Shown here one piece after another: positions 1 through 64,000 of a stretch of DNA of 64,000 bases; positions within the stretch are counted from its first letter, which is position 1; the number at the start of each line of letters is the position of its first letter. The notes under the pieces are model-generated. The model worked only from the letters and a program-made list of their open reading frames with translations, did no database searches and had not been told where the DNA came from. A program made the translations under genes and the position numbers. Source of the DNA: Thermoanaerobaculia bacterium (GTDB lineage Bacteria; Acidobacteriota; Thermoanaerobaculia; Multivoradales; DATKCC01); NCBI GenBank assembly GCA_033762835.1, contig JANRLG010000029.1, positions 12,795 through 76,794 on the forward strand, given 5' to 3'.

Positions 1-927
1 CTGGCCGCGCCCCAGGAGCAGGCCGGCCTGGGGTCCACCGAGCAGCTTGTCGCCGCTCGAAGCCACGAGGTCGACCCCCGCTGCCAGCAACTCGCGAATC
101 GACGGATGGCCGCCGAGTTCGGGGTGCACCGACGGCGACAACAGGCCGCTTCCCTCGTCGACCAGCACGGGCAAGCCGGACCGCGCCCCCAGGGCCACGA
201 GCTCCTCGGCCGCAACGGTCGCCACGAATCCGGTGATCCGGTAGTTACTCGGGTAGACCTTGAGCAGCAAGCTCGTCTCCGGGCCGATGGCCGCCTCGTA
301 GTCCGCGAGCCGGACCCGGTTCGTGGTGCCCACCTCGACCAGCCGGGCCCCGGCCGTCGCCAGGATGTCGGGAATGCGGAACGAGCCGCCGATCTCGACC
401 AACTCGCCGCGCGCCACGATGACCTCGCGCCCCGCGGCGAGGGTGGCAAGGGCGAGCACCAGTGCTGCCGCGGCGTTGTTGACGACGAGTCCGTCCTCGG
501 CGCCGGTGAGGCTGGTCAGGAGCGGGCGCAGGCGGGCGTTGCGTTCCCCCCGCTGCCCGCTGGTGAGGTCCATCTCGAGATCGCACCCGGCCTCGAGCAA
601 GCCCGCCACCTCGGCGGTGAGACCGCGGGGAAGCGGAGCACGGCCCAGGTTGGTATGGAGGAAGATGCCGGTGGCGTTGAGCACCCGAGAGAGTGGCCGG
701 CCGTGGCGCTCCGCGAGTGCCGCGGCGACCCGCGCGGGCAATTTCGCGAGCTCGGCGGCGAGCGCTTCTGGCCCGTCGGCCGCCGGCAGGCGCCGGCGCA
801 GCTCGGCCAACTCGTGGCCGACTTGGACCCGCACCGAACCGCGTCCGTATAATCCGACGATGGCATCGAAAGCGGCACCAGCCAGCAGCCGGTCGACCGA
901 CGGAATCGCGCGACGAGGGTCCTGCAC
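1..927 (-). CDS. selA: L-seryl-tRNA(Sec) selenium transferase (selenocysteine synthase), 3' end truncated by window
   Basis: The minus-strand frame is open to the window edge. The translation contains the PLP-lysine motif SGDKLLGGPQAG, plus LHTNLGRAPL and EVGTTNR stretches typical of SelA. GTG start at 927 is preceded by GGGAGG. Confidence 0.75.
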   Translation of the reverse strand, partial: MQDPRRAIPSVDRLLAGAAFDAIVGLYGRGSVRVQVGHELAELRRRLPAADGPEALAAELAKLPARVAAALAERHGRPLSRVLNATGIFLHTNLGRAPLPRGLTAEVAGLLEAGCDLEMDLTSGQRGERNARLRPLLTSLTGAEDGLVVNNAAAALVLALATLAAGREVIVARGELVEIGGSFRIPDILATAGARLVEVGTTNRVRLADYEAAIGPETSLLLKVYPSNYRITGFVATVAAEELVALGARSGLPVLVDEGSGLLSPSVHPELGGHPSIRELLAAGVDLVASSGDKLLGGPQAGLLLGRGQ

Positions 928-1533
928 GTGAATCTGACCTCCCAAGGTACGCCCCAGAGTGTAAAGGATCGCCCGCGGACCAACACGCCAGCGAGCGCCC
1001 GAAACGCGGGCATCGGTCCCGCCATCGACCGCGTCGAGGATGACGTGCGGCTGCTGCGCATCGAGTACGAGAAGTTCTTCAACGGCGCCCTCGAGGTGCC
1101 GCCCGAGGAAATGCGCCAGCGCGTGGGCTCGGAACTCCGGCGTCTCCGCTTGGGAGGCGGTGCCAAGAGCGTCGCGGACGACTTTCGCCTGGCCAGTGTC
1201 GAGGCGCAGTTCAACGCCTACGCCGAGCGCTTCGGACGGCGCCTGCGCCAGCGGGAAGAAGGCCGCCACGAAAGCGTTCGGGCGGCCTCGGCGGCGCGCG
1301 ACGACGGCCGGCCGGTGGTCGTGGGCGGCAGCGAGGTCACCGCGGACGCCGCCGAGACGCTTTACCAGCGCTTGGCCCGCGGCGGCAACACCCCCCGTTT
1401 CGACCTCGAGACCTTCCGTGTTTACCTTTCTCGCCAGATGACCTCGATCCAGGCCAAGACCGGTCGCTCGGCGGTAGAGTTCCGCATCGCCGAAGAAGAC
1501 GGCCAGATGAAGCTCAGGGCTCGCGCCGTTTGA
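928..1533 (+). CDS. hypothetical protein; true start probably internal (GTG near 1047 after GAGGA)
   Basis: 201-aa ORF with coding-like composition, divergent from selA. Its stop overlaps the TTG start of the next gene (TTGA). Confidence 0.4.
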   Translation: MNLTSQGTPQSVKDRPRTNTPASARNAGIGPAIDRVEDDVRLLRIEYEKFFNGALEVPPEEMRQRVGSELRRLRLGGGAKSVADDFRLASVEAQFNAYAERFGRRLRQREEGRHESVRAASAARDDGRPVVVGGSEVTADAAETLYQRLARGGNTPRFDLETFRVYLSRQMTSIQAKTGRSAVEFRIAEEDGQMKLRARAV

Positions 1534-2627
1534 CGGACCGAACCAAGAAGACAAGGAGTTCCGCTTTGCGCATCCTCGCCCTCGTCACCCTCGCGGTCGT
1601 GTCCGTGGCCTTCGTGGCCCTCGGCTCGACCTCGGCTCCGCCCAATCTTGGCAAAGCCATCGAAGCCCAGCGCCAACTCGCCAAGGATTCACCCCGAGAC
1701 GCTCAAGTGTTGAATGATTTGGGCAATCTGCTCGCGCTCGCGGGAAACCTCTCGGAGGCCCGCGCGAGCTACGAGGCGGCGATCGAGCTCGACGCCGAGC
1801 TGCCCGCGGCCCGCTACAACCTCGCCTTGCTGCTCCAGCAACTCGGTGAACGCCGGCAGGCGCTCTCGGAGTTCAAGAAGGTCCTGAAGATCCAGCCGGG
1901 CAACGCCTGGGCGCACTTCCAGGCGGCCATGCTGCACGAGGCCGGAGGCAACGACTCGGCGGCCGTCGAGCACTATGCCGAAGCCTTCCGTTTGAATCCC
2001 CAACTGTCGTTCCACGAGGTCAATCCTCAGATCATCGACAGCAAACTCGTAACCCAGTCCCTGCTGCTGGCGCACCGCGACAGCGCCAACGAGGCGTCCG
2101 CACCCCGCGACTACGCTCAGCCGTCGCGCATCGTCAAGTTGATGGTGGCGCCGAAGGCCGCGCCCGCCGAGCTGGCGCCGGAGGCGGCGCGGGCGGAGGC
2201 CGAGGCGCCGGCCGTACCGGCAGAGCGGGCGCCGCGGGCTCAGGCCGGCGGCACGACCCCTTCCGCGCCGCGCACGCTGCGCGCCGAGGATCTCGAAGCC
2301 GAGCGCGGTGCCGCGGGTTCCGCCGGTTCCACCCGGCGCGGCGGCTCGCGCGTGACACCGCCGCCGCCCTCCGGGCCGACGGGCAATTTCACCCGCCCGC
2401 GCATCGCTCCGGGGGTCCAGCCCGGACCGCCGCCCGAGCCGCCGCGTTACACGCCGCCGCCGGAGTACGACGAAACCGAGGACAGTGGTGATGACGGCTA
2501 CGACGTTGAAGGGGACCAGGAGGTCATCGCGCCCTCCGGCGGGCAACGGCTCCAGTTCATTCCCGGGATCCAGTCGAGTGGCCGACTCGAAATGAAACTG
2601 GTTCCCGACCCCCCGCCGGCGGGCTGA
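1530..2627 (+). CDS. TPR-repeat protein with N-terminal signal/TM segment and proline-rich C-terminus
   Basis: N-terminal hydrophobic helix; TPR-like repeats (NLGNLLALAGNLSEARASYEAAIELD); PPPEPPRYTPPPEY tail. Confidence 0.55.
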   Translation: MTDRTKKTRSSALRILALVTLAVVSVAFVALGSTSAPPNLGKAIEAQRQLAKDSPRDAQVLNDLGNLLALAGNLSEARASYEAAIELDAELPAARYNLALLLQQLGERRQALSEFKKVLKIQPGNAWAHFQAAMLHEAGGNDSAAVEHYAEAFRLNPQLSFHEVNPQIIDSKLVTQSLLLAHRDSANEASAPRDYAQPSRIVKLMVAPKAAPAELAPEAARAEAEAPAVPAERAPRAQAGGTTPSAPRTLRAEDLEAERGAAGSAGSTRRGGSRVTPPPPSGPTGNFTRPRIAPGVQPGPPPEPPRYTPPPEYDETEDSGDDGYDVEGDQEVIAPSGGQRLQFIPGIQSSGRLEMKLVPDPPPAG

Positions 2628-2633
2628 CCTCTC

Positions 2634-4832
2634 TCAGCCAAGTTCGAAGTACCGCGGTGACGGGCCGATCTCGACGATCGGCCCGCCGCCGCCGGACGGC
2701 TTGCCGTCACGCTCGATGATCTCCCGGGCCTGCCGCGGTAGGGTCGACTTCAAGCTCTCCCGACCCGCGCTCCAACCCACGATCAGCTCGGCGCCGTCGC
2801 TCCGCCGGAAGTGATAGAGCCGACCAGGCTCGGGCGTCGCCAAGGGACCGAGAAAGCGGGCGCCCTCGAGTTGGCCGAGCAGGGTTCGAAACGCCCGGAA
2901 CGACGGCCGGCGGCGCAGCTGGTCGGCCTCCGGACACACCAGGCCGTAGCCGCGCGCGATCATCTGCCACCAGTAGGCTCGCGCCACGAGCCCAGTGCCC
3001 AGGGCGAGCAGGTAGTAGCGCACCAGGAAGTTCGCCTGCGACTCTTCGTCGACCGAAACGCTTTTGCCGGCTGGAGAGTGGGGCCCCTCGAGAAGCGGCC
3101 AGTTGACTTCCGTGAGCCACACCGGGCCTGGGTCGGCATTGCGCGCGGTATCGGCGAGCGCGCGCAGCAGGGTCACCTTGCCGACGGTGTCGAGCCCCAT
3201 CTGTGGGTTCTCCGGTGCGCCGCGGCGGTCGACGTAAAGCAGGGCGGACACGGCGTCGAAGTGAAAGCCCTCCCGGCGCAGATTGAGTAGTCCCGCCGTG
3301 CGGTTGTATTCGAAGTCGATCACCGCCGGGCCGAGCACCTGCACGTCCGGCCGGGCAGCCCGCAGCCGCTCACCCGCCCGACGGACCAGCTCGACGTATT
3401 CGTCCACCGCCCACACGCCCCACTTGCTGCGGTTGACCGCTTGGCCGACCTGGAAGTCGCGGCCGTAGACGGTGAAGCGGCGGGCGATGTCGGTGATCTC
3501 GGCGTCCCAGCGGTCGAGATCCTTGACCAGGTCCCGATTCTGGGGCACGGCGAAGGCCACCTCGATCTCCCGCTCGCGGAGCGCTCGAACGAGGGCCTCC
3601 TCGTCGTCGCGGCCCTCGGGTTCCCAGGGATGGAGCCGCACGAGCACCGTTCGGCACCCGAGCTCGTCGACCAAGGCGAGCAGACCGTCGGGGTCCTGCG
3701 GCCACGGCCTCAAGGCCACTCCCGCACCCAGGAAGGGTACCGGCCGCTGGTAGAGCTCGCGGCGGAGCGCACGGTGACGACGCCAGATACGCGGCAACGC
3801 CCAGCCCGCCGCGAGGGTCTCCGCCACGTAGCCGCGGCCCTCCCGCAGGCGGACCCCGAGCTTGGTCAGCGGGCTGGCGTGAACGTGGGGCTGGTCGGAC
3901 AACGCATCCCAGACGATGCGGTCGCGAGCCTCGGCACCGGCCGGCGCCGAGGGAATGTGCTCATGGGTCGAACGGCCCACCAGTCTTCCCTTGAGCGTCG
4001 ATCCCCGCGGGGTCTTGCCGGTTTTCTGGCCCCGCAACCGCCTCTTCCACTCGTGACGACCATGGAACGCCCGGTGGTAGAGCCGGTACAGCCGTTCCTG
4101 GACCGCCGAGGGCGGCTGGCCCCAGTAGGCGTGCAGGAAGATCTCCTGGTCCTCGGGACGGAAGATCGGCATGCGCGACAAGTCCCGGGAGCGCTCGGAA
4201 AGAGTCGGTGGCCGGCCGAACCGGGCGCGGTTGAGGTCGACCAGGAACAGCCGCAGCCGTCCGTCGACCTCGCGCCGCATCAGAACGTTGCCGCTGGTGA
4301 AGTCCCGGAACCAGATGCCGGCCTCGTGGAGGCGCCGGGCGAGCCCCGCGCAGGCCACCAGGAACTCATCGAGGGGAAACTGGGGAAACTCCGTTGCGGC
4401 GGTGCCGGTCCGCGCCGCGCGCAGCAGGTAGCGGGCCTCGGTGACGTCCGCCAGCAGCTCGGTGACGAACCACGCCGGCCCATCGGGCGCCTGCGACTCG
4501 ATCCAGGCCAAGGGCCGCGCGGTGTCGAAACCGGCGGCCACGAGCTGCTGCGCGGCCCGCCAGCTCCGTTCGGCTTTGCTGCCGCGTCGCCCACGGTCCC
4601 ACCGAGCGCGCCACGAGGTGTGACGGAACAACTTGACGACGCAGGGGAGCCCGCCGTCGCTCGCGACCTCGAAGGTACTGCGGTAGAGCAGATTGCGGCC
4701 CCAGTGGAGGGTCGCCTCCGCGGCCCCGGGGTCCACCAGGCGGGCAAGCGTCGAGCCAAGATCGGCGGGGGCGAGCTCCGCCGCGAATTCGCCCCGGTAG
4801 GTCTCGAAAGTGAAGGGCTGGGGAGTGGACAC
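2634..4832 (-). CDS. two-domain protein: lipopolysaccharide-kinase (Kdo/WaaP/InaA)-like N-domain fused to glycoside-hydrolase-like TIM-barrel C-domain
   Basis: 732-aa ORF. N-terminal half carries an FLVDLNRARF-type kinase motif. C-terminal half has a WLTEVNWP stretch resembling a GH clan-A nucleophile region. Confidence 0.5.
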   Translation of the reverse strand: MSTPQPFTFETYRGEFAAELAPADLGSTLARLVDPGAAEATLHWGRNLLYRSTFEVASDGGLPCVVKLFRHTSWRARWDRGRRGSKAERSWRAAQQLVAAGFDTARPLAWIESQAPDGPAWFVTELLADVTEARYLLRAARTGTAATEFPQFPLDEFLVACAGLARRLHEAGIWFRDFTSGNVLMRREVDGRLRLFLVDLNRARFGRPPTLSERSRDLSRMPIFRPEDQEIFLHAYWGQPPSAVQERLYRLYHRAFHGRHEWKRRLRGQKTGKTPRGSTLKGRLVGRSTHEHIPSAPAGAEARDRIVWDALSDQPHVHASPLTKLGVRLREGRGYVAETLAAGWALPRIWRRHRALRRELYQRPVPFLGAGVALRPWPQDPDGLLALVDELGCRTVLVRLHPWEPEGRDDEEALVRALREREIEVAFAVPQNRDLVKDLDRWDAEITDIARRFTVYGRDFQVGQAVNRSKWGVWAVDEYVELVRRAGERLRAARPDVQVLGPAVIDFEYNRTAGLLNLRREGFHFDAVSALLYVDRRGAPENPQMGLDTVGKVTLLRALADTARNADPGPVWLTEVNWPLLEGPHSPAGKSVSVDEESQANFLVRYYLLALGTGLVARAYWWQMIARGYGLVCPEADQLRRRPSFRAFRTLLGQLEGARFLGPLATPEPGRLYHFRRSDGAELIVGWSAGRESLKSTLPRQAREIIERDGKPSGGGGPIVEIGPSPRYFELG

Positions 4833-4840
4833 GCGGGAGT

Positions 4841-6343
4841 CTAGACCTCGATGACGTCGTAACGCTCGTGGTGGAGGGTCGGGTCACTCTGGAGGAGGAT
4901 CTCGACGCCGAGCACGCGCTCGAGCTCCAGGAGCACCTCGCGTTCCTCCTGCTGGAGCGCCCGCGAGACGTCCGGGTGCACCCGCAACAGCAGCTCCCGC
5001 TCCCGCGGACGATCCCGCTGGCGCAGCAGGTCGCGCCGGAGGTTCATGCAGATCGTCTCGATGGCGCGAATGCGGCCGCTGCCTTGGCAGTGGGGGCAGG
5101 GTTGGGTGAGCAGCCGTTCCAAGTTGGTCCGACTGCGCTTGCGGGTGATCTCGACCAGCCCGAACTCGGAGATCGAGAGCACCTTGGTCTTGGCGCGGTC
5201 CTTCTTGAGCTCGCCTTCGAGGGCCGTGAAGACCTCCCGGCGGTGCTCTTCTTCGATCATGTCGATCAGGTCGAGCACGATGATCCCGCCCAAGTCGCGC
5301 AGACGAATCTGGCGGACGATCTCTTCGACTGCCTCGAGGTTGGTACGCAACACGGTTTCTTCGAGGGTCGATTTGCCGACGAAGCGCCCGGTGTTGACGT
5401 CGATGGCCACCAGCGCTTCGGTCTGGTTGATCACGATGTAGCCGCCGGACTTGAGCCACACTTTGCTCTTCAAGGCCGCCTCGATCTGGCTTTCGATCCC
5501 GAAGCGGTCGAACAGCGGCACGTCTTGGCGGTAGAGCTTGACCCGACTCACCAAGGTCGGCTGCACCTGGTCGAGGAACTCGACGATCCGCTCGTAGGTT
5601 TCTTCCCCGTCCACCCACAGCACCGAGAAATCCTCGGTCAGCAGGTCCCGTACGGTGCGCAGGGCGAGATCGTGCTCGCGGTGGAGCAGCACGGGCGGAG
5701 AAGCCTTGGCGCCGCGATTGCGGATGCGCTCCCACATGGCCGAGAGGAAAACGAGGTCGCCCGAGAACTCCTCGCGGCTCTTGCCTTGGCCCTCGGTGCG
5801 CACGATCAGCCCTGCCCCCGGGGGCGCCAGACCATGGACCTCGGTCGTCAGCCGCTCGCGCTCGGCCTCGTCTTCGATGCGCCGCGACACGCCGTAGTGC
5901 CGCACGGTGGGCAGGAGGACCAGGTAACGGCCCGGTAGGGTGACGTGGGTCGAGATCCGGGCTCCCTTCGAGGGCAGCGGGTCCTTGACCACCTGGACGA
6001 TCAGCTCCTGGCCCTGCTTCAACAACTCGTCGATCGAGCGCGGGGACTCGGGAGGCACGTGTTCGGCCTCGCTGTCGGCCAGCTCGAGCGGATCCTCGAG
6101 GCCCACCGGAGAGTCGTCGTCCCCGACGTCGGCGACGTAGAGAAAGGCGTCGCGGTCGAGCCCGACGTCCACGAAGGCAGCCTGCATGCCGGGCAAGACA
6201 CGGGTCACCCGGCCCTTGTAGACGTTGCCGACGAAACCCTGGTGGCGGTGGCGCTCGACAAAGATCTCGGTCAGGTGGTCGTTTTCCAGGATCGCGATCC
6301 GGGTTTCGTGCGGGTCGCTCGTGACGAGCATTTTCTGCGCCAT
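4841..6343 (-). CDS. rng: ribonuclease G (RNase E/G family)
   Basis: 500 aa. S1 domain and RNase E/G catalytic core; CPHCQGSG zinc-link motif. Position downstream of rodA is the canonical cafA/rng location. Stop codon is TAG. Confidence 0.85.
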   Translation of the reverse strand: MAQKMLVTSDPHETRIAILENDHLTEIFVERHRHQGFVGNVYKGRVTRVLPGMQAAFVDVGLDRDAFLYVADVGDDDSPVGLEDPLELADSEAEHVPPESPRSIDELLKQGQELIVQVVKDPLPSKGARISTHVTLPGRYLVLLPTVRHYGVSRRIEDEAERERLTTEVHGLAPPGAGLIVRTEGQGKSREEFSGDLVFLSAMWERIRNRGAKASPPVLLHREHDLALRTVRDLLTEDFSVLWVDGEETYERIVEFLDQVQPTLVSRVKLYRQDVPLFDRFGIESQIEAALKSKVWLKSGGYIVINQTEALVAIDVNTGRFVGKSTLEETVLRTNLEAVEEIVRQIRLRDLGGIIVLDLIDMIEEEHRREVFTALEGELKKDRAKTKVLSISEFGLVEITRKRSRTNLERLLTQPCPHCQGSGRIRAIETICMNLRRDLLRQRDRPRERELLLRVHPDVSRALQQEEREVLLELERVLGVEILLQSDPTLHHERYDVIEV

Positions 6344-6358
6344 GGTCTCCTCGCAGCC

Positions 6359-7501
6359 TCAGCGGTTCACGTAGCGCCGGATATCAACCCCCAGGATGAT
6401 CCCGGTGGCGGCGAAGTTGAACAGCATGAACGTACCGCCGTACGACAAGAAAGGTAGCGGAATCCCGGTGATCGGGACGAGGCCCACAACCATGGCAGTG
6501 TTGTATAAAACGTGGAAGGAAATGATCGAGAGCAGGCCCACGACCAACAAGATGCCTTCTCGGTCGCGCGCCCGCATGGCGATCCGTGCGCCGTTGACGA
6601 TGAACACGGCGTAGAGGAAGAGCACCGTGACCACCCCGAGGAACCCCCATTCCTCGGCCAACACGGCGAAAATGAAGTCCGTGTGGCGCGCCGGCAGGAA
6701 CTTGAGCTTGCTCTGGGTGCCCTGCATGTACCCCTTGCCGTGGAGCTCGCCCGAGCCCACGGCGATCTTCGACTGCCGCACCTGGTAACCCTTGCCCCGG
6801 GGGTCGGTGCCGGGGTTCAGGAACGTCTGGACCCGCTCGCGCTGGTAGTCGTGCATGCCGTAGAACCAGATGCCGGCCCCGAGCGCCACGACGGCCGCGA
6901 TGGCGAGGAGCAGCACCTTGATGCGCACGCCCCCCACGAGCAGCATGCCGGCCAACATGGGCATGAACATGGCCGCACCGCCCAGGTCCGGCTCTACCAC
7001 CACGAGCAGCACCGGCACCGCGACGATCAGCCCCGCAAACGCGATATCCCGAAAGGTCAACACCCGCCGGTTGACCGCCGCCAAGAACCGCGCGAGCAGC
7101 AGCGTCGTGGCCAGCTTGGCGACTTCCGAGGGTTGAAAACCCACCGAGCCGTAACCCAGCCAACTCTGCGCGCCGCCGCGCACCTGGCCGATGAACAGCA
7201 CGAGCACCAGCAGAACGCAGCCGATGCCGTACAGGGGCAAGGCGAGGTCGACGAGCACGGCGTACTCGATCGAGACTGCGACGGCGAAGACCACGAGACC
7301 GAGGCAGACCCAGACCAACTGGCGCGGAAAGTAGTCGATCGTCATGTCCGCGCTGGCGCTCCTCACGGTCAGCAAGCCGATCGTGGTCAGCAGCAGCATC
7401 GAAAAAAGCACGGCCCAATCGACCCCCGAGAACTGGCCCCAGGGCGAGGACTCAGGGGCCAGGAACCGGGGCGTCGTCGCCGATCCGGAAATACTTCTCA
7501 T
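6359..7501 (-). CDS. rodA: rod shape-determining protein RodA (SEDS family)
   Basis: Multi-pass SEDS protein downstream of mrdA. Start placed at the internal ATG (MRSISG...) before the first TM. The longer track ORF would overlap mrdA. Confidence 0.8.
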   Translation of the reverse strand: MRSISGSATTPRFLAPESSPWGQFSGVDWAVLFSMLLLTTIGLLTVRSASADMTIDYFPRQLVWVCLGLVVFAVAVSIEYAVLVDLALPLYGIGCVLLVLVLFIGQVRGGAQSWLGYGSVGFQPSEVAKLATTLLLARFLAAVNRRVLTFRDIAFAGLIVAVPVLLVVVEPDLGGAAMFMPMLAGMLLVGGVRIKVLLLAIAAVVALGAGIWFYGMHDYQRERVQTFLNPGTDPRGKGYQVRQSKIAVGSGELHGKGYMQGTQSKLKFLPARHTDFIFAVLAEEWGFLGVVTVLFLYAVFIVNGARIAMRARDREGILLVVGLLSIISFHVLYNTAMVVGLVPITGIPLPFLSYGGTFMLFNFAATGIILGVDIRRYVNR

Positions 7502-9245
7502 AAAGGGCCTTGGCGATGGGAGCAGCGACCTTCGAGCCGCCGCCTCCGTGCTCGACGAACACCACGACGACGAGCTCGGGCGCGTCGGCGGGGGCGAAGG
7601 ACGCAAACCAGGCGTGGTCCCGCTTCTCGAAGGGAAGGCTTTCGTTCTTGGTCCACGTCGCCTGAGACACCACCTGCACGGTACCGGTCTTGCCCGCGAC
7701 TTCGAGGCCCTTGACCTTCGAAGCGGCGGCGGTGCCGCCCGGCTCGTTGACCACGGCCCAGAGCGCGCGGCGGACGGGATCGAGCACTCCGGGCGGCAGA
7801 TTGAGCCCATCCGGCGGCGGCGCCACCGTACCCTCGACCAGGTGGGGCGTGATCATGCGCCCACCGTTGGCAACTCCCGCCATCATCGCCGCGACTTGCA
7901 GCGGCGTCGTCAACAGCGGCCCCTGGCCAATCGCCACCGAGATCGTCTCGCCGGCATACCACGGGTGTTTGCGGGCCGCGAGGCTCCACGCGGGATCGGG
8001 CACGAGGCCGCTCTTCTCGCCGCGCAGGTCGATGCCGGTGCCGTGGCCGAGGCCGAACAGCCGGCTGTAGCGGGCGATGCGATCGATCCCCAGCTTCTGC
8101 CCCAGATGGTAGAAGTACACGTCGCAGGAGTGCTTGATCGCCTCCTCGAGATTCACCGAGCCGTGGCCCCCTTGGCGCCAGCAGCGGAAGCGATGGTTGT
8201 AGATCGTCGCAGCGCCGGCACAATGAACGCGGGTGCCGCGGTCCACGACGCCCTCGGCCAGGCCGGCCGAGGCGACGACGATCTTGAACACCGAGCCCGG
8301 AGAGTAGGTGTTCTGGACGGTCCGGTTCTGCAGCGGATTGTGGGGCGCAGTGACGATCGCCTGCCAATCCTCGGTCGAGATGCGGCGCCCGAGGGCGTTG
8401 GGGTTGTAGGACGGCGAGGAGACGATGGCGCGGATCTCTCCGGTGCGGGGATCGAGGGCCACGACGGCGCCGACCTTGTCCTGGAGCTGGCGTTGCGCTT
8501 CTTGTTGCAGCCCGAGGTCGATGGAGAGCCGCAGCGGCTGGCCGGCCGCCGCCGGGGTGCCACCGGCCTTGTCGAGCACCTGCCCGCGGCTGTCGACGAC
8601 GACCACCCGTTCCCCGTCCGTGCCGCGCAGCGCCGAGTCGTAGAACTGCTCGATGCCGCGTTTGCCGACGAGGTCCCCCAGCTCGAAGGCCCCTTCGGAA
8701 GATTCGATCTCGCGCTCCGAAACCTCGCCGAGGTAGCCGAGAACGTGGGCGGTCTGGGCACCGTGGCGGTAGAGCCGTTGGTGACGCACCTCGACCTCGA
8801 ACTCCGGGTGCTCGAGCCGTTTGACCTCGAACCGGGTGACCTGGGTGAGGGACAGCCCTTCGGCGAGCAGAATCGGCCGGAAGGCGGGCGCCCCGGCGTT
8901 TTTCGCCAGAGCCGCTTCGAGCTCCGCCAGAGGGCGTTCGAGGATGTCGGCGGCGAAGCGCAGTGCCGCTGTGAGGTCGCGGGTACGGCTGCGGTCGATG
9001 AGCAAGCCGTAGGACGGTACGTTGTCGACCAGGAGCGTGCCATTGCGGTCGAAGATCAATCCGCGTGGTGCCTGGAGCGGGATACGCCGCAGCCGGTTGC
9101 TCTCCGCGAGCTCGCGGTAGAAGCTGCCGTGGACCATCTGGACGAACCAGAAGGTGGAACCGATGACCACGAGGGCCACGACCGCCAAAGCGGTCAGGAA
9201 CCGCACTCGGTTCACCAGGTCGTCGCGGACTTCACGGACTTGCAT
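7452..9245 (-). CDS. mrdA: penicillin-binding protein 2 (peptidoglycan transpeptidase)
   Basis: 597 aa with N-terminal TM; SVFK, SCDVYFY and KTGT motifs. Confidence 0.9.
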   Translation of the reverse strand: MQVREVRDDLVNRVRFLTALAVVALVVIGSTFWFVQMVHGSFYRELAESNRLRRIPLQAPRGLIFDRNGTLLVDNVPSYGLLIDRSRTRDLTAALRFAADILERPLAELEAALAKNAGAPAFRPILLAEGLSLTQVTRFEVKRLEHPEFEVEVRHQRLYRHGAQTAHVLGYLGEVSEREIESSEGAFELGDLVGKRGIEQFYDSALRGTDGERVVVVDSRGQVLDKAGGTPAAAGQPLRLSIDLGLQQEAQRQLQDKVGAVVALDPRTGEIRAIVSSPSYNPNALGRRISTEDWQAIVTAPHNPLQNRTVQNTYSPGSVFKIVVASAGLAEGVVDRGTRVHCAGAATIYNHRFRCWRQGGHGSVNLEEAIKHSCDVYFYHLGQKLGIDRIARYSRLFGLGHGTGIDLRGEKSGLVPDPAWSLAARKHPWYAGETISVAIGQGPLLTTPLQVAAMMAGVANGGRMITPHLVEGTVAPPPDGLNLPPGVLDPVRRALWAVVNEPGGTAAASKVKGLEVAGKTGTVQVVSQATWTKNESLPFEKRDHAWFASFAPADAPELVVVVFVEHGGGGSKVAAPIAKALYEKYFRIGDDAPVPGP

Positions 9246-9263
9246 GGGTGTCGGTTCGTCTTC

Positions 9264-9776
9264 CTAGAGTCGCAGGCGGTCCATCTTGCGTCGTTCGGCG
9301 CGCTGCCGGAAGCCCTGGGCCCGGCTCGCCGCGCTCCACACGATCATCGCGACGAAGCCGTTGACGATCGCCTGGATCGGCACCCACAGGGGCGGGGCCA
9401 CTTCGGGCCGCGGCAACAACAAGTAACTGAGGCAGACCAGGATCGCTTGCTGGACGAGCGTCGCGAGCACCGTGACCACCCAGACGGCACCCGGCTGTTG
9501 CAGGTCCATCCGCTGCGCGGTGCGCGCGGTGGCGTATCCGATGATGGTATCAGCGAAGCCATGGAGGCCGTAGAGCCGGCCGGAAAGTGTGTCGCGGGCG
9601 AAGCCGGCGACGAGGCCCCCCGCCAGGCCCCCCAGCGAATTGCCGCCGAGCGCGGTCAGTACGGAGACGACCACGAAGGGATCGAAGGCCAGCACCAGCT
9701 GGGGCACCAGGGCGACCAGGGCGGAATGGGCACCGAGGGCCGCGCCGAGGCCCAGGAGAAATTTAAGGAACGTCAC
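9264..9776 (-). CDS. mreD: rod shape-determining protein MreD
   Basis: 170-aa multi-pass membrane protein between mreC and mrdA. Confidence 0.7.
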   Translation of the reverse strand: MTFLKFLLGLGAALGAHSALVALVPQLVLAFDPFVVVSVLTALGGNSLGGLAGGLVAGFARDTLSGRLYGLHGFADTIIGYATARTAQRMDLQQPGAVWVVTVLATLVQQAILVCLSYLLLPRPEVAPPLWVPIQAIVNGFVAMIVWSAASRAQGFRQRAERRKMDRLRL

Positions 9777-10602
9777 CAGGAGCCTGCTCGATCAAGACGG
9801 AAGGGATCACCTCGGAAGCCACCAGAAAGACCTGATCGAGCAGGCCAAAGTCCACGGCCGGTGCGACTTTGACCTCGTAGAACAACTCGCCGCCGGGCTT
9901 CACCTCGACCACGGTACCGATGCGCAGGCCCCGCGGGTAGATCTTGTCGAGCCCGGAGGTGATCAAAACGTCACCGGGATGCACACCGGCCTGGAGCGGC
10001 AGATAGTCGAGGATCAGCCCATCGAGATCCCCGCGCACGGTGGCCTGCCGCCGCGTGCGTTCGAGGATGGCGGACACCGCGGCGGCGCGGTCGGTCACGA
10101 GTTGCACCTTGGCGTAACGTCCCGAGACCATCACCACCCGGCCCACCAGCCCTTCGAGCGTCACCACCGGCTGGTCGATCCGCGCGGTTTGGACTCCCGT
10201 GTAGACGATCAGCGTGCGCAGCCACGAGGAGTGGTCGGCATAGACCACTTCGACGGGTTCCAACCGCGCCGGGGTCGGGGGTGTGTAGCCCACGACCGCG
10301 GCCAGCCGGGCGCGATCCTCGTCCACCTTGCGCAGGCGGAAGAGTTCCGCCTCGAGCTCCCGCACCCGGCTCTCGAGGCGCCAGTTGGCGGCTTCGAGCT
10401 CCTCCCGACGCTCGAAACTCTGGCCGGTACGGCGCAAGGGTTCGGCGAGCCGCGAGACGAGTTTCGGCGCCGGGGCCACGAGGCGCAAGGAGACTTCCTG
10501 GAGCAGGCTGCCGCCGCTGTCGCCGGGCACCTGACTCGCGAGAAACGTCAATTGGGCGACCAGCGCGGCAACCAAGATCCAGAGGTTGCGACGCTCGCTC
10601 AC
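9763..10602 (-). CDS. mreC: rod shape-determining protein MreC
   Basis: N-terminal TM, coiled coil, C-terminal beta domain. Overlaps the mreD start. Confidence 0.8.
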   Translation of the reverse strand: MSERRNLWILVAALVAQLTFLASQVPGDSGGSLLQEVSLRLVAPAPKLVSRLAEPLRRTGQSFERREELEAANWRLESRVRELEAELFRLRKVDEDRARLAAVVGYTPPTPARLEPVEVVYADHSSWLRTLIVYTGVQTARIDQPVVTLEGLVGRVVMVSGRYAKVQLVTDRAAAVSAILERTRRQATVRGDLDGLILDYLPLQAGVHPGDVLITSGLDKIYPRGLRIGTVVEVKPGGELFYEVKVAPAVDFGLLDQVFLVASEVIPSVLIEQAPGDVP

Positions 10603-10633
10603 GAAAACCTCGGTGAGCTTTCCTCGTTCACGG

Positions 10634-11659
<1,026 letters not shown>

Positions 11660-11692
11660 GAAGTGGTTTCTCTCGATTCCCGAGGTTTGAGG

Positions 11693-13123
11693 TTAGGGGA
11701 TTTCCACGAGGACTCGGCGGTGCGTCGACACTTCGTTGCCCGCGGCGTCGCGAGCCCGAATTTCTAGTTGATTCCAGCCTTCGCGGTCGATTTGGATCGT
11801 CTTGGTGAAGGAGCCGTCGGCGCTGACGTCCACCGGCTCGCCGTTGACTCGCACGGTGCAGCCGGGCTCGGTGCGCCCACCGACGAGGAAAATATTACCG
11901 TAGGGACGCACTTTTTCGAGGTGCAGCTCCGGCGGCGTCGTGTCGGCACTGGAGTCGAGCCGTTCGTCTTTGTGCACGCGGAACATCCGGGCCGCGGACC
12001 ACGGCCCCCGAACGCCCGCTCCGTTGATCGACTGGACGCGCCAGTAGTACGTCCCCTCGGCGCGCAAGCCCAGGCGGGCCGAGGGTTTGGCTCGTTTCGC
12101 GACCTCCAGCACTTTGTCGTTGAAAAGCCGGTCGCGGGCTACCTCGAGCGCGTAGCTCACACCGGCCGCGGGCTCCAACCAGCGCAGCTGGACCTCCGCG
12201 GTCCGATCGAGGTCGAGCAGCAGGCGGTCGGCGGGTGCGTCGAGGTCCGGCGCCGGCGGCAGAGCCTGGACGGCGCTGAGCCGGTCTCCCCGCTGGGTGA
12301 CCTGTTCCATGGCCGAGATCGCCCGCTCTTCCCCGGCATTGGCCTTGACCGCAACCCCGCCGCGGAACGCCGCGAAGCGGCCGACCTTGGTATCGGCGTC
12401 GTAGGTCACCATGGCCTCCGAGCGATCCGCCACCCGGGCTTCGGCCGTGGGCGTTTCGATCTGGCTGCCGAAGCGGGTCGTCGCGAGATCGACCCAGCCG
12501 TATTCCATGCCGATGGTCGACACCGGGTTGCGCGCACTCTTGGCGCGGATGACCAATTGAGTGTGGGGGCGCAGGGTGTACTGGGTGCCGTCCTCGGAGC
12601 GCACCTCGGCGGTGCCCTCGTGGGAACGGATCCGGTCGCCATCGTAGAGCACCGTGTGTTGCCGCGCCTCTTGCCAGGTCTCACTCTGCCCGCGGCGGAA
12701 CTCGACGTTGCCCACGACGGTGCCGAAGGTGGCGTCGGCCTTACCCGTTCCGCCGGAGCTGCCGTCGATCGCCACGAAGCTGTTGCGGGCCCAGTTGGCG
12801 TCGCGCACGGCTACTTCGAACTTCTTTGCGTTCAAGGCGACCGTGGCCGAGTCGAGGTGTTCGCAGGCGTCCTGCCACAGATCGGCAAACGTGGTTCGGG
12901 CCGGATCGTCCTCGAGCTGACGACGGAGATTCGAGGCCTCGGCGATGAGCTCCTTGGCGCGCCGCTCGAGATCGCTCTGATTCCAGCGCCGGTAGGCGCC
13001 GTAGGCTCCCAGCCCGAGCACGAGCACGAGGGCGAGGACGCCCCAGGCGCGCAAGGTATCGACCGAAATCGTGAACCAATCGCGATTCGCTTTGTCAGCC
13101 GACAGACGGTCCAGATTGTCCAC
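11693..13123 (-). CDS. membrane-anchored hypothetical protein (FecR-like and Ig-like regions)
   Basis: 476 aa. N-terminal TM after a cytoplasmic segment, then a beta-rich extracytoplasmic region. Confidence 0.5.
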
Positions 13124-13269
13124 GAGAGGGGCGCTCCTCCGGGGCGGGTCGAAGCGTCAATAGTAGCATCGCCGGCGTTCATCCAAACGCCGAGAGCCCT
13201 TCTACCATCGACACTTCCAGGCGCACCTGCACTACGATTCGTAGGTCTTCCCGACAATCGTCCCCGTCC

Positions 13270-14955
13270 GTGGTGGGAGAGGTGTCCGTGCGCACGACGA
13301 TCCGCGTCAAACTCCTGCTCGTCTTCCTCGCCGTTTTGGCCGCCGGGGCCGTCGTGGCCCTCTTCGAGCTCGAACTGTTGCGGCGCGGCTTCGCCGAGCT
13401 GCGGCAGGTGTCCGACACGCAGGAACAACTGTTTCGGGGGATCGAGCGGTTGCGCCTCGACAGCATGACCATGAGTAGCACGCTGCGGGGCTACCTGCTC
13501 GATCCCACCAACACGGCCCTCAAAGCCGAAAAGCAACGGGCCGACGACGACTACGTGGCTGCCATCTCGGCCCTCCTCGAGCTCGCGCTCGACCCCGCCC
13601 TGCTGGCGAAGATCCGCGCGGTCGGCGAGCTCGACGAAGGCGAGGTCCACCGCCACGAGGTGGCGGTCAGCGCGGCGGTGGACGGCGGTCGCCTGGCCGA
13701 GGCCATGGCGCTTTACAACGACGACTACCTGCCCAGCCGGCGCCGGCAGGTGGCCCTGCTGGACGAGATCGAGAGTTTGGCGCGAGCGAAGCACGAGATT
13801 GCGCGCGGCCAGGTCGATGCCCGGTTCCGTTTCGCGACCCGACTGACCCTCGGCATGATCACGCTCCTGGTCGCCGTGGGCGTGCCGGTGCTCGTGACTT
13901 GGGCGCGGCGGCTGACGCGGCCGGTCGAGGCCGCCGCCGCCGCCCTGACGGAGATCGCCGACCGCGGCGACGCCACCCGCCGCCTCGCGGTCACGAGTCG
14001 CGACGAAGTCGGCATCCTGGTGCAGGCGTTCAATCGCCACGCGGCGGAGCTCGAGGCCTTGGCGCAGGCCGCGGAGCGGATCGCGGCGGGCGACTTGACC
14101 GAGACGATCACGCCGCGCTCGGACCGGGACCGACTGGGCAACGCCTTCGCCGGCATGGTCTCGCAGTTGGCGGCCACCCTCCAGGAAGTCCAACACACGT
14201 CCGCGTTGGTGGCGATGGCGGCGCGCCAGCTTTCGGAAACCGCCCTCGCTCTGACCTCGGGCACCAACCAACAAGCCGGCTCGGTCGAGCAGATCACGGC
14301 CGGGCTCGATGAGCTGACCTCGTCGATCGCGGCCAACGCCGATACCAGTCGCCAGACCGAGACCATGGCCCTCGCCTGTGCCGGTGACGCGCGCCAGAGC
14401 GGAGCGAACGTTCAAGCCACCGCCGTGGCCATGCGCTCGATCGCGGAGAAGACCGTGATCATCGACGAGATCGCCTATCAGACCAATCTTCTGGCCTTGA
14501 ACGCCGCCATCGAGGCGGCCCGCGCCGGCGCCGAGGGCCGGGGCTTCGCGGTCGTGGCGAGTGAAGTTCGCAAGCTCGCCGAGCGCAGCCGGGCCGCCGT
14601 CGGTGACATCGCCGGGGTGGCTGCCGACAGCGTGGCCGTGGCCGAACGCAGCAGCCACGCGATCGACCGGCTGGTACCCGCGATCGCCCAGACCGCGGAG
14701 CTGGTCCAGGAGGTGGCGGCCACGTCTCGGGAGCAGGCGGCGAGCGTGCGCGAAATGCTCGCCGCCATGGGCCAAGTCGACGGCGTGACCCAGCGCAATG
14801 CGGCCGCGGCCGAGGAGCTTTCCGCCACCGCGCAGGAACTGTCGATCCAGGCCGATCGGCTGGCCGGCCTGGTGGCGACCTTCGCCCTGCCTTCTCAGGT
14901 TCCCTTGACGCGCACCCTGAACACGTCGATCAGCTTCGGCGACAGCTCCTCGTAA
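13270..14955 (+). CDS. methyl-accepting chemotaxis protein with HAMP domain
   Basis: TM, HAMP, and MCP signalling domain ([33 protein letters not shown]). Confidence 0.85.
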
Positions 14956-17420
14956 CGCTCCTTCGGCTCGTCGAAGCCGATGACGTAGCCCGTGAGCTCG
15001 TTCGGCGTCACCCGGAAGCGGATGAACTGCTTGAACTTTTCGATCCGCGCCGCACCGCCGGCCTCACCGTTGTGACCGTCGAAGCAGAGCGAGACCGCGA
15101 GGTACCAGCCGAGGGTGGTGCAGGACAACACTGCTCCCAAGGTCATCGCCACGAGCAATGTACTGCCCGTCACCGGCAACTGGACATCCTTGAACCCCAG
15201 GGTGAAGGCTGCCAGCCCGGCGAGCCAGAGCAGGCCCAGCGCGAACAGGACGAGCCCGAGGCGCCGCCGCGCCGGGCGCTCGCCGCTCCGGCGCAGCAGG
15301 CGCTTGGGCAGCAGCCGGCCGACGGCCCAACTGGCGACGGCCGTGGCCAAACCCGCCGCAAGCGCCCAGTACCAGGCCAGGTACAGGGCCAAGACGAGCG
15401 GCGCGAGCAGTTGCAGCACGCCGTGGAGAAAGCCGAACGCCCCGAAGGCTACCTTGCCCGCCCAGCGGTGGAGCGCCCCCCCGACGAGCACGCCGAAGAC
15501 CGTCAAGCCCACGAGCCCGCCGAGAAGGACCAGAACGAAGGTGATGTCGGTCAGCACCACGGCCACGGAGTCCACACCGTAGCGGTTCAGGCCGAGCAGG
15601 AACGACAGGGTGGTGAACACCCACAAGGCCCACAGGTGGAACTTGTCCTCCCAGCCGAGCAGCCGCCCACGGGCCTGGCGGAGCATGGCCTCGTCGTACA
15701 ACTGGCTCGCAGTCAGACCGAGGAAGGCGGTGGCGACCAGGATCAGCACCGCGAGGTTCGAGGTCAGCGGCTTGAACATGCCGTAGGAATCAGCGGGCGA
15801 GCCCCCGAAGATGCCCACGGCGGACACCACGCCGGTCACCGTGATCAACCACACCGGCCAGCGGTAGGTCTCGGGCGACTCGACCCTTGCGCGCGCGGGG
15901 CTTTGCTTGCGCGAGCGGTACCAAAGAAAGGCGATCAGGGCAGCGGCGAAGGGGAGGAGCGCGTACACGAGCTCCGAGTGCCAAAAGACCGTCTTCGCGG
16001 TATCCCGCGTCGGCTCGAGCGTGTCGCGCAGCATGTCGACGAGGCGCCACATCAGGCTTTGGCCGTCCTGGGGGATTTCCGGCAAGTGGCCCAGCCACCG
16101 GCGCAGCAGCTCGGGAACGCTCCAGGAGGCGATCGCCCCGAGCAGAACGAGGAAGCTCGCCAGCACGCCGATCGCCGGCACGCGCCCGCCGCGGGCCACG
16201 GCCAAGGGATCGAGATTGCGCCGCACGGTTGCCTCGAGGGCCACCGCCCGCGGGGGATACAACGCCCGGGGGGACACCTGTCCGGCATCGGTCGAGGTGG
16301 AGTGCAGGAACGCGCCGCCCAAACCCGAGACGACGGAGGCGTAACTCGCCGGGCTCGGGTCTTCCGCGCCACTGCCCCAATGGCGGGCGTACTGGTGGGT
16401 GTCGCCGGAGAGATCGAGCCGCGCCTGGCCGGCGCGCAGCACCGCGTCGGGATCTCTGGTCAAGAAGGGACAAGAGTCGTCGGCGAGCCCGAGTCCGTCG
16501 TGCAGCACGTCGCGCATCGTCTGGACGATGGGCGCGTCCTCCGCACAACGTTTGCCGAGCACGGTGGTCGGCTCGGGGGTGGCGAGGATCAGCTTCTGGG
16601 TGGGCTTGTCCGGGTTTTCGATGATGTCGCGGAAGAAGTGCTTCTGCCGCTTGTCCATCTTGCCTTCCTGGGCGTCGAACCCGAAGAGGCGCCAATCGAA
16701 GGGCAGGGCGACGGAGAAGTAGCTGGCCCACTGGACCCGTTTGAAGCCGTCGAGTACCAGATACGGCTGAGACGTTCCGGAGCGCGAGTCCCAGCGGCGT
16801 TCGTCGTTGAACGGCCGGCGGAACTGGCGATTGAAGCCGTCGAGAAAGTCGTAGTAGTCGTGGTTCGCGGGAATCGCCACGATCGGTCGGCGCGGCTCGT
16901 TGGTGGCCACGTCGTCGAACTCGAGGTCCTCGAAGGCCCAGTTGAACGGCTTCTGGAAGCGCTCCACGAGCGTTTCGTAGTCGGCGATCTGGTACGCCGT
17001 GTCGCCCCCGACGACGAGCAACTCACCGCGCGGCAAGGCTTGCTGCGGATCGCCCGCGGGCAAGCGGTCGCGGACGCGTTCGAAGGCCACCGGGTCGCCC
17101 GGTCGGGCACCTGCCGGCACGAAGAGGTTCGAATGCACCAGGCTCGCGATGCCGTAGGTGGCCTTCATGCCGTCGCCGGTGTCCGACAGATAGTCGAACC
17201 AGAACTCCTCGCGACCTTCCGCCGCGTCGCCGAGGTCGAGCTCGCGGGCGACCATCCAGTTGCGCGGATCGATCTCCTCGCCCGCGGTGCTGTAGCGCAC
17301 CATGCGCTTCAAGTTGACCGCCAGTTGCTGGTCCAGGAGCCAGCCCACCGGGCGGCGGAACACGCGATCGGATCGACTTCTTTCGATCGCCTCTTGGCGA
17401 TCACGGTCGCGGAAGCTCAT
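14895..17420 (-). CDS. calcineurin-like metallophosphoesterase fused to C-terminal multi-pass membrane domain
   Basis: GDTHQY and NHDYYD phosphoesterase motifs. More than 8 predicted TM helices in the C-terminal 350 aa. Start set at the internal ATG (MSFRDRD). Confidence 0.6.
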
Positions 17421-17574
17421 TGCTGTCTCCTGCCCATCCCGACGGAGCGGGGCACCATTTTCGAGGAGTGGCGAAAGTTTATCCTCTGTTTCCCCAGGGG
17501 TGTCACGAGAGAACCTTCCGGCGACCTCGCCGTATCCTGGACAACGTCTCCACTCAACCGGGAGCCTCATCTAC

Positions 17575-18477
17575 ATGGACGCAACGATCGAACTGCGGGA
17601 AATCCGGAAGGCCTACGGCGACTTCGTGGCCGTGTCCGGTCTCTCCCTCGTCATTCCGCCGGGGCGGGTCTTCGGCTTTCTCGGCCCGAACGGGGCCGGC
17701 AAGACGACCACGATCCGCATGATCATGGACATCATCGCGCCCGACTCGGGCGAAGTTCGCTTCTTCGGGCGCCCGCGCCACCGCCAGGATCTCGACACCG
17801 TGGGCTACCTGCCGGAAGAGCGCGGTCTCTACCGCAAGATGACCGTGGCCGACCAACTCATCTTTCTGGGCGAACTCCACGGCCTGTCGCGGCGCGATGC
17901 CGCGGCCAGGGCCAAGACTTGGGTCGAGCGCCTGGAGCTCGGCAGCTGGCTGAAGCGCAAGGTCGAAGAGCTCTCGAAGGGCATGCAGCAGAAAATCCAG
18001 CTCGCCGGCACGGTGCTCCACGAGCCCAAGGTGATCATCCTCGACGAGCCGTTTTCCGGCCTCGACCCGATCAACCAGGAAATGTTCAAGGACGTCCTCC
18101 AGACCTTCAAGAAAGAGGGTCGCACCATCCTCTTCTCGACCCACGTGATGGAGCAGGCCGAAAAGCTCTGCGACGACATCTGCCTGATCTCCCGCGGTCG
18201 CCTGGTGCTCTCCGGGGTGCTCGCGGACATCAAGCGCGAGCACGGCGGGCTTGGCTACCAGCTGGTGGCGCGCGGGGATCTCGACCGCCTCCCGACCGTG
18301 CCCGGCGTCGCCCATGCTGAGATCACCGGCGACCGCGCCAAACTCCTGCTCCATCCCGGCACGGCGGGCTCGGCGGTGCTCCGGGAGCTGGTCCAATTCC
18401 TGGAAGTCGACGACTTCCGCTCCCAAGAGCCCGGACTCGAAGAGATCTTCATCAAGGTGGTGCGCCATGCAGCTTGA
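17575..18477 (+). CDS. ABC transporter ATP-binding protein (ABC-2 type)
   Basis: Walker A GPNGAGKTT, signature LSKGMQQK, Walker B IILDEP. Confidence 0.85.
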   Translation: MDATIELREIRKAYGDFVAVSGLSLVIPPGRVFGFLGPNGAGKTTTIRMIMDIIAPDSGEVRFFGRPRHRQDLDTVGYLPEERGLYRKMTVADQLIFLGELHGLSRRDAAARAKTWVERLELGSWLKRKVEELSKGMQQKIQLAGTVLHEPKVIILDEPFSGLDPINQEMFKDVLQTFKKEGRTILFSTHVMEQAEKLCDDICLISRGRLVLSGVLADIKREHGGLGYQLVARGDLDRLPTVPGVAHAEITGDRAKLLLHPGTAGSAVLRELVQFLEVDDFRSQEPGLEEIFIKVVRHAA

Positions 18478-19795
18478 CAAGATGTGGGTCGTCTTGCGCC
18501 GGGAGTACGTCGAGCGGCTCAAGACGAAGTCCTTCTGGATCTCGACCCTCACCGTGCCCCTCCTGATGGCGGCTATGACCATCCTGCCGAGCCTGCTGCT
18601 GCTCAAGGCCAAGGGTGACCACCGGCTGGTGGTGGTCGACGAAACCGGCGTGCTGGCCCAGCCCCTGATCGAGCGCTTGACACGCTCCGCCAAAAAGGCC
18701 GTCGAGACGCCCGACGTGACCTCACCGACCAAGGCCATGCAGAGCTCGGAAGCGCCCGGGCGCATCACCTTCGACGTCACCGCCGAAGCCGTGGCCGCGG
18801 ACCCCGAGGCCCAGCGGCAAGGGCTCGAGAAGAAGGTTCTGTCGGGTGAGATCGACAGCTGGCTGTGGCTCGACAGGAAGGGCCTCGAGGCCGGGGAATT
18901 CGAGTACCACGCCGAAAGCGTCTCGAACTTCATCACCCAGGAGCGCCTGAGCGACGCGTTGTCGGCCGAAGTTCGCCGGCTGCGCCTGACCGAGGCAGGG
19001 CTCGACCCCGACAAGGTCTCGAAGCTGACCGAGAGTGTCGACTTGAAGACCCTGCGCACGACCGCCGAGGGCGCCAAGGAAGAAGCAGGGTTCGCGGCCT
19101 TCTTCTTCGTCTACTTCCTGTTCTTCTTGCTCTACATGATGGTCCTGCTCTACGGCCAGCAGGTGATGAACGGCGTGCTGGAAGAAAAGTCCACGCGCTC
19201 GATGGAAGTGCTCGTGTCGACGGTGCGGCCCTTCGAGCTCATGCTGGGCAAACTCTTCGGCGTGTGTCTCGTGGGCATGACCCAGCTCGGGATTTGGCTC
19301 GGGGCCGTTGCACTCCTGACCGCGCCCGGTATCCTTCCCGTGCTGGCGGTCCTACCGGGCGGCCTGCCGCAGTTGTCGGTGGCCGTCATCGCGCACTTCT
19401 TCGTCTGCTTCGTGCTCGGCTTCATGCTCTACGGCTCGCTCTACGCCGCCATCGGTGCCTGCTTCAACAACCTCCAGGAGGCCCAGCAGTTCGCCAGCGT
19501 CGCCGCCATGGTGGTCGTGGTTCCCGTCTTGCTGTTCTTCCCGATCAGCAACGACCCGAACTCGACACTCGCGGTCGGTGCCTCGCTGGTGCCGATCTTC
19601 ACGCCGCTCCTCATGCTCGCCCGCATCGCCGTGAAGATGCCCCCGTTCTGGCAGATCGCCCTCGGCTACGCCCTGACCACCGCCACCACCCTGGCGATCG
19701 TCTGGCTCGCCGGCCGCATCTACCGCATCGGCATCCTGATGTACGGCAAGAAACCGACGATGAAGGAGATCATCCGCTGGGTGCGGTACTCGTGA
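18467..19795 (+). CDS. ABC-2 family transporter permease with large extracytoplasmic loop
   Basis: 443 aa. N-terminal TM, a roughly 230-aa loop, then 5 TMs. Start overlaps the ATPase stop. Confidence 0.75.
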   Translation: MQLDKMWVVLRREYVERLKTKSFWISTLTVPLLMAAMTILPSLLLLKAKGDHRLVVVDETGVLAQPLIERLTRSAKKAVETPDVTSPTKAMQSSEAPGRITFDVTAEAVAADPEAQRQGLEKKVLSGEIDSWLWLDRKGLEAGEFEYHAESVSNFITQERLSDALSAEVRRLRLTEAGLDPDKVSKLTESVDLKTLRTTAEGAKEEAGFAAFFFVYFLFFLLYMMVLLYGQQVMNGVLEEKSTRSMEVLVSTVRPFELMLGKLFGVCLVGMTQLGIWLGAVALLTAPGILPVLAVLPGGLPQLSVAVIAHFFVCFVLGFMLYGSLYAAIGACFNNLQEAQQFASVAAMVVVVPVLLFFPISNDPNSTLAVGASLVPIFTPLLMLARIAVKMPPFWQIALGYALTTATTLAIVWLAGRIYRIGILMYGKKPTMKEIIRWVRYS

Positions 19796-20010
19796 GGGAG
19801 GAGGGCTTGGACAAGCCCGGCCGGGGCGGGGATCAGCTCCCAAGCGGCGGAGTTGATTCGCCGTAAACATCGGCAAGAAAAGGGCTTTCAGAGACGAAGC
19901 CGTCGCGTTTTTCGGCGAGACTTCTTCTATGCTGGGGTCCAATACGGGTTCCATTTCCCGGCAGAGTGTCTAGGACTGTCCAACCAAGACCGGCGGGGTC
20001 CGCGGTCGAA

Positions 20011-20873
20011 TCACCGCCCTGCCTTCGCGCCCACCCGCTCCTCGCCAAGAGTCCGCACGACGGACTCGGCCACGGCTCGCGTCAGCTCGCGGCGCTCGGC
20101 GGCGGCTTGAAGGATCGCCCACGAGGCCAAGGTCTCCCGCGCCACGCCAAGGGCTTCGATCCCCATCGAGACGGCCAGGGGGAGGACTTCCTCGGGGCGG
20201 TTTTGGTCCAAGAGGAAGAGCGACCAGTCGAGGGTTACGAGGGCGGCATCGTAGGCCTTGTTGCCAGCCAAGAAGATGCTTCGAGCGGACCGGAAGTAGG
20301 AGTCCGCCACGGAGACTCGCCCTTGGCCCGCAGCAATCAGGGCGAGAACGGTCAGCCTCGGACCGTCGTGGGTCGGGTAGTTGATGTACTCGGGCATCAG
20401 AGCTTCATAGGCCTCGGCGGCGGTGGCATACAAACCCGCTCGTGCCAAGCAGGCGACTTCGCCATGGCGCACACCAAAGGAGAGTTTCGAGTCATCGAGT
20501 TCTCGGGCTCTGCGGTGGCTCGCCGGATCGTCCACAAGGCAGCTGTCGGCTCGCCGAGCTGCTCGTAGATCGAGGTGATCTGCCAAAGCGAGAGGACCTC
20601 CCGGGTCGGATTCGCACCTTGTCGCCAGAGAGCCGCGGAGAGGTGAGCCTCCAGGATGGCATCGGGAAATCGCCGCTGCGCTCTGCGCAACGAAGCCACG
20701 AACCACTTCGCCTCGGCCCAGAAGGTGGGATCGCGTAGATCGATTGATCTTGCCTCAACGACTGCCCGCTGAAGGGCCACTTCCGCCTCGTCGAGTGCGC
20801 CGGTACAGCGGATGGCGTTGGCTTGAAAAAGATCCGCTCGAAGCCCTAGAGACGCCTGCTCGATGTCGTTCAC
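20011..20873 (-). pseudogene. helical/TPR-like hypothetical gene split across two frames (frameshift near 20.55-20.6 kb), or a sequencing error
   Basis: ORFs 20873-20397 and 20706-20011 overlap by about 300 nt in different frames. Each has a coding-like segment only on one side of the overlap. Confidence 0.35.
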
Positions 20874-20876
20874 GCA

Positions 20877-21395
20877 CTAGTGCCTCTGGGCGATCCCCAC
20901 GGCAAGACTGGCAAGACCAGCCCACCGGGCCGAAGCTTCGGCATCAGCAGGAAGCGAAGCGAGAGCCTCCGCAAGAAAAGCCTTAGCGACAGCGGTTCCG
21001 CGAAAATTCTGGTGATCTCTCTGTACCAGGTCTTTGCGGCGATTCCACTGAAGCTCTTGAAGGCGCCCAACCGCCAGAGCGGCTACGAGCTGGTCGCAGT
21101 GCCTAGAGTCAACAGGCTGACCCTTTCGGCTTCCACGCCGGCAGGCGTCGGGCCTCGAGTGGCTCGAACGGGGTGCGGACTCTGACTGAGAAAGCGCGAA
21201 AACCAAGCCGGCCCAATCGGCGAAGAGGCTCGGTTCGGCGCCGCCACTCCTGATCAGGATCTTCCCGATCTCCTGTTCGATCGCGCTTAGCGTCGTTTCG
21301 CCGCGACCTAGGGCTGCCAGTAAGGCTCGACCGACCGCGCCGAGCCGGATTTTCGACTGGGTATCGGAGGGTGAAACTGGGTCGGTCATCGGCAC
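20877..21395 (-). CDS. hypothetical protein
   Basis: 172-aa ORF; its stop is 4 nt from the next start. Confidence 0.35.
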   Translation of the reverse strand: MPMTDPVSPSDTQSKIRLGAVGRALLAALGRGETTLSAIEQEIGKILIRSGGAEPSLFADWAGLVFALSQSESAPRSSHSRPDACRRGSRKGQPVDSRHCDQLVAALAVGRLQELQWNRRKDLVQRDHQNFRGTAVAKAFLAEALASLPADAEASARWAGLASLAVGIAQRH

Positions 21396-21491
21396 CTCGG
21401 CCCCGCAGGACCTGCTCTCGACAAAGGCTTTAGATGCCGCCGAGTCTAAAGCAAAGGCGACGGAAAGTAGTCGCAGAAATGTCAGGGTCGG

Positions 21492-21785
21492 CTAGGAGCT
21501 TTCTTGATCCTCTCCCAAGGAAGGTTGGGGGATGCCGGGCGGCGTTAGTGCGGCTGGTCGGCCAAAAGGGTCAACGACCGCTGCCTCGGGAAGGACCACC
21601 GGCACCATTCGACTTGGGTCGGTGCGATTCGGTACGGCACCGATCCACCCCGAAAAGAGACTCCATAGTAAGCAAGGGTCCCAAATTCTAACCCCCGGGA
21701 CTTCGGCCCGGGCGGCCGAGGGCATCGCAACCAGACACAAGATGACGGCGAGGGGAAAATGGAAGCGGGCAGACGCTCGGGTCAT
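21492..21785 (-). CDS. small secreted hypothetical protein
   Basis: Strong SD (AAGGAGG) 7 nt upstream of the ATG. Sec signal peptide MTRASARFHFPLAVILCLVAMPSAARA. Confidence 0.45.
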   Translation of the reverse strand: MTRASARFHFPLAVILCLVAMPSAARAEVPGVRIWDPCLLWSLFSGWIGAVPNRTDPSRMVPVVLPEAAVVDPFGRPAALTPPGIPQPSLGEDQESS

Positions 21786-22405
21786 GGCGAAGCCTCCTTC
21801 ACGGGTGCGCTCCCCCCGCCGGACCCGCGGCGAACCCGCGGCTGGCGCTTGCCGCCTCTTGTCACGACCTGCTACGAATCGCCTTCGAAATGACGCAAGT
21901 TAAGCGCGCTGATGCCCGAGACCTGGCCGGATCACGTCTCTTTTTGGAGACAGCCCTCTTGGCCTACCCAAGACAAGTCAGGCTGGCTTGTCGGGAGTTC
22001 GAGGAGGTTCTGGTGGCAGGCCTCTGTCTCGTGGAGATCCGCCCTTTTCTGCATTCTCCCGCCTACCTCGTCAGCCGCGTAGAAGAGCTATCTGCGTTTC
22101 TCTCCGACTTGAGGGCCTTGGGACGAGCCGCCAGCCGCATGGGCATGTTTCCGTACGGAGAACCCTGGACAGCGACCGGGCGCACAACCGCGAAAGTGAT
22201 CCTGAGAACCCTGGCTGAACTCGGAGCGGCTGCGACGAAAGGCCCCTAATCCATGTTCAAGTCAGCTACTACCCAGGGTTCGATAAAGAACCTCGATAGC
22301 ACGAGTCGCGGCAGCGGCGAACTCATCTGCGGCGCGGCGGCGATCAAGTGCCCTGGCATTTTCGGCATGAACCGATTCGTCGACGTTGAGCCACCGGGCT
22401 GGCGA

Positions 22406-22660
22406 CTACGACGTGCGCCGAATCGCCTTCTGGATCTCGTCGTGGATGCGGAAGAACTCGGGCAAATGCAGCCCCAACTCGCGTGCGTAGCGGGCGACGA
22501 TCCGAATGCTCGGTGCCTCCCGGCCGGTTTCGTGCCGGCTGTTGGCCGACGCCGAGACCTTTGCCTTCTCGGCAAGTTGTTCTTGAGTCAAGCCGACGGC
22601 TTGCCGAAGGGCCAACAGGGCGGTTCCGACCGACTTGGCTTCGTCGTCGAACTGGTACAT
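22406..22660 (-). CDS. XRE-family helix-turn-helix transcriptional regulator
   Basis: LRQAVGLTQEQLAEKAKVSASANSRHETG HTH motif. Start at the internal ATG (MYQFDD). Confidence 0.7.
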   Translation of the reverse strand: MYQFDDEAKSVGTALLALRQAVGLTQEQLAEKAKVSASANSRHETGREAPSIRIVARYARELGLHLPEFFRIHDEIQKAIRRTS

Positions 22661-22868
22661 ACGCCAAATGCTACCGCGCTTTTCTTCTCTCTTGCTCTCC
22701 ACGTTCTCGACACCCGCCCGCCGGAGCCGACTCCCGGCGGTCGGGGCCTCCTCGCACCGGGCCGGGTCGGTGTCGCTTCTCGCGGCATCGCTTCCCCGGG
22801 GGCTCTCCGGCCCGGCTCGGTGCCCTTTTCTCTTCACTTCAGGGTCTCAACCGACAAGGAGCGATTTC

Positions 22869-23291
22869 ATGACCGAACCGATGGTTTCCGCGGGGACTTT
22901 GCCCTCTGCCGAGGTCCGACGTTTCGTTCGCACAACGGACCCGGCGGACCTGGTGGCGTTGCGGGCGGCGCGAGTGCGGGGGACGGTGGCGCCGGTGGCG
23001 CTACGGATTGAGTCCGTGGCGGAGCGGCTTGCCGACTTTCCGGGCTGGGAGCTGTACCCGGCCGGTCCGGGACTGGCTCGGCTATACCACTTTCCCACCG
23101 GGGGCGACGCGGCGCGGTTCGCGGTGTACGTGGCCGGGCTCCTGGCGGACCTCGAAGCGGAACCGGCCGTCGAGCTTCAGGGCGAGATGGTTTCCGTTCG
23201 GCTGTGGTCCCTGCCGGGTCGGGGTCAAGTGGCCGAACGGGACTTCGACCTCGTGGCGCTGGTCGAAGGCCGCGGGGAGCTGCCGCGGTGA
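22869..23291 (+). CDS. hypothetical protein, possibly a degenerate pterin-4a-carbinolamine dehydratase (DCoH)-like fold
   Basis: AGGAG SD 8 nt upstream. The C-terminal region has a DCoH-like pattern but lacks the catalytic HHP histidines. Confidence 0.4.
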   Translation: MTEPMVSAGTLPSAEVRRFVRTTDPADLVALRAARVRGTVAPVALRIESVAERLADFPGWELYPAGPGLARLYHFPTGGDAARFAVYVAGLLADLEAEPAVELQGEMVSVRLWSLPGRGQVAERDFDLVALVEGRGELPR

Positions 23292-24556
23292 AGCCACCGT
23301 TCCCGCCCCGCTGGCAGGTGCTGCGGCAGCTCGAAGATCGCCTTGGCGACGAGACGGCGCACGCGGCCGGCCGGAGTCTACGGGCGCTCGATCGCGAGAT
23401 TATGGGCCGACGGCTGCACGACCGTGTCGAGCTGGCCGAGGTCGATGTCCTCCTCGAGCGGGCGGCCGAGACCGAGCAGCGGTTCCTCGAGCTGCTGGCG
23501 TTGCCGGCTGGTGAGCGGGAAGGGTGGATCGAAGCGCGGTCTTGGACGTCCGACGCGTTGGCTTTGGGCGAGCGGCTGCTGAGCGAAGCGGACCGGCTGC
23601 CGCTGGTAGCTCGGCTGCCACTCGCGCGGCTGGCGGTGCAGGTGACAATGCGGACTCCGCTCGCGCCTGGCGATGCCCTCTTCAAAGCCCGGGTCGACGA
23701 CGTGCTCGGCCGGGCGCCCTTGCTCGAGGTGCGGGCGCTCCGCCGCCGCGGTCAACTCGAGAAGGCCCATGAGCGGTTCGCCGAGCTGGAGGCTATGTTC
23801 ACGGCGGACCCTGGGGTGCTCTATTTCTGGCTGACGCTCGCGGGCGAGCGGGACTTGACGCTCGGCCTCCTATTGCGCGACGAGGGCAGATGGACCCAAG
23901 CGACGACGGCGCTACACCGGGCCGCGAAGCTCTTTGCCATTGCCGGCACGGAAGAGGACGACTTCGAAGTGCTGCACGCCCAGGTGCGCACGGAGCTGCT
24001 CCAAGGTGACGCGGCCCGCGCCGTCGAGCGGCTCACCCCTGTGCCGAGCTTCCACGAAGCCTTCCGGCGCCGGGCCACCGCCTTCTTGCGCGTGCGTGCG
24101 GCGCGGCGCACGACCTCGGTTCCGCTCGCGCGGCAGTCGCTGCTCGGCCTGCTCGTCGAGCTGGGCACCGGCTGCTCGGACCAAGACCTCGATGCCTTTC
24201 GCATCGCCGAAGCGGCGGTCCAACTCGCCGAGGGGCAGGCCCCCGCCGCCCTCGAGACCGTTGCCGGTCCGGCCGAACGGGTGCGCGCCGAGGGCTTCCT
24301 GCTCGATTCCCTCCGGGCGGCCCTCGTCACCTGCCGGGCCGAGCTGGCCCATCGTCGGCGCGGCGCCGCACAGAAAGCCCTCGCCGCGGGCGTGCTCGAG
24401 CGCTTCTTCGACCTGCCGGACGTCCCTGCTATCCGGAGCGTCCTCGCTGCGGTCAACGAACACGCCGCCAGCCCCCTCGACTTCGCCTTCCTCCAGCGGC
24501 TCGACCTCTGGCTGATCCTCGCTGAGGACAGCCCGGGGGTTGGGCTGCCGGACTAA
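23288..24556 (+). CDS. alpha-helical repeat hypothetical protein
   Basis: GTG start overlaps the upstream stop (GTGA). 422 aa, Leu/Ala/Arg-rich helical repeats. Confidence 0.5.
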   Translation: MKPPFPPRWQVLRQLEDRLGDETAHAAGRSLRALDREIMGRRLHDRVELAEVDVLLERAAETEQRFLELLALPAGEREGWIEARSWTSDALALGERLLSEADRLPLVARLPLARLAVQVTMRTPLAPGDALFKARVDDVLGRAPLLEVRALRRRGQLEKAHERFAELEAMFTADPGVLYFWLTLAGERDLTLGLLLRDEGRWTQATTALHRAAKLFAIAGTEEDDFEVLHAQVRTELLQGDAARAVERLTPVPSFHEAFRRRATAFLRVRAARRTTSVPLARQSLLGLLVELGTGCSDQDLDAFRIAEAAVQLAEGQAPAALETVAGPAERVRAEGFLLDSLRAALVTCRAELAHRRRGAAQKALAAGVLERFFDLPDVPAIRSVLAAVNEHAASPLDFAFLQRLDLWLILAEDSPGVGLPD

Positions 24557-24622
24557 CCCTTTTTTGCGACTACCGGGTTCCTACGAACGATGAGCAGCCG
24601 CCTCTACTTGGAGATTGGAATC

Positions 24623-25120
24623 ATGCACAGACTTCTCCCGGCCCTCTTCCTTGCCTGCTTCGCCCTCGTCCTCGCCCCGGGCGCCTTCGCCCAGGTGACG
24701 GACGGCACCAACATCGGCAACCTCGACCAAGACCGGGCTCGGACCAAAGAGATCCGCGATGCGCGTCAGGTCATTGACGACTACCCGGCGGAGAACTGGC
24801 GGACGGCGGCCTATCTTCTGATCGAGCTGACCCCAAACGAGGACGGCTCGGCAACGTTGACGATTGCGGAGAAGGACCGCTTGAAGCTTCTCGGGATCAA
24901 GAAGGCCGAACCCCAGACGGCGACGAGCTGGCTGGTGGCTGACCCCGATCGGATCAAGCTCCAGGTGAACTACTACCAAACCAAGCAGGAAGTCGCCTGC
25001 TCGGTGCCGAAGAAGCTGCGGGGGCAGGCGGTGACGCTTGGGATCTTCAAGGTCTACGAGTCGCAGGTGGAGTGTTTCGTGCGGCTGGCGGAAGGGCCGG
25101 CCGCGAGCCCCTCGCCGTGA
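24623..25120 (+). CDS. small secreted hypothetical protein
   Basis: Signal peptide MHRLLPALFLACFALVLAPGAFAQ. Located immediately upstream of the RHS gene. Confidence 0.5.
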   Translation: MHRLLPALFLACFALVLAPGAFAQVTDGTNIGNLDQDRARTKEIRDARQVIDDYPAENWRTAAYLLIELTPNEDGSATLTIAEKDRLKLLGIKKAEPQTATSWLVADPDRIKLQVNYYQTKQEVACSVPKKLRGQAVTLGIFKVYESQVECFVRLAEGPAASPSP

Positions 25121-25169
25121 TTCTGGCTTAAATTTTGATCAGTTCTAAATTTCAAGAAGGGGACTCGAC

Positions 25170-28100
25170 ATGTTCGATCGTCTTTCCCGCCACGGCTTTG
25201 GTGCCCTTGTCGGTCTCATTAGCTTCTCCTCGCCGATCGCCCAGGCGCAATCTTCTGCCTGGCCTGTTGATGGATCGAGCCAGGCTTTGCTTCAGCTGCA
25301 GGGTGGTCCCGAGCTGCTGGAGGATTTCGTGTGCAGTAGTAGCTCGGACGGTTTCCAGTACGGCTTCATGGAGCGTGCAGGCAGCAGCTTGGCTGAGTTG
25401 ACATCTCCGTGCTCCTCGGTCGGTCGCTGTGAATTGCCCAAGTCGGAAGGCAGCTTCATAGCCCTGAAACAGGAAAGTTGTAGCCCTGCCACGTCCGCCT
25501 GCGAAGTGCGTCTGTGGGCACCGCTCGAGTTCCCCGGGAACGCCCAGAACTTCACTGGCGGCCGCCCAACGGGGAAACTTTTGTTCTACTCGAGTCCGAC
25601 GGCTTCGAGCTGTGCACCCTGGCCGGGTCCCAGTTGTGGGCAAATCGCCGAGTGCGGATTCTCCGGCGCAAATCAAGTCCAGGCGGACTTCATTTACGCG
25701 TGGATCGAGCGGGGGGGCGTCACCTGTGCCAATGCCGAGACGTTGACCGACGACTTTTCGCTGGCGGCTTGGCAGTGCGTGACTTCGACGGCGAGTTGTC
25801 GCCGCCTGACGCCGGTGAACAGCCTCATCTTCGGTGGCCCGGAGCTGGCGAAGGGCATCGGTTGCCGGCGGGAGATTCCGCCGGATAGCTGCGGGGAAGC
25901 AGAAAACTGCGACCGCTGTCGCGTCGGAGTCGGGCTTGGTGACGGCAAACCCGGATTCGCCGTCGCGGGCGGAGGCCCTGGAGCGACGCTTTACTACCGC
26001 GCCGGAGGAACGGGTTCCCGGTTTACGCCGGGAGAGTCGTCCTGGCGGCAAGAGCTGGGGCGTTCGTGGTCTCACAGCTACGCCGAGCGAATCGTGGTCG
26101 ATCCCGATGACTCCCATGTTTGGCTCTTGACGAAGTCGGGGAGCTTCCGCGAGTGGAGTGGACTTTCCGGGGGGCTCTACACCTCAGTTTTTCCCAGCGA
26201 CGAAAAGCGGACGTTGACCCGCACGGTTGGTGGCTGGGAGCTGCAAGAGCTGGACGGCACGGTCCATGGCTTTGGGTCGGACGGACGCTGGCAGAGCACC
26301 ACGGATCGCTACGGCAACGCCAAAACCGCCACCTACGCGGCGGGTAGGCTGAGCACGGTGAGCTTCCCGGACGGCCGGAGCGAGACGTTCACTTATCACC
26401 CCGACAGCAAGCTGGCCTCGATTGCGGAAGTGGGAGTCGGCGGCAGCCCGACCCGCACCTGGAATTACGTGTGGTCCGGGGACGATCTGATCCGGATCAA
26501 CCGGCCGGATGGCACGGCCTGGCGGTTCCGGTACGCCGCGAACGGGTACCCGGGGTTCATGACCCATCACTACCTCGTCCCCATGACTGGTGCCGAGCGC
26601 GTCATCCAGCGCTGGCGTTACGACCGCGAAGGCAATGTCGTCGAAACGTGGTCCGGGGACGAAACGCCGACCCCGACTTCGCCGAACCGTTGGCAGTTCG
26701 CTTATGACAACCCGGCCGATCCTGCCGTGGTCACGGTGACCGATCCCTTGGGCGTTGCGGCGACGGTCAACCTCGAACGCGAGACTGTCCCAGGGCAGAT
26801 TCGGCCCAAAGCGCGGGTCACTTCTTACTCGGGCGATTGCCCCTCCTGTTCGCTCGGGCCGAACTCCCAACTCGAGTACACAGACCCGGCGAACCCGCTG
26901 CGACCCACCCGCGTCATCGATGGCAAGGGCCACATCACCGATCTCGTGTACGACGACCTCGGCATGGTCACGGAGCGGACGGAGGCCGTGGGAACCGCAG
27001 TCGAGCGCACGACGACATGGACCTACGCCTCGACTTACCCCGCGCTCGTCGCATCGATGACCCAGCCTTCGACCTCGGGAGGGCTCGCAGAGCGGGAGAC
27101 GACTACGGGTTTCGACGCCTCCGGCAATGCTACGACGCGCACCGAAACCGGCATCGAAGGCGGCTCGGCTTTCAGTCACTCGACGATCACGACCTTCAAC
27201 GCTGCCGGCCAGCCGCTGACGATCGACCCTCCGGGGCACGGTACAGCGGACCAGATCAGCTTCACCTACGACCCAGCACGGGGCAATCTGGTGCCGTTGA
27301 CTCGTACCGACCCGATCGGGACGACGACGTACCTCTACGACGCCTTCAACCGCCGGGTGCGGGTGGTGGACGTCAACGGCGTCGCAACCGACACTCAGTA
27401 CGACGACCTCGACCGGGTGGTGAAGACCCTCCAGAGGGCGACGACACCGGCCGATCCGGCAGCTCTTGCCGGTCCGGGTGACCTCGTCACGGAGCATACC
27501 TACGCCCCCCTCGGCGACCTCTACTGCACCAAGTTTCCTAGCGGCAACGCACTCGCCCGGGTCTACGACGCCGCGGGGCGACTGACCGAGGTGCGGCGCG
27601 GAGTGGGCTTGGCGACGATCGGGTCCGTGGCCGCCTGTCTCAATCCGTCTCCGGCGCGCCAGCGTGTGCGTTTCGAATACAACGGCGCTGGCCAGAAGGT
27701 CCTCGAGAGCCAGGACCAGGAGACGACCCCGATCGACAATTGGGTGCGGCGAGCCGCAACAGCCTATGAGTACTCGACCCGTTGCCACCTGGACAAGATG
27801 ATCCAGGCCCCGGGATTGCCCGAAGAATCGGTGACCGAATACGACTACGACTGCAACGGCAACCTCGAGCGTACGTGGGACCCGAACCACCCCTCAGGCG
27901 GGCAAGTGAACCCCGCGACGGCGGTATACACCTACGACGCGCTCGATCGCCTGACCACCCTGACCCAGCCCTGGGGCGGCGCGGGCGGCGGAAATGTGGT
28001 GACGAGTTACGGCTATGACGTGCAAGACCACCTGACAGCCGTCACCGACGGCGAGGGCAGCGTCACGAGCTACGTGTACTCGGACCGCGACTTGATGACC

Positions 28101-30212
28101 TCAGAGCTGTCCCCGGTCTCCGGCACCACGACCCACACCTACGACGAACACGGCCAACTCGTGACCACGACGGACGCTCGCGGGGTCGTGATCGGCCGCA
28201 CCGTGGATGCCACGGACCGCGTAACGCTGGTCGACTACCCCGGCACCGATCTCGACACCACCTACACCTACGGCACCAACCCCGCCGCCTTCGATGTCGG
28301 CCGCCTGGTTTCGATCACCCGCCCGAACGGCACCAGCGTGCCCTACGCCTACGACCGCTTCGGCCGCGTGTTGACCGATGGCGAGATGAGCTTCACCTAC
28401 GACGGCAATGGGAATCGATCGACGATCGGCTATCCTGGTGGCACCGTGGCGTCGTATACCTACGATTACGCCGACCGCCCCACGAGCCTGTCCGTGACGC
28501 CCGCGGGCGGTAGTGCGCAGACGGTGGCCTCCGCCGCCTCGTACCTGCCCTCGGGGCCGTTAACCGCCCTGACGCTCGGCAACACCGTCGTCGAGACGCG
28601 CAGCTTCGATGGCCGCTACCTGCCAACCGCCATCCAAGCTTCGGGCAACCGGCTGACCTGGAACTACACGACCGACGACGTCGGCAACCCGACGGCGATC
28701 ACGCAGACGCAGCCGGCGGCCGAGAGCCGGACCTACGGCTACCAGGACTTCCAGTACTTCCTGACCTCGGGAGTCGGCCCCTGGCCGGGGCCGCTGTCCT
28801 GGACCTACGACCGCATCGGAAACCGGCTGACCGAAACCCGCGGCGCCTTCACGGACAGCTACCAGTACGTCCCGAACGCTGCCACTCCGACCCCAGGCAA
28901 CACGGCGATCCTGGACCAAATCGGCCTCGGTATCGGCGGTACCCGAGACTACGGTTTCGGCCCCGCTGGCCACCTCGACGAGATCGTCTCGGGAGCTGTG
29001 ACGACCGGTTACCAGCACAGCCCCGATGGCCAGCTCACCGACATCGGCACCCTCGGCGCCCGCTCCACGATGACCTACGACGGTCGCGGATTCCTTCGGC
29101 AAGCCGAACAGCCGGCGTTCTCGATCTTCGAGGACAGCTTCGAAACGGTGGATACCTCGTGCTGGAGCGAGACGGTCCCGGATTCCACCGAGTCAAGCCC
29201 CGCGGGCGCCTGCTTCGCTCCTGGAAGTCCAATAACCACCACCGCCACCTACGGCTCCGAGGGCTTGCTCTACTCGCTCTTGCGTTCCAACAGCGAACGC
29301 CACCACGTGCTCTACTTCGCCGGCCGACCGGTCGCACAACTGCGCGTCCCCACGGCCGGAACCGCCACCTTCATCTACCTCACCACCGACCATCTCGGCA
29401 CGCCGATTCTGGCGATGAACCAAGCCGGCTCCACCCTCTGGCGTGGGGGCTTCGAACCCTTCGGCGCGGACTGGAACGGAAGTGCCACGGCAGCCGGGGT
29501 CTTTCTGCGCTTCCCGGGGCAATGGGACGATGGCGCTTGGGCGGGGGTGGGGGCGGCAGAGCTCAGTTACAACCTGCACCGGTGGTACGAGCGGGGCACG
29601 GGGCGGTATGAGCGGGTAGACCCGCTTCATTCTGCCGGAAAGCTCGACTTCGTGTTTGTCAAGAACAGGCCATTGTCACTTATCGACCCCTTAGGGCTAA
29701 AAGAATGCAGTCGGTGCGACCAGTGTCCTTGCGGTGTTTGGCTCTACACCAATCCAGAACTCGAGTTGTTTGCATTCACTGGAGGAGCATCGGGAGGTGC
29801 CCTAGCGTTTAGCTGCGCGTGTAACAGTACTGTTTGCACTGGTCCAGTTAGCTCCGTTACAGGGCTCGGCGGGGCAAGTGTCGGCGGAGGCGTGGTGGCA
29901 AGCGCGGTCTTTAGTGTTGGCATTGCCTGGGATGCATGTAATTCGAGCGACCTCGAAGGGCTTGGAGTGGCCGTCGGTCTGAGCGGCCTAGGTGGGCTCG
30001 GATTTGGATTCGAGGGTGGCTCTTCTCCCTCCTCAGGCGCGCGATTCGCGGACATTGGAGCAGGTGTCGGAGCGGGAGCGGTAACCCGGCTGAGGTTTCC
30101 GCATGTAGGCCCACTCATCTGTAGACGGCAGCCCGTTCCGCCACAAGGCCCACTCCAGCCTGCCTTTTGTGAGACCAATGCCAGTGACCCAGCTTGCTAC
30201 TTCTCGAACTGA
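25170..30212 (+). CDS. Sec-secreted RHS/YD-repeat polymorphic toxin with a Gly/Ser/Thr/Cys-rich glycine-zipper C-terminal toxin domain
   Basis: 1680 aa. Signal peptide, Cys-rich N-terminal domain, many YD repeats (YDxxGRL), RHS core ending in DPLGL near 29.67 kb. C-terminal tail of about 165 aa with GxxxG arrays. Confidence 0.9.
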   Translation: MFDRLSRHGFGALVGLISFSSPIAQAQSSAWPVDGSSQALLQLQGGPELLEDFVCSSSSDGFQYGFMERAGSSLAELTSPCSSVGRCELPKSEGSFIALKQESCSPATSACEVRLWAPLEFPGNAQNFTGGRPTGKLLFYSSPTASSCAPWPGPSCGQIAECGFSGANQVQADFIYAWIERGGVTCANAETLTDDFSLAAWQCVTSTASCRRLTPVNSLIFGGPELAKGIGCRREIPPDSCGEAENCDRCRVGVGLGDGKPGFAVAGGGPGATLYYRAGGTGSRFTPGESSWRQELGRSWSHSYAERIVVDPDDSHVWLLTKSGSFREWSGLSGGLYTSVFPSDEKRTLTRTVGGWELQELDGTVHGFGSDGRWQSTTDRYGNAKTATYAAGRLSTVSFPDGRSETFTYHPDSKLASIAEVGVGGSPTRTWNYVWSGDDLIRINRPDGTAWRFRYAANGYPGFMTHHYLVPMTGAERVIQRWRYDREGNVVETWSGDETPTPTSPNRWQFAYDNPADPAVVTVTDPLGVAATVNLERETVPGQIRPKARVTSYSGDCPSCSLGPNSQLEYTDPANPLRPTRVIDGKGHITDLVYDDLGMVTERTEAVGTAVERTTTWTYASTYPALVASMTQPSTSGGLAERETTTGFDASGNATTRTETGIEGGSAFSHSTITTFNAAGQPLTIDPPGHGTADQISFTYDPARGNLVPLTRTDPIGTTTYLYDAFNRRVRVVDVNGVATDTQYDDLDRVVKTLQRATTPADPAALAGPGDLVTEHTYAPLGDLYCTKFPSGNALARVYDAAGRLTEVRRGVGLATIGSVAACLNPSPARQRVRFEYNGAGQKVLESQDQETTPIDNWVRRAATAYEYSTRCHLDKMIQAPGLPEESVTEYDYDCNGNLERTWDPNHPSGGQVNPATAVYTYDALDRLTTLTQPWGGAGGGNVVTSYGYDVQDHLTAVTDGEGSVTSYVYSDRDLMTSELSPVSGTTTHTYDEHGQLVTTTDARGVVIGRTVDATDRVTLVDYPGTDLDTTYTYGTNPAAFDVGRLVSITRPNGTSVPYAYDRFGRVLTDGEMSFTYDGNGNRSTIGYPGGTVASYTYDYADRPTSLSVTPAGGSAQTVASAASYLPSGPLTALTLGNTVVETRSFDGRYLPTAIQASGNRLTWNYTTDDVGNPTAITQTQPAAESRTYGYQDFQYFLTSGVGPWPGPLSWTYDRIGNRLTETRGAFTDSYQYVPNAATPTPGNTAILDQIGLGIGGTRDYGFGPAGHLDEIVSGAVTTGYQHSPDGQLTDIGTLGARSTMTYDGRGFLRQAEQPAFSIFEDSFETVDTSCWSETVPDSTESSPAGACFAPGSPITTTATYGSEGLLYSLLRSNSERHHVLYFAGRPVAQLRVPTAGTATFIYLTTDHLGTPILAMNQAGSTLWRGGFEPFGADWNGSATAAGVFLRFPGQWDDGAWAGVGAAELSYNLHRWYERGTGRYERVDPLHSAGKLDFVFVKNRPLSLIDPLGLKECSRCDQCPCGVWLYTNPELELFAFTGGASGGALAFSCACNSTVCTGPVSSVTGLGGASVGGGVVASAVFSVGIAWDACNSSDLEGLGVAVGLSGLGGLGFGFEGGSSPSSGARFADIGAGVGAGAVTRLRFPHVGPLICRRQPVPPQGPLQPAFCETNASDPACYFSN

Positions 30213-30219
30213 GAAAAAA

Positions 30220-30492
30220 ATGACACCCATCATCAGGAAGTCTTTCCAGTTCGGACTTCTCGCCTTCTTCGCGATCAGCGTCGCCCTCGGCTTCGCCCGG
30301 GAGGGACCAATATCTCTTGTAGTTGGGATATTGGTTGGCACGGGAGTCTTCCTAGTTAGCATGATGCGGCCGAGAATTGACCGAGCAGAAGGAAGTCTTA
30401 GTGAGCAACCGGTGCCTTCGTCGGTCTTGGCTGGAGGAGTTGTGCTGCTAGTGGTGATTGGAGCCGCATTGGCTCTGGTCATCAGTTGTTGA
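30220..30492 (+). CDS. small 3-TM membrane protein (candidate immunity protein for the RHS C-terminal toxin domain)
   Basis: Starts 8 nt after the RHS stop. About 90 aa with three hydrophobic helices. Confidence 0.5.
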   Translation: MTPIIRKSFQFGLLAFFAISVALGFAREGPISLVVGILVGTGVFLVSMMRPRIDRAEGSLSEQPVPSSVLAGGVVLLVVIGAALALVISC

Positions 30493-31031
30493 CCTCGCCG
30501 TCGCCTCGGCCGACTTCGGGAGCGGAGTTTCGGCAGGCCAGACGAGCGGGAGAACCCGTTTGCCTATGCGAAGTCTCGGACTACGGTCTTCGTCGACTGG
30601 CAGGGACTCGAATGCAGCAAGGCCCGGGCGAGACTTGGGTGGGATATGGAGCCAAGGCAGACGCTCTCGTGGGAGCGGGGCTATCAATCGGAGGGAATCT
30701 CGCTCTCTACCGCTTCTCTTGCCTGTCGGCAAACCTGAAATGCGATGTGTTCGTCGCATGCGGGAAGTTCCTCGGATTAGGAGCATCACTCTCGTTGACC
30801 GGCGTGGGAGTTGCGGCCTTCAACGCAGAGTGCGCAAGTGACTTAGAAGGGCTTTCGCTAGGTGGTGACGCTGACATTGGGATTGGAGGCGCAATTTCTG
30901 CAGGAGCATCGATCTCGACATCGACGGACCCATCGCTGGTGCTCTCGGTTGAGGGTGGCGTGGGCATAGGTGCGAGTACAGGCGTTACTGTGTGCGGCGG
31001 CACCGTAATAACTTGTCGAAAGGGAGGCTAG
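30486..31031 (+). CDS. orphan RHS C-terminal toxin cassette, homologous to the C-terminal toxin domain of the upstream RHS (start uncertain, possibly ATG near 30612)
   Basis: FSCLSANLKCDVFVACGKFLGLG...NAECASDLEGLSLGGD aligns to the RHS tail FSCACNSTVCTGPVSSVTGLGG...WDACNSSDLEGLGVAVG. It retains an ECxxC junction remnant and has no YD repeats. Confidence 0.55.
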   Translation: MLTSPSPRPTSGAEFRQARRAGEPVCLCEVSDYGLRRLAGTRMQQGPGETWVGYGAKADALVGAGLSIGGNLALYRFSCLSANLKCDVFVACGKFLGLGASLSLTGVGVAAFNAECASDLEGLSLGGDADIGIGGAISAGASISTSTDPSLVLSVEGGVGIGASTGVTVCGGTVITCRKGG

Positions 31032-31038
31032 CGTGATC
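31021..31038 (+). repeat. 18-bp cassette-junction direct repeat AGGGAGGCTAGCGTGATC, copy 1 (stop TAG, SD, and GTG start in one unit)
   Basis: Identical 18-mer recurs at 31774-31791. Both copies end an ORF in GG* and open a GTG reading frame (MIVSLVV... versus truncated VIISLETLR*). Confidence 0.7.
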
Positions 31039-31344
31039 GTCTCGCTGGTTGTCTTCGTCTTCGTATTCTTGGTCTGGGCGCTCGTCTTAAGTAGTAGCGG
31101 GTCGATTTCGAGGGTCGACAAGCATGGTTTTTTGTTCCGGCCAATTCTAGACAGTGAGACTTACTATGCCCTGTCTACGTTCCGTCTGCCGGTGAGCGAG
31201 GAACGAAATGGTTGGAGACGGATTCTCCTGCCCTTCTCTGATAAACGCTTCCTGAGGCTGAGGAGCAGAATATGCGTATTCCTGAGAGATTCCGACATCG
31301 ACCGAGACTTCCTAAGCTTGGTATCGAAGCGTGGTCCACATTAG
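31033..31344 (+). CDS. small membrane protein (candidate immunity protein for the orphan toxin)
   Basis: GTG start 1 nt after the upstream TAG, inside the conserved junction repeat. N-terminal TM. Confidence 0.45.
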   Translation: MIVSLVVFVFVFLVWALVLSSSGSISRVDKHGFLFRPILDSETYYALSTFRLPVSEERNGWRRILLPFSDKRFLRLRSRICVFLRDSDIDRDFLSLVSKRGPH

Positions 31345-31424
31345 AGGAGCTAGCTCTGAAGCCTCACAAGTGAAGGCAGAAGCAGCTCCATTTTTCGACC
31401 GTTGAGGCTGCTGAAGGGTGAGTC

Positions 31425-31784
31425 GTGGAAATAAACCTAGTAAAAACCGATCCGTTCTACCGCCACACTTTGATCTGCATTGGAAGCCTGGCGGCGGTGG
31501 CGTGGCCGTTCGCGATCTTCACGCCAAGGCAGATGACTGCTGCCGGAGAGGCCCTCTTCTTCGCTGGCATCGTTGCTGTCCTTGGCCACCACGTCTTCCT
31601 GTTTAGGCTAGCAGGGCAGTGCAAGGGCCTAAGCCCAACCGAAGCCCAGTCTCTCCGTAAGTCGATCCTCTTCTTCGGCCCGGCTGGAGTCGTCGATTTC
31701 CTTTGGCGGGTCTTCCGAACGCCGGACCGAGATTCGGCAGGGGAAAGCCCAGAGAGCCGGCACCCTCGGCGAGAGGGAGGCTAG
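31425..31784 (+). CDS. small 3-TM membrane protein (orphan immunity-like)
   Basis: 119 aa with three hydrophobic helices. Ends in ...REGG* inside the second copy of the junction repeat. Confidence 0.45.
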   Translation: MEINLVKTDPFYRHTLICIGSLAAVAWPFAIFTPRQMTAAGEALFFAGIVAVLGHHVFLFRLAGQCKGLSPTEAQSLRKSILFFGPAGVVDFLWRVFRTPDRDSAGESPESRHPRREGG

Positions 31785-31791
31785 CGTGATC
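31774..31791 (+). repeat. 18-bp cassette-junction direct repeat, copy 2
   Basis: See copy 1. The downstream GTG ORF is truncated after 9 codons. Confidence 0.7.
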
Positions 31792-31904
31792 ATCTCACTT
31801 GAGACGCTGAGGTAGAGAACGACAATCGAAAAGCATTGAGCCGGTAAAACTAGTCGCTGGCTCAGGGACGGGATCCGGACTAGTCGCGAGATTGGAGGTC
31901 AGTT

Positions 31905-32093
31905 GTGAAAGCACCCGTAGGATTCACCATCCACCGAGAAACCGTTCGGATTCTCAACGAAGCTGAAGCGGACCGAACCCGGGGCGACAAAGCCCCACCG
32001 CAAGCTTTCCACATCAGCGAGTGGTGCACTGGAGCTCCGCTGACGGGAACCTGCACGGACTATTGCGTCGACAAACACAGCATCTGGCGGTGA
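31905..32093 (+). CDS. candidate class I lanthipeptide precursor (LanA-like): leader plus C-terminal core CTGAPLTGTCTDYCVDKHSIWR
   Basis: 62-aa ORF. GGAGG SD 6 nt before the GTG. It is 33 nt upstream of lanC. The last 22 aa contain 3 Cys, 5 Thr and 1 Ser. Confidence 0.35.
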   Translation: MKAPVGFTIHRETVRILNEAEADRTRGDKAPPQAFHISEWCTGAPLTGTCTDYCVDKHSIWR

Positions 32094-32125
32094 AGTTAAG
32101 GCTTGTCAGCTGACAGGAGGCTCGG

Positions 32126-33445
32126 ATGACGATAAATAGGACCTCTACCGTCTGCTGGCAAGCCTTGGTCTGTGACGCGGATCGCCGGTCGGCAGCCTTG
32201 ACCGCCCTCGACGCGATCATCCAAGATCTTCAGGCAATGGAAGACCCATGGGGGTCGTTCCTTGGTCACGTCGATCTTGCCGATCAGGCTCGGGCGCGAA
32301 CGACCCTGCAGCACGGCGCGGCAGGGCTGCTACTTTTCGATCGTTATGTCGGGGCGAGTCGAGCCGACGCGCTGGAGCTCGAGCGAGCGCACCGTGACGC
32401 CTTGTTCCAGGCTTTGGCTCACGAACCACTGCCACCGTGGTTGTTCGATGGAGTGGCAGGACTCGGATGGGTATTGGCGCATCGTCTCCGAGCGGGTCAC
32501 GAAGAGAACTTAGATCTGGCCGAGTTGGACGATCTGCTGCTCACTTACCTTTCTAAGGCTGGAGAGAGCATTCCGTTCGAGCTGATCGCGGGACGGGTTG
32601 GCCTCGGTCTCTACTTCCTCGAACGTCTCCCTGTGGCCAAGGCACGGGAAGGCGCCGAGGCAATCGTCGCGTCTCTCGAGCGGTCGGTCGAGTCTCGTCC
32701 GGATGGGCTCACGTGGCGCACCGTCGCTGATTGGATGGAACCAAAGGCGGCCCGAGTTCTTTCCCAGGGATTGTGGAACCTCGGCGTATCCCACGGTGTC
32801 CCGGGCGTCATCGGCTTCCTGGCGCGTTGCGCAGAGGAGAAGATCTCTAGTCCGGAGTGCCGTCGGCTGCTTGCAGGAGCAATTCCCTGGCTTCTCGGGC
32901 AGCGCAACCCTCCCGACGCGGCAAGGGCGTTCCCCTTTTTCTCCAGCGACGGCGGACGCTCGGAGGAAACCCGCCTTGGTTGGTGTTACGGCGAAGTCGG
33001 CATCGCCGCTGTTCTGATTCGGGCTGGGACGGCGATAGGAGTCGACGAGTGGGTAAGCGAAGGTCTTGACCTGGCCTTGAGGGCGGCTGCCGCGAGCTTC
33101 GAGCATGCGTTCGTCGATGAACCATCGCTGTGCCATGGCGCCGCAGGTTTGCTTCATTCCTTCAATCGAATGGGGCAGGCTTTGAATGAGCCGCGCCTTC
33201 TCGACGCGGGTAGACGGTGGTTTGATCACACGCTCGACTTTTTCCGACCCGGGAAGGGGCTGGGAGGGTTTGATTACCTGCACGCTTATTCTAGGACCGA
33301 GCGGTTCAGCGTGCCGGGTCTCCTGATCGGATCGGCTGGCGTGGGGCTCGCTTTGCACGCGGCGATTCAGGGAGAAGTGGAACCGAACTGGGACCGTGTC
33401 TTCCTTCTCGACCTACCATTGAGCCGCAGGGGGCAGCAACCATGA
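32126..33445 (+). CDS. lanC: lanthipeptide cyclase LanC
   Basis: SHGVPG, WCYGEVG and CHGAAG zinc-ligand motifs of LanC-like proteins. AGGAGG SD upstream. Confidence 0.8.
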   Translation: MTINRTSTVCWQALVCDADRRSAALTALDAIIQDLQAMEDPWGSFLGHVDLADQARARTTLQHGAAGLLLFDRYVGASRADALELERAHRDALFQALAHEPLPPWLFDGVAGLGWVLAHRLRAGHEENLDLAELDDLLLTYLSKAGESIPFELIAGRVGLGLYFLERLPVAKAREGAEAIVASLERSVESRPDGLTWRTVADWMEPKAARVLSQGLWNLGVSHGVPGVIGFLARCAEEKISSPECRRLLAGAIPWLLGQRNPPDAARAFPFFSSDGGRSEETRLGWCYGEVGIAAVLIRAGTAIGVDEWVSEGLDLALRAAAASFEHAFVDEPSLCHGAAGLLHSFNRMGQALNEPRLLDAGRRWFDHTLDFFRPGKGLGGFDYLHAYSRTERFSVPGLLIGSAGVGLALHAAIQGEVEPNWDRVFLLDLPLSRRGQQP

Positions 33446-36400
33446 AGGTTGGCTTCGGAATTGAGCCCGTTGGTTTCGCTTGGCTGCGAGCGGCACAGTC
33501 ACCTATCAGCGACTTGAGCACGAGCCCCTCGTCGGCCAGGAGCGAGCTGGCAAACGAATTCTTGGAAGCGGTCTGGCTGGCAACTCCGGAATTCGTCGAG
33601 TCTTTGCCGAGCGAGCTGACGGAGAAGCAACTCCGAACCCTGCGGCGATACTGGCTCAGGATGGCGGGACGACCGACACCCTTCGGCCTCTTCGCAACAG
33701 GCTCCCTGGTGGTCGTGGCTGCTGAGGGACACCCTCAGCCTCAAGTCCGATTCGAGTTGGAGCCGACCATGTCTCGCCGATCGGTGCTCGATTGGGGCGT
33801 CATGCATCGATTGGCAGCTCTCTGGAGGAAAAGCCTGGGAACAAAGGCGCGGTTCCAAACGACCGGGGCACTCTGGAAGTCTGCGAAGCGGCTTCACTAT
33901 CTGCGCGCCGAGAAGACCACGGATGCAGCCACTGCGTTTGTCGCAACAACCTCCCAGAGCAGCCGTCCCCTCGTCGAAGCACTGCGCTTAGCTCGTGAGC
34001 CCGGAGGAGTGTCACTCGAGGCGCTCGGTGAGCTCCTCAAGAAACGGTTCCCAGGCGTAGAGGACGCGCAGATCGCTGGCTTCTTAGACGAGCTTGTCGC
34101 CGAGGGCCTCCTTCTCCCGGTTCTGGAGCCGTGTGTCATCGGCGAAGACGTGCTCGCAGAGCTGTACGCGGAGGCCGTAGAGTCGGGCGCTCAGTTCCGC
34201 GATCTCCTGCGCTTTGGAAGACTTTGCGAGCGCCTCGGCCGTCTCGACCAGCCTGGGGACACTTTCGGCGCAGCACGGTGCCTTCGTCGGGCTCTTATCC
34301 GATCAAAGTTGGTCGATGAAGGCAGCCCGGTCTTCAACGTCTCCGCATACCGCGGTGTTCGTGAGGGAGCCCTGAGCCAGGAAGTCGCCGCGGAAATCGG
34401 TCGCGGCCTCGAGCTCTTGGCGAGCTTGGCTCCGAACTCGAACCCGCCTGCACTCGAGGCTTTCCGGGAGGCTGCTGAGCGGCGTTACGGATTAACCTCC
34501 ATTCCGCTCCTCGAGCTGCTCGACGAGCGTCTCGGGTTGGGCCGCGAGTGGCGCCGATTCTTGAAGAACGAAAGCACCGCGGTTACCGTCTCCACGGATA
34601 GCTTGAGCCTCCCCTTCGAGGCGGTTTCTCGGAGCAGGGAGGAGTGGATACTACGAGATGAGGACGTCGCGCCGTTCCTCGAACGCGGAGCACAGCGTGC
34701 CACCTCACTGCGTTCGCTTGCGGCGGTCGTCACCCTTGGCGAAGCCGATAACTCCGAGTCCATCGTCGTTCTTCACGGTGGCTATGGCCCCTCGGCGGCG
34801 ACGTTGCTCGGCCGCTTCTGTGTAGGGCACACCGAGTTGCAAGAACGCGTCCGCGATCTCGCGGAGCGGGAGCAGCTCTCGTGCGATCCGTCGCTCTGGC
34901 TTGCCGAAATCTCGCATCTGCCAGCAATTCGGGCCGGAAACGTCCTTCATCGACCCACTCTGAGGAAGTTTCAAGTGCCCGTTCTGGCGCCGTCGGCACC
35001 AAGGGGAGCGGTTTGTCTTGCCCTCGAAGATCTCTGGGTTCGTTCGGACGGTACGAAGCTACGGCTCTATTCTCGACAAACTCGCCGTGAAGTCGAGCCT
35101 TCGTCTCTCAACGCGCACAATTTCCGCTTTCAAGGCAACCTCTCAATCTACCAGTTCCTATCTCTGCTTCCATTGCAGGGCACTCCTCAGCCCCTGCGCT
35201 GGAGCTGGGGCCGTGCGTTCGAGCGGGCGGTCTTTCTGCCTCGAGTGCGATGGGGCCGACTCATACTCAGTCGAGCTCGCTGGCACCTCGATCGTTCGCG
35301 AGTTCGTGCCGAGGCCCTTGAGGCCTGGATCGATCAAAATGCGGTCCCGCGGTTTATTGGCCTCATCACTGGCGAGGACGAAATCGCGCTTGACCTTCGT
35401 TCGAACGCCGGCATGGAAATGCTGCACGAAGAGTCTCGCAGGAGGGAACGGGTCGCTCTGGCAGAGATCTTGCCCTTGCCAAACGAACTTGCGGTCCGGG
35501 ATGAGCGAGGGCGCTATTGTCACGAACTCATCGTGCCCTTTCTGAGCTCAGGTTCACCACCCAAGGCTTCGAGTCAGAAGCTTCCGCCGATCGCGCGCCG
35601 CCCGTCCCGGAGACGACACTCCGACCGTTGGCTCTACTTGCGGCTCTACGCGCCTGACCAAGAGCTCGACGAGATTCTCCTCCAGTGCATTTACCCGACG
35701 ATCGCCAAATTAAAACGGGACAGCCAGCTGGAGAAATGGTACTTCTTGCGTTACTCCGACCCGGACCATCACGTTCGCCTCCGAATACTGCCTGCCGCCA
35801 AGATTTCTCCGGAGGATCTGCTGGGGATCGTGGGTCACGAGATCGGTCCTTTTCTGAAGTGCAGAGCCCTCCACCGGCTCGAGTGGGCTGCCCATGAAGT
35901 CGAAGACCATCGCTACGGTCCACCTTCGACGCTCGCGATCGTCGAAGAGGTCTTCACCAGCGACAGCGAGTGGGTGCTCGAGTTGATCCAGTGTTTGAGA
36001 CGGGACCGGCTCGAGAAGAACCGAGCAGATTGGATGGTCTACAACCTCGACCGCTGGTTCGAAATCCTTAGCTGGCCGATCGGACTTAGAAGCGAGCTGT
36101 TGTCTTCACTCCGCGCGGCGTCGGCGGAAGCGCACCCGGCGGCCTTTCCAGAACGTTCTACGCGCGCTGCGCTCTTTCGGACTCGGAGGGAAGGGCTCGA
36201 GACGCTCTTGAGCGACGCCTCCGGCAGTGTACCGGCCGTTGTCCTGCGCGCCAACCAACAGCGGGCTTGGCGGCTCCGCCCGCTGCTCTCAAGTCTTCGT
36301 CAAACGAGGACTTTCCGGGGCCGGGAGGCCTTCGTCAAGTTGGTGGGCAGCCTGCTCCATCTCAGCACGAACCGCCTTCAAGCCTGGCCAGACCGAGGCG

Positions 36401-36501
36401 GCGAAGCGGTCGCCCTAGACTTCTTGGAGCGCATCTACCTTTCGCGAGCCGCTCGCGCGCGCCTGGTCCCTGGTTGGAGCCCGAGAGAACAGCGTCGGTA
36501 G
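33442..36501 (+). CDS. lanB: class I lanthipeptide dehydratase LanB (glutamylation plus elimination domains)
   Basis: 1019 aa. N-terminus RRYWLRMAGRPTPFGLFA matches the lantibiotic-dehydratase N-domain. KWYFLRYSDPDHHVRLRI matches the SpaB_C (thiopeptide-type) elimination domain. ATGA overlap with lanC. Confidence 0.8.
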   Translation: MKVGFGIEPVGFAWLRAAQSPISDLSTSPSSARSELANEFLEAVWLATPEFVESLPSELTEKQLRTLRRYWLRMAGRPTPFGLFATGSLVVVAAEGHPQPQVRFELEPTMSRRSVLDWGVMHRLAALWRKSLGTKARFQTTGALWKSAKRLHYLRAEKTTDAATAFVATTSQSSRPLVEALRLAREPGGVSLEALGELLKKRFPGVEDAQIAGFLDELVAEGLLLPVLEPCVIGEDVLAELYAEAVESGAQFRDLLRFGRLCERLGRLDQPGDTFGAARCLRRALIRSKLVDEGSPVFNVSAYRGVREGALSQEVAAEIGRGLELLASLAPNSNPPALEAFREAAERRYGLTSIPLLELLDERLGLGREWRRFLKNESTAVTVSTDSLSLPFEAVSRSREEWILRDEDVAPFLERGAQRATSLRSLAAVVTLGEADNSESIVVLHGGYGPSAATLLGRFCVGHTELQERVRDLAEREQLSCDPSLWLAEISHLPAIRAGNVLHRPTLRKFQVPVLAPSAPRGAVCLALEDLWVRSDGTKLRLYSRQTRREVEPSSLNAHNFRFQGNLSIYQFLSLLPLQGTPQPLRWSWGRAFERAVFLPRVRWGRLILSRARWHLDRSRVRAEALEAWIDQNAVPRFIGLITGEDEIALDLRSNAGMEMLHEESRRRERVALAEILPLPNELAVRDERGRYCHELIVPFLSSGSPPKASSQKLPPIARRPSRRRHSDRWLYLRLYAPDQELDEILLQCIYPTIAKLKRDSQLEKWYFLRYSDPDHHVRLRILPAAKISPEDLLGIVGHEIGPFLKCRALHRLEWAAHEVEDHRYGPPSTLAIVEEVFTSDSEWVLELIQCLRRDRLEKNRADWMVYNLDRWFEILSWPIGLRSELLSSLRAASAEAHPAAFPERSTRAALFRTRREGLETLLSDASGSVPAVVLRANQQRAWRLRPLLSSLRQTRTFRGREAFVKLVGSLLHLSTNRLQAWPDRGGEAVALDFLERIYLSRAARARLVPGWSPREQRR

Positions 36502-36548
36502 CTAGTTGATTGAAATGCTAGATTAGGGCCGGTGCCGAGTGTTGGCCC

Positions 36549-37625
36549 TTGAGGTCGAGAATGAAGACTGCTTACCCCCGGATGGTCGTGACAAGCCTCG
36601 TCGGCTTCTCATTGATATCGGGCCTCGGATGTTCCAAAGCCAATCCGGCGGTAGCGCATGAGCTTACCGCTCGGGTCGAAAGCGTCGCTATCCAGGATTC
36701 CGTGCTGTCTCCTGGACGGGTCGTCGCGGATGTCGGTGGACAAGTTCGCGTCGGCCCACGGATCTCCGGTCGCTTGAAGAGGCTCCTCGTCAAGGAAGGC
36801 GACTTCGTTCGAGTCGGCCAGCTCGTTGCTGAGCTGGACGACGACGAACTGAGGAGCCGTCTCGCCGAGGCATCCGCGGCCAGGACAGAAGCCGAGATCT
36901 CCGTTGAGGGTGGCCGAGCGCGATCCGAGCGACGCCGTCGCCTCGCCGCGGAAGGGCTGCTTTCTCAGGACGAAGCCGAGGCCGCTCGTATCGAGTGGGA
37001 GCGTTCGAAAGCGGCTCTTCTTCGCCTTGAAGGGGCAGAGAATCGAGCGAGGGTCGAGCTCGGTTACTCCAAGCTCACGGCTCCCATCACCGGAGTCGTC
37101 ACCCGCGTCGCCACACAAGAGGGAGAGACCGTAGCATCGAGCTTCGAGACGCCAACGTTTCTTACGATCTTGGATCCGAACCTTTTGGTTGTTGAAGCGC
37201 TGGTCGACGAAGCCGACATCCGACGCATAGCCGTTGGCCAGAAAGCGCAAGTGACGTTCGATGCTCTTCTTGGCGAGACTTGGAGTGGACGCGTTCGAAC
37301 CGTGAGCCGCGAGCCGACTGAAGCAACGGGTCCAGTGCGCTTTGCAGTGGTTCTCGATCTCGAGGGCGGATCTCGCTCCGAGTTGCGACCACGATTGACG
37401 GCTACCGTCGAGTTTCAACAGGGACATGGTCGATCCCAGCTAGTTGTCCCCGCAATGGCTCTGCGACAGGATGGCTCGGGCTTCTACGTCCTCGTGCGCA
37501 GAGCCGAGGGTTCGCTGGAGCGCCGCGCTGTGCTTCCAGGTCCTGAGCAGGGAGGTCGGGTCTCGGTCTCCGGAGAGATCCAGGAGAATGAGATCGTCAT
37601 CCTTGTGCCGCCTAGAAAGGAATGA
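36549..37625 (+). CDS. HlyD/MacA-family periplasmic adaptor lipoprotein
   Basis: Lipobox LISGLGC; biotinyl-lipoyl-like and beta-barrel regions. Confidence 0.8.
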   Translation: MRSRMKTAYPRMVVTSLVGFSLISGLGCSKANPAVAHELTARVESVAIQDSVLSPGRVVADVGGQVRVGPRISGRLKRLLVKEGDFVRVGQLVAELDDDELRSRLAEASAARTEAEISVEGGRARSERRRRLAAEGLLSQDEAEAARIEWERSKAALLRLEGAENRARVELGYSKLTAPITGVVTRVATQEGETVASSFETPTFLTILDPNLLVVEALVDEADIRRIAVGQKAQVTFDALLGETWSGRVRTVSREPTEATGPVRFAVVLDLEGGSRSELRPRLTATVEFQQGHGRSQLVVPAMALRQDGSGFYVLVRRAEGSLERRAVLPGPEQGGRVSVSGEIQENEIVILVPPRKE

Positions 37626-37629
37626 AGCG

Positions 37630-38301
37630 TTGATCCAGCTCGAAGCGATCTCGCGTTCAGTGCCGACAGGAAGTGGCGCGCTTTCGATCTTGAAAGGAGT
37701 GAGCTTGGAGATCGAGGCCGGGGATTACGTGGCGATCATGGGTCCCTCGGGAAGTGGCAAGAGTACCTTGTTGAACATTCTCGGGCTTCTCGATGTGCCC
37801 ACGAACGGCCGTTACCTGCTCGAGGGACAAGACATCGCCAAGGAAACAGACGCACGTCGCAGCCGTCGCCGAAACCAAACCTTCGGTTTCGTCTTCCAGC
37901 TGTTTCACTTGTTGCCGCGGTTGACGGTTCGAGAGAACGTCCTCTTGCCTCGTCTGTATGGTCGCGAAGAGCTCGATGACATCGAGGAACGGGCGGATGT
38001 CTTGATTCGGCGCCTGGGACTAGAAGCTCGTCGGCGCTCGTTTCCCGGCGTCCTCTCCGGTGGAGAACGCCAACGTGTCGCCATTGCCCGAGCGCTGCTC
38101 AACGAACCCCGAATTCTCCTCGCTGACGAGCCCACTGGGAACCTGGATCAAGCGGCGGGACGAGAAGTGCTCGACATTTTTCGAGAACTCTCGCGAGAAG
38201 GGCAAACCTTGGTCGTCGTGACCCACGATTCGAACGTGGCGGCTGAGGCCCAGCGCGTGCTTTCCATGTCCGATGGGAGGCTCACCGAATGTCAGCCGTG
38301 A
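37630..38301 (+). CDS. MacB/LolD-type ABC transporter ATP-binding protein
   Basis: GPSGSGKST Walker A, LSGGERQR signature, LLADEPTGNLD Walker B. TTG start placed after the AAGGA. Confidence 0.8.
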   Translation: MIQLEAISRSVPTGSGALSILKGVSLEIEAGDYVAIMGPSGSGKSTLLNILGLLDVPTNGRYLLEGQDIAKETDARRSRRRNQTFGFVFQLFHLLPRLTVRENVLLPRLYGREELDDIEERADVLIRRLGLEARRRSFPGVLSGGERQRVAIARALLNEPRILLADEPTGNLDQAAGREVLDIFRELSREGQTLVVVTHDSNVAAEAQRVLSMSDGRLTECQP

Positions 38302-39539
38302 CGATGCTAGCTCGTCGCCTTCGGCACGTAGTGCGAACCGCCAGCGGCTTTCGGATTCGATCCTTGTTGTTGGTTTTGGTTCTGACCTTGTCGAGCCTTT
38401 GCCTGGCGGCGGTCGCGGGCCTTCATCGCGGTCTCGCAGCACAAACGACGAGGCTGATCGAATCGGTGGGCAGCGATTGCTACCGAGTCTCTTCGCAGTC
38501 TAGGTGGTCTCGCTCGCAAAGCGGTGTCCGGATTTCCGACGACAGCCTGGACCTGGAGGATCTGAGAGCACTCGAGATCGAGCTCGGGGACCGTTTCCGA
38601 TTCGCTCCCTACACAGGGGGCCAGGCGGTGGATCTCGCTCTCGGTGATCGCCGAATCGAGGCCGACCTACTCGGAATCGGCAACGAGTATCTTGCGCTGA
38701 GGGCTTGGCGTCTGGAGCACGGAAATTCCTTCCGCGAGTCCGAATCCGAAGCCCAGGAACTCGTCGTAATCCTCGGCGCCAGCGTCGCAAGGGAGCTGGG
38801 TGGAGAGGGTCTCATCGGACAAATCATCCGTGTCGCCGACGCTCCGTTTCGAGTCACCGGGGTCCTGGCAGCGAAAGGAGCCGGCGTTCTCGGCGAGGAT
38901 CAGGATCGACGCGTCTTTGTACCTCTGGACGTCGCGGCGAAACGGGTTTTCTCTTCCAGTGGCCTGCGAGGCTTCCTGGCGGTGCCCAGGGATACTCTCT
39001 CGAGTGAGAGCGTCACGGAGTTGCTCACTCGAGGCCTCGAAAGACGCGGTCACCACCTCTCGGGTCCAAATCAGGATGCCTACCTAACTGGTCCCGATTG
39101 GCTGCGCGCGCGATATCGCGGCTCATTCTCGGCCGTCCTTCGCGCTGGAGAAATTCTCCTTCTTTGCGTTGGCTTGATCGCCGCGGTGGTCGTATGTGCC
39201 GGCTTCTACTTTGCGGTTGCGGAGCGCTCCACCGAGATCGGTTTGAAACGAGCTCTCGGGGGAACACGCCTCGCCATTGCGTCGGAAGTGCTTCTCGAGT
39301 CCGCAATCCTGGGCTGTTTGGGAACGGTCCTGGGCTCGGGCTTAGCCTGGGTGGGAAGTCGTATCGTCAGCTCGACCTCAGAGATCGCTCCTGGGTTTTC
39401 TCGTTATCCGATTGCCGTGACTCCAGGTGTGGCGCTGCTGGTCGGAGGGGGCACGCTTCTCTTGGCGTTGACCGCCGCGCTTCCGCCGGCTTGGCGCGCA
39501 GCGTCCAGCCGTCCCGCCGATAGCCTGCGGTCCGAATGA
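38289..39539 (+). CDS. ABC transporter permease, FtsX/MacB family
   Basis: N-terminal TM, periplasmic domain, C-terminal FtsX 3-TM region. Overlaps the ATPase stop. Confidence 0.75.
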   Translation: MSAVTMLARRLRHVVRTASGFRIRSLLLVLVLTLSSLCLAAVAGLHRGLAAQTTRLIESVGSDCYRVSSQSRWSRSQSGVRISDDSLDLEDLRALEIELGDRFRFAPYTGGQAVDLALGDRRIEADLLGIGNEYLALRAWRLEHGNSFRESESEAQELVVILGASVARELGGEGLIGQIIRVADAPFRVTGVLAAKGAGVLGEDQDRRVFVPLDVAAKRVFSSSGLRGFLAVPRDTLSSESVTELLTRGLERRGHHLSGPNQDAYLTGPDWLRARYRGSFSAVLRAGEILLLCVGLIAAVVVCAGFYFAVAERSTEIGLKRALGGTRLAIASEVLLESAILGCLGTVLGSGLAWVGSRIVSSTSEIAPGFSRYPIAVTPGVALLVGGGTLLLALTAALPPAWRAASSRPADSLRSE

Positions 39540-39550
39540 GTGGGCCCTAG

Positions 39551-40783
39551 GTGCCGACCTCCAGCCTAAGACGCCCCATCCCCTTCTTGCGCCGAAGTCT
39601 CCGGTTCTGTACGGCAGGAGCGCAGGATCTCTGGCGGGCTCGGTATCGTCTGGCCCTTCCAGCTTTGGCTCTAGTCATGGGGATCGTGGGGATGGGGATC
39701 AGTGGTGGGATCAGAGAAGAACTAGACGAAGCCTTCGAAGCAGAAGCACAACGATTGGGACCAGATACTGTCGCGATCTCCCGCGAGCCCACTCAGACTG
39801 GCGTCACTGGGACCCGTGGTTCTCGGCCCTTGCTGCTCGACCGCCGGTTTCTCGTCCGGGCTCGTACCTCTTTGTCATCGGACGCCTGCCAGATTTCGGG
39901 ACTGTCGAAGCGTACCTTGCCAGTCCGAGCCGAGGCGACTCGTGGCTCTCTCGATGTCATCGCACTCGAAGCCGACTGGTTGGTGCGTCGAGCGATCGTC
40001 CCCCAAGCCGGTCGCCTTCTCTCTCAGGCCGATGACGTGCGACGGGCTAAGGTGGCCGTGCTCACCGTGAGCGCGGCATCCCGCCTGCTTGGAGCAGCCC
40101 CTGCGGTTGGCCGTCGTTTACACGTCGCCGATGTTCCTTTTGAGGTCGTTGGAGTTGTACCGGACTTGCCGAGCCTAGCGAGTGCCGATTCCCTGGAGGC
40201 CATTCTCATCCCGCTCACCGTCGGACCCGCCAGCCTTTGGCCCGATACCGAACTCACCGTCGTGCACCTCGACTGTATCGAGCCCTTGCGATCTGTCTTC
40301 GCCCGAGACTTCATCGCACTCTGGGAATCCCAGCGCCCCCGGGACTCGCTCAAAGTTCATTCGCCGCTCGAAGTCTTGCAACTCGCACAGGAAAGAGACC
40401 GCGCAACTGCCCGGGTCTTTGGGCTAAGCAGTTGGTTCTTGATGGGTCTCGGAGCACTCGGGGTTTTAGCCCTTCAGCTTTTGGTCATGCGAAGGCAGCG
40501 CGCAGAGGTCGGAGTACGTCGTGCGGTGGGAGCCAGTCGAGCGGCCATTCTAAGTCAGTTCTTGCTAGAGGCGTTCGGTTTAGTCTTGCTCTGTTCCTCG
40601 CTCGGGTTCCTCGCTGGCTGGTTCATAGAATTGAGTGTGCTCGGAGATCCGGAAGGACTCGCTTGGTCTTGGCAAGAGGCCTTCAATGGCGCAGTCACTG
40701 GAGGAATTTTCCTCCTCTTAGGAGCGCTGATACCAGCTTTCCTGGCCGCCTGGGTGGATCCCGTCGAAGCGCTCAGAAAATAG
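39551..40783 (+). CDS. second ABC transporter permease, FtsX/MacB family
   Basis: Same architecture as the preceding gene. Confidence 0.7.
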   Translation: MPTSSLRRPIPFLRRSLRFCTAGAQDLWRARYRLALPALALVMGIVGMGISGGIREELDEAFEAEAQRLGPDTVAISREPTQTGVTGTRGSRPLLLDRRFLVRARTSLSSDACQISGLSKRTLPVRAEATRGSLDVIALEADWLVRRAIVPQAGRLLSQADDVRRAKVAVLTVSAASRLLGAAPAVGRRLHVADVPFEVVGVVPDLPSLASADSLEAILIPLTVGPASLWPDTELTVVHLDCIEPLRSVFARDFIALWESQRPRDSLKVHSPLEVLQLAQERDRATARVFGLSSWFLMGLGALGVLALQLLVMRRQRAEVGVRRAVGASRAAILSQFLLEAFGLVLLCSSLGFLAGWFIELSVLGDPEGLAWSWQEAFNGAVTGGIFLLLGALIPAFLAAWVDPVEALRK

Positions 40784-41610
40784 TCCGGCCCTTGCCTATG
40801 CCAAAGGCCTCAATCCCGCTCCCGTCCCTTGCTACCGCCCGCACCATGCCCACCGCCCGCTCGATCAGGTAGATCGGGCCGGCGGCGGGACCGAGGAGCT
40901 TGCCCACGGCGTAGTCGGCGACGGTCCGGCCGAGGGTGTCCTCATGAACTGCCTTGGCGAGGCGTAGCGCGGTGGTGACGGGCTGGAGCATCTCCTTGAC
41001 CTCGCGCTCGCCGTGACGAAGCACCAGGCGGCCGGGTCCCGGAGCGCGTTGTCGTTCTAGCTCCGGTCGTTGAGCTCAACGATGCGGCCCGAGAGGTTGC
41101 GGGCGTAGTCGTGCAGCCGGTCTTTCCGGCGCTCCCGGGAAGCCACCAGGGGCTCGAGCTTTCGGATCTGACCGCGGTGTTGCTGGAGGTGCACCAGCTC
41201 TCGGCCGGCTTCGGCGGCGGCCTCGCGGGCCTAGGACCGGGCGGGGGTCTGGAACGGCCCGAGGCTCTTGCCGCGGAGCCGGCCGAAGCGCTCGGGCTCG
41301 AGCTGGTCGGCGACATCGCGGGGTTTGACCCACACCGCGCGCTGGAGGCGCTCCGAGACCTCGCGGGCGTCGTCGCCGCGATAGGCCTTCTTGAGCAGGG
41401 CGTCGAGCTTATACTCGGAAACGGCCTCTTGATCGCGCAAGCCGCGGAAGTACTCGAGCCTCTAGCCGATCCGGTCGGCGAGTCCGACCGCCTTCTGCCA
41501 GCGCTCCCGGCTGTCGAGCCGCTCGAGTTCGTGCTTGAGGTGGCGGCGAATCGCGCTCGCGTCGCGGCTCTAGGTGTCGAGCGCCAGCCCAAACTCTCCA
41601 TAAGGCGACA
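40773..41610 (-). pseudogene. decayed ORF of unknown function with four in-frame TAG codons and a terminal frameshift
   Basis: Minus-frame translation reads through TAG at four positions between coding-like segments (e.g. EAVSEYKLDALLKKAYRGDDAREVSERLQRAVWVKPRDVADQLEPERFGRL). The last 83 aa lie in another frame. Confidence 0.4.
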
Positions 41611-41675
41611 TCCAGATTTACGACCCGGCTGGGTCGTTGAGCTGGGGTTGTCAGGATCTTTGAGGGGTCCTGGCG

Positions 41676-42420
41676 ATGCCGAAAGTGAGTTTGGAGGCGA
41701 AGATGACGATTCAGGAGTTGTTTGGTCGGGGCTTTTCGCGTTGCGCGATCGCGTCGGCGTTGTCGGTGACGGAAGGTACGGTGCGGTATCACCTGCGTCG
41801 GTTGTCGGGTCGCGCGTTGGACGGGCGGTCCCGTCAGGTGCAGAAGGCGTCGGGCTGGTCGGAGGCGATTGGTGTCTGGTTGTCGAGCCGGTCTCGGGGT
41901 TGGAATCTGGCGTCGTTGCACGGGTGGCTGGTGTCGGAGCATGGGTACCCCGGGAGCCTGCGTTCGGTGGAGCGTTTCGTGGCTCGGGAGTATCCGGCGC
42001 TGGCGGTACGGGCTCGTCGCCGGGTGGAGACGCCGCCCGGGGGTCAGGCGCAGGCGGACTGGGCGGAGTATCCCGGGGTGGTGGTGGGCGGCGAGGTCGT
42101 GGATCTGCGCCAGTTCGTGATGGTGCTGTCGCACTCTCGACGGACAGTGGCGGTGTGGTCGGTGCGCAAGGACCTGCTGTCGTGGCTGACGGTGCATAAC
42201 GAGGCGCTTCGTCGGCTGGGTGGGGTACCGGCGACGGTGCGGGTGGACAATGAGCGGACGGTGATGTCGCAGGGCTCGGGCTCGTGGGCACGGTGCACCC
42301 GGTGTACCGGCGCTACGCGGAGTCGGCGCGTTTCCACGTCGACGTCTGCGCGCCGCGCAGCCCGCAGGCCAAGGGCAAGGTGGAGCGCCGGGTGGGTGCC
42401 CAGCGACAATTAGTCCTGTG
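41676..42420 (+). pseudogene. istA: IS21-family transposase IstA, N-terminal part (HTH plus start of DDE core), interrupted
   Basis: HTH, QAQADWAEY and VLSHSR motifs. Frame breaks after VRVDNERT and continues PVYRRYAESARFHVDV...AKGKVERRV in another frame before the inner IS left terminal inverted repeat. Confidence 0.65.
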
Positions 42421-42512
42421 CACTGGCGACAACTACTTTTGTGCAATCCGATCGAATTTAGCTGAGGGTCTGAGAAGGCCTGTTTAGCTGCCACGCTCTC
42501 GAGTCTTCGCCG

Positions 42513-44010
42513 TTGGAGGGAGGAGCCGGGAGCGTCTTTACGGATGCCCAAGTGAGGAAGTTGATGGACGAGATGATGGAGCACGGCGAGTTGGGCGTTT
42601 CGGCGCTGCGGTCCGGGATGCACCGGAATACGGCACGCCGGTACTTGTCGGCGGGTCAGCTGCCGTCGGAGTTGCAGGCGCCGCGGAGTTGGCGGACGCG
42701 GCCGGACCCGTTCGCTGAGGACTGGGAGGAGATCTCGGTCCGGTTGTCTGAGGCGCCGGAGTTGGAGGCGCTGACGCTGTTCGAGGACCTGCTGCGTCGC
42801 CGGCCGGGGCGGTACCAGGAGGGTCAGGTGCGGACGTTCCAGCGCCGGGTGAAGCAGTGGCGAGCGGAGCAAGGTCCGGCGCGGGAGATCTTCCTTCCCC
42901 AGGAGCATCGAGCGGACGAGGCGCTGCAGACGGACTTCACGTCGGCGTCGAGCCTGGGGGTGGAGATCGGCGGCGAGCGTTTCGAGCACCTGCTGTGCCA
43001 TTCGGCGTTGCCGTACAGCAATTGGCAGTCGGTGGTGGTGAGCCGCTCGGAGTCGATGCTGGCGCTGCGTGGCGGCATCCAGGAGGCAGTGTTTCGGCTG
43101 GGTGCGGTGCCGGCGTGGCACCAGACGGATCACTCGACGGCGGCGACTCACGATCTGCGTACGGGGGCCGCGGCTTCAACGTCGAGTACGAGGAGCTGAT
43201 GGCCCACTTCGGGATGCAGCCGCGGACGATCGGCATCGGCCAGAGCCACCAGAATGGCGACGTCGAGGCGCTCAACGGGTCGCTCAAGCGGCGGCTCGCG
43301 CAGCATCTGCTGCTGCGCGGCAGCCGGTGCTTCGCGACGCTCGCCGAGTACGAGGGCTGGCTGGGGACGGTGGTCGAGCAAGCCAACGGTGCGCGGGCCG
43401 AGCGCCTGGCCGAAGAGCTGGCGGTGATGCGTCCGCTGTCGGCCGCGGCGCTGCCGCGCTATCGCGAGCTGCGGGTGCGGGTCAGCTCGAATGGCACGAT
43501 CCGGGTGCAAAACATACCTACTCGGTGCCGCCGCGGCTGCGCGGGGAGCGCCTGGTGGTGCGGCTGTACGACCTACGCTTGAAGGTGTTCTACGGGGACC
43601 AGCGGCAGCTGGTGATCGAGCGGCTGCGGGGCGAGGGCAAACATGGCGTCGACTACCGGCACGTCATCTGGTCGCTGCTGAAAAAGCCCTGGGCCTTCGC
43701 CCGCTACCGCTATCGCGAGGCGCTGTTTCCCAGCGACACCTTGCGCCGCGCCTTCGCCGTCCTGACCGACCAGCTGCCCGAGCGGCAGGCCGAGCTCGAG
43801 TACCTGCGGGTGCTTCATCTGGCGGCGGCGACCCTGCAGTCGGAGGTCGAGGTGGCGATCGAGCTGCTGCTCGAGGCAGGCAAGCTGCCGAGCTTCGTCG
43901 AGGTGCGGGCCTTGGTGGCGGAGCGCAAGCCCGAGGTGCCCGAGATGGCCCCGCTGGCGGTGGACTTGGCCGCCTACGACCAACTGCTCGCGGCGGGAGG
44001 TCGGCGATGA
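42513..44010 (+). pseudogene. istA: IS21-family transposase IstA of the inner element, split over three frames
   Basis: N-terminal HTH, then HQTDHSTAATH; frame shifts near 43.15 kb and 43.5 kb. The C-terminal section ends with an ATGA overlap onto istB. Confidence 0.6.
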
Positions 44011-44768
44011 GCCTCGACAGCACCCCGATGCTGCTGCGGTCGCTCAAGCTCCCCGGCTTCGCCCGCGCCTACGCCGAGGTGGCCGCCCAGGCCGAGCGAG
44101 AAGGCTGGGGCTTCCAGCGCTACCTGGCCTACCTGGCCGAGATCGGGATCGAAGACCGCCGGAGCCATCGCCTCGAGCGGCTGCGCCGGCAAAGCGGCCT
44201 GCCGCGGGACAAGACGCTTTCGACCCTCGACCTGTCGCGCTGGCCGGCGGCCGTCCGCCGCACCCTGCCGACTTTGTGCGAGGGCGGATTCGTCGACCGC
44301 GCCGAGAACCTGCTCGCCTTCGGACTGCCCGGACGCGGCAAGACCCACCTCGTCTGTGCCCTCGGACACGAGCTGATCGAGCGCGGCTACCAGGTCCTCT
44401 TCCTGCCCGCCTTCAAGCTCGTCCAACGACTGCTCGCCGCCAAGAAGGAGCTCGACCTCGAGGCCACCCTCAAACGCCTCGACCGCTTCGAGGTCGTCAT
44501 CCTCGACGACCTCGGATACGTCCAGCAAAGCCGCGAGGAGATGGAGGTCCTCTTCACCTTCCTCGCCGAACGCTACGAGCGACGAAGCGTACTGATCACC
44601 TCCAACCTCGTCTTCTCCCAGTGGGACAAGATCTTTCAAGACCCCATGACCACCGCCTGCGCCATCGACCGGCTCGTCCACCACGCCGTCATCCTCGAGC
44701 TCTCCGGCTCGAGCTACCGCGCCGACGCCGCCCGACAACGCACCCAGAAACCGGCGGTCAAGTCGTGA
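44007..44768 (+). CDS. istB: IS21-family helper ATPase IstB (inner element)
   Basis: GLPGRGKTHL Walker A, VVILDDLGY Walker B, 253 aa. Confidence 0.85.
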   Translation: MSLDSTPMLLRSLKLPGFARAYAEVAAQAEREGWGFQRYLAYLAEIGIEDRRSHRLERLRRQSGLPRDKTLSTLDLSRWPAAVRRTLPTLCEGGFVDRAENLLAFGLPGRGKTHLVCALGHELIERGYQVLFLPAFKLVQRLLAAKKELDLEATLKRLDRFEVVILDDLGYVQQSREEMEVLFTFLAERYERRSVLITSNLVFSQWDKIFQDPMTTACAIDRLVHHAVILELSGSSYRADAARQRTQKPAVKS

Positions 44769-45002
44769 CACCACCGCCGGTTTTCCACAGCCTCGACCCC
44801 TCTTCCCCCGGACCCCCATCACCCCGGCCCCCGGCCTGCCGGACTGTGGAAGGCTGCCGACCCCAAAACCCCCAACCGGCACCCTCCCACAGCCCTTGGA
44901 AAACGCTCCGCGTTTCCCACAGGCCAGCGGCCACGACGACGACGAAACTACGGGTCTCTCAGAATGGAGGATGCACAGTTCTAATTGTCGCCGCTGCACA
45001 GG

Positions 45003-45470
45003 AATAGTTGACGCCGACCAGGTGGGGGTGCTGCGCTTCGCGTTCGATCCCTGCGGCCAGGATTGGCCCCATCTGGAAGCGTTGCAAGCGGCGACGGACG
45101 CGGCGCTATCACCCGCGGGCTGGCGCTGGCGGTGCCCGGCGACCGGGACAACGGTGTTCGAAGCCTGGCAGGCGGAGCTGCCGCACTTGGGCGCGTTGCC
45201 GAAGCTGCCGGAGCCTTTCGACCTGGTCGCCGAGCGTCGGGTGGGACCGGACTGCACGGTGAGCTTCGAGGGCCGGACGTATTCGGTGCCGTTCGCCTGG
45301 CTGGGCCAGGCGGTCGAAGTCCGCGGTGCGGCCCGCCACGTCGTGATCCTCGCGGGGGGCCAGGAGGTGGCGCGCCACGCGCGACGGACCGTGTCGCGGA
45401 TCGTGCTCGATCCGGCACACTTCGAAGGCCCGGCGACCGCTCGATCTCTATGCGGCGCTCGCGGAGGGGG
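45003..45470 (+). pseudogene. istA: C-terminal remainder of the outer element IstA, resuming directly after the inner IS right terminal inverted repeat
   Basis: VSFEGRTYSVPFAWLGQAVEVRGAARHVVILAGGQEVARHAR is typical of an IstA C-terminus. It now sits in the same frame as the downstream istB, so the native stop is lost. Confidence 0.55.
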
Positions 45471-45474
45471 CGCG

Positions 45475-46248
45475 ATGAGCCGGGGCAAGGTGGATCTCGA
45501 CACCACGCGCGAGCGGCTCGCCAAGCTGGGGCTCGTCCACGCCGCGGAGCAGCTCGCTGGCCGACTCGGCGAGGCGGTCAAGGAGTCCGTCCCGCCCCAC
45601 CGCTTCCTCGACGAGCTGCTCGAGGCCGAGCTCGTCGCCCGCGACGAGCGCCGGATCAAGACCTCGCTCCGGCTCTCCGGCCTGCCGCTCGGCCAGACCC
45701 TCCAGAGCTTCGACTTCAGCTTCCAGCCCGCCGTCGATCGCAGCCGCATCGAAACCCTGGCCACCTGCGCCTGGATTCGCGATACGGCCACGCTCCTGCT
45801 CCAAGGCCCGCCGGGGGTCGGCAAAACCCACCTCGCCGTCGCCCTCGGGGCCAAGGCCATCGAAAACGGCTTCTCCGTCGTCTTCTTCCGGCTCGAGGAG
45901 CTGCTCCAGGCCCTGCGTCGCGACGCCGACCTGCCCACCTCGCGGCTGCGCCAGAGGAAGTAGCACAGCACCGCTCTGCTCATCCTCGACGAAGTCGGCT
46001 TCGAGCCCATGAGCCGTCAAGAAGCCAGCCTCTTCTTCCGCCTCGTCAGCTACCGCTACGGCCGCGGAAGCTTGCTCATCACGACCAACAAGGGCATCCG
46101 CGACTGGCCCGAGATCCTCGCCGGGGACGAAGTCCTCGCCACCGCCATCCTCGATCGGCTCCTCCACAAGAGCCACGTCCTCAACATCAAGGGCCGAAGC
46201 TACCGCCTCCGAGACCTCGAAGGAGCCGCCGAACGCGGACGAAACTGA
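45475..46248 (+). pseudogene. istB: IS21-family IstB (outer element) with in-frame TAG at 45961
   Basis: GPPGVGKTHL Walker A. Reads ...RLRQRK*HSTALLILDEVGFEP..., so the Walker B region continues past the TAG. Confidence 0.6.
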
Positions 46249-46853
46249 CCGCGACAAACAAACCTCGACCTTGGCGGCGGGGGCCGCGGCCCACCCCCAC
46301 CCCCCGCCCGGGCCGCCGCCCCCGCCGCCAAGGCGGGACCACCAGCGGGCATCCCCGGCGTTCCGCCGGCACCCAACCAACAGCCGGACGCCCGGCACCC
46401 GCCGGGCGGCAGAACAAGCAAAAGAAACCAAGAAGGGAGGCAGAAAGAAGGAATCAGAGAAGAGAAGATGCAGCAAGAACTCTCGTAACAGTAGGTGTCG
46501 CCTTAGGTCGTAAAGGTGGGTGTCGCTTGACACCCTGTGGCCACGCTGGGGTCCTTTCAGGGGTCCATTTCGAGGAACCGTCGCGCGCCTTTCATGGTTA
46601 CACGACATTCCACCCTCGTACAGAATCATCAGCAAACTATGGCAAAAAAAGCAAATCCCGGCAATGGTGTAGCGCCATGGACATCCTTAAACAAGAGCCG
46701 GCCCCGTGTGCCGGCCGGGGTGGCTGAAAGCGCCTAAAGAGCCCGGAACCCTGCCTGAATCCTTTCGCGCCGCGCGCGGCTCTTTCCTGTTGCAACAGAA
46801 ACAGCGTGCCGGCGCGATGGCCGTGACCGGGCGCCCACGACGGGAGGAATGCC

Positions 46854-47063
46854 ATGAACTTGCTGCCGAAAAATGTCGGATCGATCGACCGGGCCCTGCG
46901 GGTGGTTCTCGGACTCGGGTTACTCGCCATCGTCTTCGTGGGTCCCAAGACGCCCTGGGGCTGGCTCGGCCTCGTGCCGCTCCTGACCGCGTCCGTGGCG
47001 AGCTGCCCGCTCTACACGCTGCTCGGGCTGCGGACGTGCCCGCTCGACCCGGCGGCGCGCTGA
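46854..47063 (+). CDS. DUF2892/YgaP-like small membrane protein
   Basis: GGGAGG SD. 69 aa with two hydrophobic helices and a conserved C-terminal CPLY..G..TC motif. Confidence 0.6.
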   Translation: MNLLPKNVGSIDRALRVVLGLGLLAIVFVGPKTPWGWLGLVPLLTASVASCPLYTLLGLRTCPLDPAAR

Positions 47064-47072
47064 CCCCGGCGA

Positions 47073-48398
47073 TTACGAGACCTCGGCAGCGCTTGGCTCG
47101 AGTACCGCCGGCTGTCGACGGATGGCGACTTTGTCGATTCGCTGGCGGTCCATGTCGATGATCTCGAAGTCGAAACCGCCGACCGAAAAGGCGTCTCCCT
47201 CCGAGGGCAGCCGGTCCAGCGAATGCACGATGAAGCCGGCGAGCGTCTGAAAAGGTTCCTTCTCGGCCAGGACGGCCGGTGCCAGATCCGGGAGACTCTC
47301 GAGGACATGGTCGATCTCGAGATCGCCGTCCGCCAGCCAGTATTGTTGCCCGGCCTCTCGCAGGACCGGCTCGTCCGCTGTGGGCGCAAGGCGCGGACGC
47401 AAGTCACCCACGACTTCTTCGAGCAGATCCTCGAGCGTGACGAGTCCGCGGATCGTTCCGAACTCGTCGGTGACGAGGGCGGCCCCGAGACCCGAGCGAC
47501 GCAGGGTGTCGAACAGGCTCAGGGCGGGCTGATTCTCGGCCACGAACTCCGGCGGACGCATCACCGAACGCAGTGGCTGGGCCTTGCCGCTCGAGACCAT
47601 GGCATACAAGTCGCGAAGCGAGACGAGACCGGCGATTTCATCGCGAAACCCCTCGTAGACGGGAAAGACGCTCTGGCGACTTGCCGCGACCTGGGGCCAG
47701 TACTGCTCCGGGAGGGCCTCCGCCGCAAGAAAGAGAACCTTGGGCTTGGGCCGCATGATCTCCTCGGCAAGAACCTCGCGGAGATCGAAGACTCCCTCGA
47801 CGAGCTCGTTCTCCTCCGGTCGCACCCCTCCGGTCACCAAACCCTCGCGCAGGAGAACACGAACTTCGTCCGGCGTTGGTCCCGCGGTGGCCGCGGTCTT
47901 GCCGAAGAGGCCCAGAACGAGGCGCGTACTGACCCCGAGGAACCACACGAGGGGAAAGGCCAGTACCGACAGCAGGTGCATCGGCCGGGCCATGCGGCAA
48001 GCGATGGACTCCGGATTGCGCAAAGCCAGGTTCTTCGGGACCAGCTCGCCGACGATGAGGGAAAGATAAGTGATGACGCCCACCACGAAAGCGAACGACA
48101 GCACCTCGGCGTTCCCGGCCAAGACCGGCACTCGCTCGAGATAGGGTTGGAGCCGCTGGGCGAGAGTCGCGCCGCCGAAAGCACCAGCCAGCACGCCGAC
48201 CAAGGTGATCCCTACCTGCACCGTGGACAAGAACCGCTCCGGGTCCTTGACCAGGGAGAGCGCCAGGGCTGCGCCCGCATCACCTTCGTTCGCGCGCTGC
48301 TCCAGTCGTACGCGCCGAGCGGATACGAGGGCGATCTCGGCCATGGCAAAGATGCCGTTGACGGCCAACAGGACGACGATGACCGCCAGCTCACTCAT
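47073..48398 (-). CDS. CNNM/TlyC/CorC-family transporter (DUF21, CBS pair, CorC_HlyC domains)
   Basis: 441 aa. N-terminal 4-TM DUF21 domain, tandem CBS domains, C-terminal transporter-associated domain. Confidence 0.85.
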   Translation of the reverse strand: MSELAVIVVLLAVNGIFAMAEIALVSARRVRLEQRANEGDAGAALALSLVKDPERFLSTVQVGITLVGVLAGAFGGATLAQRLQPYLERVPVLAGNAEVLSFAFVVGVITYLSLIVGELVPKNLALRNPESIACRMARPMHLLSVLAFPLVWFLGVSTRLVLGLFGKTAATAGPTPDEVRVLLREGLVTGGVRPEENELVEGVFDLREVLAEEIMRPKPKVLFLAAEALPEQYWPQVAASRQSVFPVYEGFRDEIAGLVSLRDLYAMVSSGKAQPLRSVMRPPEFVAENQPALSLFDTLRRSGLGAALVTDEFGTIRGLVTLEDLLEEVVGDLRPRLAPTADEPVLREAGQQYWLADGDLEIDHVLESLPDLAPAVLAEKEPFQTLAGFIVHSLDRLPSEGDAFSVGGFDFEIIDMDRQRIDKVAIRRQPAVLEPSAAEVS

Positions 48399-48567
48399 GC
48401 CGGAGATTGAAGCATAGAGCCGCAGCTCGTGACGAGGCCAGAACGCAGGGAGGATGGAGCCGACCTCCGCTCTTCCGTCTCCGAGCTGTTACACTTCTGC
48501 CCCTACCGCCCGGGCGAGCTTGCTGCCCGGCGATCCTGCTGAACAAACACCGACCCCGAGGTCCTGG

Positions 48568-50172
<1,605 letters not shown>

Positions 50173-50175
50173 ACC

Positions 50176-50808
50176 TCAAAGCGTCAGTGGCGCGCCCCGG
50201 AACCACAGTCGCTTCGGAAGGAGCGGCTGGCCGGGGCGGTAGATCACCTCGAGCTCCCAACCCTCTTGCCCAGCGGGCGGCAACGTGGCCCGGTTGGGGA
50301 TGAAAAAGCGGTCGAGTTCGAAGTCGATCGAGCCCTCCAACGTCTCGGGTATCGGCAGGCTCGGTCCGGCGTCCGAAATCTCCCGGCGGGGCGGGCGGAG
50401 CCACAGCCGGACGCGTGCAGTGATCTCGTGCGCGGGTTCTGGGCTGGCGGAACCGGGTGCCTCCGGGCGACGCACCGTGCACAGCCGCTCGACTTCGCCG
50501 TAGGGGCCGGCTTCCGGACAGAAGCCCACCACCAAATCCCCCGTGAAGTGCAAATCACCGTTCGTGGCGGCGACGAAGGCGTCGAAGAGCGGGTCCTGGT
50601 CCATTCGCGGCCGGGGGCGTTCGACCCGGGCGTCGACCGGGTTCAGGATGAAGTACCGCCCGCGGACGAGATCGAACGGGTCCACCGGCCGGAGCGGGAT
50701 CCGGAAGGTCGGGGCCGTTCTCCGGAGGTACTCGTGGTAGCCCACCCAAGAGGCGAAGACCAAGAGCTGAGCCGCGATCACGGCGAAGAGCTTGGCGCGC
50801 CCGCTCAT
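50176..50808 (-). CDS. GDYXXLXY-domain membrane-anchored protein
   Basis: N-terminal TM. PVDPFDLVRGRYFILNP matches the GDYXXLXY family signature. Confidence 0.55.
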   Translation of the reverse strand: MSGRAKLFAVIAAQLLVFASWVGYHEYLRRTAPTFRIPLRPVDPFDLVRGRYFILNPVDARVERPRPRMDQDPLFDAFVAATNGDLHFTGDLVVGFCPEAGPYGEVERLCTVRRPEAPGSASPEPAHEITARVRLWLRPPRREISDAGPSLPIPETLEGSIDFELDRFFIPNRATLPPAGQEGWELEVIYRPGQPLLPKRLWFRGAPLTL

Positions 50809-51968
50809 GGCTCGGCTCCGGCGGTCAGAGTGCGCCGGCGCTGGCGTTCGAGCGCCCCGACGATGACCAGAATGAGGACTCCCGTGAGGGCCAGCATGGC
50901 CCCGCCCTCGAGGTACTCACCGAACCAGTCGAAGTACCGGACGACGAGACCAGCGAGGATGGCGAGGAAACCCAGGTTGACCCACAGCGCTCGGCGGGAG
51001 GCCGCGCCGGCGCGGATCAGGAGGAACGCCACCGCCAGTTGGGTCACCCAGGACACCCCGATGGCGATCACGTCGAGGCCGTCGCCGATTTCGTAGTGCT
51101 CGCCGAGCAGCACCCAGGGCAGCAGCGACAAGACGACGATGGCGCGGGATTCGAGCCCGGACCACGCCGCCGGAAGGACCCGTCGGGGCCAGGCGAGGGT
51201 GACCCCAAGACCCAGCCCGGCCACCCACCACGCGGCTCCGAGATCGCTGCGGTCGAGAATCTGCTCGCCGCCCAGAAACAGCAGGAACAACTGGGAGACA
51301 ACCACCCACCAGAAGCCCAAGACGTTCGGCAGGAACTGCGCCGGCTGCGGCAGGAAGGAAACCGCCCCCGCCGCCAGGCACGGGATCAGGAGCCACAACC
51401 AAGGACCGAGAGCCGACGTGGCCGCGAGCCAACCGTCGGCGGCCGCCACTTCCGCCGTCAGGGCCGAAACGAGGGCCACGAAGACGACCAGTGTCATAGC
51501 TCGCCAGGGCAGCGCCCAACACAACGGAAGGGCCAAGGCGAGCCAGAACCAGAAGCCGTTGGCCGGCCGGGAGTTCAGATGGTAGATCTGGCTGACCAGC
51601 GCGATGCCGCCGAACAGCCAGCCTCCCGCGACGAAGGCTAGCGATTCGGCGATCAGCGGCCGCTCCGTCACCCGTCCGGCCCGCTGGACCAAAGCCAGCA
51701 AGCTCAGGTAGATCGCCAGCCAACCGCCGAGCTTCCCAAAAGCAGGAACACGCGCCCAGTTCTCCGCCATGACCAGGATCAGGCCGGCGAGCAGGAGGCC
51801 GCCCCCAAGTACCACCAAGGCCCAGCGCACCCATGGCACGGCAGCGGTCGCGGTCGGCGCGCGGTCGGGGGGACTCGCCGCCCGCAGTTCGGCCACCTGC
51901 GCGTCCGAGAGGAGTCCCACCTGCTGCCAGTGGGCCAAGTGATGTTCGACCCGGGGATCGAGACTCAT
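50805..51968 (-). CDS. DUF2157-type multi-pass membrane protein (partner of the GDYXXLXY protein)
   Basis: 387 aa from the internal ATG (MSLDPRVEHHLAHW). At least 10 TM helices. Overlaps the downstream gene by 4 nt. Confidence 0.55.
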   Translation of the reverse strand: MSLDPRVEHHLAHWQQVGLLSDAQVAELRAASPPDRAPTATAAVPWVRWALVVLGGGLLLAGLILVMAENWARVPAFGKLGGWLAIYLSLLALVQRAGRVTERPLIAESLAFVAGGWLFGGIALVSQIYHLNSRPANGFWFWLALALPLCWALPWRAMTLVVFVALVSALTAEVAAADGWLAATSALGPWLWLLIPCLAAGAVSFLPQPAQFLPNVLGFWWVVVSQLFLLFLGGEQILDRSDLGAAWWVAGLGLGVTLAWPRRVLPAAWSGLESRAIVVLSLLPWVLLGEHYEIGDGLDVIAIGVSWVTQLAVAFLLIRAGAASRRALWVNLGFLAILAGLVVRYFDWFGEYLEGGAMLALTGVLILVIVGALERQRRRTLTAGAEP

Positions 51969-51979
51969 GGCGCGGTGCC

Positions 51980-54067
51980 TCAGCCTGCCAACTGCCAGCT
52001 CAGGAACGCCAGGGTCTCGGCGGCGTTCTCGATGCGCACCTTGATCGGCTCGCCGCCCGAGTGGCCGGCCTGCAGATGGTAGCGGAGCAGGATCGGCTCG
52101 TTGCCGCCGTTGGCGGCTTGCAGCAGGGCCGCCATCTTGCGGGCGTGCAGCGGGGCGACGCGGGTGTCGCCGTCTCCCGTCACGAACAGCACGGCGGGGA
52201 ACTTCGTGCCCGGTCGGACGTTGTGGTACGGCGAGTAGGCGCGCAGGACCGCGAACTCCGACGCGTCTTCCGCCGAGCCGTATTCCGGCACCCAGAAGCG
52301 CGCCACCAGGAACAGGTGGTAGCGCAGCATGTCGAGCAGCGGATAGGAGCACACCGCCGCGCCGAAGAGCTCCGGTCGCTGGGTGATGGCCGCGCCCACC
52401 AGAAGGCCGCCGTTCGAACCGCCCGAGATCCCCAACCGGGCCGGCCGGGTGTAGCGCTCGCGGATCAGGTACTCGGCGGCGGCGTAGAAGTCGTCGAAGA
52501 CGTTCTGCTTCTTCTCCCGCATGCCCGCCTGGTGCCAGGCCTCGCCGAACTCGCCGCCGCCGCGCAGGTTGGCCACCGCCCAGACGCCGCCGGATTCCGC
52601 CCAGGCGAGGGCCATGGCGGAGAATGCCGGGGTCAGCGTCGAGGTGAAGCCGCCGTAGCCGGTCAGCAGCGTCGGGTTGTCGCCGTTGCGGGTGAGCCCC
52701 TTCTTGTGGAGCAGGAACATCGGCACCCGCGTGCCGTCCTTCGACGTGAACCAGGCTTGGGACACCTCGAAGGATGCCGGGTCGACCGGCACTTCGACGC
52801 GTGCCCACACTTGGTGAGTGCCCGAGCGGAGGTCGTAGCGGATGATCTCCGGGGGCACGTGGAAGGACGTGAAGGAAAGAAAGACCTCCGGCGAGTCCCA
52901 GGAGCCGATCCCGCCGGAGACACTGCCGATGGCCTCGAGCTCGAGCTCGCGCTGGCGCTGGCCGTCGGCGCTGAACACCACCACCTTGGACTTGACGTCT
53001 TCGAGGTAGCTGACCAGCAGGGAGCCGCCGACGGCGGTCGGCGCACCGTCCATGACCGCGCGGGGGTTCTCCGGTACCACCTCGCGCCAGTTCTCCCGTT
53101 CGGGCTGGGCGAGGTCCACCGCGAGCACACGCCCCTTCGGGGCTTGCCAGTTGGTGTGCAGGAACAGGGTGTGGCCGCCGATGACCCCGAGGAACCGGGC
53201 GGGGATGTCCTGGATCAGAGCGCGCGGTGCCGCGTCGACCCCGATGGCTTGGAGCCAGACCTCCGTTTGGTCGGCCGCCGAGCCGAACAAGACGAAGATC
53301 ACCAGGTACTTGCCGTCGTCGGAGAGGGTTTGGAAGACGATCTTCTCGGGCCCGAGACCGTGGCCGAAGATCTGGGTCTCCGAGCCGTCGACGAGCCGCC
53401 GGTAGACCCGCGGGCCGGTCTCCCGGTGCAGGGTGTAGTAGTACCCGTTGCCTTCCGGCAGGAAGCTCAGGCCGCCGAAGTACCGTCCCCGCGGCAGGCC
53501 GCCGGGAAGGTCCTGGCCGGTTTCGGTGTCGAGCAGGCGGATCTCGGTTTCGTCCTCGCCGCCCTTGCGCACCGAGTAAGCGAGGATGCGACCGTCGCGG
53601 GTGACGTCGATGAGCTCGACCGACATCGAGTGATCCGGCGACAACCGGTGGGGGTCGACCAGTGCACGGTCGGCACCGTCGACGCCCTGGCGGACGTACA
53701 GCACGGCGAGGTCCTGGTCCGCTCGCTGCCGGGCGAAGAAATACCGCCCGGCGCGCACCACCGGCAAGCTGAAGGTGTCGGTCGCCAGCAAGGGCCCCAG
53801 CCGGTCACGAAAGCTCCGGCGCGCCGGCAGAGCACCGAGCTGGGCATCGGTGTAGGCGTTTTGTTGGCCGATCCAGGCGCGAGTGGCGAGGCTTTCCTGG
53901 TCCTCGAGCCAGCGGTAGGGATCGGTGATCCGGACACCGTGGAGGTCCTCGGTGACGGGGTCGATGCGCGTCGCGGGTACGGGGGGAGCTTCCGCGATGT
54001 CAGCGCCCCAGGCGGTGAGGGGACTCGTCAAGGACAACATGGCAACCAACCAGACTCGATACATCAT
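51980..54067 (-). CDS. prolyl oligopeptidase (S9A family), secreted
   Basis: Signal peptide, beta-propeller N-domain, C-terminal alpha/beta hydrolase with the GGSNGG nucleophile elbow. Confidence 0.85.
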
Positions 54068-54182
54068 CGGTGTCTCCTCGCTAGGACAACGGGACGCCGG
54101 AGGAAACTTTCTCGAGGATTTCTTTCACCGCGCGAAATCTTGCCTCTCGGTAACATCCTGTGTCGTAGAGATTGACCCCGAC

Positions 54183-54959
54183 TCACCCCGGGAGGTTCAG
54201 TCGTGGCCTCGGCGGCAGTGGGCGCTCTCCGGCGAGGCCGGCCAGCCAACCTGACAACCCGAGCATCCCGACCACCCAGGCGAGGGCTAAGACGACCCCG
54301 AGAGCCAGCCCACCCCACTGCGTCGCCGAGGCCGCCGCGGCCCGCAGTTCATCCACTTTCTTGATCAGGTCGTCGCCGCGCAACAGGCCGGCAGAGGCCG
54401 CGAAGGGCGACAGGCGAGTCGCCAGGATGGAGCCGATCTCGTAGGCGTCACCGGTCACGCTGGTGAGCGGCGCCAACGCCACGGGTAGAGAAGCGCCATA
54501 GCGGAAGGCGTCCCCCCGGCGCCCCTCGCGCCGTAACCACCAGAGGCCCGGAAACAGCGTCAACAGGAAGGGGGCCAAGTCCGTGGCCAGGTAAACGAAG
54601 TCACTGCCGCCGGTTGAGAAGCCCGACAACCGTCCGGCGTATTCACTGGCCGGATGGACGAAGGGAAAGATCGCGGCGAACAGGTGCCCGCCGTACATCG
54701 GGGCAATCTCCAGCCGAGTGACCGTGCCGCCAGTGGCCACGCAGCCGAGGGCGTGGAGCAGCTCGTGCACGGGCACGTACAGCCACCAAGCCACGATCAT
54801 GCCGACGGCGACTTTGGCGAACGCGGGCCAGCCGCCGTCGAGGCAGCGTTCGAGCCCACGGAACACGTCGAGAAACGGGCTCGACCAAAGACGGGACGAA
54901 AAAGGCGGACCCGCGGGTCCGCCTTTCTGTTCGTCGAGGGAAGGGGGCGACGTCACCAC
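54183..54959 (-). CDS. membrane protein with HExxH zincin motif (DUF3267-like)
   Basis: VPVHELLHALGC within a TM region. 258-aa ORF; start uncertain. Confidence 0.45.
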   Translation of the reverse strand: MVTSPPSLDEQKGGPAGPPFSSRLWSSPFLDVFRGLERCLDGGWPAFAKVAVGMIVAWWLYVPVHELLHALGCVATGGTVTRLEIAPMYGGHLFAAIFPFVHPASEYAGRLSGFSTGGSDFVYLATDLAPFLLTLFPGLWWLRREGRRGDAFRYGASLPVALAPLTSVTGDAYEIGSILATRLSPFAASAGLLRGDDLIKKVDELRAAAASATQWGGLALGVVLALAWVVGMLGLSGWLAGLAGERPLPPRPRLNLPG

Positions 54960-57391
54960 GCCCAGGTCATGCTGGCCAGGGCCCGGCGGCCCAGGACGTC
55001 ACCACCGAAGGACTGGAAGTGTTCGTCGTCCGCCGCATTGCTGACGTTGAGGCCGAGCTGGAAGGTGTCGGTGACGCGGACCGAGGCGTCCACGTCGAGC
55101 ACTTCGTAGGACGGCACGAGCCCGTTGAACGGTCCGACGATCCAGCGGAACTCTTCGACCGCACGGAACGAGACCCCGGCGCGCCACCGGTCGGCGTCGT
55201 AGCCGATCGACAGGCCGTAGGTGTTCTCCGGCGTGTTGGGCTCGAGCTGCGCCGCCGACAGGCCGCCCGTGTCGACGATGTCGAAGTCGAACCAAGCGTA
55301 CTGAGCGTGGAAGTTCCAGCCGTTCTTGCGGTAGTCGAAGCCGAACTCGACGCCCTGGCTGTCGACCTGACCGAAGTTCGTGTAGGTGGCGAGCGCGATG
55401 ATCGGCGCGCCGTCCTTGTTGTTCGACAGGAAGGGCAACACGCCGCGCAGCGCCGGGTTCGAGGCAGCGAGGGCCGCAAGCTGCTGGAGCACGATCGCCC
55501 GGGCCTGGGCCGACAACGCGGCCGGCGGGGTGTAGGCACCGAACTGGCCGTTGAGCCGACCGGTGGCACCGAGGTTCGGCAGCAGGTCGGAGATGAAGTT
55601 CTCCGACTCGCTGTTGTAGTAGTCGATCGTCATGAAGGCGTTGCTGCCGAGAGCACCCAGGTAGCCGATCTCGAAGGTCTTGATCTCCTCGAGGTCGAGG
55701 TTCTCGTTACCCAGAGCGAGCACCGGGATGACGCTGAAGCCCAGGGAAACACCACCGAGGACGGGGCGCAGGGCCTGCTCGAGGGCCGCCAGGCTGATCG
55801 CCGAGGTCGTGGTGCCCGGGAAGGTCGTGCGCGCCTGGAGGAAGAACTCCGAGTAGTTCGCCACCTGGAACGCCTCGTTGTACGAGAAGCGCAGCGTGTG
55901 GTTGGGGTTCACCGACCACACCAGGGCACCCTTGGGGGTGAACTGGGCATCGTGCAGCGAGGAGTCGTCGTAGCGACCCGCGACGACCATCCGCAACGAA
56001 TCCGTGAAGTCCCACTCGAACTGGGCGAACGCCGCCTGGGAGTCGGAGTCGATCTTCGCGAAGGTCAGGGTCTGACGACCGGCGGCGTCGGCGGTGTCGA
56101 TCGACTCGTCGTTGTAGGACAGGCCACCGACGATCCGGCCGCGACCGCCGGCGACATCGAGGTTGCCCTGAAGCTCGGCGGCGTAGGTGGTCGAGTCGAG
56201 GAACAGCGGGGCGCCGGAGGCGAGCGAGCGCTGCTCACCGTCGCGACCATCCCAGTTCGCCAGGAAGTTCCAGCGCGGCGCGTTGTAGTTGACCCGCGCC
56301 CAGGGGCGCTCGACGTCCACCAACTGCACACGGCCGATGCCGGTTTGGAAAGCGGGGCCTTGGAGCTGGGCGTAGCCGCCTTCGACGGTGGCGACGTGGC
56401 CGTTCGCGAAGTACTTGTCGAAGCGCAGGCCGGAGAGGCCGATTTCGTCGTCGTTCTCCACCACCAGGGGGATCGCTTCGCGCGGCAGTCCGGCGTACTC
56501 GATGGCGGCGTTCCGAGACTTCGTGAAGTCGCCGCTCTCGCGCCAGCCGGCCACGAACTTGTAGGCCCAGCTGTCGGAGATCTCGCCGGCATGCCGGAAG
56601 TCGAGGTTCAGCGTCTCGAGCTCACCGGCGGTCAGCCGGACGAGCCCACCACCCGAGTCGCGCGGGTTCTTGGTGACCATGTTGAGCACGCCGTTGAAGG
56701 CGTTGGCGCCGTAGAGGGCGGAGCTCGGGCCGCGAACCAGCTCGACGCTTTGCAGGTCGTCCATGGGGAAGGAGATCGCCGCCCACTCCTGGGCGCCGAG
56801 GAACGGCACCGAGGGGTCGCGGCCGTCGATCAGCGTGACGACCCGGCGATTGAGCGAGCTGTTGAAGCCGCGCGTGTTCAGGTTGAAGTCGTACAGGCCG
56901 CTCTGGGTCACCTCGACGCCCGGGGTGAACTCGAGCAGCTTCGGCACCTGACCCGAGGACGCCTCTTGGGCGATCTCTTCCGCCGAGACGACGGTCACCG
57001 CGGCGGGCGCCTCGACGATCCGCTCCGGGCGCCGGGAAACGGCGGACACCGTGATCGTCTCGGTCAGGGTCAGCGGTTCACAAACGATCTCGACCTCGGT
57101 CTTCTGACCGGCCACGATCGTGTAGGTCGCAGTGCCGCGGCACTCGGCGCCGATCGCCTCGAGTTGACCCGGTCCCGCCGGCAGAGTGGCGAAGTCGAAC
57201 GTGCCCTCGGCTCCGGTGGTGGCGACGCGGGAGGGTCCGCGCAGGACCACCTGGGCGTCGGGAACCGGCGCCCCTTCGGGGGTCTGGACGCGGCCCGCGA
57301 GGGAACCGGCGTTGCCTTGGGCGTGAATCGGCGCGGCGGCCAACGTTAGGGCCGCAGCAAGAGCGAGGAACCTGGTCTTCTGGCTCAACAT
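54953..57391 (-). CDS. TonB-dependent receptor with carboxypeptidase-regulatory-like N-terminal domain
   Basis: GGGAGGAG SD, signal peptide, plug domain, long beta-barrel, C-terminal aromatic residue (...MTWAW). Confidence 0.8.
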   Translation of the reverse strand: MLSQKTRFLALAAALTLAAAPIHAQGNAGSLAGRVQTPEGAPVPDAQVVLRGPSRVATTGAEGTFDFATLPAGPGQLEAIGAECRGTATYTIVAGQKTEVEIVCEPLTLTETITVSAVSRRPERIVEAPAAVTVVSAEEIAQEASSGQVPKLLEFTPGVEVTQSGLYDFNLNTRGFNSSLNRRVVTLIDGRDPSVPFLGAQEWAAISFPMDDLQSVELVRGPSSALYGANAFNGVLNMVTKNPRDSGGGLVRLTAGELETLNLDFRHAGEISDSWAYKFVAGWRESGDFTKSRNAAIEYAGLPREAIPLVVENDDEIGLSGLRFDKYFANGHVATVEGGYAQLQGPAFQTGIGRVQLVDVERPWARVNYNAPRWNFLANWDGRDGEQRSLASGAPLFLDSTTYAAELQGNLDVAGGRGRIVGGLSYNDESIDTADAAGRQTLTFAKIDSDSQAAFAQFEWDFTDSLRMVVAGRYDDSSLHDAQFTPKGALVWSVNPNHTLRFSYNEAFQVANYSEFFLQARTTFPGTTTSAISLAALEQALRPVLGGVSLGFSVIPVLALGNENLDLEEIKTFEIGYLGALGSNAFMTIDYYNSESENFISDLLPNLGATGRLNGQFGAYTPPAALSAQARAIVLQQLAALAASNPALRGVLPFLSNNKDGAPIIALATYTNFGQVDSQGVEFGFDYRKNGWNFHAQYAWFDFDIVDTGGLSAAQLEPNTPENTYGLSIGYDADRWRAGVSFRAVEEFRWIVGPFNGLVPSYEVLDVDASVRVTDTFQLGLNVSNAADDEHFQSFGGDVLGRRALASMTWAW

Positions 57392-57551
57392 GAGACTCCT
57401 CCCGAGTCGAAGGGCGGCTCCGCGGTTCAGCGGATCGAGCGGAGCCCCAATCACGGTTGAATTCGAAGCCCCTTGTAACCAGCGCGCCGCGCCGTGTCAA
57501 GCCGCGCGGCGGCAAGGGTCGCGCGCGGGAGGGCCGTGTTAGATTTCGGCC

Positions 57552-58061
57552 ATGGTCGACACGCCGCGCGGACCCCTGGTCGGGGTGATCATGGGGTCGA
57601 GCTCCGACTGGGCGACGATGAAGGCGGCCCACGAGGTGCTCACGGCGTTCGGCGTCGCCCACGAGTGCCGGGTGGTTTCGGCCCACCGCACCCCAGGGCT
57701 CATGAACGACTACGCTGCCGGCGCCGCAGACCGCGGACTGCGGGTGATCATCGCGGGTGCCGGAGGGGCCGCCCATTTGCCGGGCATGGTGGCGGCGCAG
57801 ACCCGCTTGCCGGTGCTCGGGGTGCCGGTCCAGAGCCGCAGTCTTTCCGGCCTCGATTCGCTCTTGTCGATCGTCCAGATGCCCGGTGGAATCCCCGTCG
57901 GCACCCTCGCGATCGGCGAGGCCGGGGCCAAGAACGCGGCCCTTCTGGCGCTCCGCATGTTGGCCACCACGGACGCCGAGCTCGCGGCCCGGCTCGAGCA
58001 CCACCGAGCCGAGGAGGACCGGCGGGTGCGGGCCGAGGTGCTGCCCCCGGAAGGTCCGTGA
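57552..58061 (+). CDS. purE: N5-carboxyaminoimidazole ribonucleotide mutase
   Basis: 169 aa; the SAHRTP motif is conserved. Confidence 0.9.
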
Positions 58062-59200
58062 TCTCCCCCGGCGCGACCCTCGGCATTCTCGGTAGCGGCC
58101 AGCTCGGCCGCATGCTGGCCCTGTCCGCCCGGAGCCTCGGTTTCCGCGTCCACGTCTTCTCGCCCGAAGGCGGCGCGCCCGCTGGCCAGGTGGCGGATCG
58201 CGACGTCGTGGCGCCGTATCTCGACCTCGCGGCCCTGCGCCGTTTCGCCGCCGAGGTCGATGTCGTCACTTTCGAGTTCGAGAACGTTCCCGCGGTGTCC
58301 GCCGAGACGCTCGCCGAGTGCGTCCCCGTGCGGCCCGCCGGGCGGGTCCTGGCGACCACCCAGAACCGTTTGCGGGAGAAGCGCTTCCTAGCCGCCGCCG
58401 GATTTCCCGTGGCACCCTTCCGGGCCGCCCATTCGGCCGCCGAGCTGGGCGCCGCGGTGCGCGAGCTGGGCGCCCCCGTGATCGTCAAGACCGCCGGCTG
58501 GGGATACGACGGCAAGGGCCAAGTGCGCCTCGAGGGGCTCGACGGTGTCGCCGCCGCGTGGGAGAGACTGGCGACCGACGAAGCGGTGGTCGAAGCCGTC
58601 GTCGACTTCGAGTGTGAGCTGTCGGTGGTGGCGGCCCGCGGGGTGGACGGCGAGCTCGCCGACTACGGCGTCGTCGAAAATCGCCACGTGCACCACATCC
58701 TCGATCTCACGTTGGCGCCCGCGAGCCTCCCCGCGGCCACCGAGCGGGCCGCTCGGGAGATGGCCCGCGGGGTGCTCGAGAGTCTCGAGATCGTGGGCGT
58801 GCTCGGCGTCGAGATGTTCTTGACCCGGAGCGGCCAGCTGGTCATCAACGAGCTCGCTCCACGTCCCCACAACTCTGGGCACTGGACGCTCGACGGCGCC
58901 GCCACCAGCCAGTTCGAACAACAGCTGCGGGCCGTGTGCGGCTGGCCCTTGGGCTCGACCCGCCAGCACCGGCCGGCGGCGATGGCCAATCTGCTCGGAG
59001 ATCTGTGGGCCGACGGCGAGCCCGATTGGGCGGCCGCTCTCGCTGCGCCGGAAGTCCATCTTCATCTGTACGGCAAGGCGGAAGCTCGCCCCGGGCGCAA
59101 AATGGGCCACCTGACCGCCCTCGGCGATACCGTGGCGGAAGCCGCGGCCCGGGTAGCGGCGGCGCGGCGGGCGTTGCGCCGCCGGGAGGTCGTGGCATGA
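58058..59200 (+). CDS. purK: N5-carboxyaminoimidazole ribonucleotide synthase
   Basis: ATP-grasp fold. GTG start overlaps the purE stop (GTGA). Confidence 0.85.
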
Positions 59201-61392
59201 CGGCCGGTGCGCTCGTCGCCGGGGCCGCCCACGGGATACTGGCGCTCGTTCTCGGGGGCTCCTTCACCCTCCTGGGCTGGGCGCTCTCGACCCGGTTCGT
59301 GCCCCGCGAGGCCCCGCTGGCCGTGCGGCTGGCCGGCGCGGTCACCGTGACGCTGGCCGCCGCCACCGGGTTGTTCTGGGTGCTGGCTCTCGGCGGCCTG
59401 TTCCGGCTCGGCGTCGCCGTGCCGCTCGTCGCCGCTCTCGCCGCCTGGGCGTTCGTGCGCGCGGCGCGCTGCGGCTACGGCGCCGAGTGTCTGCGCGCCG
59501 AATGGGGCGCCGTGGCCCGGGCCGCCCGAGTGGTGTTCCGCGGCCCCGGGGGCTGGGTCTTCGGCGCCCTCACCGGGCTCGTCGGAGTGGCGACGATCCG
59601 CGGGCTCGTGGCGCCGCCGCTCGGTTGGGACGGGCTCACCTACCATCTGCTCAAGGCCGGCCGCTTCGTGCAGTCCGGGGCCCTGGTCACCGAGCGGGCA
59701 CCGGACGCTTGGCGTTACTACGAGTATTTCCCGCTCGGCGGGGACCTGCTCTGGGCCTGGGCGATGGTGCCCTTCCGCAGCGGGCTGCTGATCGCACTCG
59801 TCGATCTCGGCATCTGGGCGACCGTCGTGCTCGGTGTCTATGCCTCGGCCCGGCAGCTCGGAGCCACGCTCCGATTGGCCACACTCGCCGCGGCCGCCGT
59901 CGGTGCGATGCCGGCGGTGGTGGTCTTCCTTTCGACCGGGTACGTGGACAACGTCACGCTGGCGTTCTTCGCCCTGGGCTCGGTGTTCGTGCTGCGCGTC
60001 CTCGCCGGTGCCGTGGCCGAGGCGCCCCTCGCCACCGTGGCGCTGAGCTGCATGGTCGGGGTGCGCCTGACGACGGCGCCGCTGCTGGCCCTCGGCGGGC
60101 TCCTGGTGTTCGCGGCGGTGCTGCGCGGCTCCGGGTCGCTGAGCCGGCGGCTCGGTGCCGTGACCGTTTGTCTCGCCGTGGGGCTGCTCGGCGCGCCGAC
60201 GTACCTGCGTTCCTGGCTCGAGCAAGGCTCGCCGTTCCACCCGATCCGGGTGGTCGTGGCGGGCCAAGTGCTGTCGGAGGGCGAGCCGGCGTTGTACGAC
60301 ACGCTGGACCGGGTGGTCAGCGCGACGCCCGAGGATCGCCGCTCCCAACCCGGCTGGGCGAGCCTGTTCTACGCCTCGGCGCCGGAGGGGTGGTACGCCA
60401 ATCCCGGTCCCGGCGCGGCGATTCTGGTCGGCCTGGGCGGCCTGGGGGCCGCCGTCCTGCTGCGCCGGAGGCAGTGGGGGGCGTTGCTGTGGTTGGGTTT
60501 TTCCGCCGTCGTGTTGCTCGGCTCGTTGTGGACCGCGGAGATGACGGTCTATCGCGTGTCGGACTGGGCTCACACCGTCGGCCGCCTGCTCTTGCCCGGC
60601 TTCGGGGCTCTCGCATTGCTCGCGGCCAGCGTCGCCGGCTCGCGTTTCGAAAGACTCGGAGCGAGTCTGCTCGCGGTGGCCACCGGTGCCGGAATTCTGT
60701 GGTCATTTCCGCGCGGGCTGTCGGCGGCAGAGCTGCCGGGAACCGCAATTCTCCTCGTGGCCCTGGCGGTGGTGCTAGCCGCGCTGGCACTGCTGGCGAG
60801 GGGGCTTCGCCGTGGCGGTGCGCGCTGGAGCGCTCTCGCAGGCGGCGCGCTCGTCGTGGCTCTGGGTCTGGGTGTGGCGGACATCGTGCGGGCGGGGCAG
60901 CGTTATCCGCTCTATCAGGCCGCCGCCGTGTTCCCCGACGGGCTGTATCACCTCCACCCCCTCAACCAGTACCACATCGCCGCTTGGCCGATCTGGCGGG
61001 ATCTCGACCGGCCCGAGCCGCTGCGAGTGGCGGTCTTCGCCGGCTGGGACGGGCGCGGCCACAACATCTACCGTTTTCCCCTCCTCGGCAGCCGGCTGCA
61101 GAATCTGGTCCTCTACGTCCCGGTGACGCGGGACGGCAGCGTAGTCAACAGCTTCGAGTTCGAGGAAATCTCCAAGCGGGCCGACTTTCGCGCCTGGCTC
61201 GGCCGACTGGTCGCCGCGCGGGTCGACGTCGTGGTCTCACTCGCCCCCGCCATCGGCATCGAGGCCTACTGGATCGAACAATCCCCGGAGCTCTTCGAAC
61301 CGCTCGCGGCGGACACCTACGGCCTGACCAAGGCCTACCGCTTCCGCGCCGACCGGCTGCGCCCCGCCGGCCCGGCTCCGTCCGCACCCTGA
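59197..61392 (+). CDS. large multi-pass membrane protein (glycosyltransferase-39/ArnT-like or DUF2723-like)
   Basis: ATGA overlap with the purK stop. 731 aa with more than 12 predicted TM helices and a C-terminal soluble domain. Confidence 0.55.
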   Translation: MTAGALVAGAAHGILALVLGGSFTLLGWALSTRFVPREAPLAVRLAGAVTVTLAAATGLFWVLALGGLFRLGVAVPLVAALAAWAFVRAARCGYGAECLRAEWGAVARAARVVFRGPGGWVFGALTGLVGVATIRGLVAPPLGWDGLTYHLLKAGRFVQSGALVTERAPDAWRYYEYFPLGGDLLWAWAMVPFRSGLLIALVDLGIWATVVLGVYASARQLGATLRLATLAAAAVGAMPAVVVFLSTGYVDNVTLAFFALGSVFVLRVLAGAVAEAPLATVALSCMVGVRLTTAPLLALGGLLVFAAVLRGSGSLSRRLGAVTVCLAVGLLGAPTYLRSWLEQGSPFHPIRVVVAGQVLSEGEPALYDTLDRVVSATPEDRRSQPGWASLFYASAPEGWYANPGPGAAILVGLGGLGAAVLLRRRQWGALLWLGFSAVVLLGSLWTAEMTVYRVSDWAHTVGRLLLPGFGALALLAASVAGSRFERLGASLLAVATGAGILWSFPRGLSAAELPGTAILLVALAVVLAALALLARGLRRGGARWSALAGGALVVALGLGVADIVRAGQRYPLYQAAAVFPDGLYHLHPLNQYHIAAWPIWRDLDRPEPLRVAVFAGWDGRGHNIYRFPLLGSRLQNLVLYVPVTRDGSVVNSFEFEEISKRADFRAWLGRLVAARVDVVVSLAPAIGIEAYWIEQSPELFEPLAADTYGLTKAYRFRADRLRPAGPAPSAP

Positions 61393-61461
61393 GTAGCCTC
61401 GGCCGGGGACGGTGTTACACTCGCCGACAGCACATTTCCGACTCTCGGTCGAGGCCGTCTC

Positions 61462-62073
61462 TTGATCGACGACAAGCGAGAATTTCAAGAATTACCGGCG
61501 GTCACCGAGTACCTGCAGCGCTGGAGCGCGGGAAGCCCGGAGGCCATTGGTGCCGTCTTCGAGGAGCTCTACGGCGAGCTGCACCGAATCGCCGAACGGG
61601 CGATCTCGGGCGAACGGCGGGATCACACCCTGCAGGCCACGGCGATCGTCCACGAGGCTTTCCTGCGCTTTCAGCGGCAGCGCGGCAGTGTGCAGTGGGA
61701 AAGCCGGGGCCACTTCCTCGCGTTCGCCGCCCGCGTCATGCGCCAGCTGCTGACCGACTACGCCCGAGGCCGGGCACGCCTGCGCCGGGGCGGTGGGGAA
61801 CTGACCATCCACCTCGATTCCGAGGGCCTGGTGGCGCCGGCGACTCCCGAGGGTCTTCTCGATCTCGATTTGGCCCTCGACCGGCTGGCGAAACGCGACC
61901 CTCAGAAGGGCACGATCGTCGAGTTGCGTTTTTTCGCCGGTCTTTCGCGCGAGGAAATCGCCGAGGTGTTGGGCATTTCCCCCGTGACGGTCTCCCGCGA
62001 GTGGCGCCGGGCCAAGGGTTGGTTGCTGCTCGAGCTCGGTGCCTTGCCCGCCGCGGCGGAGCTCGATGATTGA
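61462..62073 (+). CDS. ECF-type sigma-70 family sigma factor (kinase-associated subgroup)
   Basis: Sigma region 2 (IVHEAFLRF) and region 4 HTH (LSREEIAEVLGISPVTVSREW). TTG start. Stop overlaps the kinase start. Confidence 0.75.
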   Translation: MIDDKREFQELPAVTEYLQRWSAGSPEAIGAVFEELYGELHRIAERAISGERRDHTLQATAIVHEAFLRFQRQRGSVQWESRGHFLAFAARVMRQLLTDYARGRARLRRGGGELTIHLDSEGLVAPATPEGLLDLDLALDRLAKRDPQKGTIVELRFFAGLSREEIAEVLGISPVTVSREWRRAKGWLLLELGALPAAAELDD

Positions 62074-64000
62074 CGACAAGCCGGCACCGGGCGATTGGAG
62101 CACGGCGGACTGGTACCGTCTCGACGAACTGTACGCTTCCTGCCTGGAGCTGCCGGCGACCGAACGGCTGGGCAAAATCGGCGCCTTGCGCGCCCATGAG
62201 CCGCTGCTGGCCAATCGGCTCGAGGCCCTGCTCGAGGCGGATCAGCTCGCCAGCCGTTTTCTCGAGCAACCTGCGGCCCTGCTGCTCGATCCCGAGTTCG
62301 CGGGAGAGCTGACCGGGCGCTCGATCGGGCCTTACCGCATCGAGTCCCACCTGGGCGCCGGCGGCATGGGCACGGTCTACCGCGCCCGCCACGAGGACGA
62401 GCGGCTCGACCGCGTGGTGGCGCTCAAGCTGATCCGGGCCGGCGCTCGCGGAGACCTCGAGTTCCAACGCCGCTTCGAACGCGAATGTCGCATCCTCGCC
62501 GGCCTCGAGCACCCCGGCATCGCCCGGCTCTACGACGGCGGTACGAGTGCCGACGGCGTGGCCTATCTCGTCATGGAGTACGTCGATGGTCGGCCCATCG
62601 ACGGCTACTGTCGGGAGCATCGGCTCGGTGTCACGGAGATCTTGCGGCTGTTCGTGAAGGTCGGAGAGGCCGTGGCGTTCGCCCACGCCAACCTCGTCGT
62701 TCATCGCGACCTCAAGACCGGCAACATTCTCGTTGCCGCGAACGGCGAGCCGAAGCTGCTCGACTTCGGCATCGCGGCGTCGTTGGCCGAGACAACCGCC
62801 GAGCCCGCGGCAGACGCCAACGCCCCGCAGCCGCGCACGCCGGCCTACGCCGCCCCCGAGCAGCTCTCCGCGGGCCAGCCGACGCCGGCCACGGACGTCT
62901 ATTCGCTCGGGGTGGTGCTCTACCAATTGCTGACCGGCCAGCTGCCGCTGTCTCCCGCGGGGAAGACGCCCGAGGAGCACGATCGGGCACTGCTCGAGCA
63001 GGTGCCCGAGGCACCCAGCCGTGCCGTGCTGACCGTGCCGGGCCCGCTCGATGCCGCCGCCCGCCGCCTGCGCGCTCGGCAGCTGAGCGGGGATCTCGAC
63101 GCCATTCTCGCCAAGGCCCTGGTGAAGTCTCCGGCGGATCGCTACCCCACGGCGGCGGCGCTGACCGAAGACCTGGTGCGGCATCTCGAGTTTCGGCCGG
63201 TGGTCGCCCGGCCCGCGACGCCGGGCTATCGGGTGCGCCGCTTCTGCCGCCGCTTCCGGGTACAGGTCGCCGCTGCCGCCCTCGTGGCTTTGGCGCTCGT
63301 CGGCACCGCCGTGACGACCACGCTCCAGGCCCGGCGCATCGCCCAAGAGCGCGACCGCGCCCTGGCCGCGCAACGCGCCGCCGAACAGGAGCGAGACCGC
63401 GCCGAACGCACGTCGAACCTGGTCACGGACATTTTCGAAGGGGTGGATCTCTCGGCAACCCAAGGCCCGGACGCCCTCGACCGGGTGCTCAGTGCCGTGC
63501 GCAGAAATCTCCTCGACTTCCGTGACCCCGGGGTCGCCAAGGCCGCGGCGCTGTCGTCGCTGGCCGAGGTGCACAATGACCTCGGCCGGTCGGAAGCCGC
63601 CGACGAGTTGCTCGTCGCCTCCCTCGCCCTCACGGCCAATGCTGCTCCCGGCACGGCCGAAGCCCTCGAGCGCATCCGCGCACAGGTCGTGCAGGCCGAG
63701 GTGCTGCTCGGGCGCCGTCAGCCCCGGGAGGCCGAAGCGCTCGCCCGCCGGGCGCATGACGAGCTGATGGCCTCGAGTACTCCTCCTGCAGGTCTCGTGG
63801 CGATGGCGAAGAATCACTTGGCACTGTCGCTGCTCTCCCTGGACCGGACGGAGGAAGGTGAGCGCCTGTTGTCCGAGGCGGTGCTTCTCGTCGAGGCTCA
63901 TCCAGATCGCGCCGAAGCCAGCTATGCCCAGATTCTCCACAACCATGCCTCGGCGGCTCTGCGGCGAGGAGATCTCCAGTTGGCCCGAGAGCGGTTCGAG
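62066..64000 (+). CDS. Hanks-type Ser/Thr protein kinase with TM and C-terminal TPR-like region; 3' end beyond window
   Basis: GxGxxG loop (LGAGGMGTVY), VALK, HRDLKTGNIL, DFGIA, APE motifs. A hydrophobic helix after the kinase domain. Confidence 0.8.
   Translation, partial: MIDDKPAPGDWSTADWYRLDELYASCLELPATERLGKIGALRAHEPLLANRLEALLEADQLASRFLEQPAALLLDPEFAGELTGRSIGPYRIESHLGAGGMGTVYRARHEDERLDRVVALKLIRAGARGDLEFQRRFERECRILAGLEHPGIARLYDGGTSADGVAYLVMEYVDGRPIDGYCREHRLGVTEILRLFVKVGEAVAFAHANLVVHRDLKTGNILVAANGEPKLLDFGIAASLAETTAEPAADANAPQPRTPAYAAPEQLSAGQPTPATDVYSLGVVLYQLLTGQLPLSPAGKTPEEHDRALLEQVPEAPSRAVLTVPGPLDAAARRLRARQLSGDLDAILAKALVKSPADRYPTAAALTEDLVRHLEFRPVVARPATPGYRVRRFCRRFRVQVAAAALVALALVGTAVTTTLQARRIAQERDRALAAQRAAEQERDRAERTSNLVTDIFEGVDLSATQGPDALDRVLSAVRRNLLDFRDPGVAKAAALSSLAEVHNDLGRSEAADELLVASLALTANAAPGTAEALERIRAQVVQAEVLLGRRQPREAEALARRAHDELMASSTPPAGLVAMAKNHLALSLLSLDRTEEGERLLSEAVLLVEAHPDRAEASYAQILHNHASAALRRGDLQLARERFE

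Follow-up and report, generated by a model that had tools for sequence, protein, structure and literature searches.

A Sec-type RHS protein of a Thermoanaerobaculia bacterium carries a rare C-terminal domain family with a predicted Vap-like β-barrel fold

Unannotated tips are a common feature of RHS loci, so that a further example is an ordinary system and its interest lies in the payload. The window analysed here, a stretch of 64,000 nucleotides from a Thermoanaerobaculia bacterium (contig JANRLG010000029.1 of assembly GCA_033762835.1, positions 12,795 to 76,794 of the forward strand), encodes an RHS protein of this kind. We asked what its C-terminal domain (CTD) is, how widely related domains occur, and how such a domain might act. 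A first-pass annotation had read the locus as an RHS polymorphic toxin with a novel glycine-zipper CTD, a homologous orphan cassette and three membrane immunity candidates. Our analysis retains the polymorphic toxin with an undescribed, displaced CTD, on the strength of the RHS repeats, the core motif, the lack of a library family and the divergence from a related RHS protein, and it points to a different fold.

The RHS protein and its polymorphic junction

The RHS open reading frame (25170-30212, + strand, as are all features of the locus described below up to 31799) encodes 1680 aa, and the exact protein has no database record. Its first 26 residues (25170..25247), read by eye, have the appearance of a Sec signal: MFDRLSRH, GFGALVGLISF and SSPIAQA follow in order, with predicted cleavage between AQA and the next residue, Q, and an SD-like AAGGGG lies 8 nt 5' of the ATG. 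Family profile scans matched neither PAAR nor VgrG anywhere in the protein. Both observations agree with the earlier proposal of a Sec-type N-terminus in place of a PAAR/VgrG adaptor. A TonB-dependent receptor shows the genome to be diderm, as had also been suggested. No T6SS genes were found among the 30 window proteins scanned, and the protein does not qualify as a T6SS-delivered Rhs effector; nor does the window encode a secretion system for passage across the outer membrane. A Sec-signal RHS protein in a diderm is not new, since signal-peptide RHS toxins of diderms, Acidobacteria included, have been computationally catalogued as the 'T2SS' trafficking class of polymorphic toxins (PMC3482391, Zhang et al. 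2012).

The signal-like segment is followed by a Cys-rich region (25248..26039; 15 Cys within aa 55-250), for which the only Pfam match is a faint one to DUF6531 (aa 294-324), and which possibly serves in surface attachment or receptor binding. The shell and core occupy 26040..29699, delimited by family profiles and by BLASTP against the RHS protein of another locus, L004. RHS/YD repeats are present in seven stretches (PF05593, E 2.7e-33; TIGR01643, E 1.2e-22), and the RHS-associated core (TIGR03696, aa 1429-1510) ends in PLSLIDPLGL (aa 1501-1510), which fits the PxxxxDPxGL motif. This end is predicted to be both an autoproteolysis site and the polymorphic junction. Its DPLGL corresponds to nt 29685-29699, in accordance with the core end first placed at about 29.67 kb. 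GC content falls across this point, as had been noticed at the outset: it is 0.65-0.685 over 28.0-29.6 kb, 0.575-0.61 over 29.6-30.2 kb, and lowest, at 0.51, over 31.0-31.4 kb. Comparison of related RHS cores, which had been put forward as a check on the junction, gave a clear result: the window and L004 cores align at 45% identity across 530 aa as far as DPLGL in one and DLLGL in the other, beyond which the C-termini are unrelated. We conclude that the CTD is a displaced C-terminal domain at a polymorphic junction.

The sequence after DPLGL comprises 170 aa with 11 Cys and 17.6% Gly, and includes an uncharged stretch of 55 residues; it is thus Gly-rich as first described, while the initial figures of about 165 aa and about 8 Cys need correction. 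It divides into a Gly/Cys-rich family domain (aa 1511-1653, 29700..30128) and a 27-aa tail, QPVPPQGPLQPAFCETNASDPACYFSN, which extends with the stop codon over 30129..30212. The family alignment marks the tail as copy-specific; its pLDDT is low, and it is kept with a 1-aa difference at the locus L001. Sequence searches of Pfam, NCBIfam and the PDB matched nothing to the CTD, and the family libraries gave no match even at E<=10; the original reading had likewise noted no nuclease or deaminase signatures. The protein resembles the RHS/YD polymorphic toxins, such as enterobacterial Rhs proteins, Bacillus subtilis WapA and the TcC proteins of ABC toxins (PMC3482391), in its YD shell, its core extending to PxxxxDPxGL and its variable C-terminus, as well as in the adjoining downstream immunity-candidate gene and in orphan cassettes that retain core relics. 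It differs from them in that the C-terminus matches no Pfam or NCBIfam toxin family and is predicted to be all-β, disulfide-rich and apparently non-enzymatic, and in that its candidate immunity partners are integral membrane proteins and not soluble inhibitors.

A rare domain family with membrane-anchored partners

A profile built from the CTD and its downstream paralogue found 14 relatives among 1.84 billion representative (clustered) proteins. Eight of these lie directly after the DPxGL of RHS cores, one of them in a 1794-aa RHS protein that likewise has a signal-peptide-like N-terminus; the others are stand-alone open reading frames. Three of four examined are situated in RHS arrays or have a core relic, and the orphan members P0003, P0009 and P0002 show RHS-array locations or core relics. 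Thus, members of the family are either joined to an RHS core or lie, as orphan cassettes, downstream of an RHS gene with another C-terminus. A DNA search with the degenerate pattern GL-x-C-x3-C-x-[DE]-C-P-x-G-x-W added six true loci and three chance matches (L011, L016, L017), and a word-indexed homologue search with the family profile listed at least three proteins among its matches. The same word-indexed search with the CTD alone, and a scan of genome contigs with the last 380 aa of the RHS protein, each returned no relatives. All sources named so far are Thermoanaerobaculia metagenome-assembled genomes. We conclude that this is a genuine, rare RHS toxin family that is absent from the family libraries.

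The family has two subtypes, that of the window CTD (the main one) and a canonical one, with between six and nine conserved Cys. The Cys at alignment columns 82 and 180 are lost jointly and those at columns 34 and 71 gained jointly in one subtype, and the C-terminus has the form LC-x5/6-C-[RN]. The D of an SDLEG motif is the sole conserved polar residue of a catalytic or binding type. The family is probably non-enzymatic, disulfide-stapled and all-β.

Each subtype is paired with its own conserved membrane-anchored partner directly downstream, and the two partners belong to different classes. The main CTD is followed by o1 (30220..30492; 90 aa from the ATG), with three transmembrane segments by hydropathy; an identical protein is encoded at L001. 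P0002 (L018), the sole independent relative of this subtype, precedes a 96-aa protein that also has three transmembrane segments in the same layout, such that a gene of this type stands after both independent members, although the sequence similarity between o1 and the 96-aa protein is not significant. The canonical domain in the window is followed by o3 (31033..31344; 103 aa), which has one N-terminal transmembrane segment and a soluble part of about 80 aa. Homologues of o3 lie directly after family members in eight further locus types (L001; L003-5 with L007; L008; L010; L012; L014; L015; L009/L013), or nine with the window. o3 is under purifying selection (dN/dS 0.22), and L009/L013 retain an intact o3-type partner beside a truncated toxin, a pattern expected for immunity genes. 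We therefore regard the partners as candidate cognate immunity genes; their linkage to the toxin type, kept in independent loci as anticipated, is observed, and their function is predicted.

The expectation that each toxin would be followed by a protein with three transmembrane segments thus held for o1 and failed for o3. Likewise, o1 and o3 stand as membrane immunity candidates, while the third one proposed, o4, is doubtful. This 119-aa frame (31425..31784), also present in L001, has two to three weak hydrophobic segments, a dN/dS of about 1.3 and no match in the family libraries, and its last seven codons fall within a junction repeat described below; it may be what is left of an orphan immunity gene, or a frame that has no function. 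As for the soluble part of o3, two of nine o3-type proteins match bPH_6 (E 1.9e-4), and a profile search against the PDB was uninformative. A PH-like domain is possible: the o3-type partners share with bPH_6-type bacterial membrane proteins an N-terminal transmembrane segment with a domain of some 90 aa after it, but o3 itself has no bPH_6 match, and the literature examined documents no immunity role for bPH_6 proteins.

Predicted fold and candidate mechanism

AF2 modelling from an alignment of 15 sequences gave five concordant models (pLDDT 76.9, pTM 0.66) with four strands, a helix and four further strands, the only helix in the conserved domain being four residues long. An earlier model from the CTD and orphan alone (pLDDT 36) was discarded. 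Foldseek ranked VapB and VapG highest (probabilities 0.75-0.84), with VapD at 0.41. As modelled, the family resembles the Vap proteins of Rhodococcus equi (VapA, B, D, G; PF05526) in its closed eight-stranded antiparallel β-barrel of two four-strand halves, in the short helix that separates β4 from β5 and in its glycine-rich surface. Sequence homology between the two is undetectable: PF05526 is absent from all 15 members, and at E<=1 no other Pfam family matches them either; compared with six Vap proteins by hhalign, the family reached a probability of 0.08%; and a search of the PDB chain set with the family profile gave no sequence hit at E<=10. Moreover, the Vap hallmark, a C-terminal Gly-rich segment ending in an invariant Trp (GIGGGTGxW at the alignment end), is missing from the CTD family, which instead has six to nine conserved Cys and a C-x5/6-C end, and Vap proteins are free secreted or surface virulence proteins of an actinomycete rather than RHS payloads with immunity-candidate genes. 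An hhalign comparison of the two barrel halves (E 0.016, probability 2.9%) was only suggestive, and hence we claim no internal duplication.

VapA collapses proton gradients through membrane permeabilisation and permeabilises liposomes (PMC10100859), and VapD has a Gly-rich 'bald' surface and binds detergent (PMC4118825). The membrane activity of VapA fits the membrane-bound partners at the RHS locus. Together, the VapA/VapD precedent, the 55-residue uncharged stretch and the membrane-protein partners support action on the membrane, and we infer a membrane-targeting mechanism for the CTD. Our best explanation of the locus as a whole, in which we have middling confidence, is a Sec-exported RHS polymorphic toxin whose payload, from a rare undescribed family, acts as a Vap-like membrane permeabiliser. 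After Sec export, the RHS shell would enclose the CTD, which would be cut off between DPLGL and K. The released CTD would form a compact, disulfide-stapled, eight-stranded barrel, its four-strand halves joined by the short helix at the conserved SDLEG; the conserved, co-varying Cys and the 15 Cys of the RHS N-terminal region support such extracytoplasmic folding. In the model, hydrophobic residues alternate with Gly/Ser/Ala along the strands, which would give the barrel one hydrophobic and one Vap-like 'bald' face. Like VapA, the domain may then act on the lipid bilayer, making the cytoplasmic membrane of a target cell permeable from its periplasmic face and dissipating the proton-motive force, with the inner-membrane proteins o1 (three transmembrane segments) and o3 (one, with a cytoplasmic domain) blocking it in sibling cells. 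Several points count against this model: the lack of sequence homology to Vap, the non-significant similarity between o1 and its L018 counterpart, the absence from the window of a system for outer-membrane passage, and the topology of o3. The positive-inside rule places its soluble domain in the cytoplasm, which is not an obvious site for acting against a toxin that arrives from the periplasm.

Other readings of the CTD have to be weighed against the Vap-like permeabiliser. [quoted passage not shown] CdiA-CT ionophores (PMC11630599) and EsxX (PMC12744356) are further interbacterial toxins of this kind, and the window CTD resembles all three as a polymorphic payload predicted to hit the cytoplasmic membrane and accompanied by small integral-membrane immunity candidates. 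Could the CTD then be an α-helical glycine-zipper pore-former in the manner of EsxX, TspA, CdzC/D or Tse5-CT, as was first supposed? Membrane-depolarising glycine-zipper toxins form an established class (PMC12744356, PMC5380434), the partners are membrane proteins, and the CTD contains eight GxxxG and 35 [GAS]xxx[GAS] motifs. However, Gly-Gly separations are enriched at 2, 4 and 6, with no particular preference for 4. This is a β pattern, and the GxxxG motifs are a by-product of period-2 GxGxG. Only two marginal 19-residue windows exceed a KD of 1.6, the β hydrophobic moment (0.78) is larger than the α moment (0.54), AF2 yields strands and a single four-residue helix, structure comparison ranks Vap β-barrels first, and the conserved, co-varying Cys pairs argue for a disulfide-stapled globular fold. 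Whereas members of the helical class (EsxX, TspA, CdzC/D) carry GxxxG in predicted transmembrane helices, the CTD does not; and CdiA-CT, EsxX and Tse5-CT are α-helical, hydrophobic or glycine-zipper toxins delivered by T5SS, T7SS or T6SS, in contrast to a predicted disulfide β-barrel on a Sec-type RHS protein. We therefore set the glycine-zipper reading aside as highly improbable.

A barrel could also act in other ways. It may sequester or block one specific component of the envelope, for instance a lipid, a lipid-linked precursor of the cell wall or a protein of the inner membrane, with the partners shielding the target; but neither a binding pocket nor a ligand is apparent, the literature describes Vap barrels as closed and without recognisable ligand sites (PMC4518536), and beyond the D of SDLEG no polar catalytic or binding residue is conserved, so we consider a binding toxin unlikely. 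A transmembrane eight-stranded barrel of the OmpX or OmpA N-terminal type, with its hydrophobic face towards lipid and a Gly/Ser/Asp face turned to a narrow lumen that conducts ions, seems to us a slimmer prospect still. Finally, the absence of any matching toxin family and the apparent non-functionality of o4 might suggest that the CTD is no toxin but serves a secreted RHS protein as a structural or adhesive appendage, with incidental genes downstream. We give this very little credence, given that the CTD begins exactly after DPxGL, that unrelated C-termini are swapped onto related cores, that orphan cassettes lie within RHS arrays, and that a dedicated partner accompanies the domain in nine locus types (the window counted), is under purifying selection and stays intact beside the truncated toxins of L009/L013.

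To our knowledge, there is almost no experimental toxin biology for Thermoanaerobaculia-like Acidobacteriota, and a Vap-like permeabiliser, if true, would document competition weaponry in this group. The Vap barrel is the best structural match of the CTD, and the mechanism by which Vap proteins permeabilise membranes is still unresolved. Our broader suggestion, a tentative one that we think rather less likely to be right than the reading of the locus, is that the Vap fold is an ancient membrane-permeabilising toxin fold which, so far known functionally only from the virulence proteins of Rhodococcus equi, also serves as an interbacterial RHS payload with dedicated inner-membrane immunity proteins. 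If so, a β-barrel class would join the mostly α-helical membrane-targeting interbacterial toxins, and Vap research would gain a toxin/antidote pair for dissection: the RHS-CT/immunity pairs would be the first genetically tractable toxin and specific antagonist for proton leak by a small, soluble, glycine-surfaced β-barrel.

A decayed orphan cassette and its neighbourhood

The orphan module downstream of o1 was delimited mechanically as a 181-aa open reading frame (30486..31031); the homologous domain, of the canonical subtype, begins at a GTG at 30639 and comprises 130 aa. Its paralogy to the CTD, as originally claimed, is well founded: the two share 27% identity over 146 aa, a score equalled by one of 2000 composition-preserving shuffles, and a profile built from both retrieves one single family. 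The picture of an intact module without a core requires amendment on both counts. Comparison with L001 identifies an RHS core-end and junction relic, …ENPFAYAKSRTTVFVDWQGLECSKA, at 30493..30624, which a 13-nt deletion at about 30622 has shifted away from the reading frame of the toxin domain; hence, the first 45 or so codons of the 181-aa frame are read in a non-ancestral frame. In L001 the frame is continuous across the junction, …VDWQGLECSKACPDCPGETWVGYG…, and the orphan is in frame with a core fragment, …NPLAYAKSRTTVFVDWQGLECSKACPDCPGETW…; L008 likewise has a core fragment, …FRWYRAGAGRYTQSDPIGL…DPLGLCAESCPDCPGGLW…. The toxin domain itself is under purifying selection (dN/dS 0.33 relative to L001). 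We conclude that the orphan is a decayed cassette that has retained an RHS core-end relic.

The junction between the end of the orphan toxin and the start of o3, …GGGAGGCTAGCGTGATCGTCTCGCT, is the first copy of a 35-nt direct repeat (31012..31046). The second copy (31765..31799; 86% identity) is followed by a nine-codon stub, VIISLETLR*, and is the scar of a further decayed cassette. A scan for promoters and terminators performed no better than on shuffled sequence.

A class I lanthipeptide cluster begins at 31.9 kb. The orphan is rich in Gly, Ser, Thr and Cys, and we considered it as a precursor peptide of the adjacent LanBC enzymes. We rejected this assignment because its relatives occupy RHS arrays without lan genes, and because a conventional LanA candidate of 62 aa (31905-32093) lies directly upstream of lanC.

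A polymorphic RHS protein with a Sec-type N-terminus

The locus is that of an RHS polymorphic toxin: it combines a C-terminal (CT) domain of a new family with membrane partners specific to each subtype and with an orphan array that has decayed. The RHS protein itself is a 1680-aa ORF on the + strand (25170-30212), with an SD-like AAGGGG upstream of its ATG. PF05593 (RHS_repeat) matches it seven times (E 2.7e-33), alongside a YD-repeat match, and the TIGR03696 RHS-associated core ends at residue 1510, the last residue of a canonical PxxxxDPxGL junction (PLSLIDPLGL, residues 1501-1510; DPLGL at nt 29685-29699, + strand). The architecture is that of a textbook RHS locus. GC content drops past the core end, as described in the first-pass annotation: it is 0.65-0.685 over the final 1.5 kb of the core, 0.575-0.61 across the CT and 0.51 at 31.0-31.4 kb. 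The proposed CT displacement was borne out when colinearity was checked against a related RHS protein. The RHS protein of contig L004 is 45% identical to that of the window over 530 aa, with the alignment ending exactly at DPLGL/DLLGL; past DLLGL, the L004 CT is unrelated (FCHSDFVRHYF…) and has its own 134-aa downstream gene. This sequence comparison confirms the predicted polymorphic junction.

The N-terminal sequence (MFDRLSRH-GFGALVGLISF-SSPIAQA|Q) shows the n/h/c organisation of a Sec signal. Profile scans of the RHS protein matched neither PAAR nor VgrG, in agreement with the earlier proposal of a Sec signal in place of a PAAR/VgrG adaptor. None of the 30 window proteins scanned matched T6SS components. 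The first 250 residues past the signal contain 15 Cys, versus 8 in the 1200-residue shell, in keeping with an extracytoplasmic protein. A TonB-dependent receptor shows that the genome is diderm, and matches to ADOP-type permeases among the window proteins suggest Acidobacteriota. Zhang et al. 2012 (PMC3482391) had already described signal-peptide RHS toxins in diderms, Acidobacteria included, under the name 'T2SS'. The sole pore-forming class in that survey, Tox-WTIP, is α-helical. Two genes of unrecognised family lie immediately upstream on the same strand, encoding a 450-aa Ala/Leu/Arg-rich protein (23204-24556) and a 176-aa signal-peptide protein (24590-25120) whose stop is 50 nt before the RHS start; these may have an accessory, export or regulatory role.

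A rare toxin family and its predicted fold

The C-terminal domain (CTD; 170 aa, 17.6% Gly, 11 Cys) matched nothing in Pfam or NCBIfam even at E ≤ 10, and a word-indexed homologue search with the CTD alone found no relative. The downstream orphan ORF (30486-31031) is colinear with the CTD (27% identity over 146 aa); the BLASTP E value of the pair is only 0.19, and their Smith-Waterman score was reached by 1 of 2000 composition-preserving shuffles (z 4.9). A profile of the two, searched with full HMMER against 1.84 billion representative proteins (E ≤ 1e-3), identified 14 relatives. In eight, the domain lies directly past an RHS-core DPxGL (…IDPLGLKCESGCDDCPGGFW…, …IDPRGLSCSKTCPECPTGRW…, among others), and one of the eight, a full RHS protein of 1794 aa, likewise has an N-terminus resembling a signal peptide. 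The remaining six occur as stand-alone ORFs, for four of which we looked at the contigs. Members share a signature of ~135 aa with many invariant Gly, C-x3-C-x-[DE]-C-P-x-G-x-W … [FY]-x-C-x-S-x3-C-x-[FL]-x-V-x-C … N-A-x-C-x-x-D-[LI]-E-G … L-C-x5/6-C. No member matched Pfam at E ≤ 1, no PDB sequence matched the family profile at E ≤ 10, and the named genomes are Thermoanaerobaculia MAGs (phylum Acidobacteriota). We conclude that the CTD belongs to a genuine, though rare, family of RHS toxins. The window CTD groups with the relative P0002 (41-43% identity to each other) in a divergent subtype, and the orphan is a member of the canonical one.

AF2 gave a pLDDT of 36 from the CTD and orphan sequences only, and 76.9 (pTM 0.66) from a 15-sequence alignment, for which four of five models fell within 0.5 pLDDT units and the fifth scored 71.3. 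In the model, four long strands lead to a short helix, located at the conserved SDLEG motif, and four further strands follow; each strand alternates hydrophobic residues with Gly/Ser/Ala. Family-wide, Gly-Gly pairs are enriched at separations of 2, 4 and 6 (z 3.7, 2.7 and 3.0), and more weakly at odd ones (z 0.8 at 3, 1.1 at 7 and ~2 at 1 and 5); the GxxxG motifs are therefore a by-product of GxGxG patterns in β-strands. Foldseek ranked VapB and VapG highest (probabilities 0.75-0.84; VapD 0.41), with no match at E ≤ 1e-3. These are virulence-associated (Vap) proteins of Rhodococcus equi; hhalign of the family against six Vap proteins from pVAPA1037 gave a probability of 0.08%, i.e. no sequence-level homology, and our literature search found no paper linking Vap proteins with polymorphic toxins. 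The window-CTD subtype has jointly lost Cys columns 82 and 180 and jointly gained columns 34 and 71, as re-wired disulfides would look, which is consistent with folding of the domain outside the cytoplasm. What is unusual in this otherwise known kind of RHS toxin is the fold predicted for its payload.

We propose that the CT would be released at DPLGL|K and would act on the cytoplasmic membrane of the target. Four observations point this way. VapA, the best-studied protein of the best-matching fold, is membrane-active: it permeabilises liposomes, and collapses proton gradients via membrane permeabilisation (PMC10100859). Residues 26-80 of the CTD (nt 29775-29939), spanning the end of predicted β1, β2-β3 and most of β4, are 55 consecutive residues without charge, which is unusual in a soluble domain. 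The family alignment contains no conserved catalytic-looking polar residues. Lastly, both partner types, o1 and o3, are integral membrane proteins, as is usual for toxins that target membranes, such as the CDI ionophores (PMC11630599) and EsxX (PMC12744356).

Other readings of the same domain seem less probable. That the CTD is a toxin acting by binding has a modest chance of being correct, and that its predicted strands form a true transmembrane β-barrel is a little less likely again. The helical glycine zipper favoured by the first-pass annotation is improbable, given the strands modelled by AF2 and the β spacing that accounts for GxxxG, and it is harder still to believe that the CTD is not a toxin at all.

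Partner genes and decay of the orphan cassette

A 3-TM protein had been expected after each toxin; this is true of o1 but not of o3. The o1 gene (30220-30492, + strand, ATG), 7 nt past the RHS stop codon, encodes 90 aa with three TM segments, and its product is identical in L001, a contig from a close relative. Behind P0002, the sole independent relative of the window-CTD subtype, lies a gene for a 96-aa protein that has the layout of o1 (TM1-TM2-acidic loop-TM3) and no significant sequence similarity to it. The o3 gene (31033-31344, + strand) encodes 103 aa, with one N-terminal TM and an ~80-aa soluble domain. Homologues with the motif RVDK[HE]GF[LV]FR… follow canonical members in L001, L003-L005, L007, L008, L010, L012, L014 and L015. 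From the acidic N-termini and the basic residues past the TM, the predicted topology is N-out, C-in, and two of nine o3-type proteins matched bPH_6, a bacterial PH domain family (E 1.9e-4). L009 and L013 (Thermoanaerobaculia MAG DASPNA010000073 and a JGI contig; oriented 104-1094) carry a member truncated past the second predicted strand (…GFAGFGASIGVLELMVES…) beside an o3-type gene of 119 aa that is intact, as if the immunity gene had outlived its toxin. The third candidate, o4 (31425-31784, + strand), is kept in L001; we consider it doubtful as an immunity gene, with dN/dS ~1.3 and a 3′ end inside a 35-nt junction repeat.

L001 and L002 carry the same locus as the window. Their nucleotide identity to it is 100% at the core end, 99.6% in the CTD and 99.3% in o1, dropping to 92.3% in the orphan domain and 86.5% in o3. 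Relative to L001, dS is 0.16-0.39 in the orphan domain and o3 versus 0.01-0.03 in the CTD and o1, and dN/dS is 0.33 and 0.22, respectively, in the orphan domain and o3; the orphan/o3 pair thus resembles a segment that recombination has exchanged and that has been held under purifying selection. The window also has a 13-nt deletion at ~30622 relative to L001 1026-1038, where the relative has an extra TTGTCCCGATTGC. In L001 the toxin frame is open back to the o1 stop codon and reads …ENPLAYAKSRTTVFVDWQGLECSKACPDCPGETWVGYGAKAD…, an RHS core-end relic (NPL.Y…D..GL) with an intact Cys motif. In the window the CPDC codons of this junction motif are deleted and the relic is out of the toxin-domain frame. 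The 181-aa orphan ORF of the first-pass annotation begins at a TTG in another frame that is open by chance, so its first ~45 residues are not ancestral; the homologous domain starts at GTG 30639.

Other orphans have comparable settings: that of P0009 (L008) has in-frame upstream sequence (…FRWYRAGAGRYTQSDPIGL…DPLGLCAESCPDCPGGLW…), P0003 (L003-L007) lies behind an RHS gene bearing a different CT, and P0002 (L018) lies within an RHS array. At 3-885, the L018 array also encodes a further RHS C-terminal domain (…DPLGLRRRLPPSRTRTRACTGAEYTTCVDTCAPRG…) that is rich in Cys and has a hydrophobic tail; a 124-aa soluble partner follows it. In the window, sequence comparison identified a 35-nt direct repeat (31012-31046 and 31765-31799; 86% identical) comprising the SD GGGAGG, the toxin stop, a GTG start and the first five o3-type codons (VI[VI]SL). 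Only a 9-codon stub follows the second copy, which is the scar of a third, degraded toxin/immunity cassette.

A lanthipeptide cluster and the surrounding island

Directly downstream of the RHS array is a class I lanthipeptide gene cluster (31905-40783). It comprises a candidate 62-aa LanA precursor (31905-32093; core HISEWCTGAPLTGTCTDYCVDKHSIWR) that matched nothing in NCBIfam, LanC (32126-33445), LanB (33442-36501), a MacA-like adaptor (36549-37625), an ABC ATPase (37444-38301) and two FtsX/MacB-type permeases (38289-39539 and 39551-40783). An HTH regulator is encoded at 22406-22837 on the - strand, and an integrase-core (rve) fragment lies beyond the cluster (41676-42413). GC3 is 0.62-0.77 across ~20-41 kb, below the 0.8-0.9 of most of the housekeeping flanks (mreB, mreC, PBP2, RNase G, PEPCK), suggesting that ~20000-42400 is an acquired island carrying two antagonism systems, the RHS array and the lanthipeptide cluster.

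Follow-up and report, generated by a model that had tools for sequence, protein, structure and literature searches.

The DNA analysed here (the window, 64,000 nucleotides of a metagenome-assembled genome, or MAG, from a member of the Thermoanaerobaculia, Acidobacteriota) contains a stretch of unusual base composition in which the tip of an RHS toxin gene, small orphan modules and lanthipeptide genes follow one another, and it raises the question of whether these genes were acquired together or in separate events. A first-pass annotation had placed an AT-richer segment at 29640-40800 (coordinates here refer to the window and its plus strand, unless a minus strand is given), and measurement bears this out. 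The GC content is 0.604, the lowest of any 11.2-kb interval in the whole 64 kb, as compared to 0.677 elsewhere in the window, and an unconstrained, blind search for the best two-state segment returned 29601-40800 (60.4% vs 67.7% GC, log-likelihood ratio 106), which nearly coincides with the annotated coordinates; 1-kb bins inside and outside the segment differ in GC at a Mann-Whitney p of 6e-7. The contrast stands, but its size was overstated by ~2-3 points on each side: the backbone had been put at 68-72% GC, where its mean is 67.7% (mreB 65.9%, pckA 66.3%), lanC, lanB and the exporter at ~57-60%, where lanC and lanB measure 61.8% and the pump genes 58.8-62.0%, and the small membrane ORFs at ~50-55%, where three small ORFs range over 51-60%. 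The edges also shift, as the change begins at ~29625, some 25 codons upstream of the DPLGL motif at which it had been located, and backbone-like GC is regained at 40815, inside a relaxase pseudogene that precedes the IS21 region, not beyond that region.

Genes separate more sharply by third-position GC (GC3) than by total GC. Backbone genes lie at 0.79-0.92 and the N-terminus and core of the RHS gene at 0.80, whereas genes of the low-GC segment lie at 0.53-0.69 overall: 0.53 for the RHS C-terminal toxin, 0.57-0.68 for the immunity and orphan ORFs, 0.64-0.69 for the candidate lanA, lanC and lanB, and 0.62-0.65 for the pump genes. Another patch of low GC3 (0.62-0.72) is found at 20.0-22.3 kb. 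Tetranucleotide usage, normalised for base composition, correlates with that of the backbone at r = 0.78 for the lanthipeptide (lan) block (null from 9.1-kb backbone intervals 0.92 +/- 0.025, minimum 0.87) and at r = 0.48 for the RHS tip array (null 0.82 +/- 0.05). Sliding GC and tetranucleotide usage, the check that had been proposed, thus both depart from the backbone, and with GC3 also atypical the claim of a foreign composition holds.

Synteny with relatives shows that, contrary to the earlier claim, the low-GC block is not itself the island. In the 92-94% identical relative L120, read in the window's orientation, bases 2-4491 match window positions 15315-19804 (94% nt) and bases 5498-5820 match 46738-47060 (92% nt), which joins both chromosomal flanks and sets the insertion boundaries of a 26.9-kb strain-specific island at 19805 and 46737. 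In the island's place L120 has ~1.0 kb with a dprA-like gene and a comF/PRTase-like fragment, and L082 independently has the same right-hand break and neighbouring gene fragment. The arrival of the island was not a clean insertion, in that this 1.0 kb was replaced. The low-GC block is absent wherever the locus can be read in relatives, among the few that could be examined. A 27-nt direct repeat, GCTGGGGTCC-N5-GGGKTCCATTTC, lies near both ends (19931-19957 and 46545-46571, set inward from the synteny breaks by 127 and 167 bp); the pattern occurs twice in the window, where 100 shuffles give an expectation of 0, and it recurs at the left end of a colinear island in L115 and L116, so that it is a candidate element end or recombination site. 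A search at the island for an integrase, a tRNA gene and an exact junction repeat found none of the three.

The colinear island of L115 carries an XRE regulator, accessory genes, RHS, a small membrane protein and a relaxase in the same order, but its RHS C-terminal toxin is another one and lanthipeptide genes are absent; in L115-L118 it lies in other flanks (TerC rather than an ABC-2 permease) and carries MobC together with a relaxase that is intact. L115 and the window are related only moderately closely (71% aa identity in RHS), and the comparison allows much of the window's island to be recognised as shared backbone. At the left end, a TPR-like gene in two ORFs (20011-20706 and 20877-21395, minus strand, GC3 0.72 and 0.64) is 63% and 32% identical in amino acids to a single 473-aa TPR protein of L115, and the XRE-family helix-turn-helix regulator (22406-22837, minus strand; Pfam HTH_31, HTH_3) has its ortholog in the same position. 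Directly upstream of RHS, two conserved genes (23204-25120) encode proteins of 450 aa and of 176 aa, the latter with a signal-peptide-like N-terminus; they are 56% and 78% identical in amino acids to L115 genes in the same positions and have no match in Pfam or NCBIfam. The XRE regulator and hypothetical genes had been correctly noted just upstream of the block, but they are island cargo rather than neighbours of an island, and the RHS core, proposed as a backbone anchor, is likewise cargo and absent from L120.

From these comparisons we estimate at roughly 80% the probability that the low-GC stretch consists of two independent units, which together form the un-ameliorated core of a 26.9-kb acquired and now immobilised island (19805-46737). 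The two units are distinguished because L115 lacks lan genes while having a low-GC tip zone, and a gene conserved in L115 (31417-31712, 78% nt) parts the tip array from the lan block, against the single-unit acquisition that had been proposed. Acquisition of an 11-kb "competition island" in one event, anchored by the RHS core on the left and IS21 on the right, would account for a continuous low-GC segment with sharp edges, for genes all on one strand, and for a tetranucleotide correlation between tip array and lan block (r = 0.70) above that of either with the RHS core. L115 and L120 largely refute it, since the L115-shared gene splits the block, the tip zone of L115 is low in GC without lan genes, and the supposed left anchor and the genes upstream of it are island cargo missing from L120. 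On the right, a GC-rich relaxase remnant intervenes between the lan block and IS21, which accordingly is not the block's anchor, and the GC3 of the two units differs (0.53-0.57 vs 0.62-0.69). We regard a single event as very unlikely, although "competition island" remains a fair descriptive label.

The first unit, the tip array (29625-31715), is delimited by the GC change point at 29601, by the point of divergence from a same-genome paralog and by its L115 equivalent, which is also low in GC (0.56). It consists, in order, of the core end, the C-terminal toxin, an immunity candidate, an orphan toxin, a second immunity candidate and a conserved membrane protein. The RHS/YD-repeat polymorphic toxin (25170-30212, 1680 aa; Pfam RHS_repeat E = 3e-33) begins with a signal-peptide-like N-terminus and continues with a YD shell and an Rhs-associated core (residues 1429-1510 match NCBIfam Rhs_assc_core) that ends in DPLGL (29685-29699), followed by the toxin domain (29700-30212). 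Residues 1-1511 are 71% identical to those of homolog P0126 and unrelated beyond; the paralog P0127 is 65% identical in the shared core, diverges after "...RYERVDP" at ~29625 and has an unrelated C-terminus. Because close homologs share the core and carry unrelated tips, the tip has probably been exchanged by C-terminal displacement. The toxin itself is Cys/Gly-rich and predicted to be beta-rich. Its AlphaFold model, at a pLDDT of 36, is too poor to use. Its family, which has no Pfam or NCBIfam model, has one detectable member beyond the window's own orphan: P0124 (E = 8e-20), the sole match among 1.84 billion representatives, which is itself an orphan in the RHS tip array of L114 and links to the window's orphan toxin at E = 1e-5.

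Directly after the toxin's stop, a 90-aa protein with three membrane helices predicted from hydropathy (30220-30492) is the probable immunity factor. In L114 the P0124 toxin is followed by a membrane protein with a comparable layout, and there is no significant sequence similarity between the two membrane proteins. The orphan toxin module (30486-31031), assigned to the RHS toxin's family through P0124, carries an RHS core-end relic, FAYAKSRTTVFVDWQGLEC, at 30550-30618, and since this relic is in a different reading frame, the module is frameshifted. The relic matches the core end of P0126 (E = 8e-7) and that of the window's own RHS (E = 9e-4). The orphan is probably a displaced toxin with its own immunity candidate, a 103-aa protein with one N-terminal membrane helix (31033-31344) whose start overlaps the orphan's stop and which shows no similarity to the first candidate. 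By analogy to characterised Rhs proteins, the toxin would be enclosed by the RHS shell and freed by autoproteolysis at DPLGL; its putative target is the membrane.

Much of this arrangement has counterparts in the Rhs/YD loci of Enterobacteriaceae, Dickeya and Salmonella (PMC2935791, PMC3150448), which provide precedents for C-terminal displacement and orphan modules and share the YD-repeat shell, the core ending in DPxGL, unrelated C-terminal toxins among close homologs, a small gene downstream that is presumed to confer immunity, a downstream orphan with a fragment of the core's 3' end, and a tip unlike the core in composition. Unlike those loci, the present one has an acidobacterial host, a toxin family without a Pfam or NCBIfam model and a Sec signal peptide-like N-terminus in place of any PAAR, VgrG or other T6SS gene in the window, and the entire rhs locus lies on a mobilisable element.

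The tip array ends in a conserved two-helix membrane protein (31425-31784), which matches a 106-aa gene of L115 at 78% nt and 71% aa identity up to ~31712. In place of its last ~22 codons stands a copy of the junction between toxin end and immunity start (a 35-nt repeat, found at 31012-31046 and again at 31765-31799) and, after it, a stub of 9 codons. L115 homology stops here and resumes at 40813-40815, and in between lies the second unit, the 9.1-kb lan block (31716-40814), standing where L115 has ~3.3 kb of host-like GC (0.69) with small ORFs and a 798-aa protein. Both adjoining genes keep their 3' ends in L115 but have had them clipped in the window, whose state is therefore the derived one; the joins, known from one MAG, have no repeats. 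At the array's distal edge, the lan block would have taken the place of these ~3.3 kb and clipped both neighbours, in an island core that appears to be recombination-prone and to have become a mosaic of the two units; the direction of this event is read from clipped genes and composition rather than from phylogeny.

A different history, in which relatives have lost an ancestral lan block, or all of an ancestral island, and low GC reflects weak selection on the codons of seldom expressed accessory genes, draws on the small number of relatives examined and on the conserved membrane-protein gene. Since this gene has a GC of only 0.60 in the window and 0.55 in L115, low GC can outlast the divergence of the two and need not mean recent arrival. 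Such a history seems quite unlikely given the clipped genes of the window, the island-free arrangement common to L120 and L082 (both have the dprA-like and comF-like genes adjoining ygaP), the different flanks and mobilisation genes of the L115 island, and lan genes of the same composition on an unrelated contig in L081. It is also conceivable that low-GC DNA of another organism was joined into the contig during assembly or binning: the source is a MAG, the junctions at 31.7 and 40.8 kb are seen in one assembly only, and frameshifts nearby (in the orphan toxin, the relaxase and both IS21 copies) could hint at sequence errors. A chimera would, however, require two precise, repeat-free joins, with L115-colinear sequence in the right order and orientation on both sides; the RHS reading frame is unbroken through the GC switch and the low-GC tip zone recurs in the independent assemblies L115-L118, which makes an artefact extremely unlikely.

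Under the preferred reading of two units in an acquired island, mobility would have been lost after the lan replacement. The relaxase pseudogene (40815-41573, minus strand) retains only the C-terminal half: L115 has a MobA/VirD2-type relaxase of 509 aa, and the window's remnant aligns with its residues 254-501 (80% nt, 74% aa identity). Four in-frame TAG codons and one frameshift interrupt the remnant, the nuclease domain is gone and mobC is missing. Next to it are nested IS21-family elements (41591-46533, ends approximate), in which an inner copy (~42402-45015, istA and istB, with two 21-bp terminal repeat motifs per end) splits the outer istA at ~42402 and 45015. Pfam rve, Mu-transpos_C_2 and IstB matches occur on both sides of the inner copy, the outer ends match at 41601-41625 and 46496-46530, and both copies are frameshifted. 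IS21 insertions and a deletion may later have removed the nuclease domain and mobC, and because the relaxase has been reduced to a pseudogene, the element is probably fixed in place. Integrative mobilisable elements and decayed islands are similar in their atypical composition, absence from a near relative, MOB relaxase (accompanied by MobC in a relative), accumulated IS elements and direct repeats close to the ends; the present island differs in that no integrase or tRNA target was found, its repeats lie off the exact junctions and its relaxase is a pseudogene.

The gene identities given earlier (RHS with its DPLGL junction, orphan module, lanC and lanB, ABC exporter, nested IS21 and upstream XRE) all hold, and the whole can be described as a bacterial "weapons" island of an ordinary kind, with components of known kinds and individual genes that are unusually rare. 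Its main interest is the rarity of the toxin family and of LanB. The latter, a full-length class I dehydratase (lanB, 33442-36501), covers positions 4-649 of 649 in Lant_dehydr_N (E = 2e-94) and 1-255 of 255 in Lant_dehydr_C (E = 2e-40), matches MibB and NisB in the PDB, and has one relative only above 33% identity among database proteins (53%, in L081, where lanC, lanB and the adaptor gene keep the same order at GC 0.63 and GC3 0.66-0.73). The class I cyclase gene lanC (32126-33445; Pfam LANC_like E = 8e-34) encodes the SHG, WCYG and CHG motifs when aligned to MadC (8BYK). Upstream, a 62-aa ORF with a GTG start after GGAGG (31905-32093) is, by position and sequence, the putative lanA precursor; its C-terminal 26 residues, ISEWCTGAPLTGTCTDYCVDKHSIWR, include 3 Cys and 6 Ser/Thr, with no canonical FNLD box and no Pfam or NCBIfam match. 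Its Ser/Thr residues would be glutamylated and dehydrated by LanB, and LanC could close up to three thioether rings. The cluster encodes no LanT inner-membrane exporter or LanP leader protease, so that a working product is not assured. Class I clusters of the nisin NisABTCIP type (bioRxiv 10.1101/2020.03.13.990614) share the full-length LanB with glutamylation and elimination domains, the LanC zinc-ligand motifs and a short ORF upstream whose C-terminus is rich in Cys, Ser and Thr. They differ in having LanT, LanP, LanI, LanFEG and LanRK, whereas the block here has the order A-C-B, a LanB <=33% identical to all database proteins but one, an unclassified precursor candidate and a MacAB/Lol-type transporter.

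The lan unit appears to be a tight seven-gene operon in which the candidate lanA, lanC and lanB are followed by a MacA-like adaptor, a MacB/LolD-like ATPase and two FtsX permeases. The pump would expel the lanthipeptide product, its presumed substrate, from the periplasm across the outer membrane, and/or protect the producer. The MacA/HlyD-type periplasmic adaptor, or membrane fusion protein (36549-37625; TIGR01730 E = 1.5e-47, MacA E = 7e-31, Pfam HlyD_D23), is encoded by a gene with 70% nt identity to the one after lanB in L081. The ABC ATPase (37630-38301, with a putative TTG start read from the sequence) matches the MacB NBD (E = 3e-71), LolD (E = 7e-71) and darobactin DarD (E = 6e-58). 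The darobactin DarBCD exporter is a relative of MacAB-TolC-type tripartite ABC pumps. These pumps and their relatives (MacAB, PvdRT, LolCDE, DevBCA), for which the MacB mechanism and precedents for peptide export and lantibiotic resistance have been described (PMC5985334), likewise combine an adaptor, a MacB/LolD-type ATPase and FtsX permeases with the MacB periplasmic core domain. The lan block differs in its separate ATPase polypeptide and two distinct permease genes, a LolCDE-like layout with a MacA-like adaptor, and has no outer-membrane duct gene. Both FtsX/MacB-type permeases (38289-40783, as 38289-39539 and 39551-40783) contain Pfam MacB_PCD and FtsX domains, and score best in NCBIfam against the ADOP permease family of acidobacteria, at values under the cutoff.

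The low-GC segment in the middle of this stretch is the least ameliorated part of a larger, strain-specific island and does not mark its limits, which lie 10 kb farther to the left and 6 kb farther to the right. The window derives from an 83,493-bp NCBI contig of a metagenome-assembled Thermoanaerobaculia (Acidobacteriota) genome. Species-level representatives in GTDB (pckA at most 72% identical, without synteny) are too distant to set boundaries, and the close relatives used here were found via 90%-identity protein clusters of backbone genes. One of them, an 11.8-kb Logan contig (L120), has both flanks at 92-94% nucleotide identity to the window, with 1,006 bp between its matches to window 15315-19804 and 46738-47060; this interval codes for a dprA-like protein and a comF/phosphoribosyltransferase-like fragment. 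In a second relative without the island, a JGI contig that is 90% identical (L082), the right-hand break falls at the same point and the contig ends in the same comF-like fragment. Since L120 joins the two flanks and L082 breaks alike, we place the island at 19805-46737, a length of 26.9 kb, on MAG data and with one informative relative per junction. These are the boundaries returned by the synteny comparison that the first-pass annotation had suggested. That annotation had read the low-GC segment as a single horizontally acquired competition island, held between the RHS core and the IS21 copies; the notion of foreign DNA with competition-related content stands, while the single island with those anchors and limits does not, the low-GC block making up only the middle 40% of what was inserted. 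Because the island-free relatives keep dprA-like and comF-like genes at the site, arrival of the island would have removed competence-related genes. In window orientation (the reverse complement of the stored locus), the L120 interval occupies bases 4492-5497, where the dprA-like gene matches DNA_processg_A and the comF/PRTase-like piece is a C-terminal fragment.

On the left side, a scan of metagenome contigs with the ABC-2 permease gave one relative (L084, 79%), which tells only that synteny stops at 19797. L084 comes from the same metagenome as L115, a locus that carries a colinear island. The left neighbor of the L115 island is TerC and not the ABC-2 permease, and the permease in L084 is followed by other genes, so that the island sits in differing contexts among lineages. 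Near both ends of the island, 127 and 167 bp inside the synteny breaks, lies a 27-nt direct repeat, GCTGGGGTCC-N5-GGGKTCCATTTC, which occurs exactly twice in the window (19931-19957 and 46545-46571; none expected by chance) and once in L115, at the left end of its island. The pieces between the repeats and the breaks, 19805-19930 (126 bp) and 46572-46737 (166 bp), have no match among the compared loci, and GC in the right-hand piece is as low as about 56-58%. Scans for tRNA genes and Rfam families found none, and no ORF that was scanned has an integrase domain; the mobility genes consist of a relaxase remnant and two IS21 elements in the window, and of an intact relaxase with MobC in L115.

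The low-GC segment itself is well defined. Mean GC is 66.4% for the whole window, and 60.4% within 29640-40800 as compared to 67.7% elsewhere; this is the lowest value of all 11.2-kb windows in the 64 kb, and the difference between 1-kb bins within the segment and those beyond it is significant (p = 6e-7). The best two-state split over all segments gives 29601-40800 (log-likelihood ratio 106), close to the 29640-40800 of the first-pass annotation. Its GC figures had the contrast right and overstated its size by 2-3 points on each side. It also had the edges somewhat displaced: the switch to low GC comes about 25 codons before, rather than from, the DPLGL that closes the RHS core (29685-29699), and high GC has already returned at 40815, ahead of the IS21 region rather than after it. 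Third-position GC (GC3) is a cleaner signal than total GC. It ranges from 0.79 to 0.92 in backbone genes (mreB, the ABC-2 permease, pckA, an S9 peptidase and others) and is 0.80 in the N-terminus and core of the RHS protein, then 0.53 in the RHS C-terminal domain, 0.57-0.68 in the small ORFs that follow, 0.64-0.69 in the lanA candidate, lanC and lanB, and 0.62-0.65 in the four pump genes. Tetranucleotide usage, normalized for base composition and taken as an independent measure, agrees, and the segment departs from the backbone in both of the composition checks that had been suggested. The 9.1-kb block of lanthipeptide and pump genes (31716-40814, here called the lan block) correlates with the backbone at r = 0.78, as against 0.92 +/- 0.025 (minimum 0.87) for size-matched backbone windows, and the 2.1-kb array of toxin and candidate immunity genes at the RHS tip (29625-31715) at r = 0.48, as against a null of 0.82 +/- 0.05. 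The left arm of the island shows a weaker departure that is still significant (r = 0.78 versus 0.89 +/- 0.03); the arm spans 20-25 kb, and like the RHS core it is atypical in composition to a lesser degree than 29.6-40.8 kb.

Comparison with the colinear island divides the low-GC segment into two parts of different history. The closest homolog of the RHS protein (P0126, 71% identical) is encoded in a groundwater metagenome, and its locus (L115, with L116-L118) follows the window through a TPR protein (split into two ORFs in the window), the XRE regulator (present in both), a 419-aa protein (56% amino acid identity), a 156-aa protein (78%) and the RHS core (71%). The C-terminal toxin of L115 and the ORFs after it are unrelated to those of the window. 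A 106-aa membrane protein then corresponds to window 31417-31712 (78% nucleotide identity), small ORFs and a 798-aa protein are absent from the window, and a MobA/VirD2-type relaxase with MobC follows, of which residues 254-501 only are matched by window 40815-41573 (80% nucleotide, 74% amino acid identity). Homology to L115 ends within the 3' end of the membrane-protein gene and restarts in the relaxase gene, some seven codons in from its 3' end. Both genes are whole in L115 and clipped in the window, and the L115 segment at the position of the lan block has a host-like GC of 69%, which together argue that the lan block, 31716-40814, is a separate and derived replacement; no flanking repeats or microhomology were found at its junctions. 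The RHS tip zone, by comparison, is a long-standing low-GC compartment, since its 2.2-kb equivalent in L115 is 56% GC and the shared membrane-protein gene is 55% GC in L115 and 60% in the window. Just past mobC, the L115 contig runs into a G-rich tandem repeat (22260-22935) and stops there, probably the reason that its assembly missed the right end of the island.

The RHS/YD protein (25170-30212, + strand) has seven stretches of Pfam RHS_repeat and a Rhs-associated core (TIGR03696) at residues 1429-1510, scored at 34.3 bits against a cutoff of 32.5. In the public NCBI annotation, the protein begins only at residue 192 (1489 aa), leaving 191 codons upstream (window 25170-25742). P0126 conserves these codons together with their signal-peptide-like start, and the longer ORF is therefore probably real. 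The RHS protein and the scanned ORFs of the island contain no PAAR, VgrG or Hcp domain and no other marker of a T6SS. A second RHS protein in the same MAG, on another contig (P0127), is 65% identical in the core, so that this genome holds at least two RHS toxins; P0127 carries a different, Cys-rich C-terminal domain. It diverges from the window protein beyond '...WYERGTGRYERVDP', a position (about window 29625) that coincides with the GC change point. Both P0126 and P0127 have the core in common with the window protein and carry C-termini unrelated to its own, from which it follows that the RHS tip has been exchanged.

The C-terminal domain so exchanged (170 aa, 11 Cys, 18% Gly) matches no Pfam or NCBIfam family, and neither do the small ORFs and hypothetical genes of the island. 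A word-seeded search of 5.8 billion proteins with this domain returned nothing, and an exhaustive HMMER search of 1.84 billion representatives returned a single relative, P0124 (42% identity, E = 8e-20). P0124 is itself an orphan module in an RHS tip array (L114), lying 3' of a core end that carries a different toxin and followed by a small membrane protein; it shares with the window toxin the motifs GLK-x-CS-x-CD-x-CPCG-x-W, (F/Y)SC and AC-N-x-SDLEG. In the window, the RHS gene is followed on the + strand by a three-helix membrane ORF (30220-30492), a Gly-rich ORF of 181 aa (30486-31031), a one-helix membrane ORF (31033-31344) and a two-helix membrane ORF (31425-31784). The 181-aa product matches P0124 at E = 1e-5, which marks it as a second, diverged member of the toxin family; compared directly by BLASTP, the RHS C-terminal toxin and this orphan are not significantly similar (E = 0.19), their homology running via P0124 only. 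Just 5' of the orphan ORF, in another reading frame, lies 'ENPFAYAKSRTTVFVDWQGLEC', a decayed RHS core end; this relic, 'FAYAKSRTTVFVDWQGLEC', matches P0126 at E = 8e-7 and the core of the window protein at 9e-4. It is degenerate (DP to DW) and does not share the reading frame of the orphan toxin ORF. A core-end fragment upstream is the hallmark of a displaced orphan in enterobacterial rhs loci (PMC2935791, PMC3150448), and the window orphan likewise keeps such a core 3'-end fragment.

The immunity candidates are put forward from position and membrane topology alone, and show no significant similarity to each other or to those of L114. An AlphaFold2 model of the toxin, built from a three-sequence alignment, is uninformative (pLDDT 36). 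The Gly-rich segments, tentatively beta-strands in this low-confidence model, and the small membrane-protein ORFs directly after each toxin hint weakly, at a little under even odds, that the toxin acts on membranes. There is also an outside chance that this toxin, rich in Cys and Gly and paired with putative immunity proteins in the membrane, represents an effector class of its own that damages membranes. Counting the window orphan, the family has been seen only three times in ~1.8 billion representative proteins.

The lan block opens with a 62-aa ORF (31905-32093), followed by lanC (32126-33445; LANC_like, E = 8e-34) and a full-length lanB (33442-36501; Lant_dehydr_N and Lant_dehydr_C), all on the + strand. 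Both Pfam domains of LanB are matched end to end, with MibB and NisB as PDB matches, and the LanC motifs GVSHGVPG, RLGWCYG and LCHGAAG align with those of the class I cyclase MadC. The nearest relative of LanB (locus L081) is 53% identical and all others, from many phyla, are at most 33% identical, which leaves the enzyme isolated among known sequences; the class I system to which it belongs is deep-branching. The 62-aa ORF has a GGAGG ribosome-binding site and the C-terminal sequence ISEWCTGAPLTGTCTDYCVDKHSIWR, a suitable Ser/Thr/Cys core in which three Cys could form as many as three rings. The ORF shows neither a family match nor a clear FNLD box, and L081, which starts inside lanC, gives no precursor homolog to compare. 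It is a new candidate for the lanthipeptide precursor of this deep-branching system, and somewhat more likely than not the true one. From lanC through the junction of the ATPase and first FtsX genes, the genes overlap or nearly abut, save for 47 nt that separate lanB from the adaptor gene, and the block therefore reads as one operon; a promoter and terminator scan gave hits at chance level.

The gene order in L081 is lanC, lanB, an extra 211-aa gene and an adaptor that is 70% identical to that of the window at the nucleotide level, and L081 has the same composition (GC 0.63, GC3 0.66-0.73). It follows that the pump belongs to the cluster, and that the composition is that of the cluster lineage and not of the host. 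A survey of lanthipeptide clusters found that class I enzymes tend to group by phylum (bioRxiv 10.1101/2020.03.13.990614); a lower-GC donor within the Acidobacteriota is plausible for the lan block. The extra gene of L081 (3284-3919), between lanB and the adaptor gene, has no Pfam match and could encode a leader protease, which the window cluster lacks. Neither an inner-membrane exporter (LanT) nor a leader protease (LanP) is encoded in the lan block; both are common in class I lanthipeptide clusters and are not obligatory.

The pump genes, all on the + strand, encode a MacA/HlyD-type adaptor (36549-37625), a MacB/LolD-type ATPase (about 37630-38301) and two FtsX/MacB permeases with periplasmic core domains (38289-39539 and 39551-40783). 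Both permeases score best, below cutoff, against TIGR03434, the 'acidobacterial duplicated orphan permease' (ADOP), a name that implies a fused orphan, whereas in the window the two are separate single-module genes that come with adaptor and ATPase genes. No gene for an outer-membrane duct lies in the lan block, and such a duct could be encoded elsewhere in the genome. Transporters of the MacB type draw their substrates from the periplasm and not the cytoplasm, and within the family there are members that serve in peptide export and in resistance to lantibiotics (PMC5985334). On these precedents, the pump is best read as a putative outer-membrane export step, a means of self-protection or both. 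As the sole transporter of the cluster, it prompts the question by what route the peptide would get across the inner membrane.

At the left edge of the lan block there is a possible trace of its arrival. A 35-nt sequence that spans the stop of the orphan toxin and the start of its immunity candidate (31012-31046) recurs at 31765-31799, with 86% identity, and is followed there by a 9-codon immunity stub. This second junction copy and the stub could point to displacement of the kind that exchanges RHS tips, by which the lan cluster would have come in by homology, downstream of a donor array, with the tip array serving as a site of capture and exchange for larger cargo. We regard this as an outside chance; if true, RHS loci would be vehicles not just of toxins but also of antibiotic gene clusters.

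Beyond the lan block lies a degraded relaxase gene (40815-41573, extending to ~41600, - strand), with four in-frame stops and a frameshift. All four stops are TAG; two of them can be aligned to the relaxase gene of L115 and stand where it has Glu codons. Amber recoding was considered and rejected, given alignable TAGs at Glu codons and a gene that is truncated and frameshifted. In GC-rich genes GAG-to-TAG is the commonest one-step nonsense route, and the stops, taken as single changes of this type, would fit ordinary decay. The IS21-family pair that follows (~41.6-46.5 kb) carries istA (HTH, rve and Mu-transposase C-terminal domains) and then istB (AAA+), with the outer istA split by a second IS21 at about 42402-45015 whose ends bear repeated 21-bp terminal motifs. 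All four IS21 genes are interrupted or frameshifted; the termini given are approximate, with no target-site duplications fixed. Inside the right end of the outer element (46250-46533) is a near-perfect 24-nt hairpin (46269-46292 with 46310-46333), and 3' of it a strongly purine-rich, A-skewed stretch (~46390-46470; AT skew 0.63 in the 300-nt window 46200-46499).

In the order of events that we infer, a mobilizable element with the XRE regulator, accessory genes, RHS gene and relaxase-MobC would have entered between the ABC-2 permease gene and ygaP, displacing ~1 kb; the RHS tip would then have been swapped and the older tip pushed to orphan status; the lan block would have taken the place of ~3.3 kb at the distal edge of the tip array; and an IS21 would have inserted into the relaxase gene and a second IS21 into the first, with loss of mobC and the 5' half of the relaxase gene. 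Because the remaining mobility genes are all pseudogenes, the island is now probably fixed in place. Thermoanaerobaculia are uncultured or barely cultured Acidobacteriota of soil and groundwater, and to our knowledge little has been learned of how they compete; the locus supplies concrete, testable parts. Every component of the island is of a known kind and current concepts are unchanged, the main interest lying in a rare toxin family and a rare LanB, in transport by a MacAB-type pump only, and in a clean nested architecture.

A second presence/absence difference between these genomes is found just to the right of the island, where a CNNM/CorC-type gene (47061-48482) lies between ygaP and pckA in the window, in L082 and in a further relative, L083. 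It is absent from L120, in which ygaP and pckA are ~180 bp apart.
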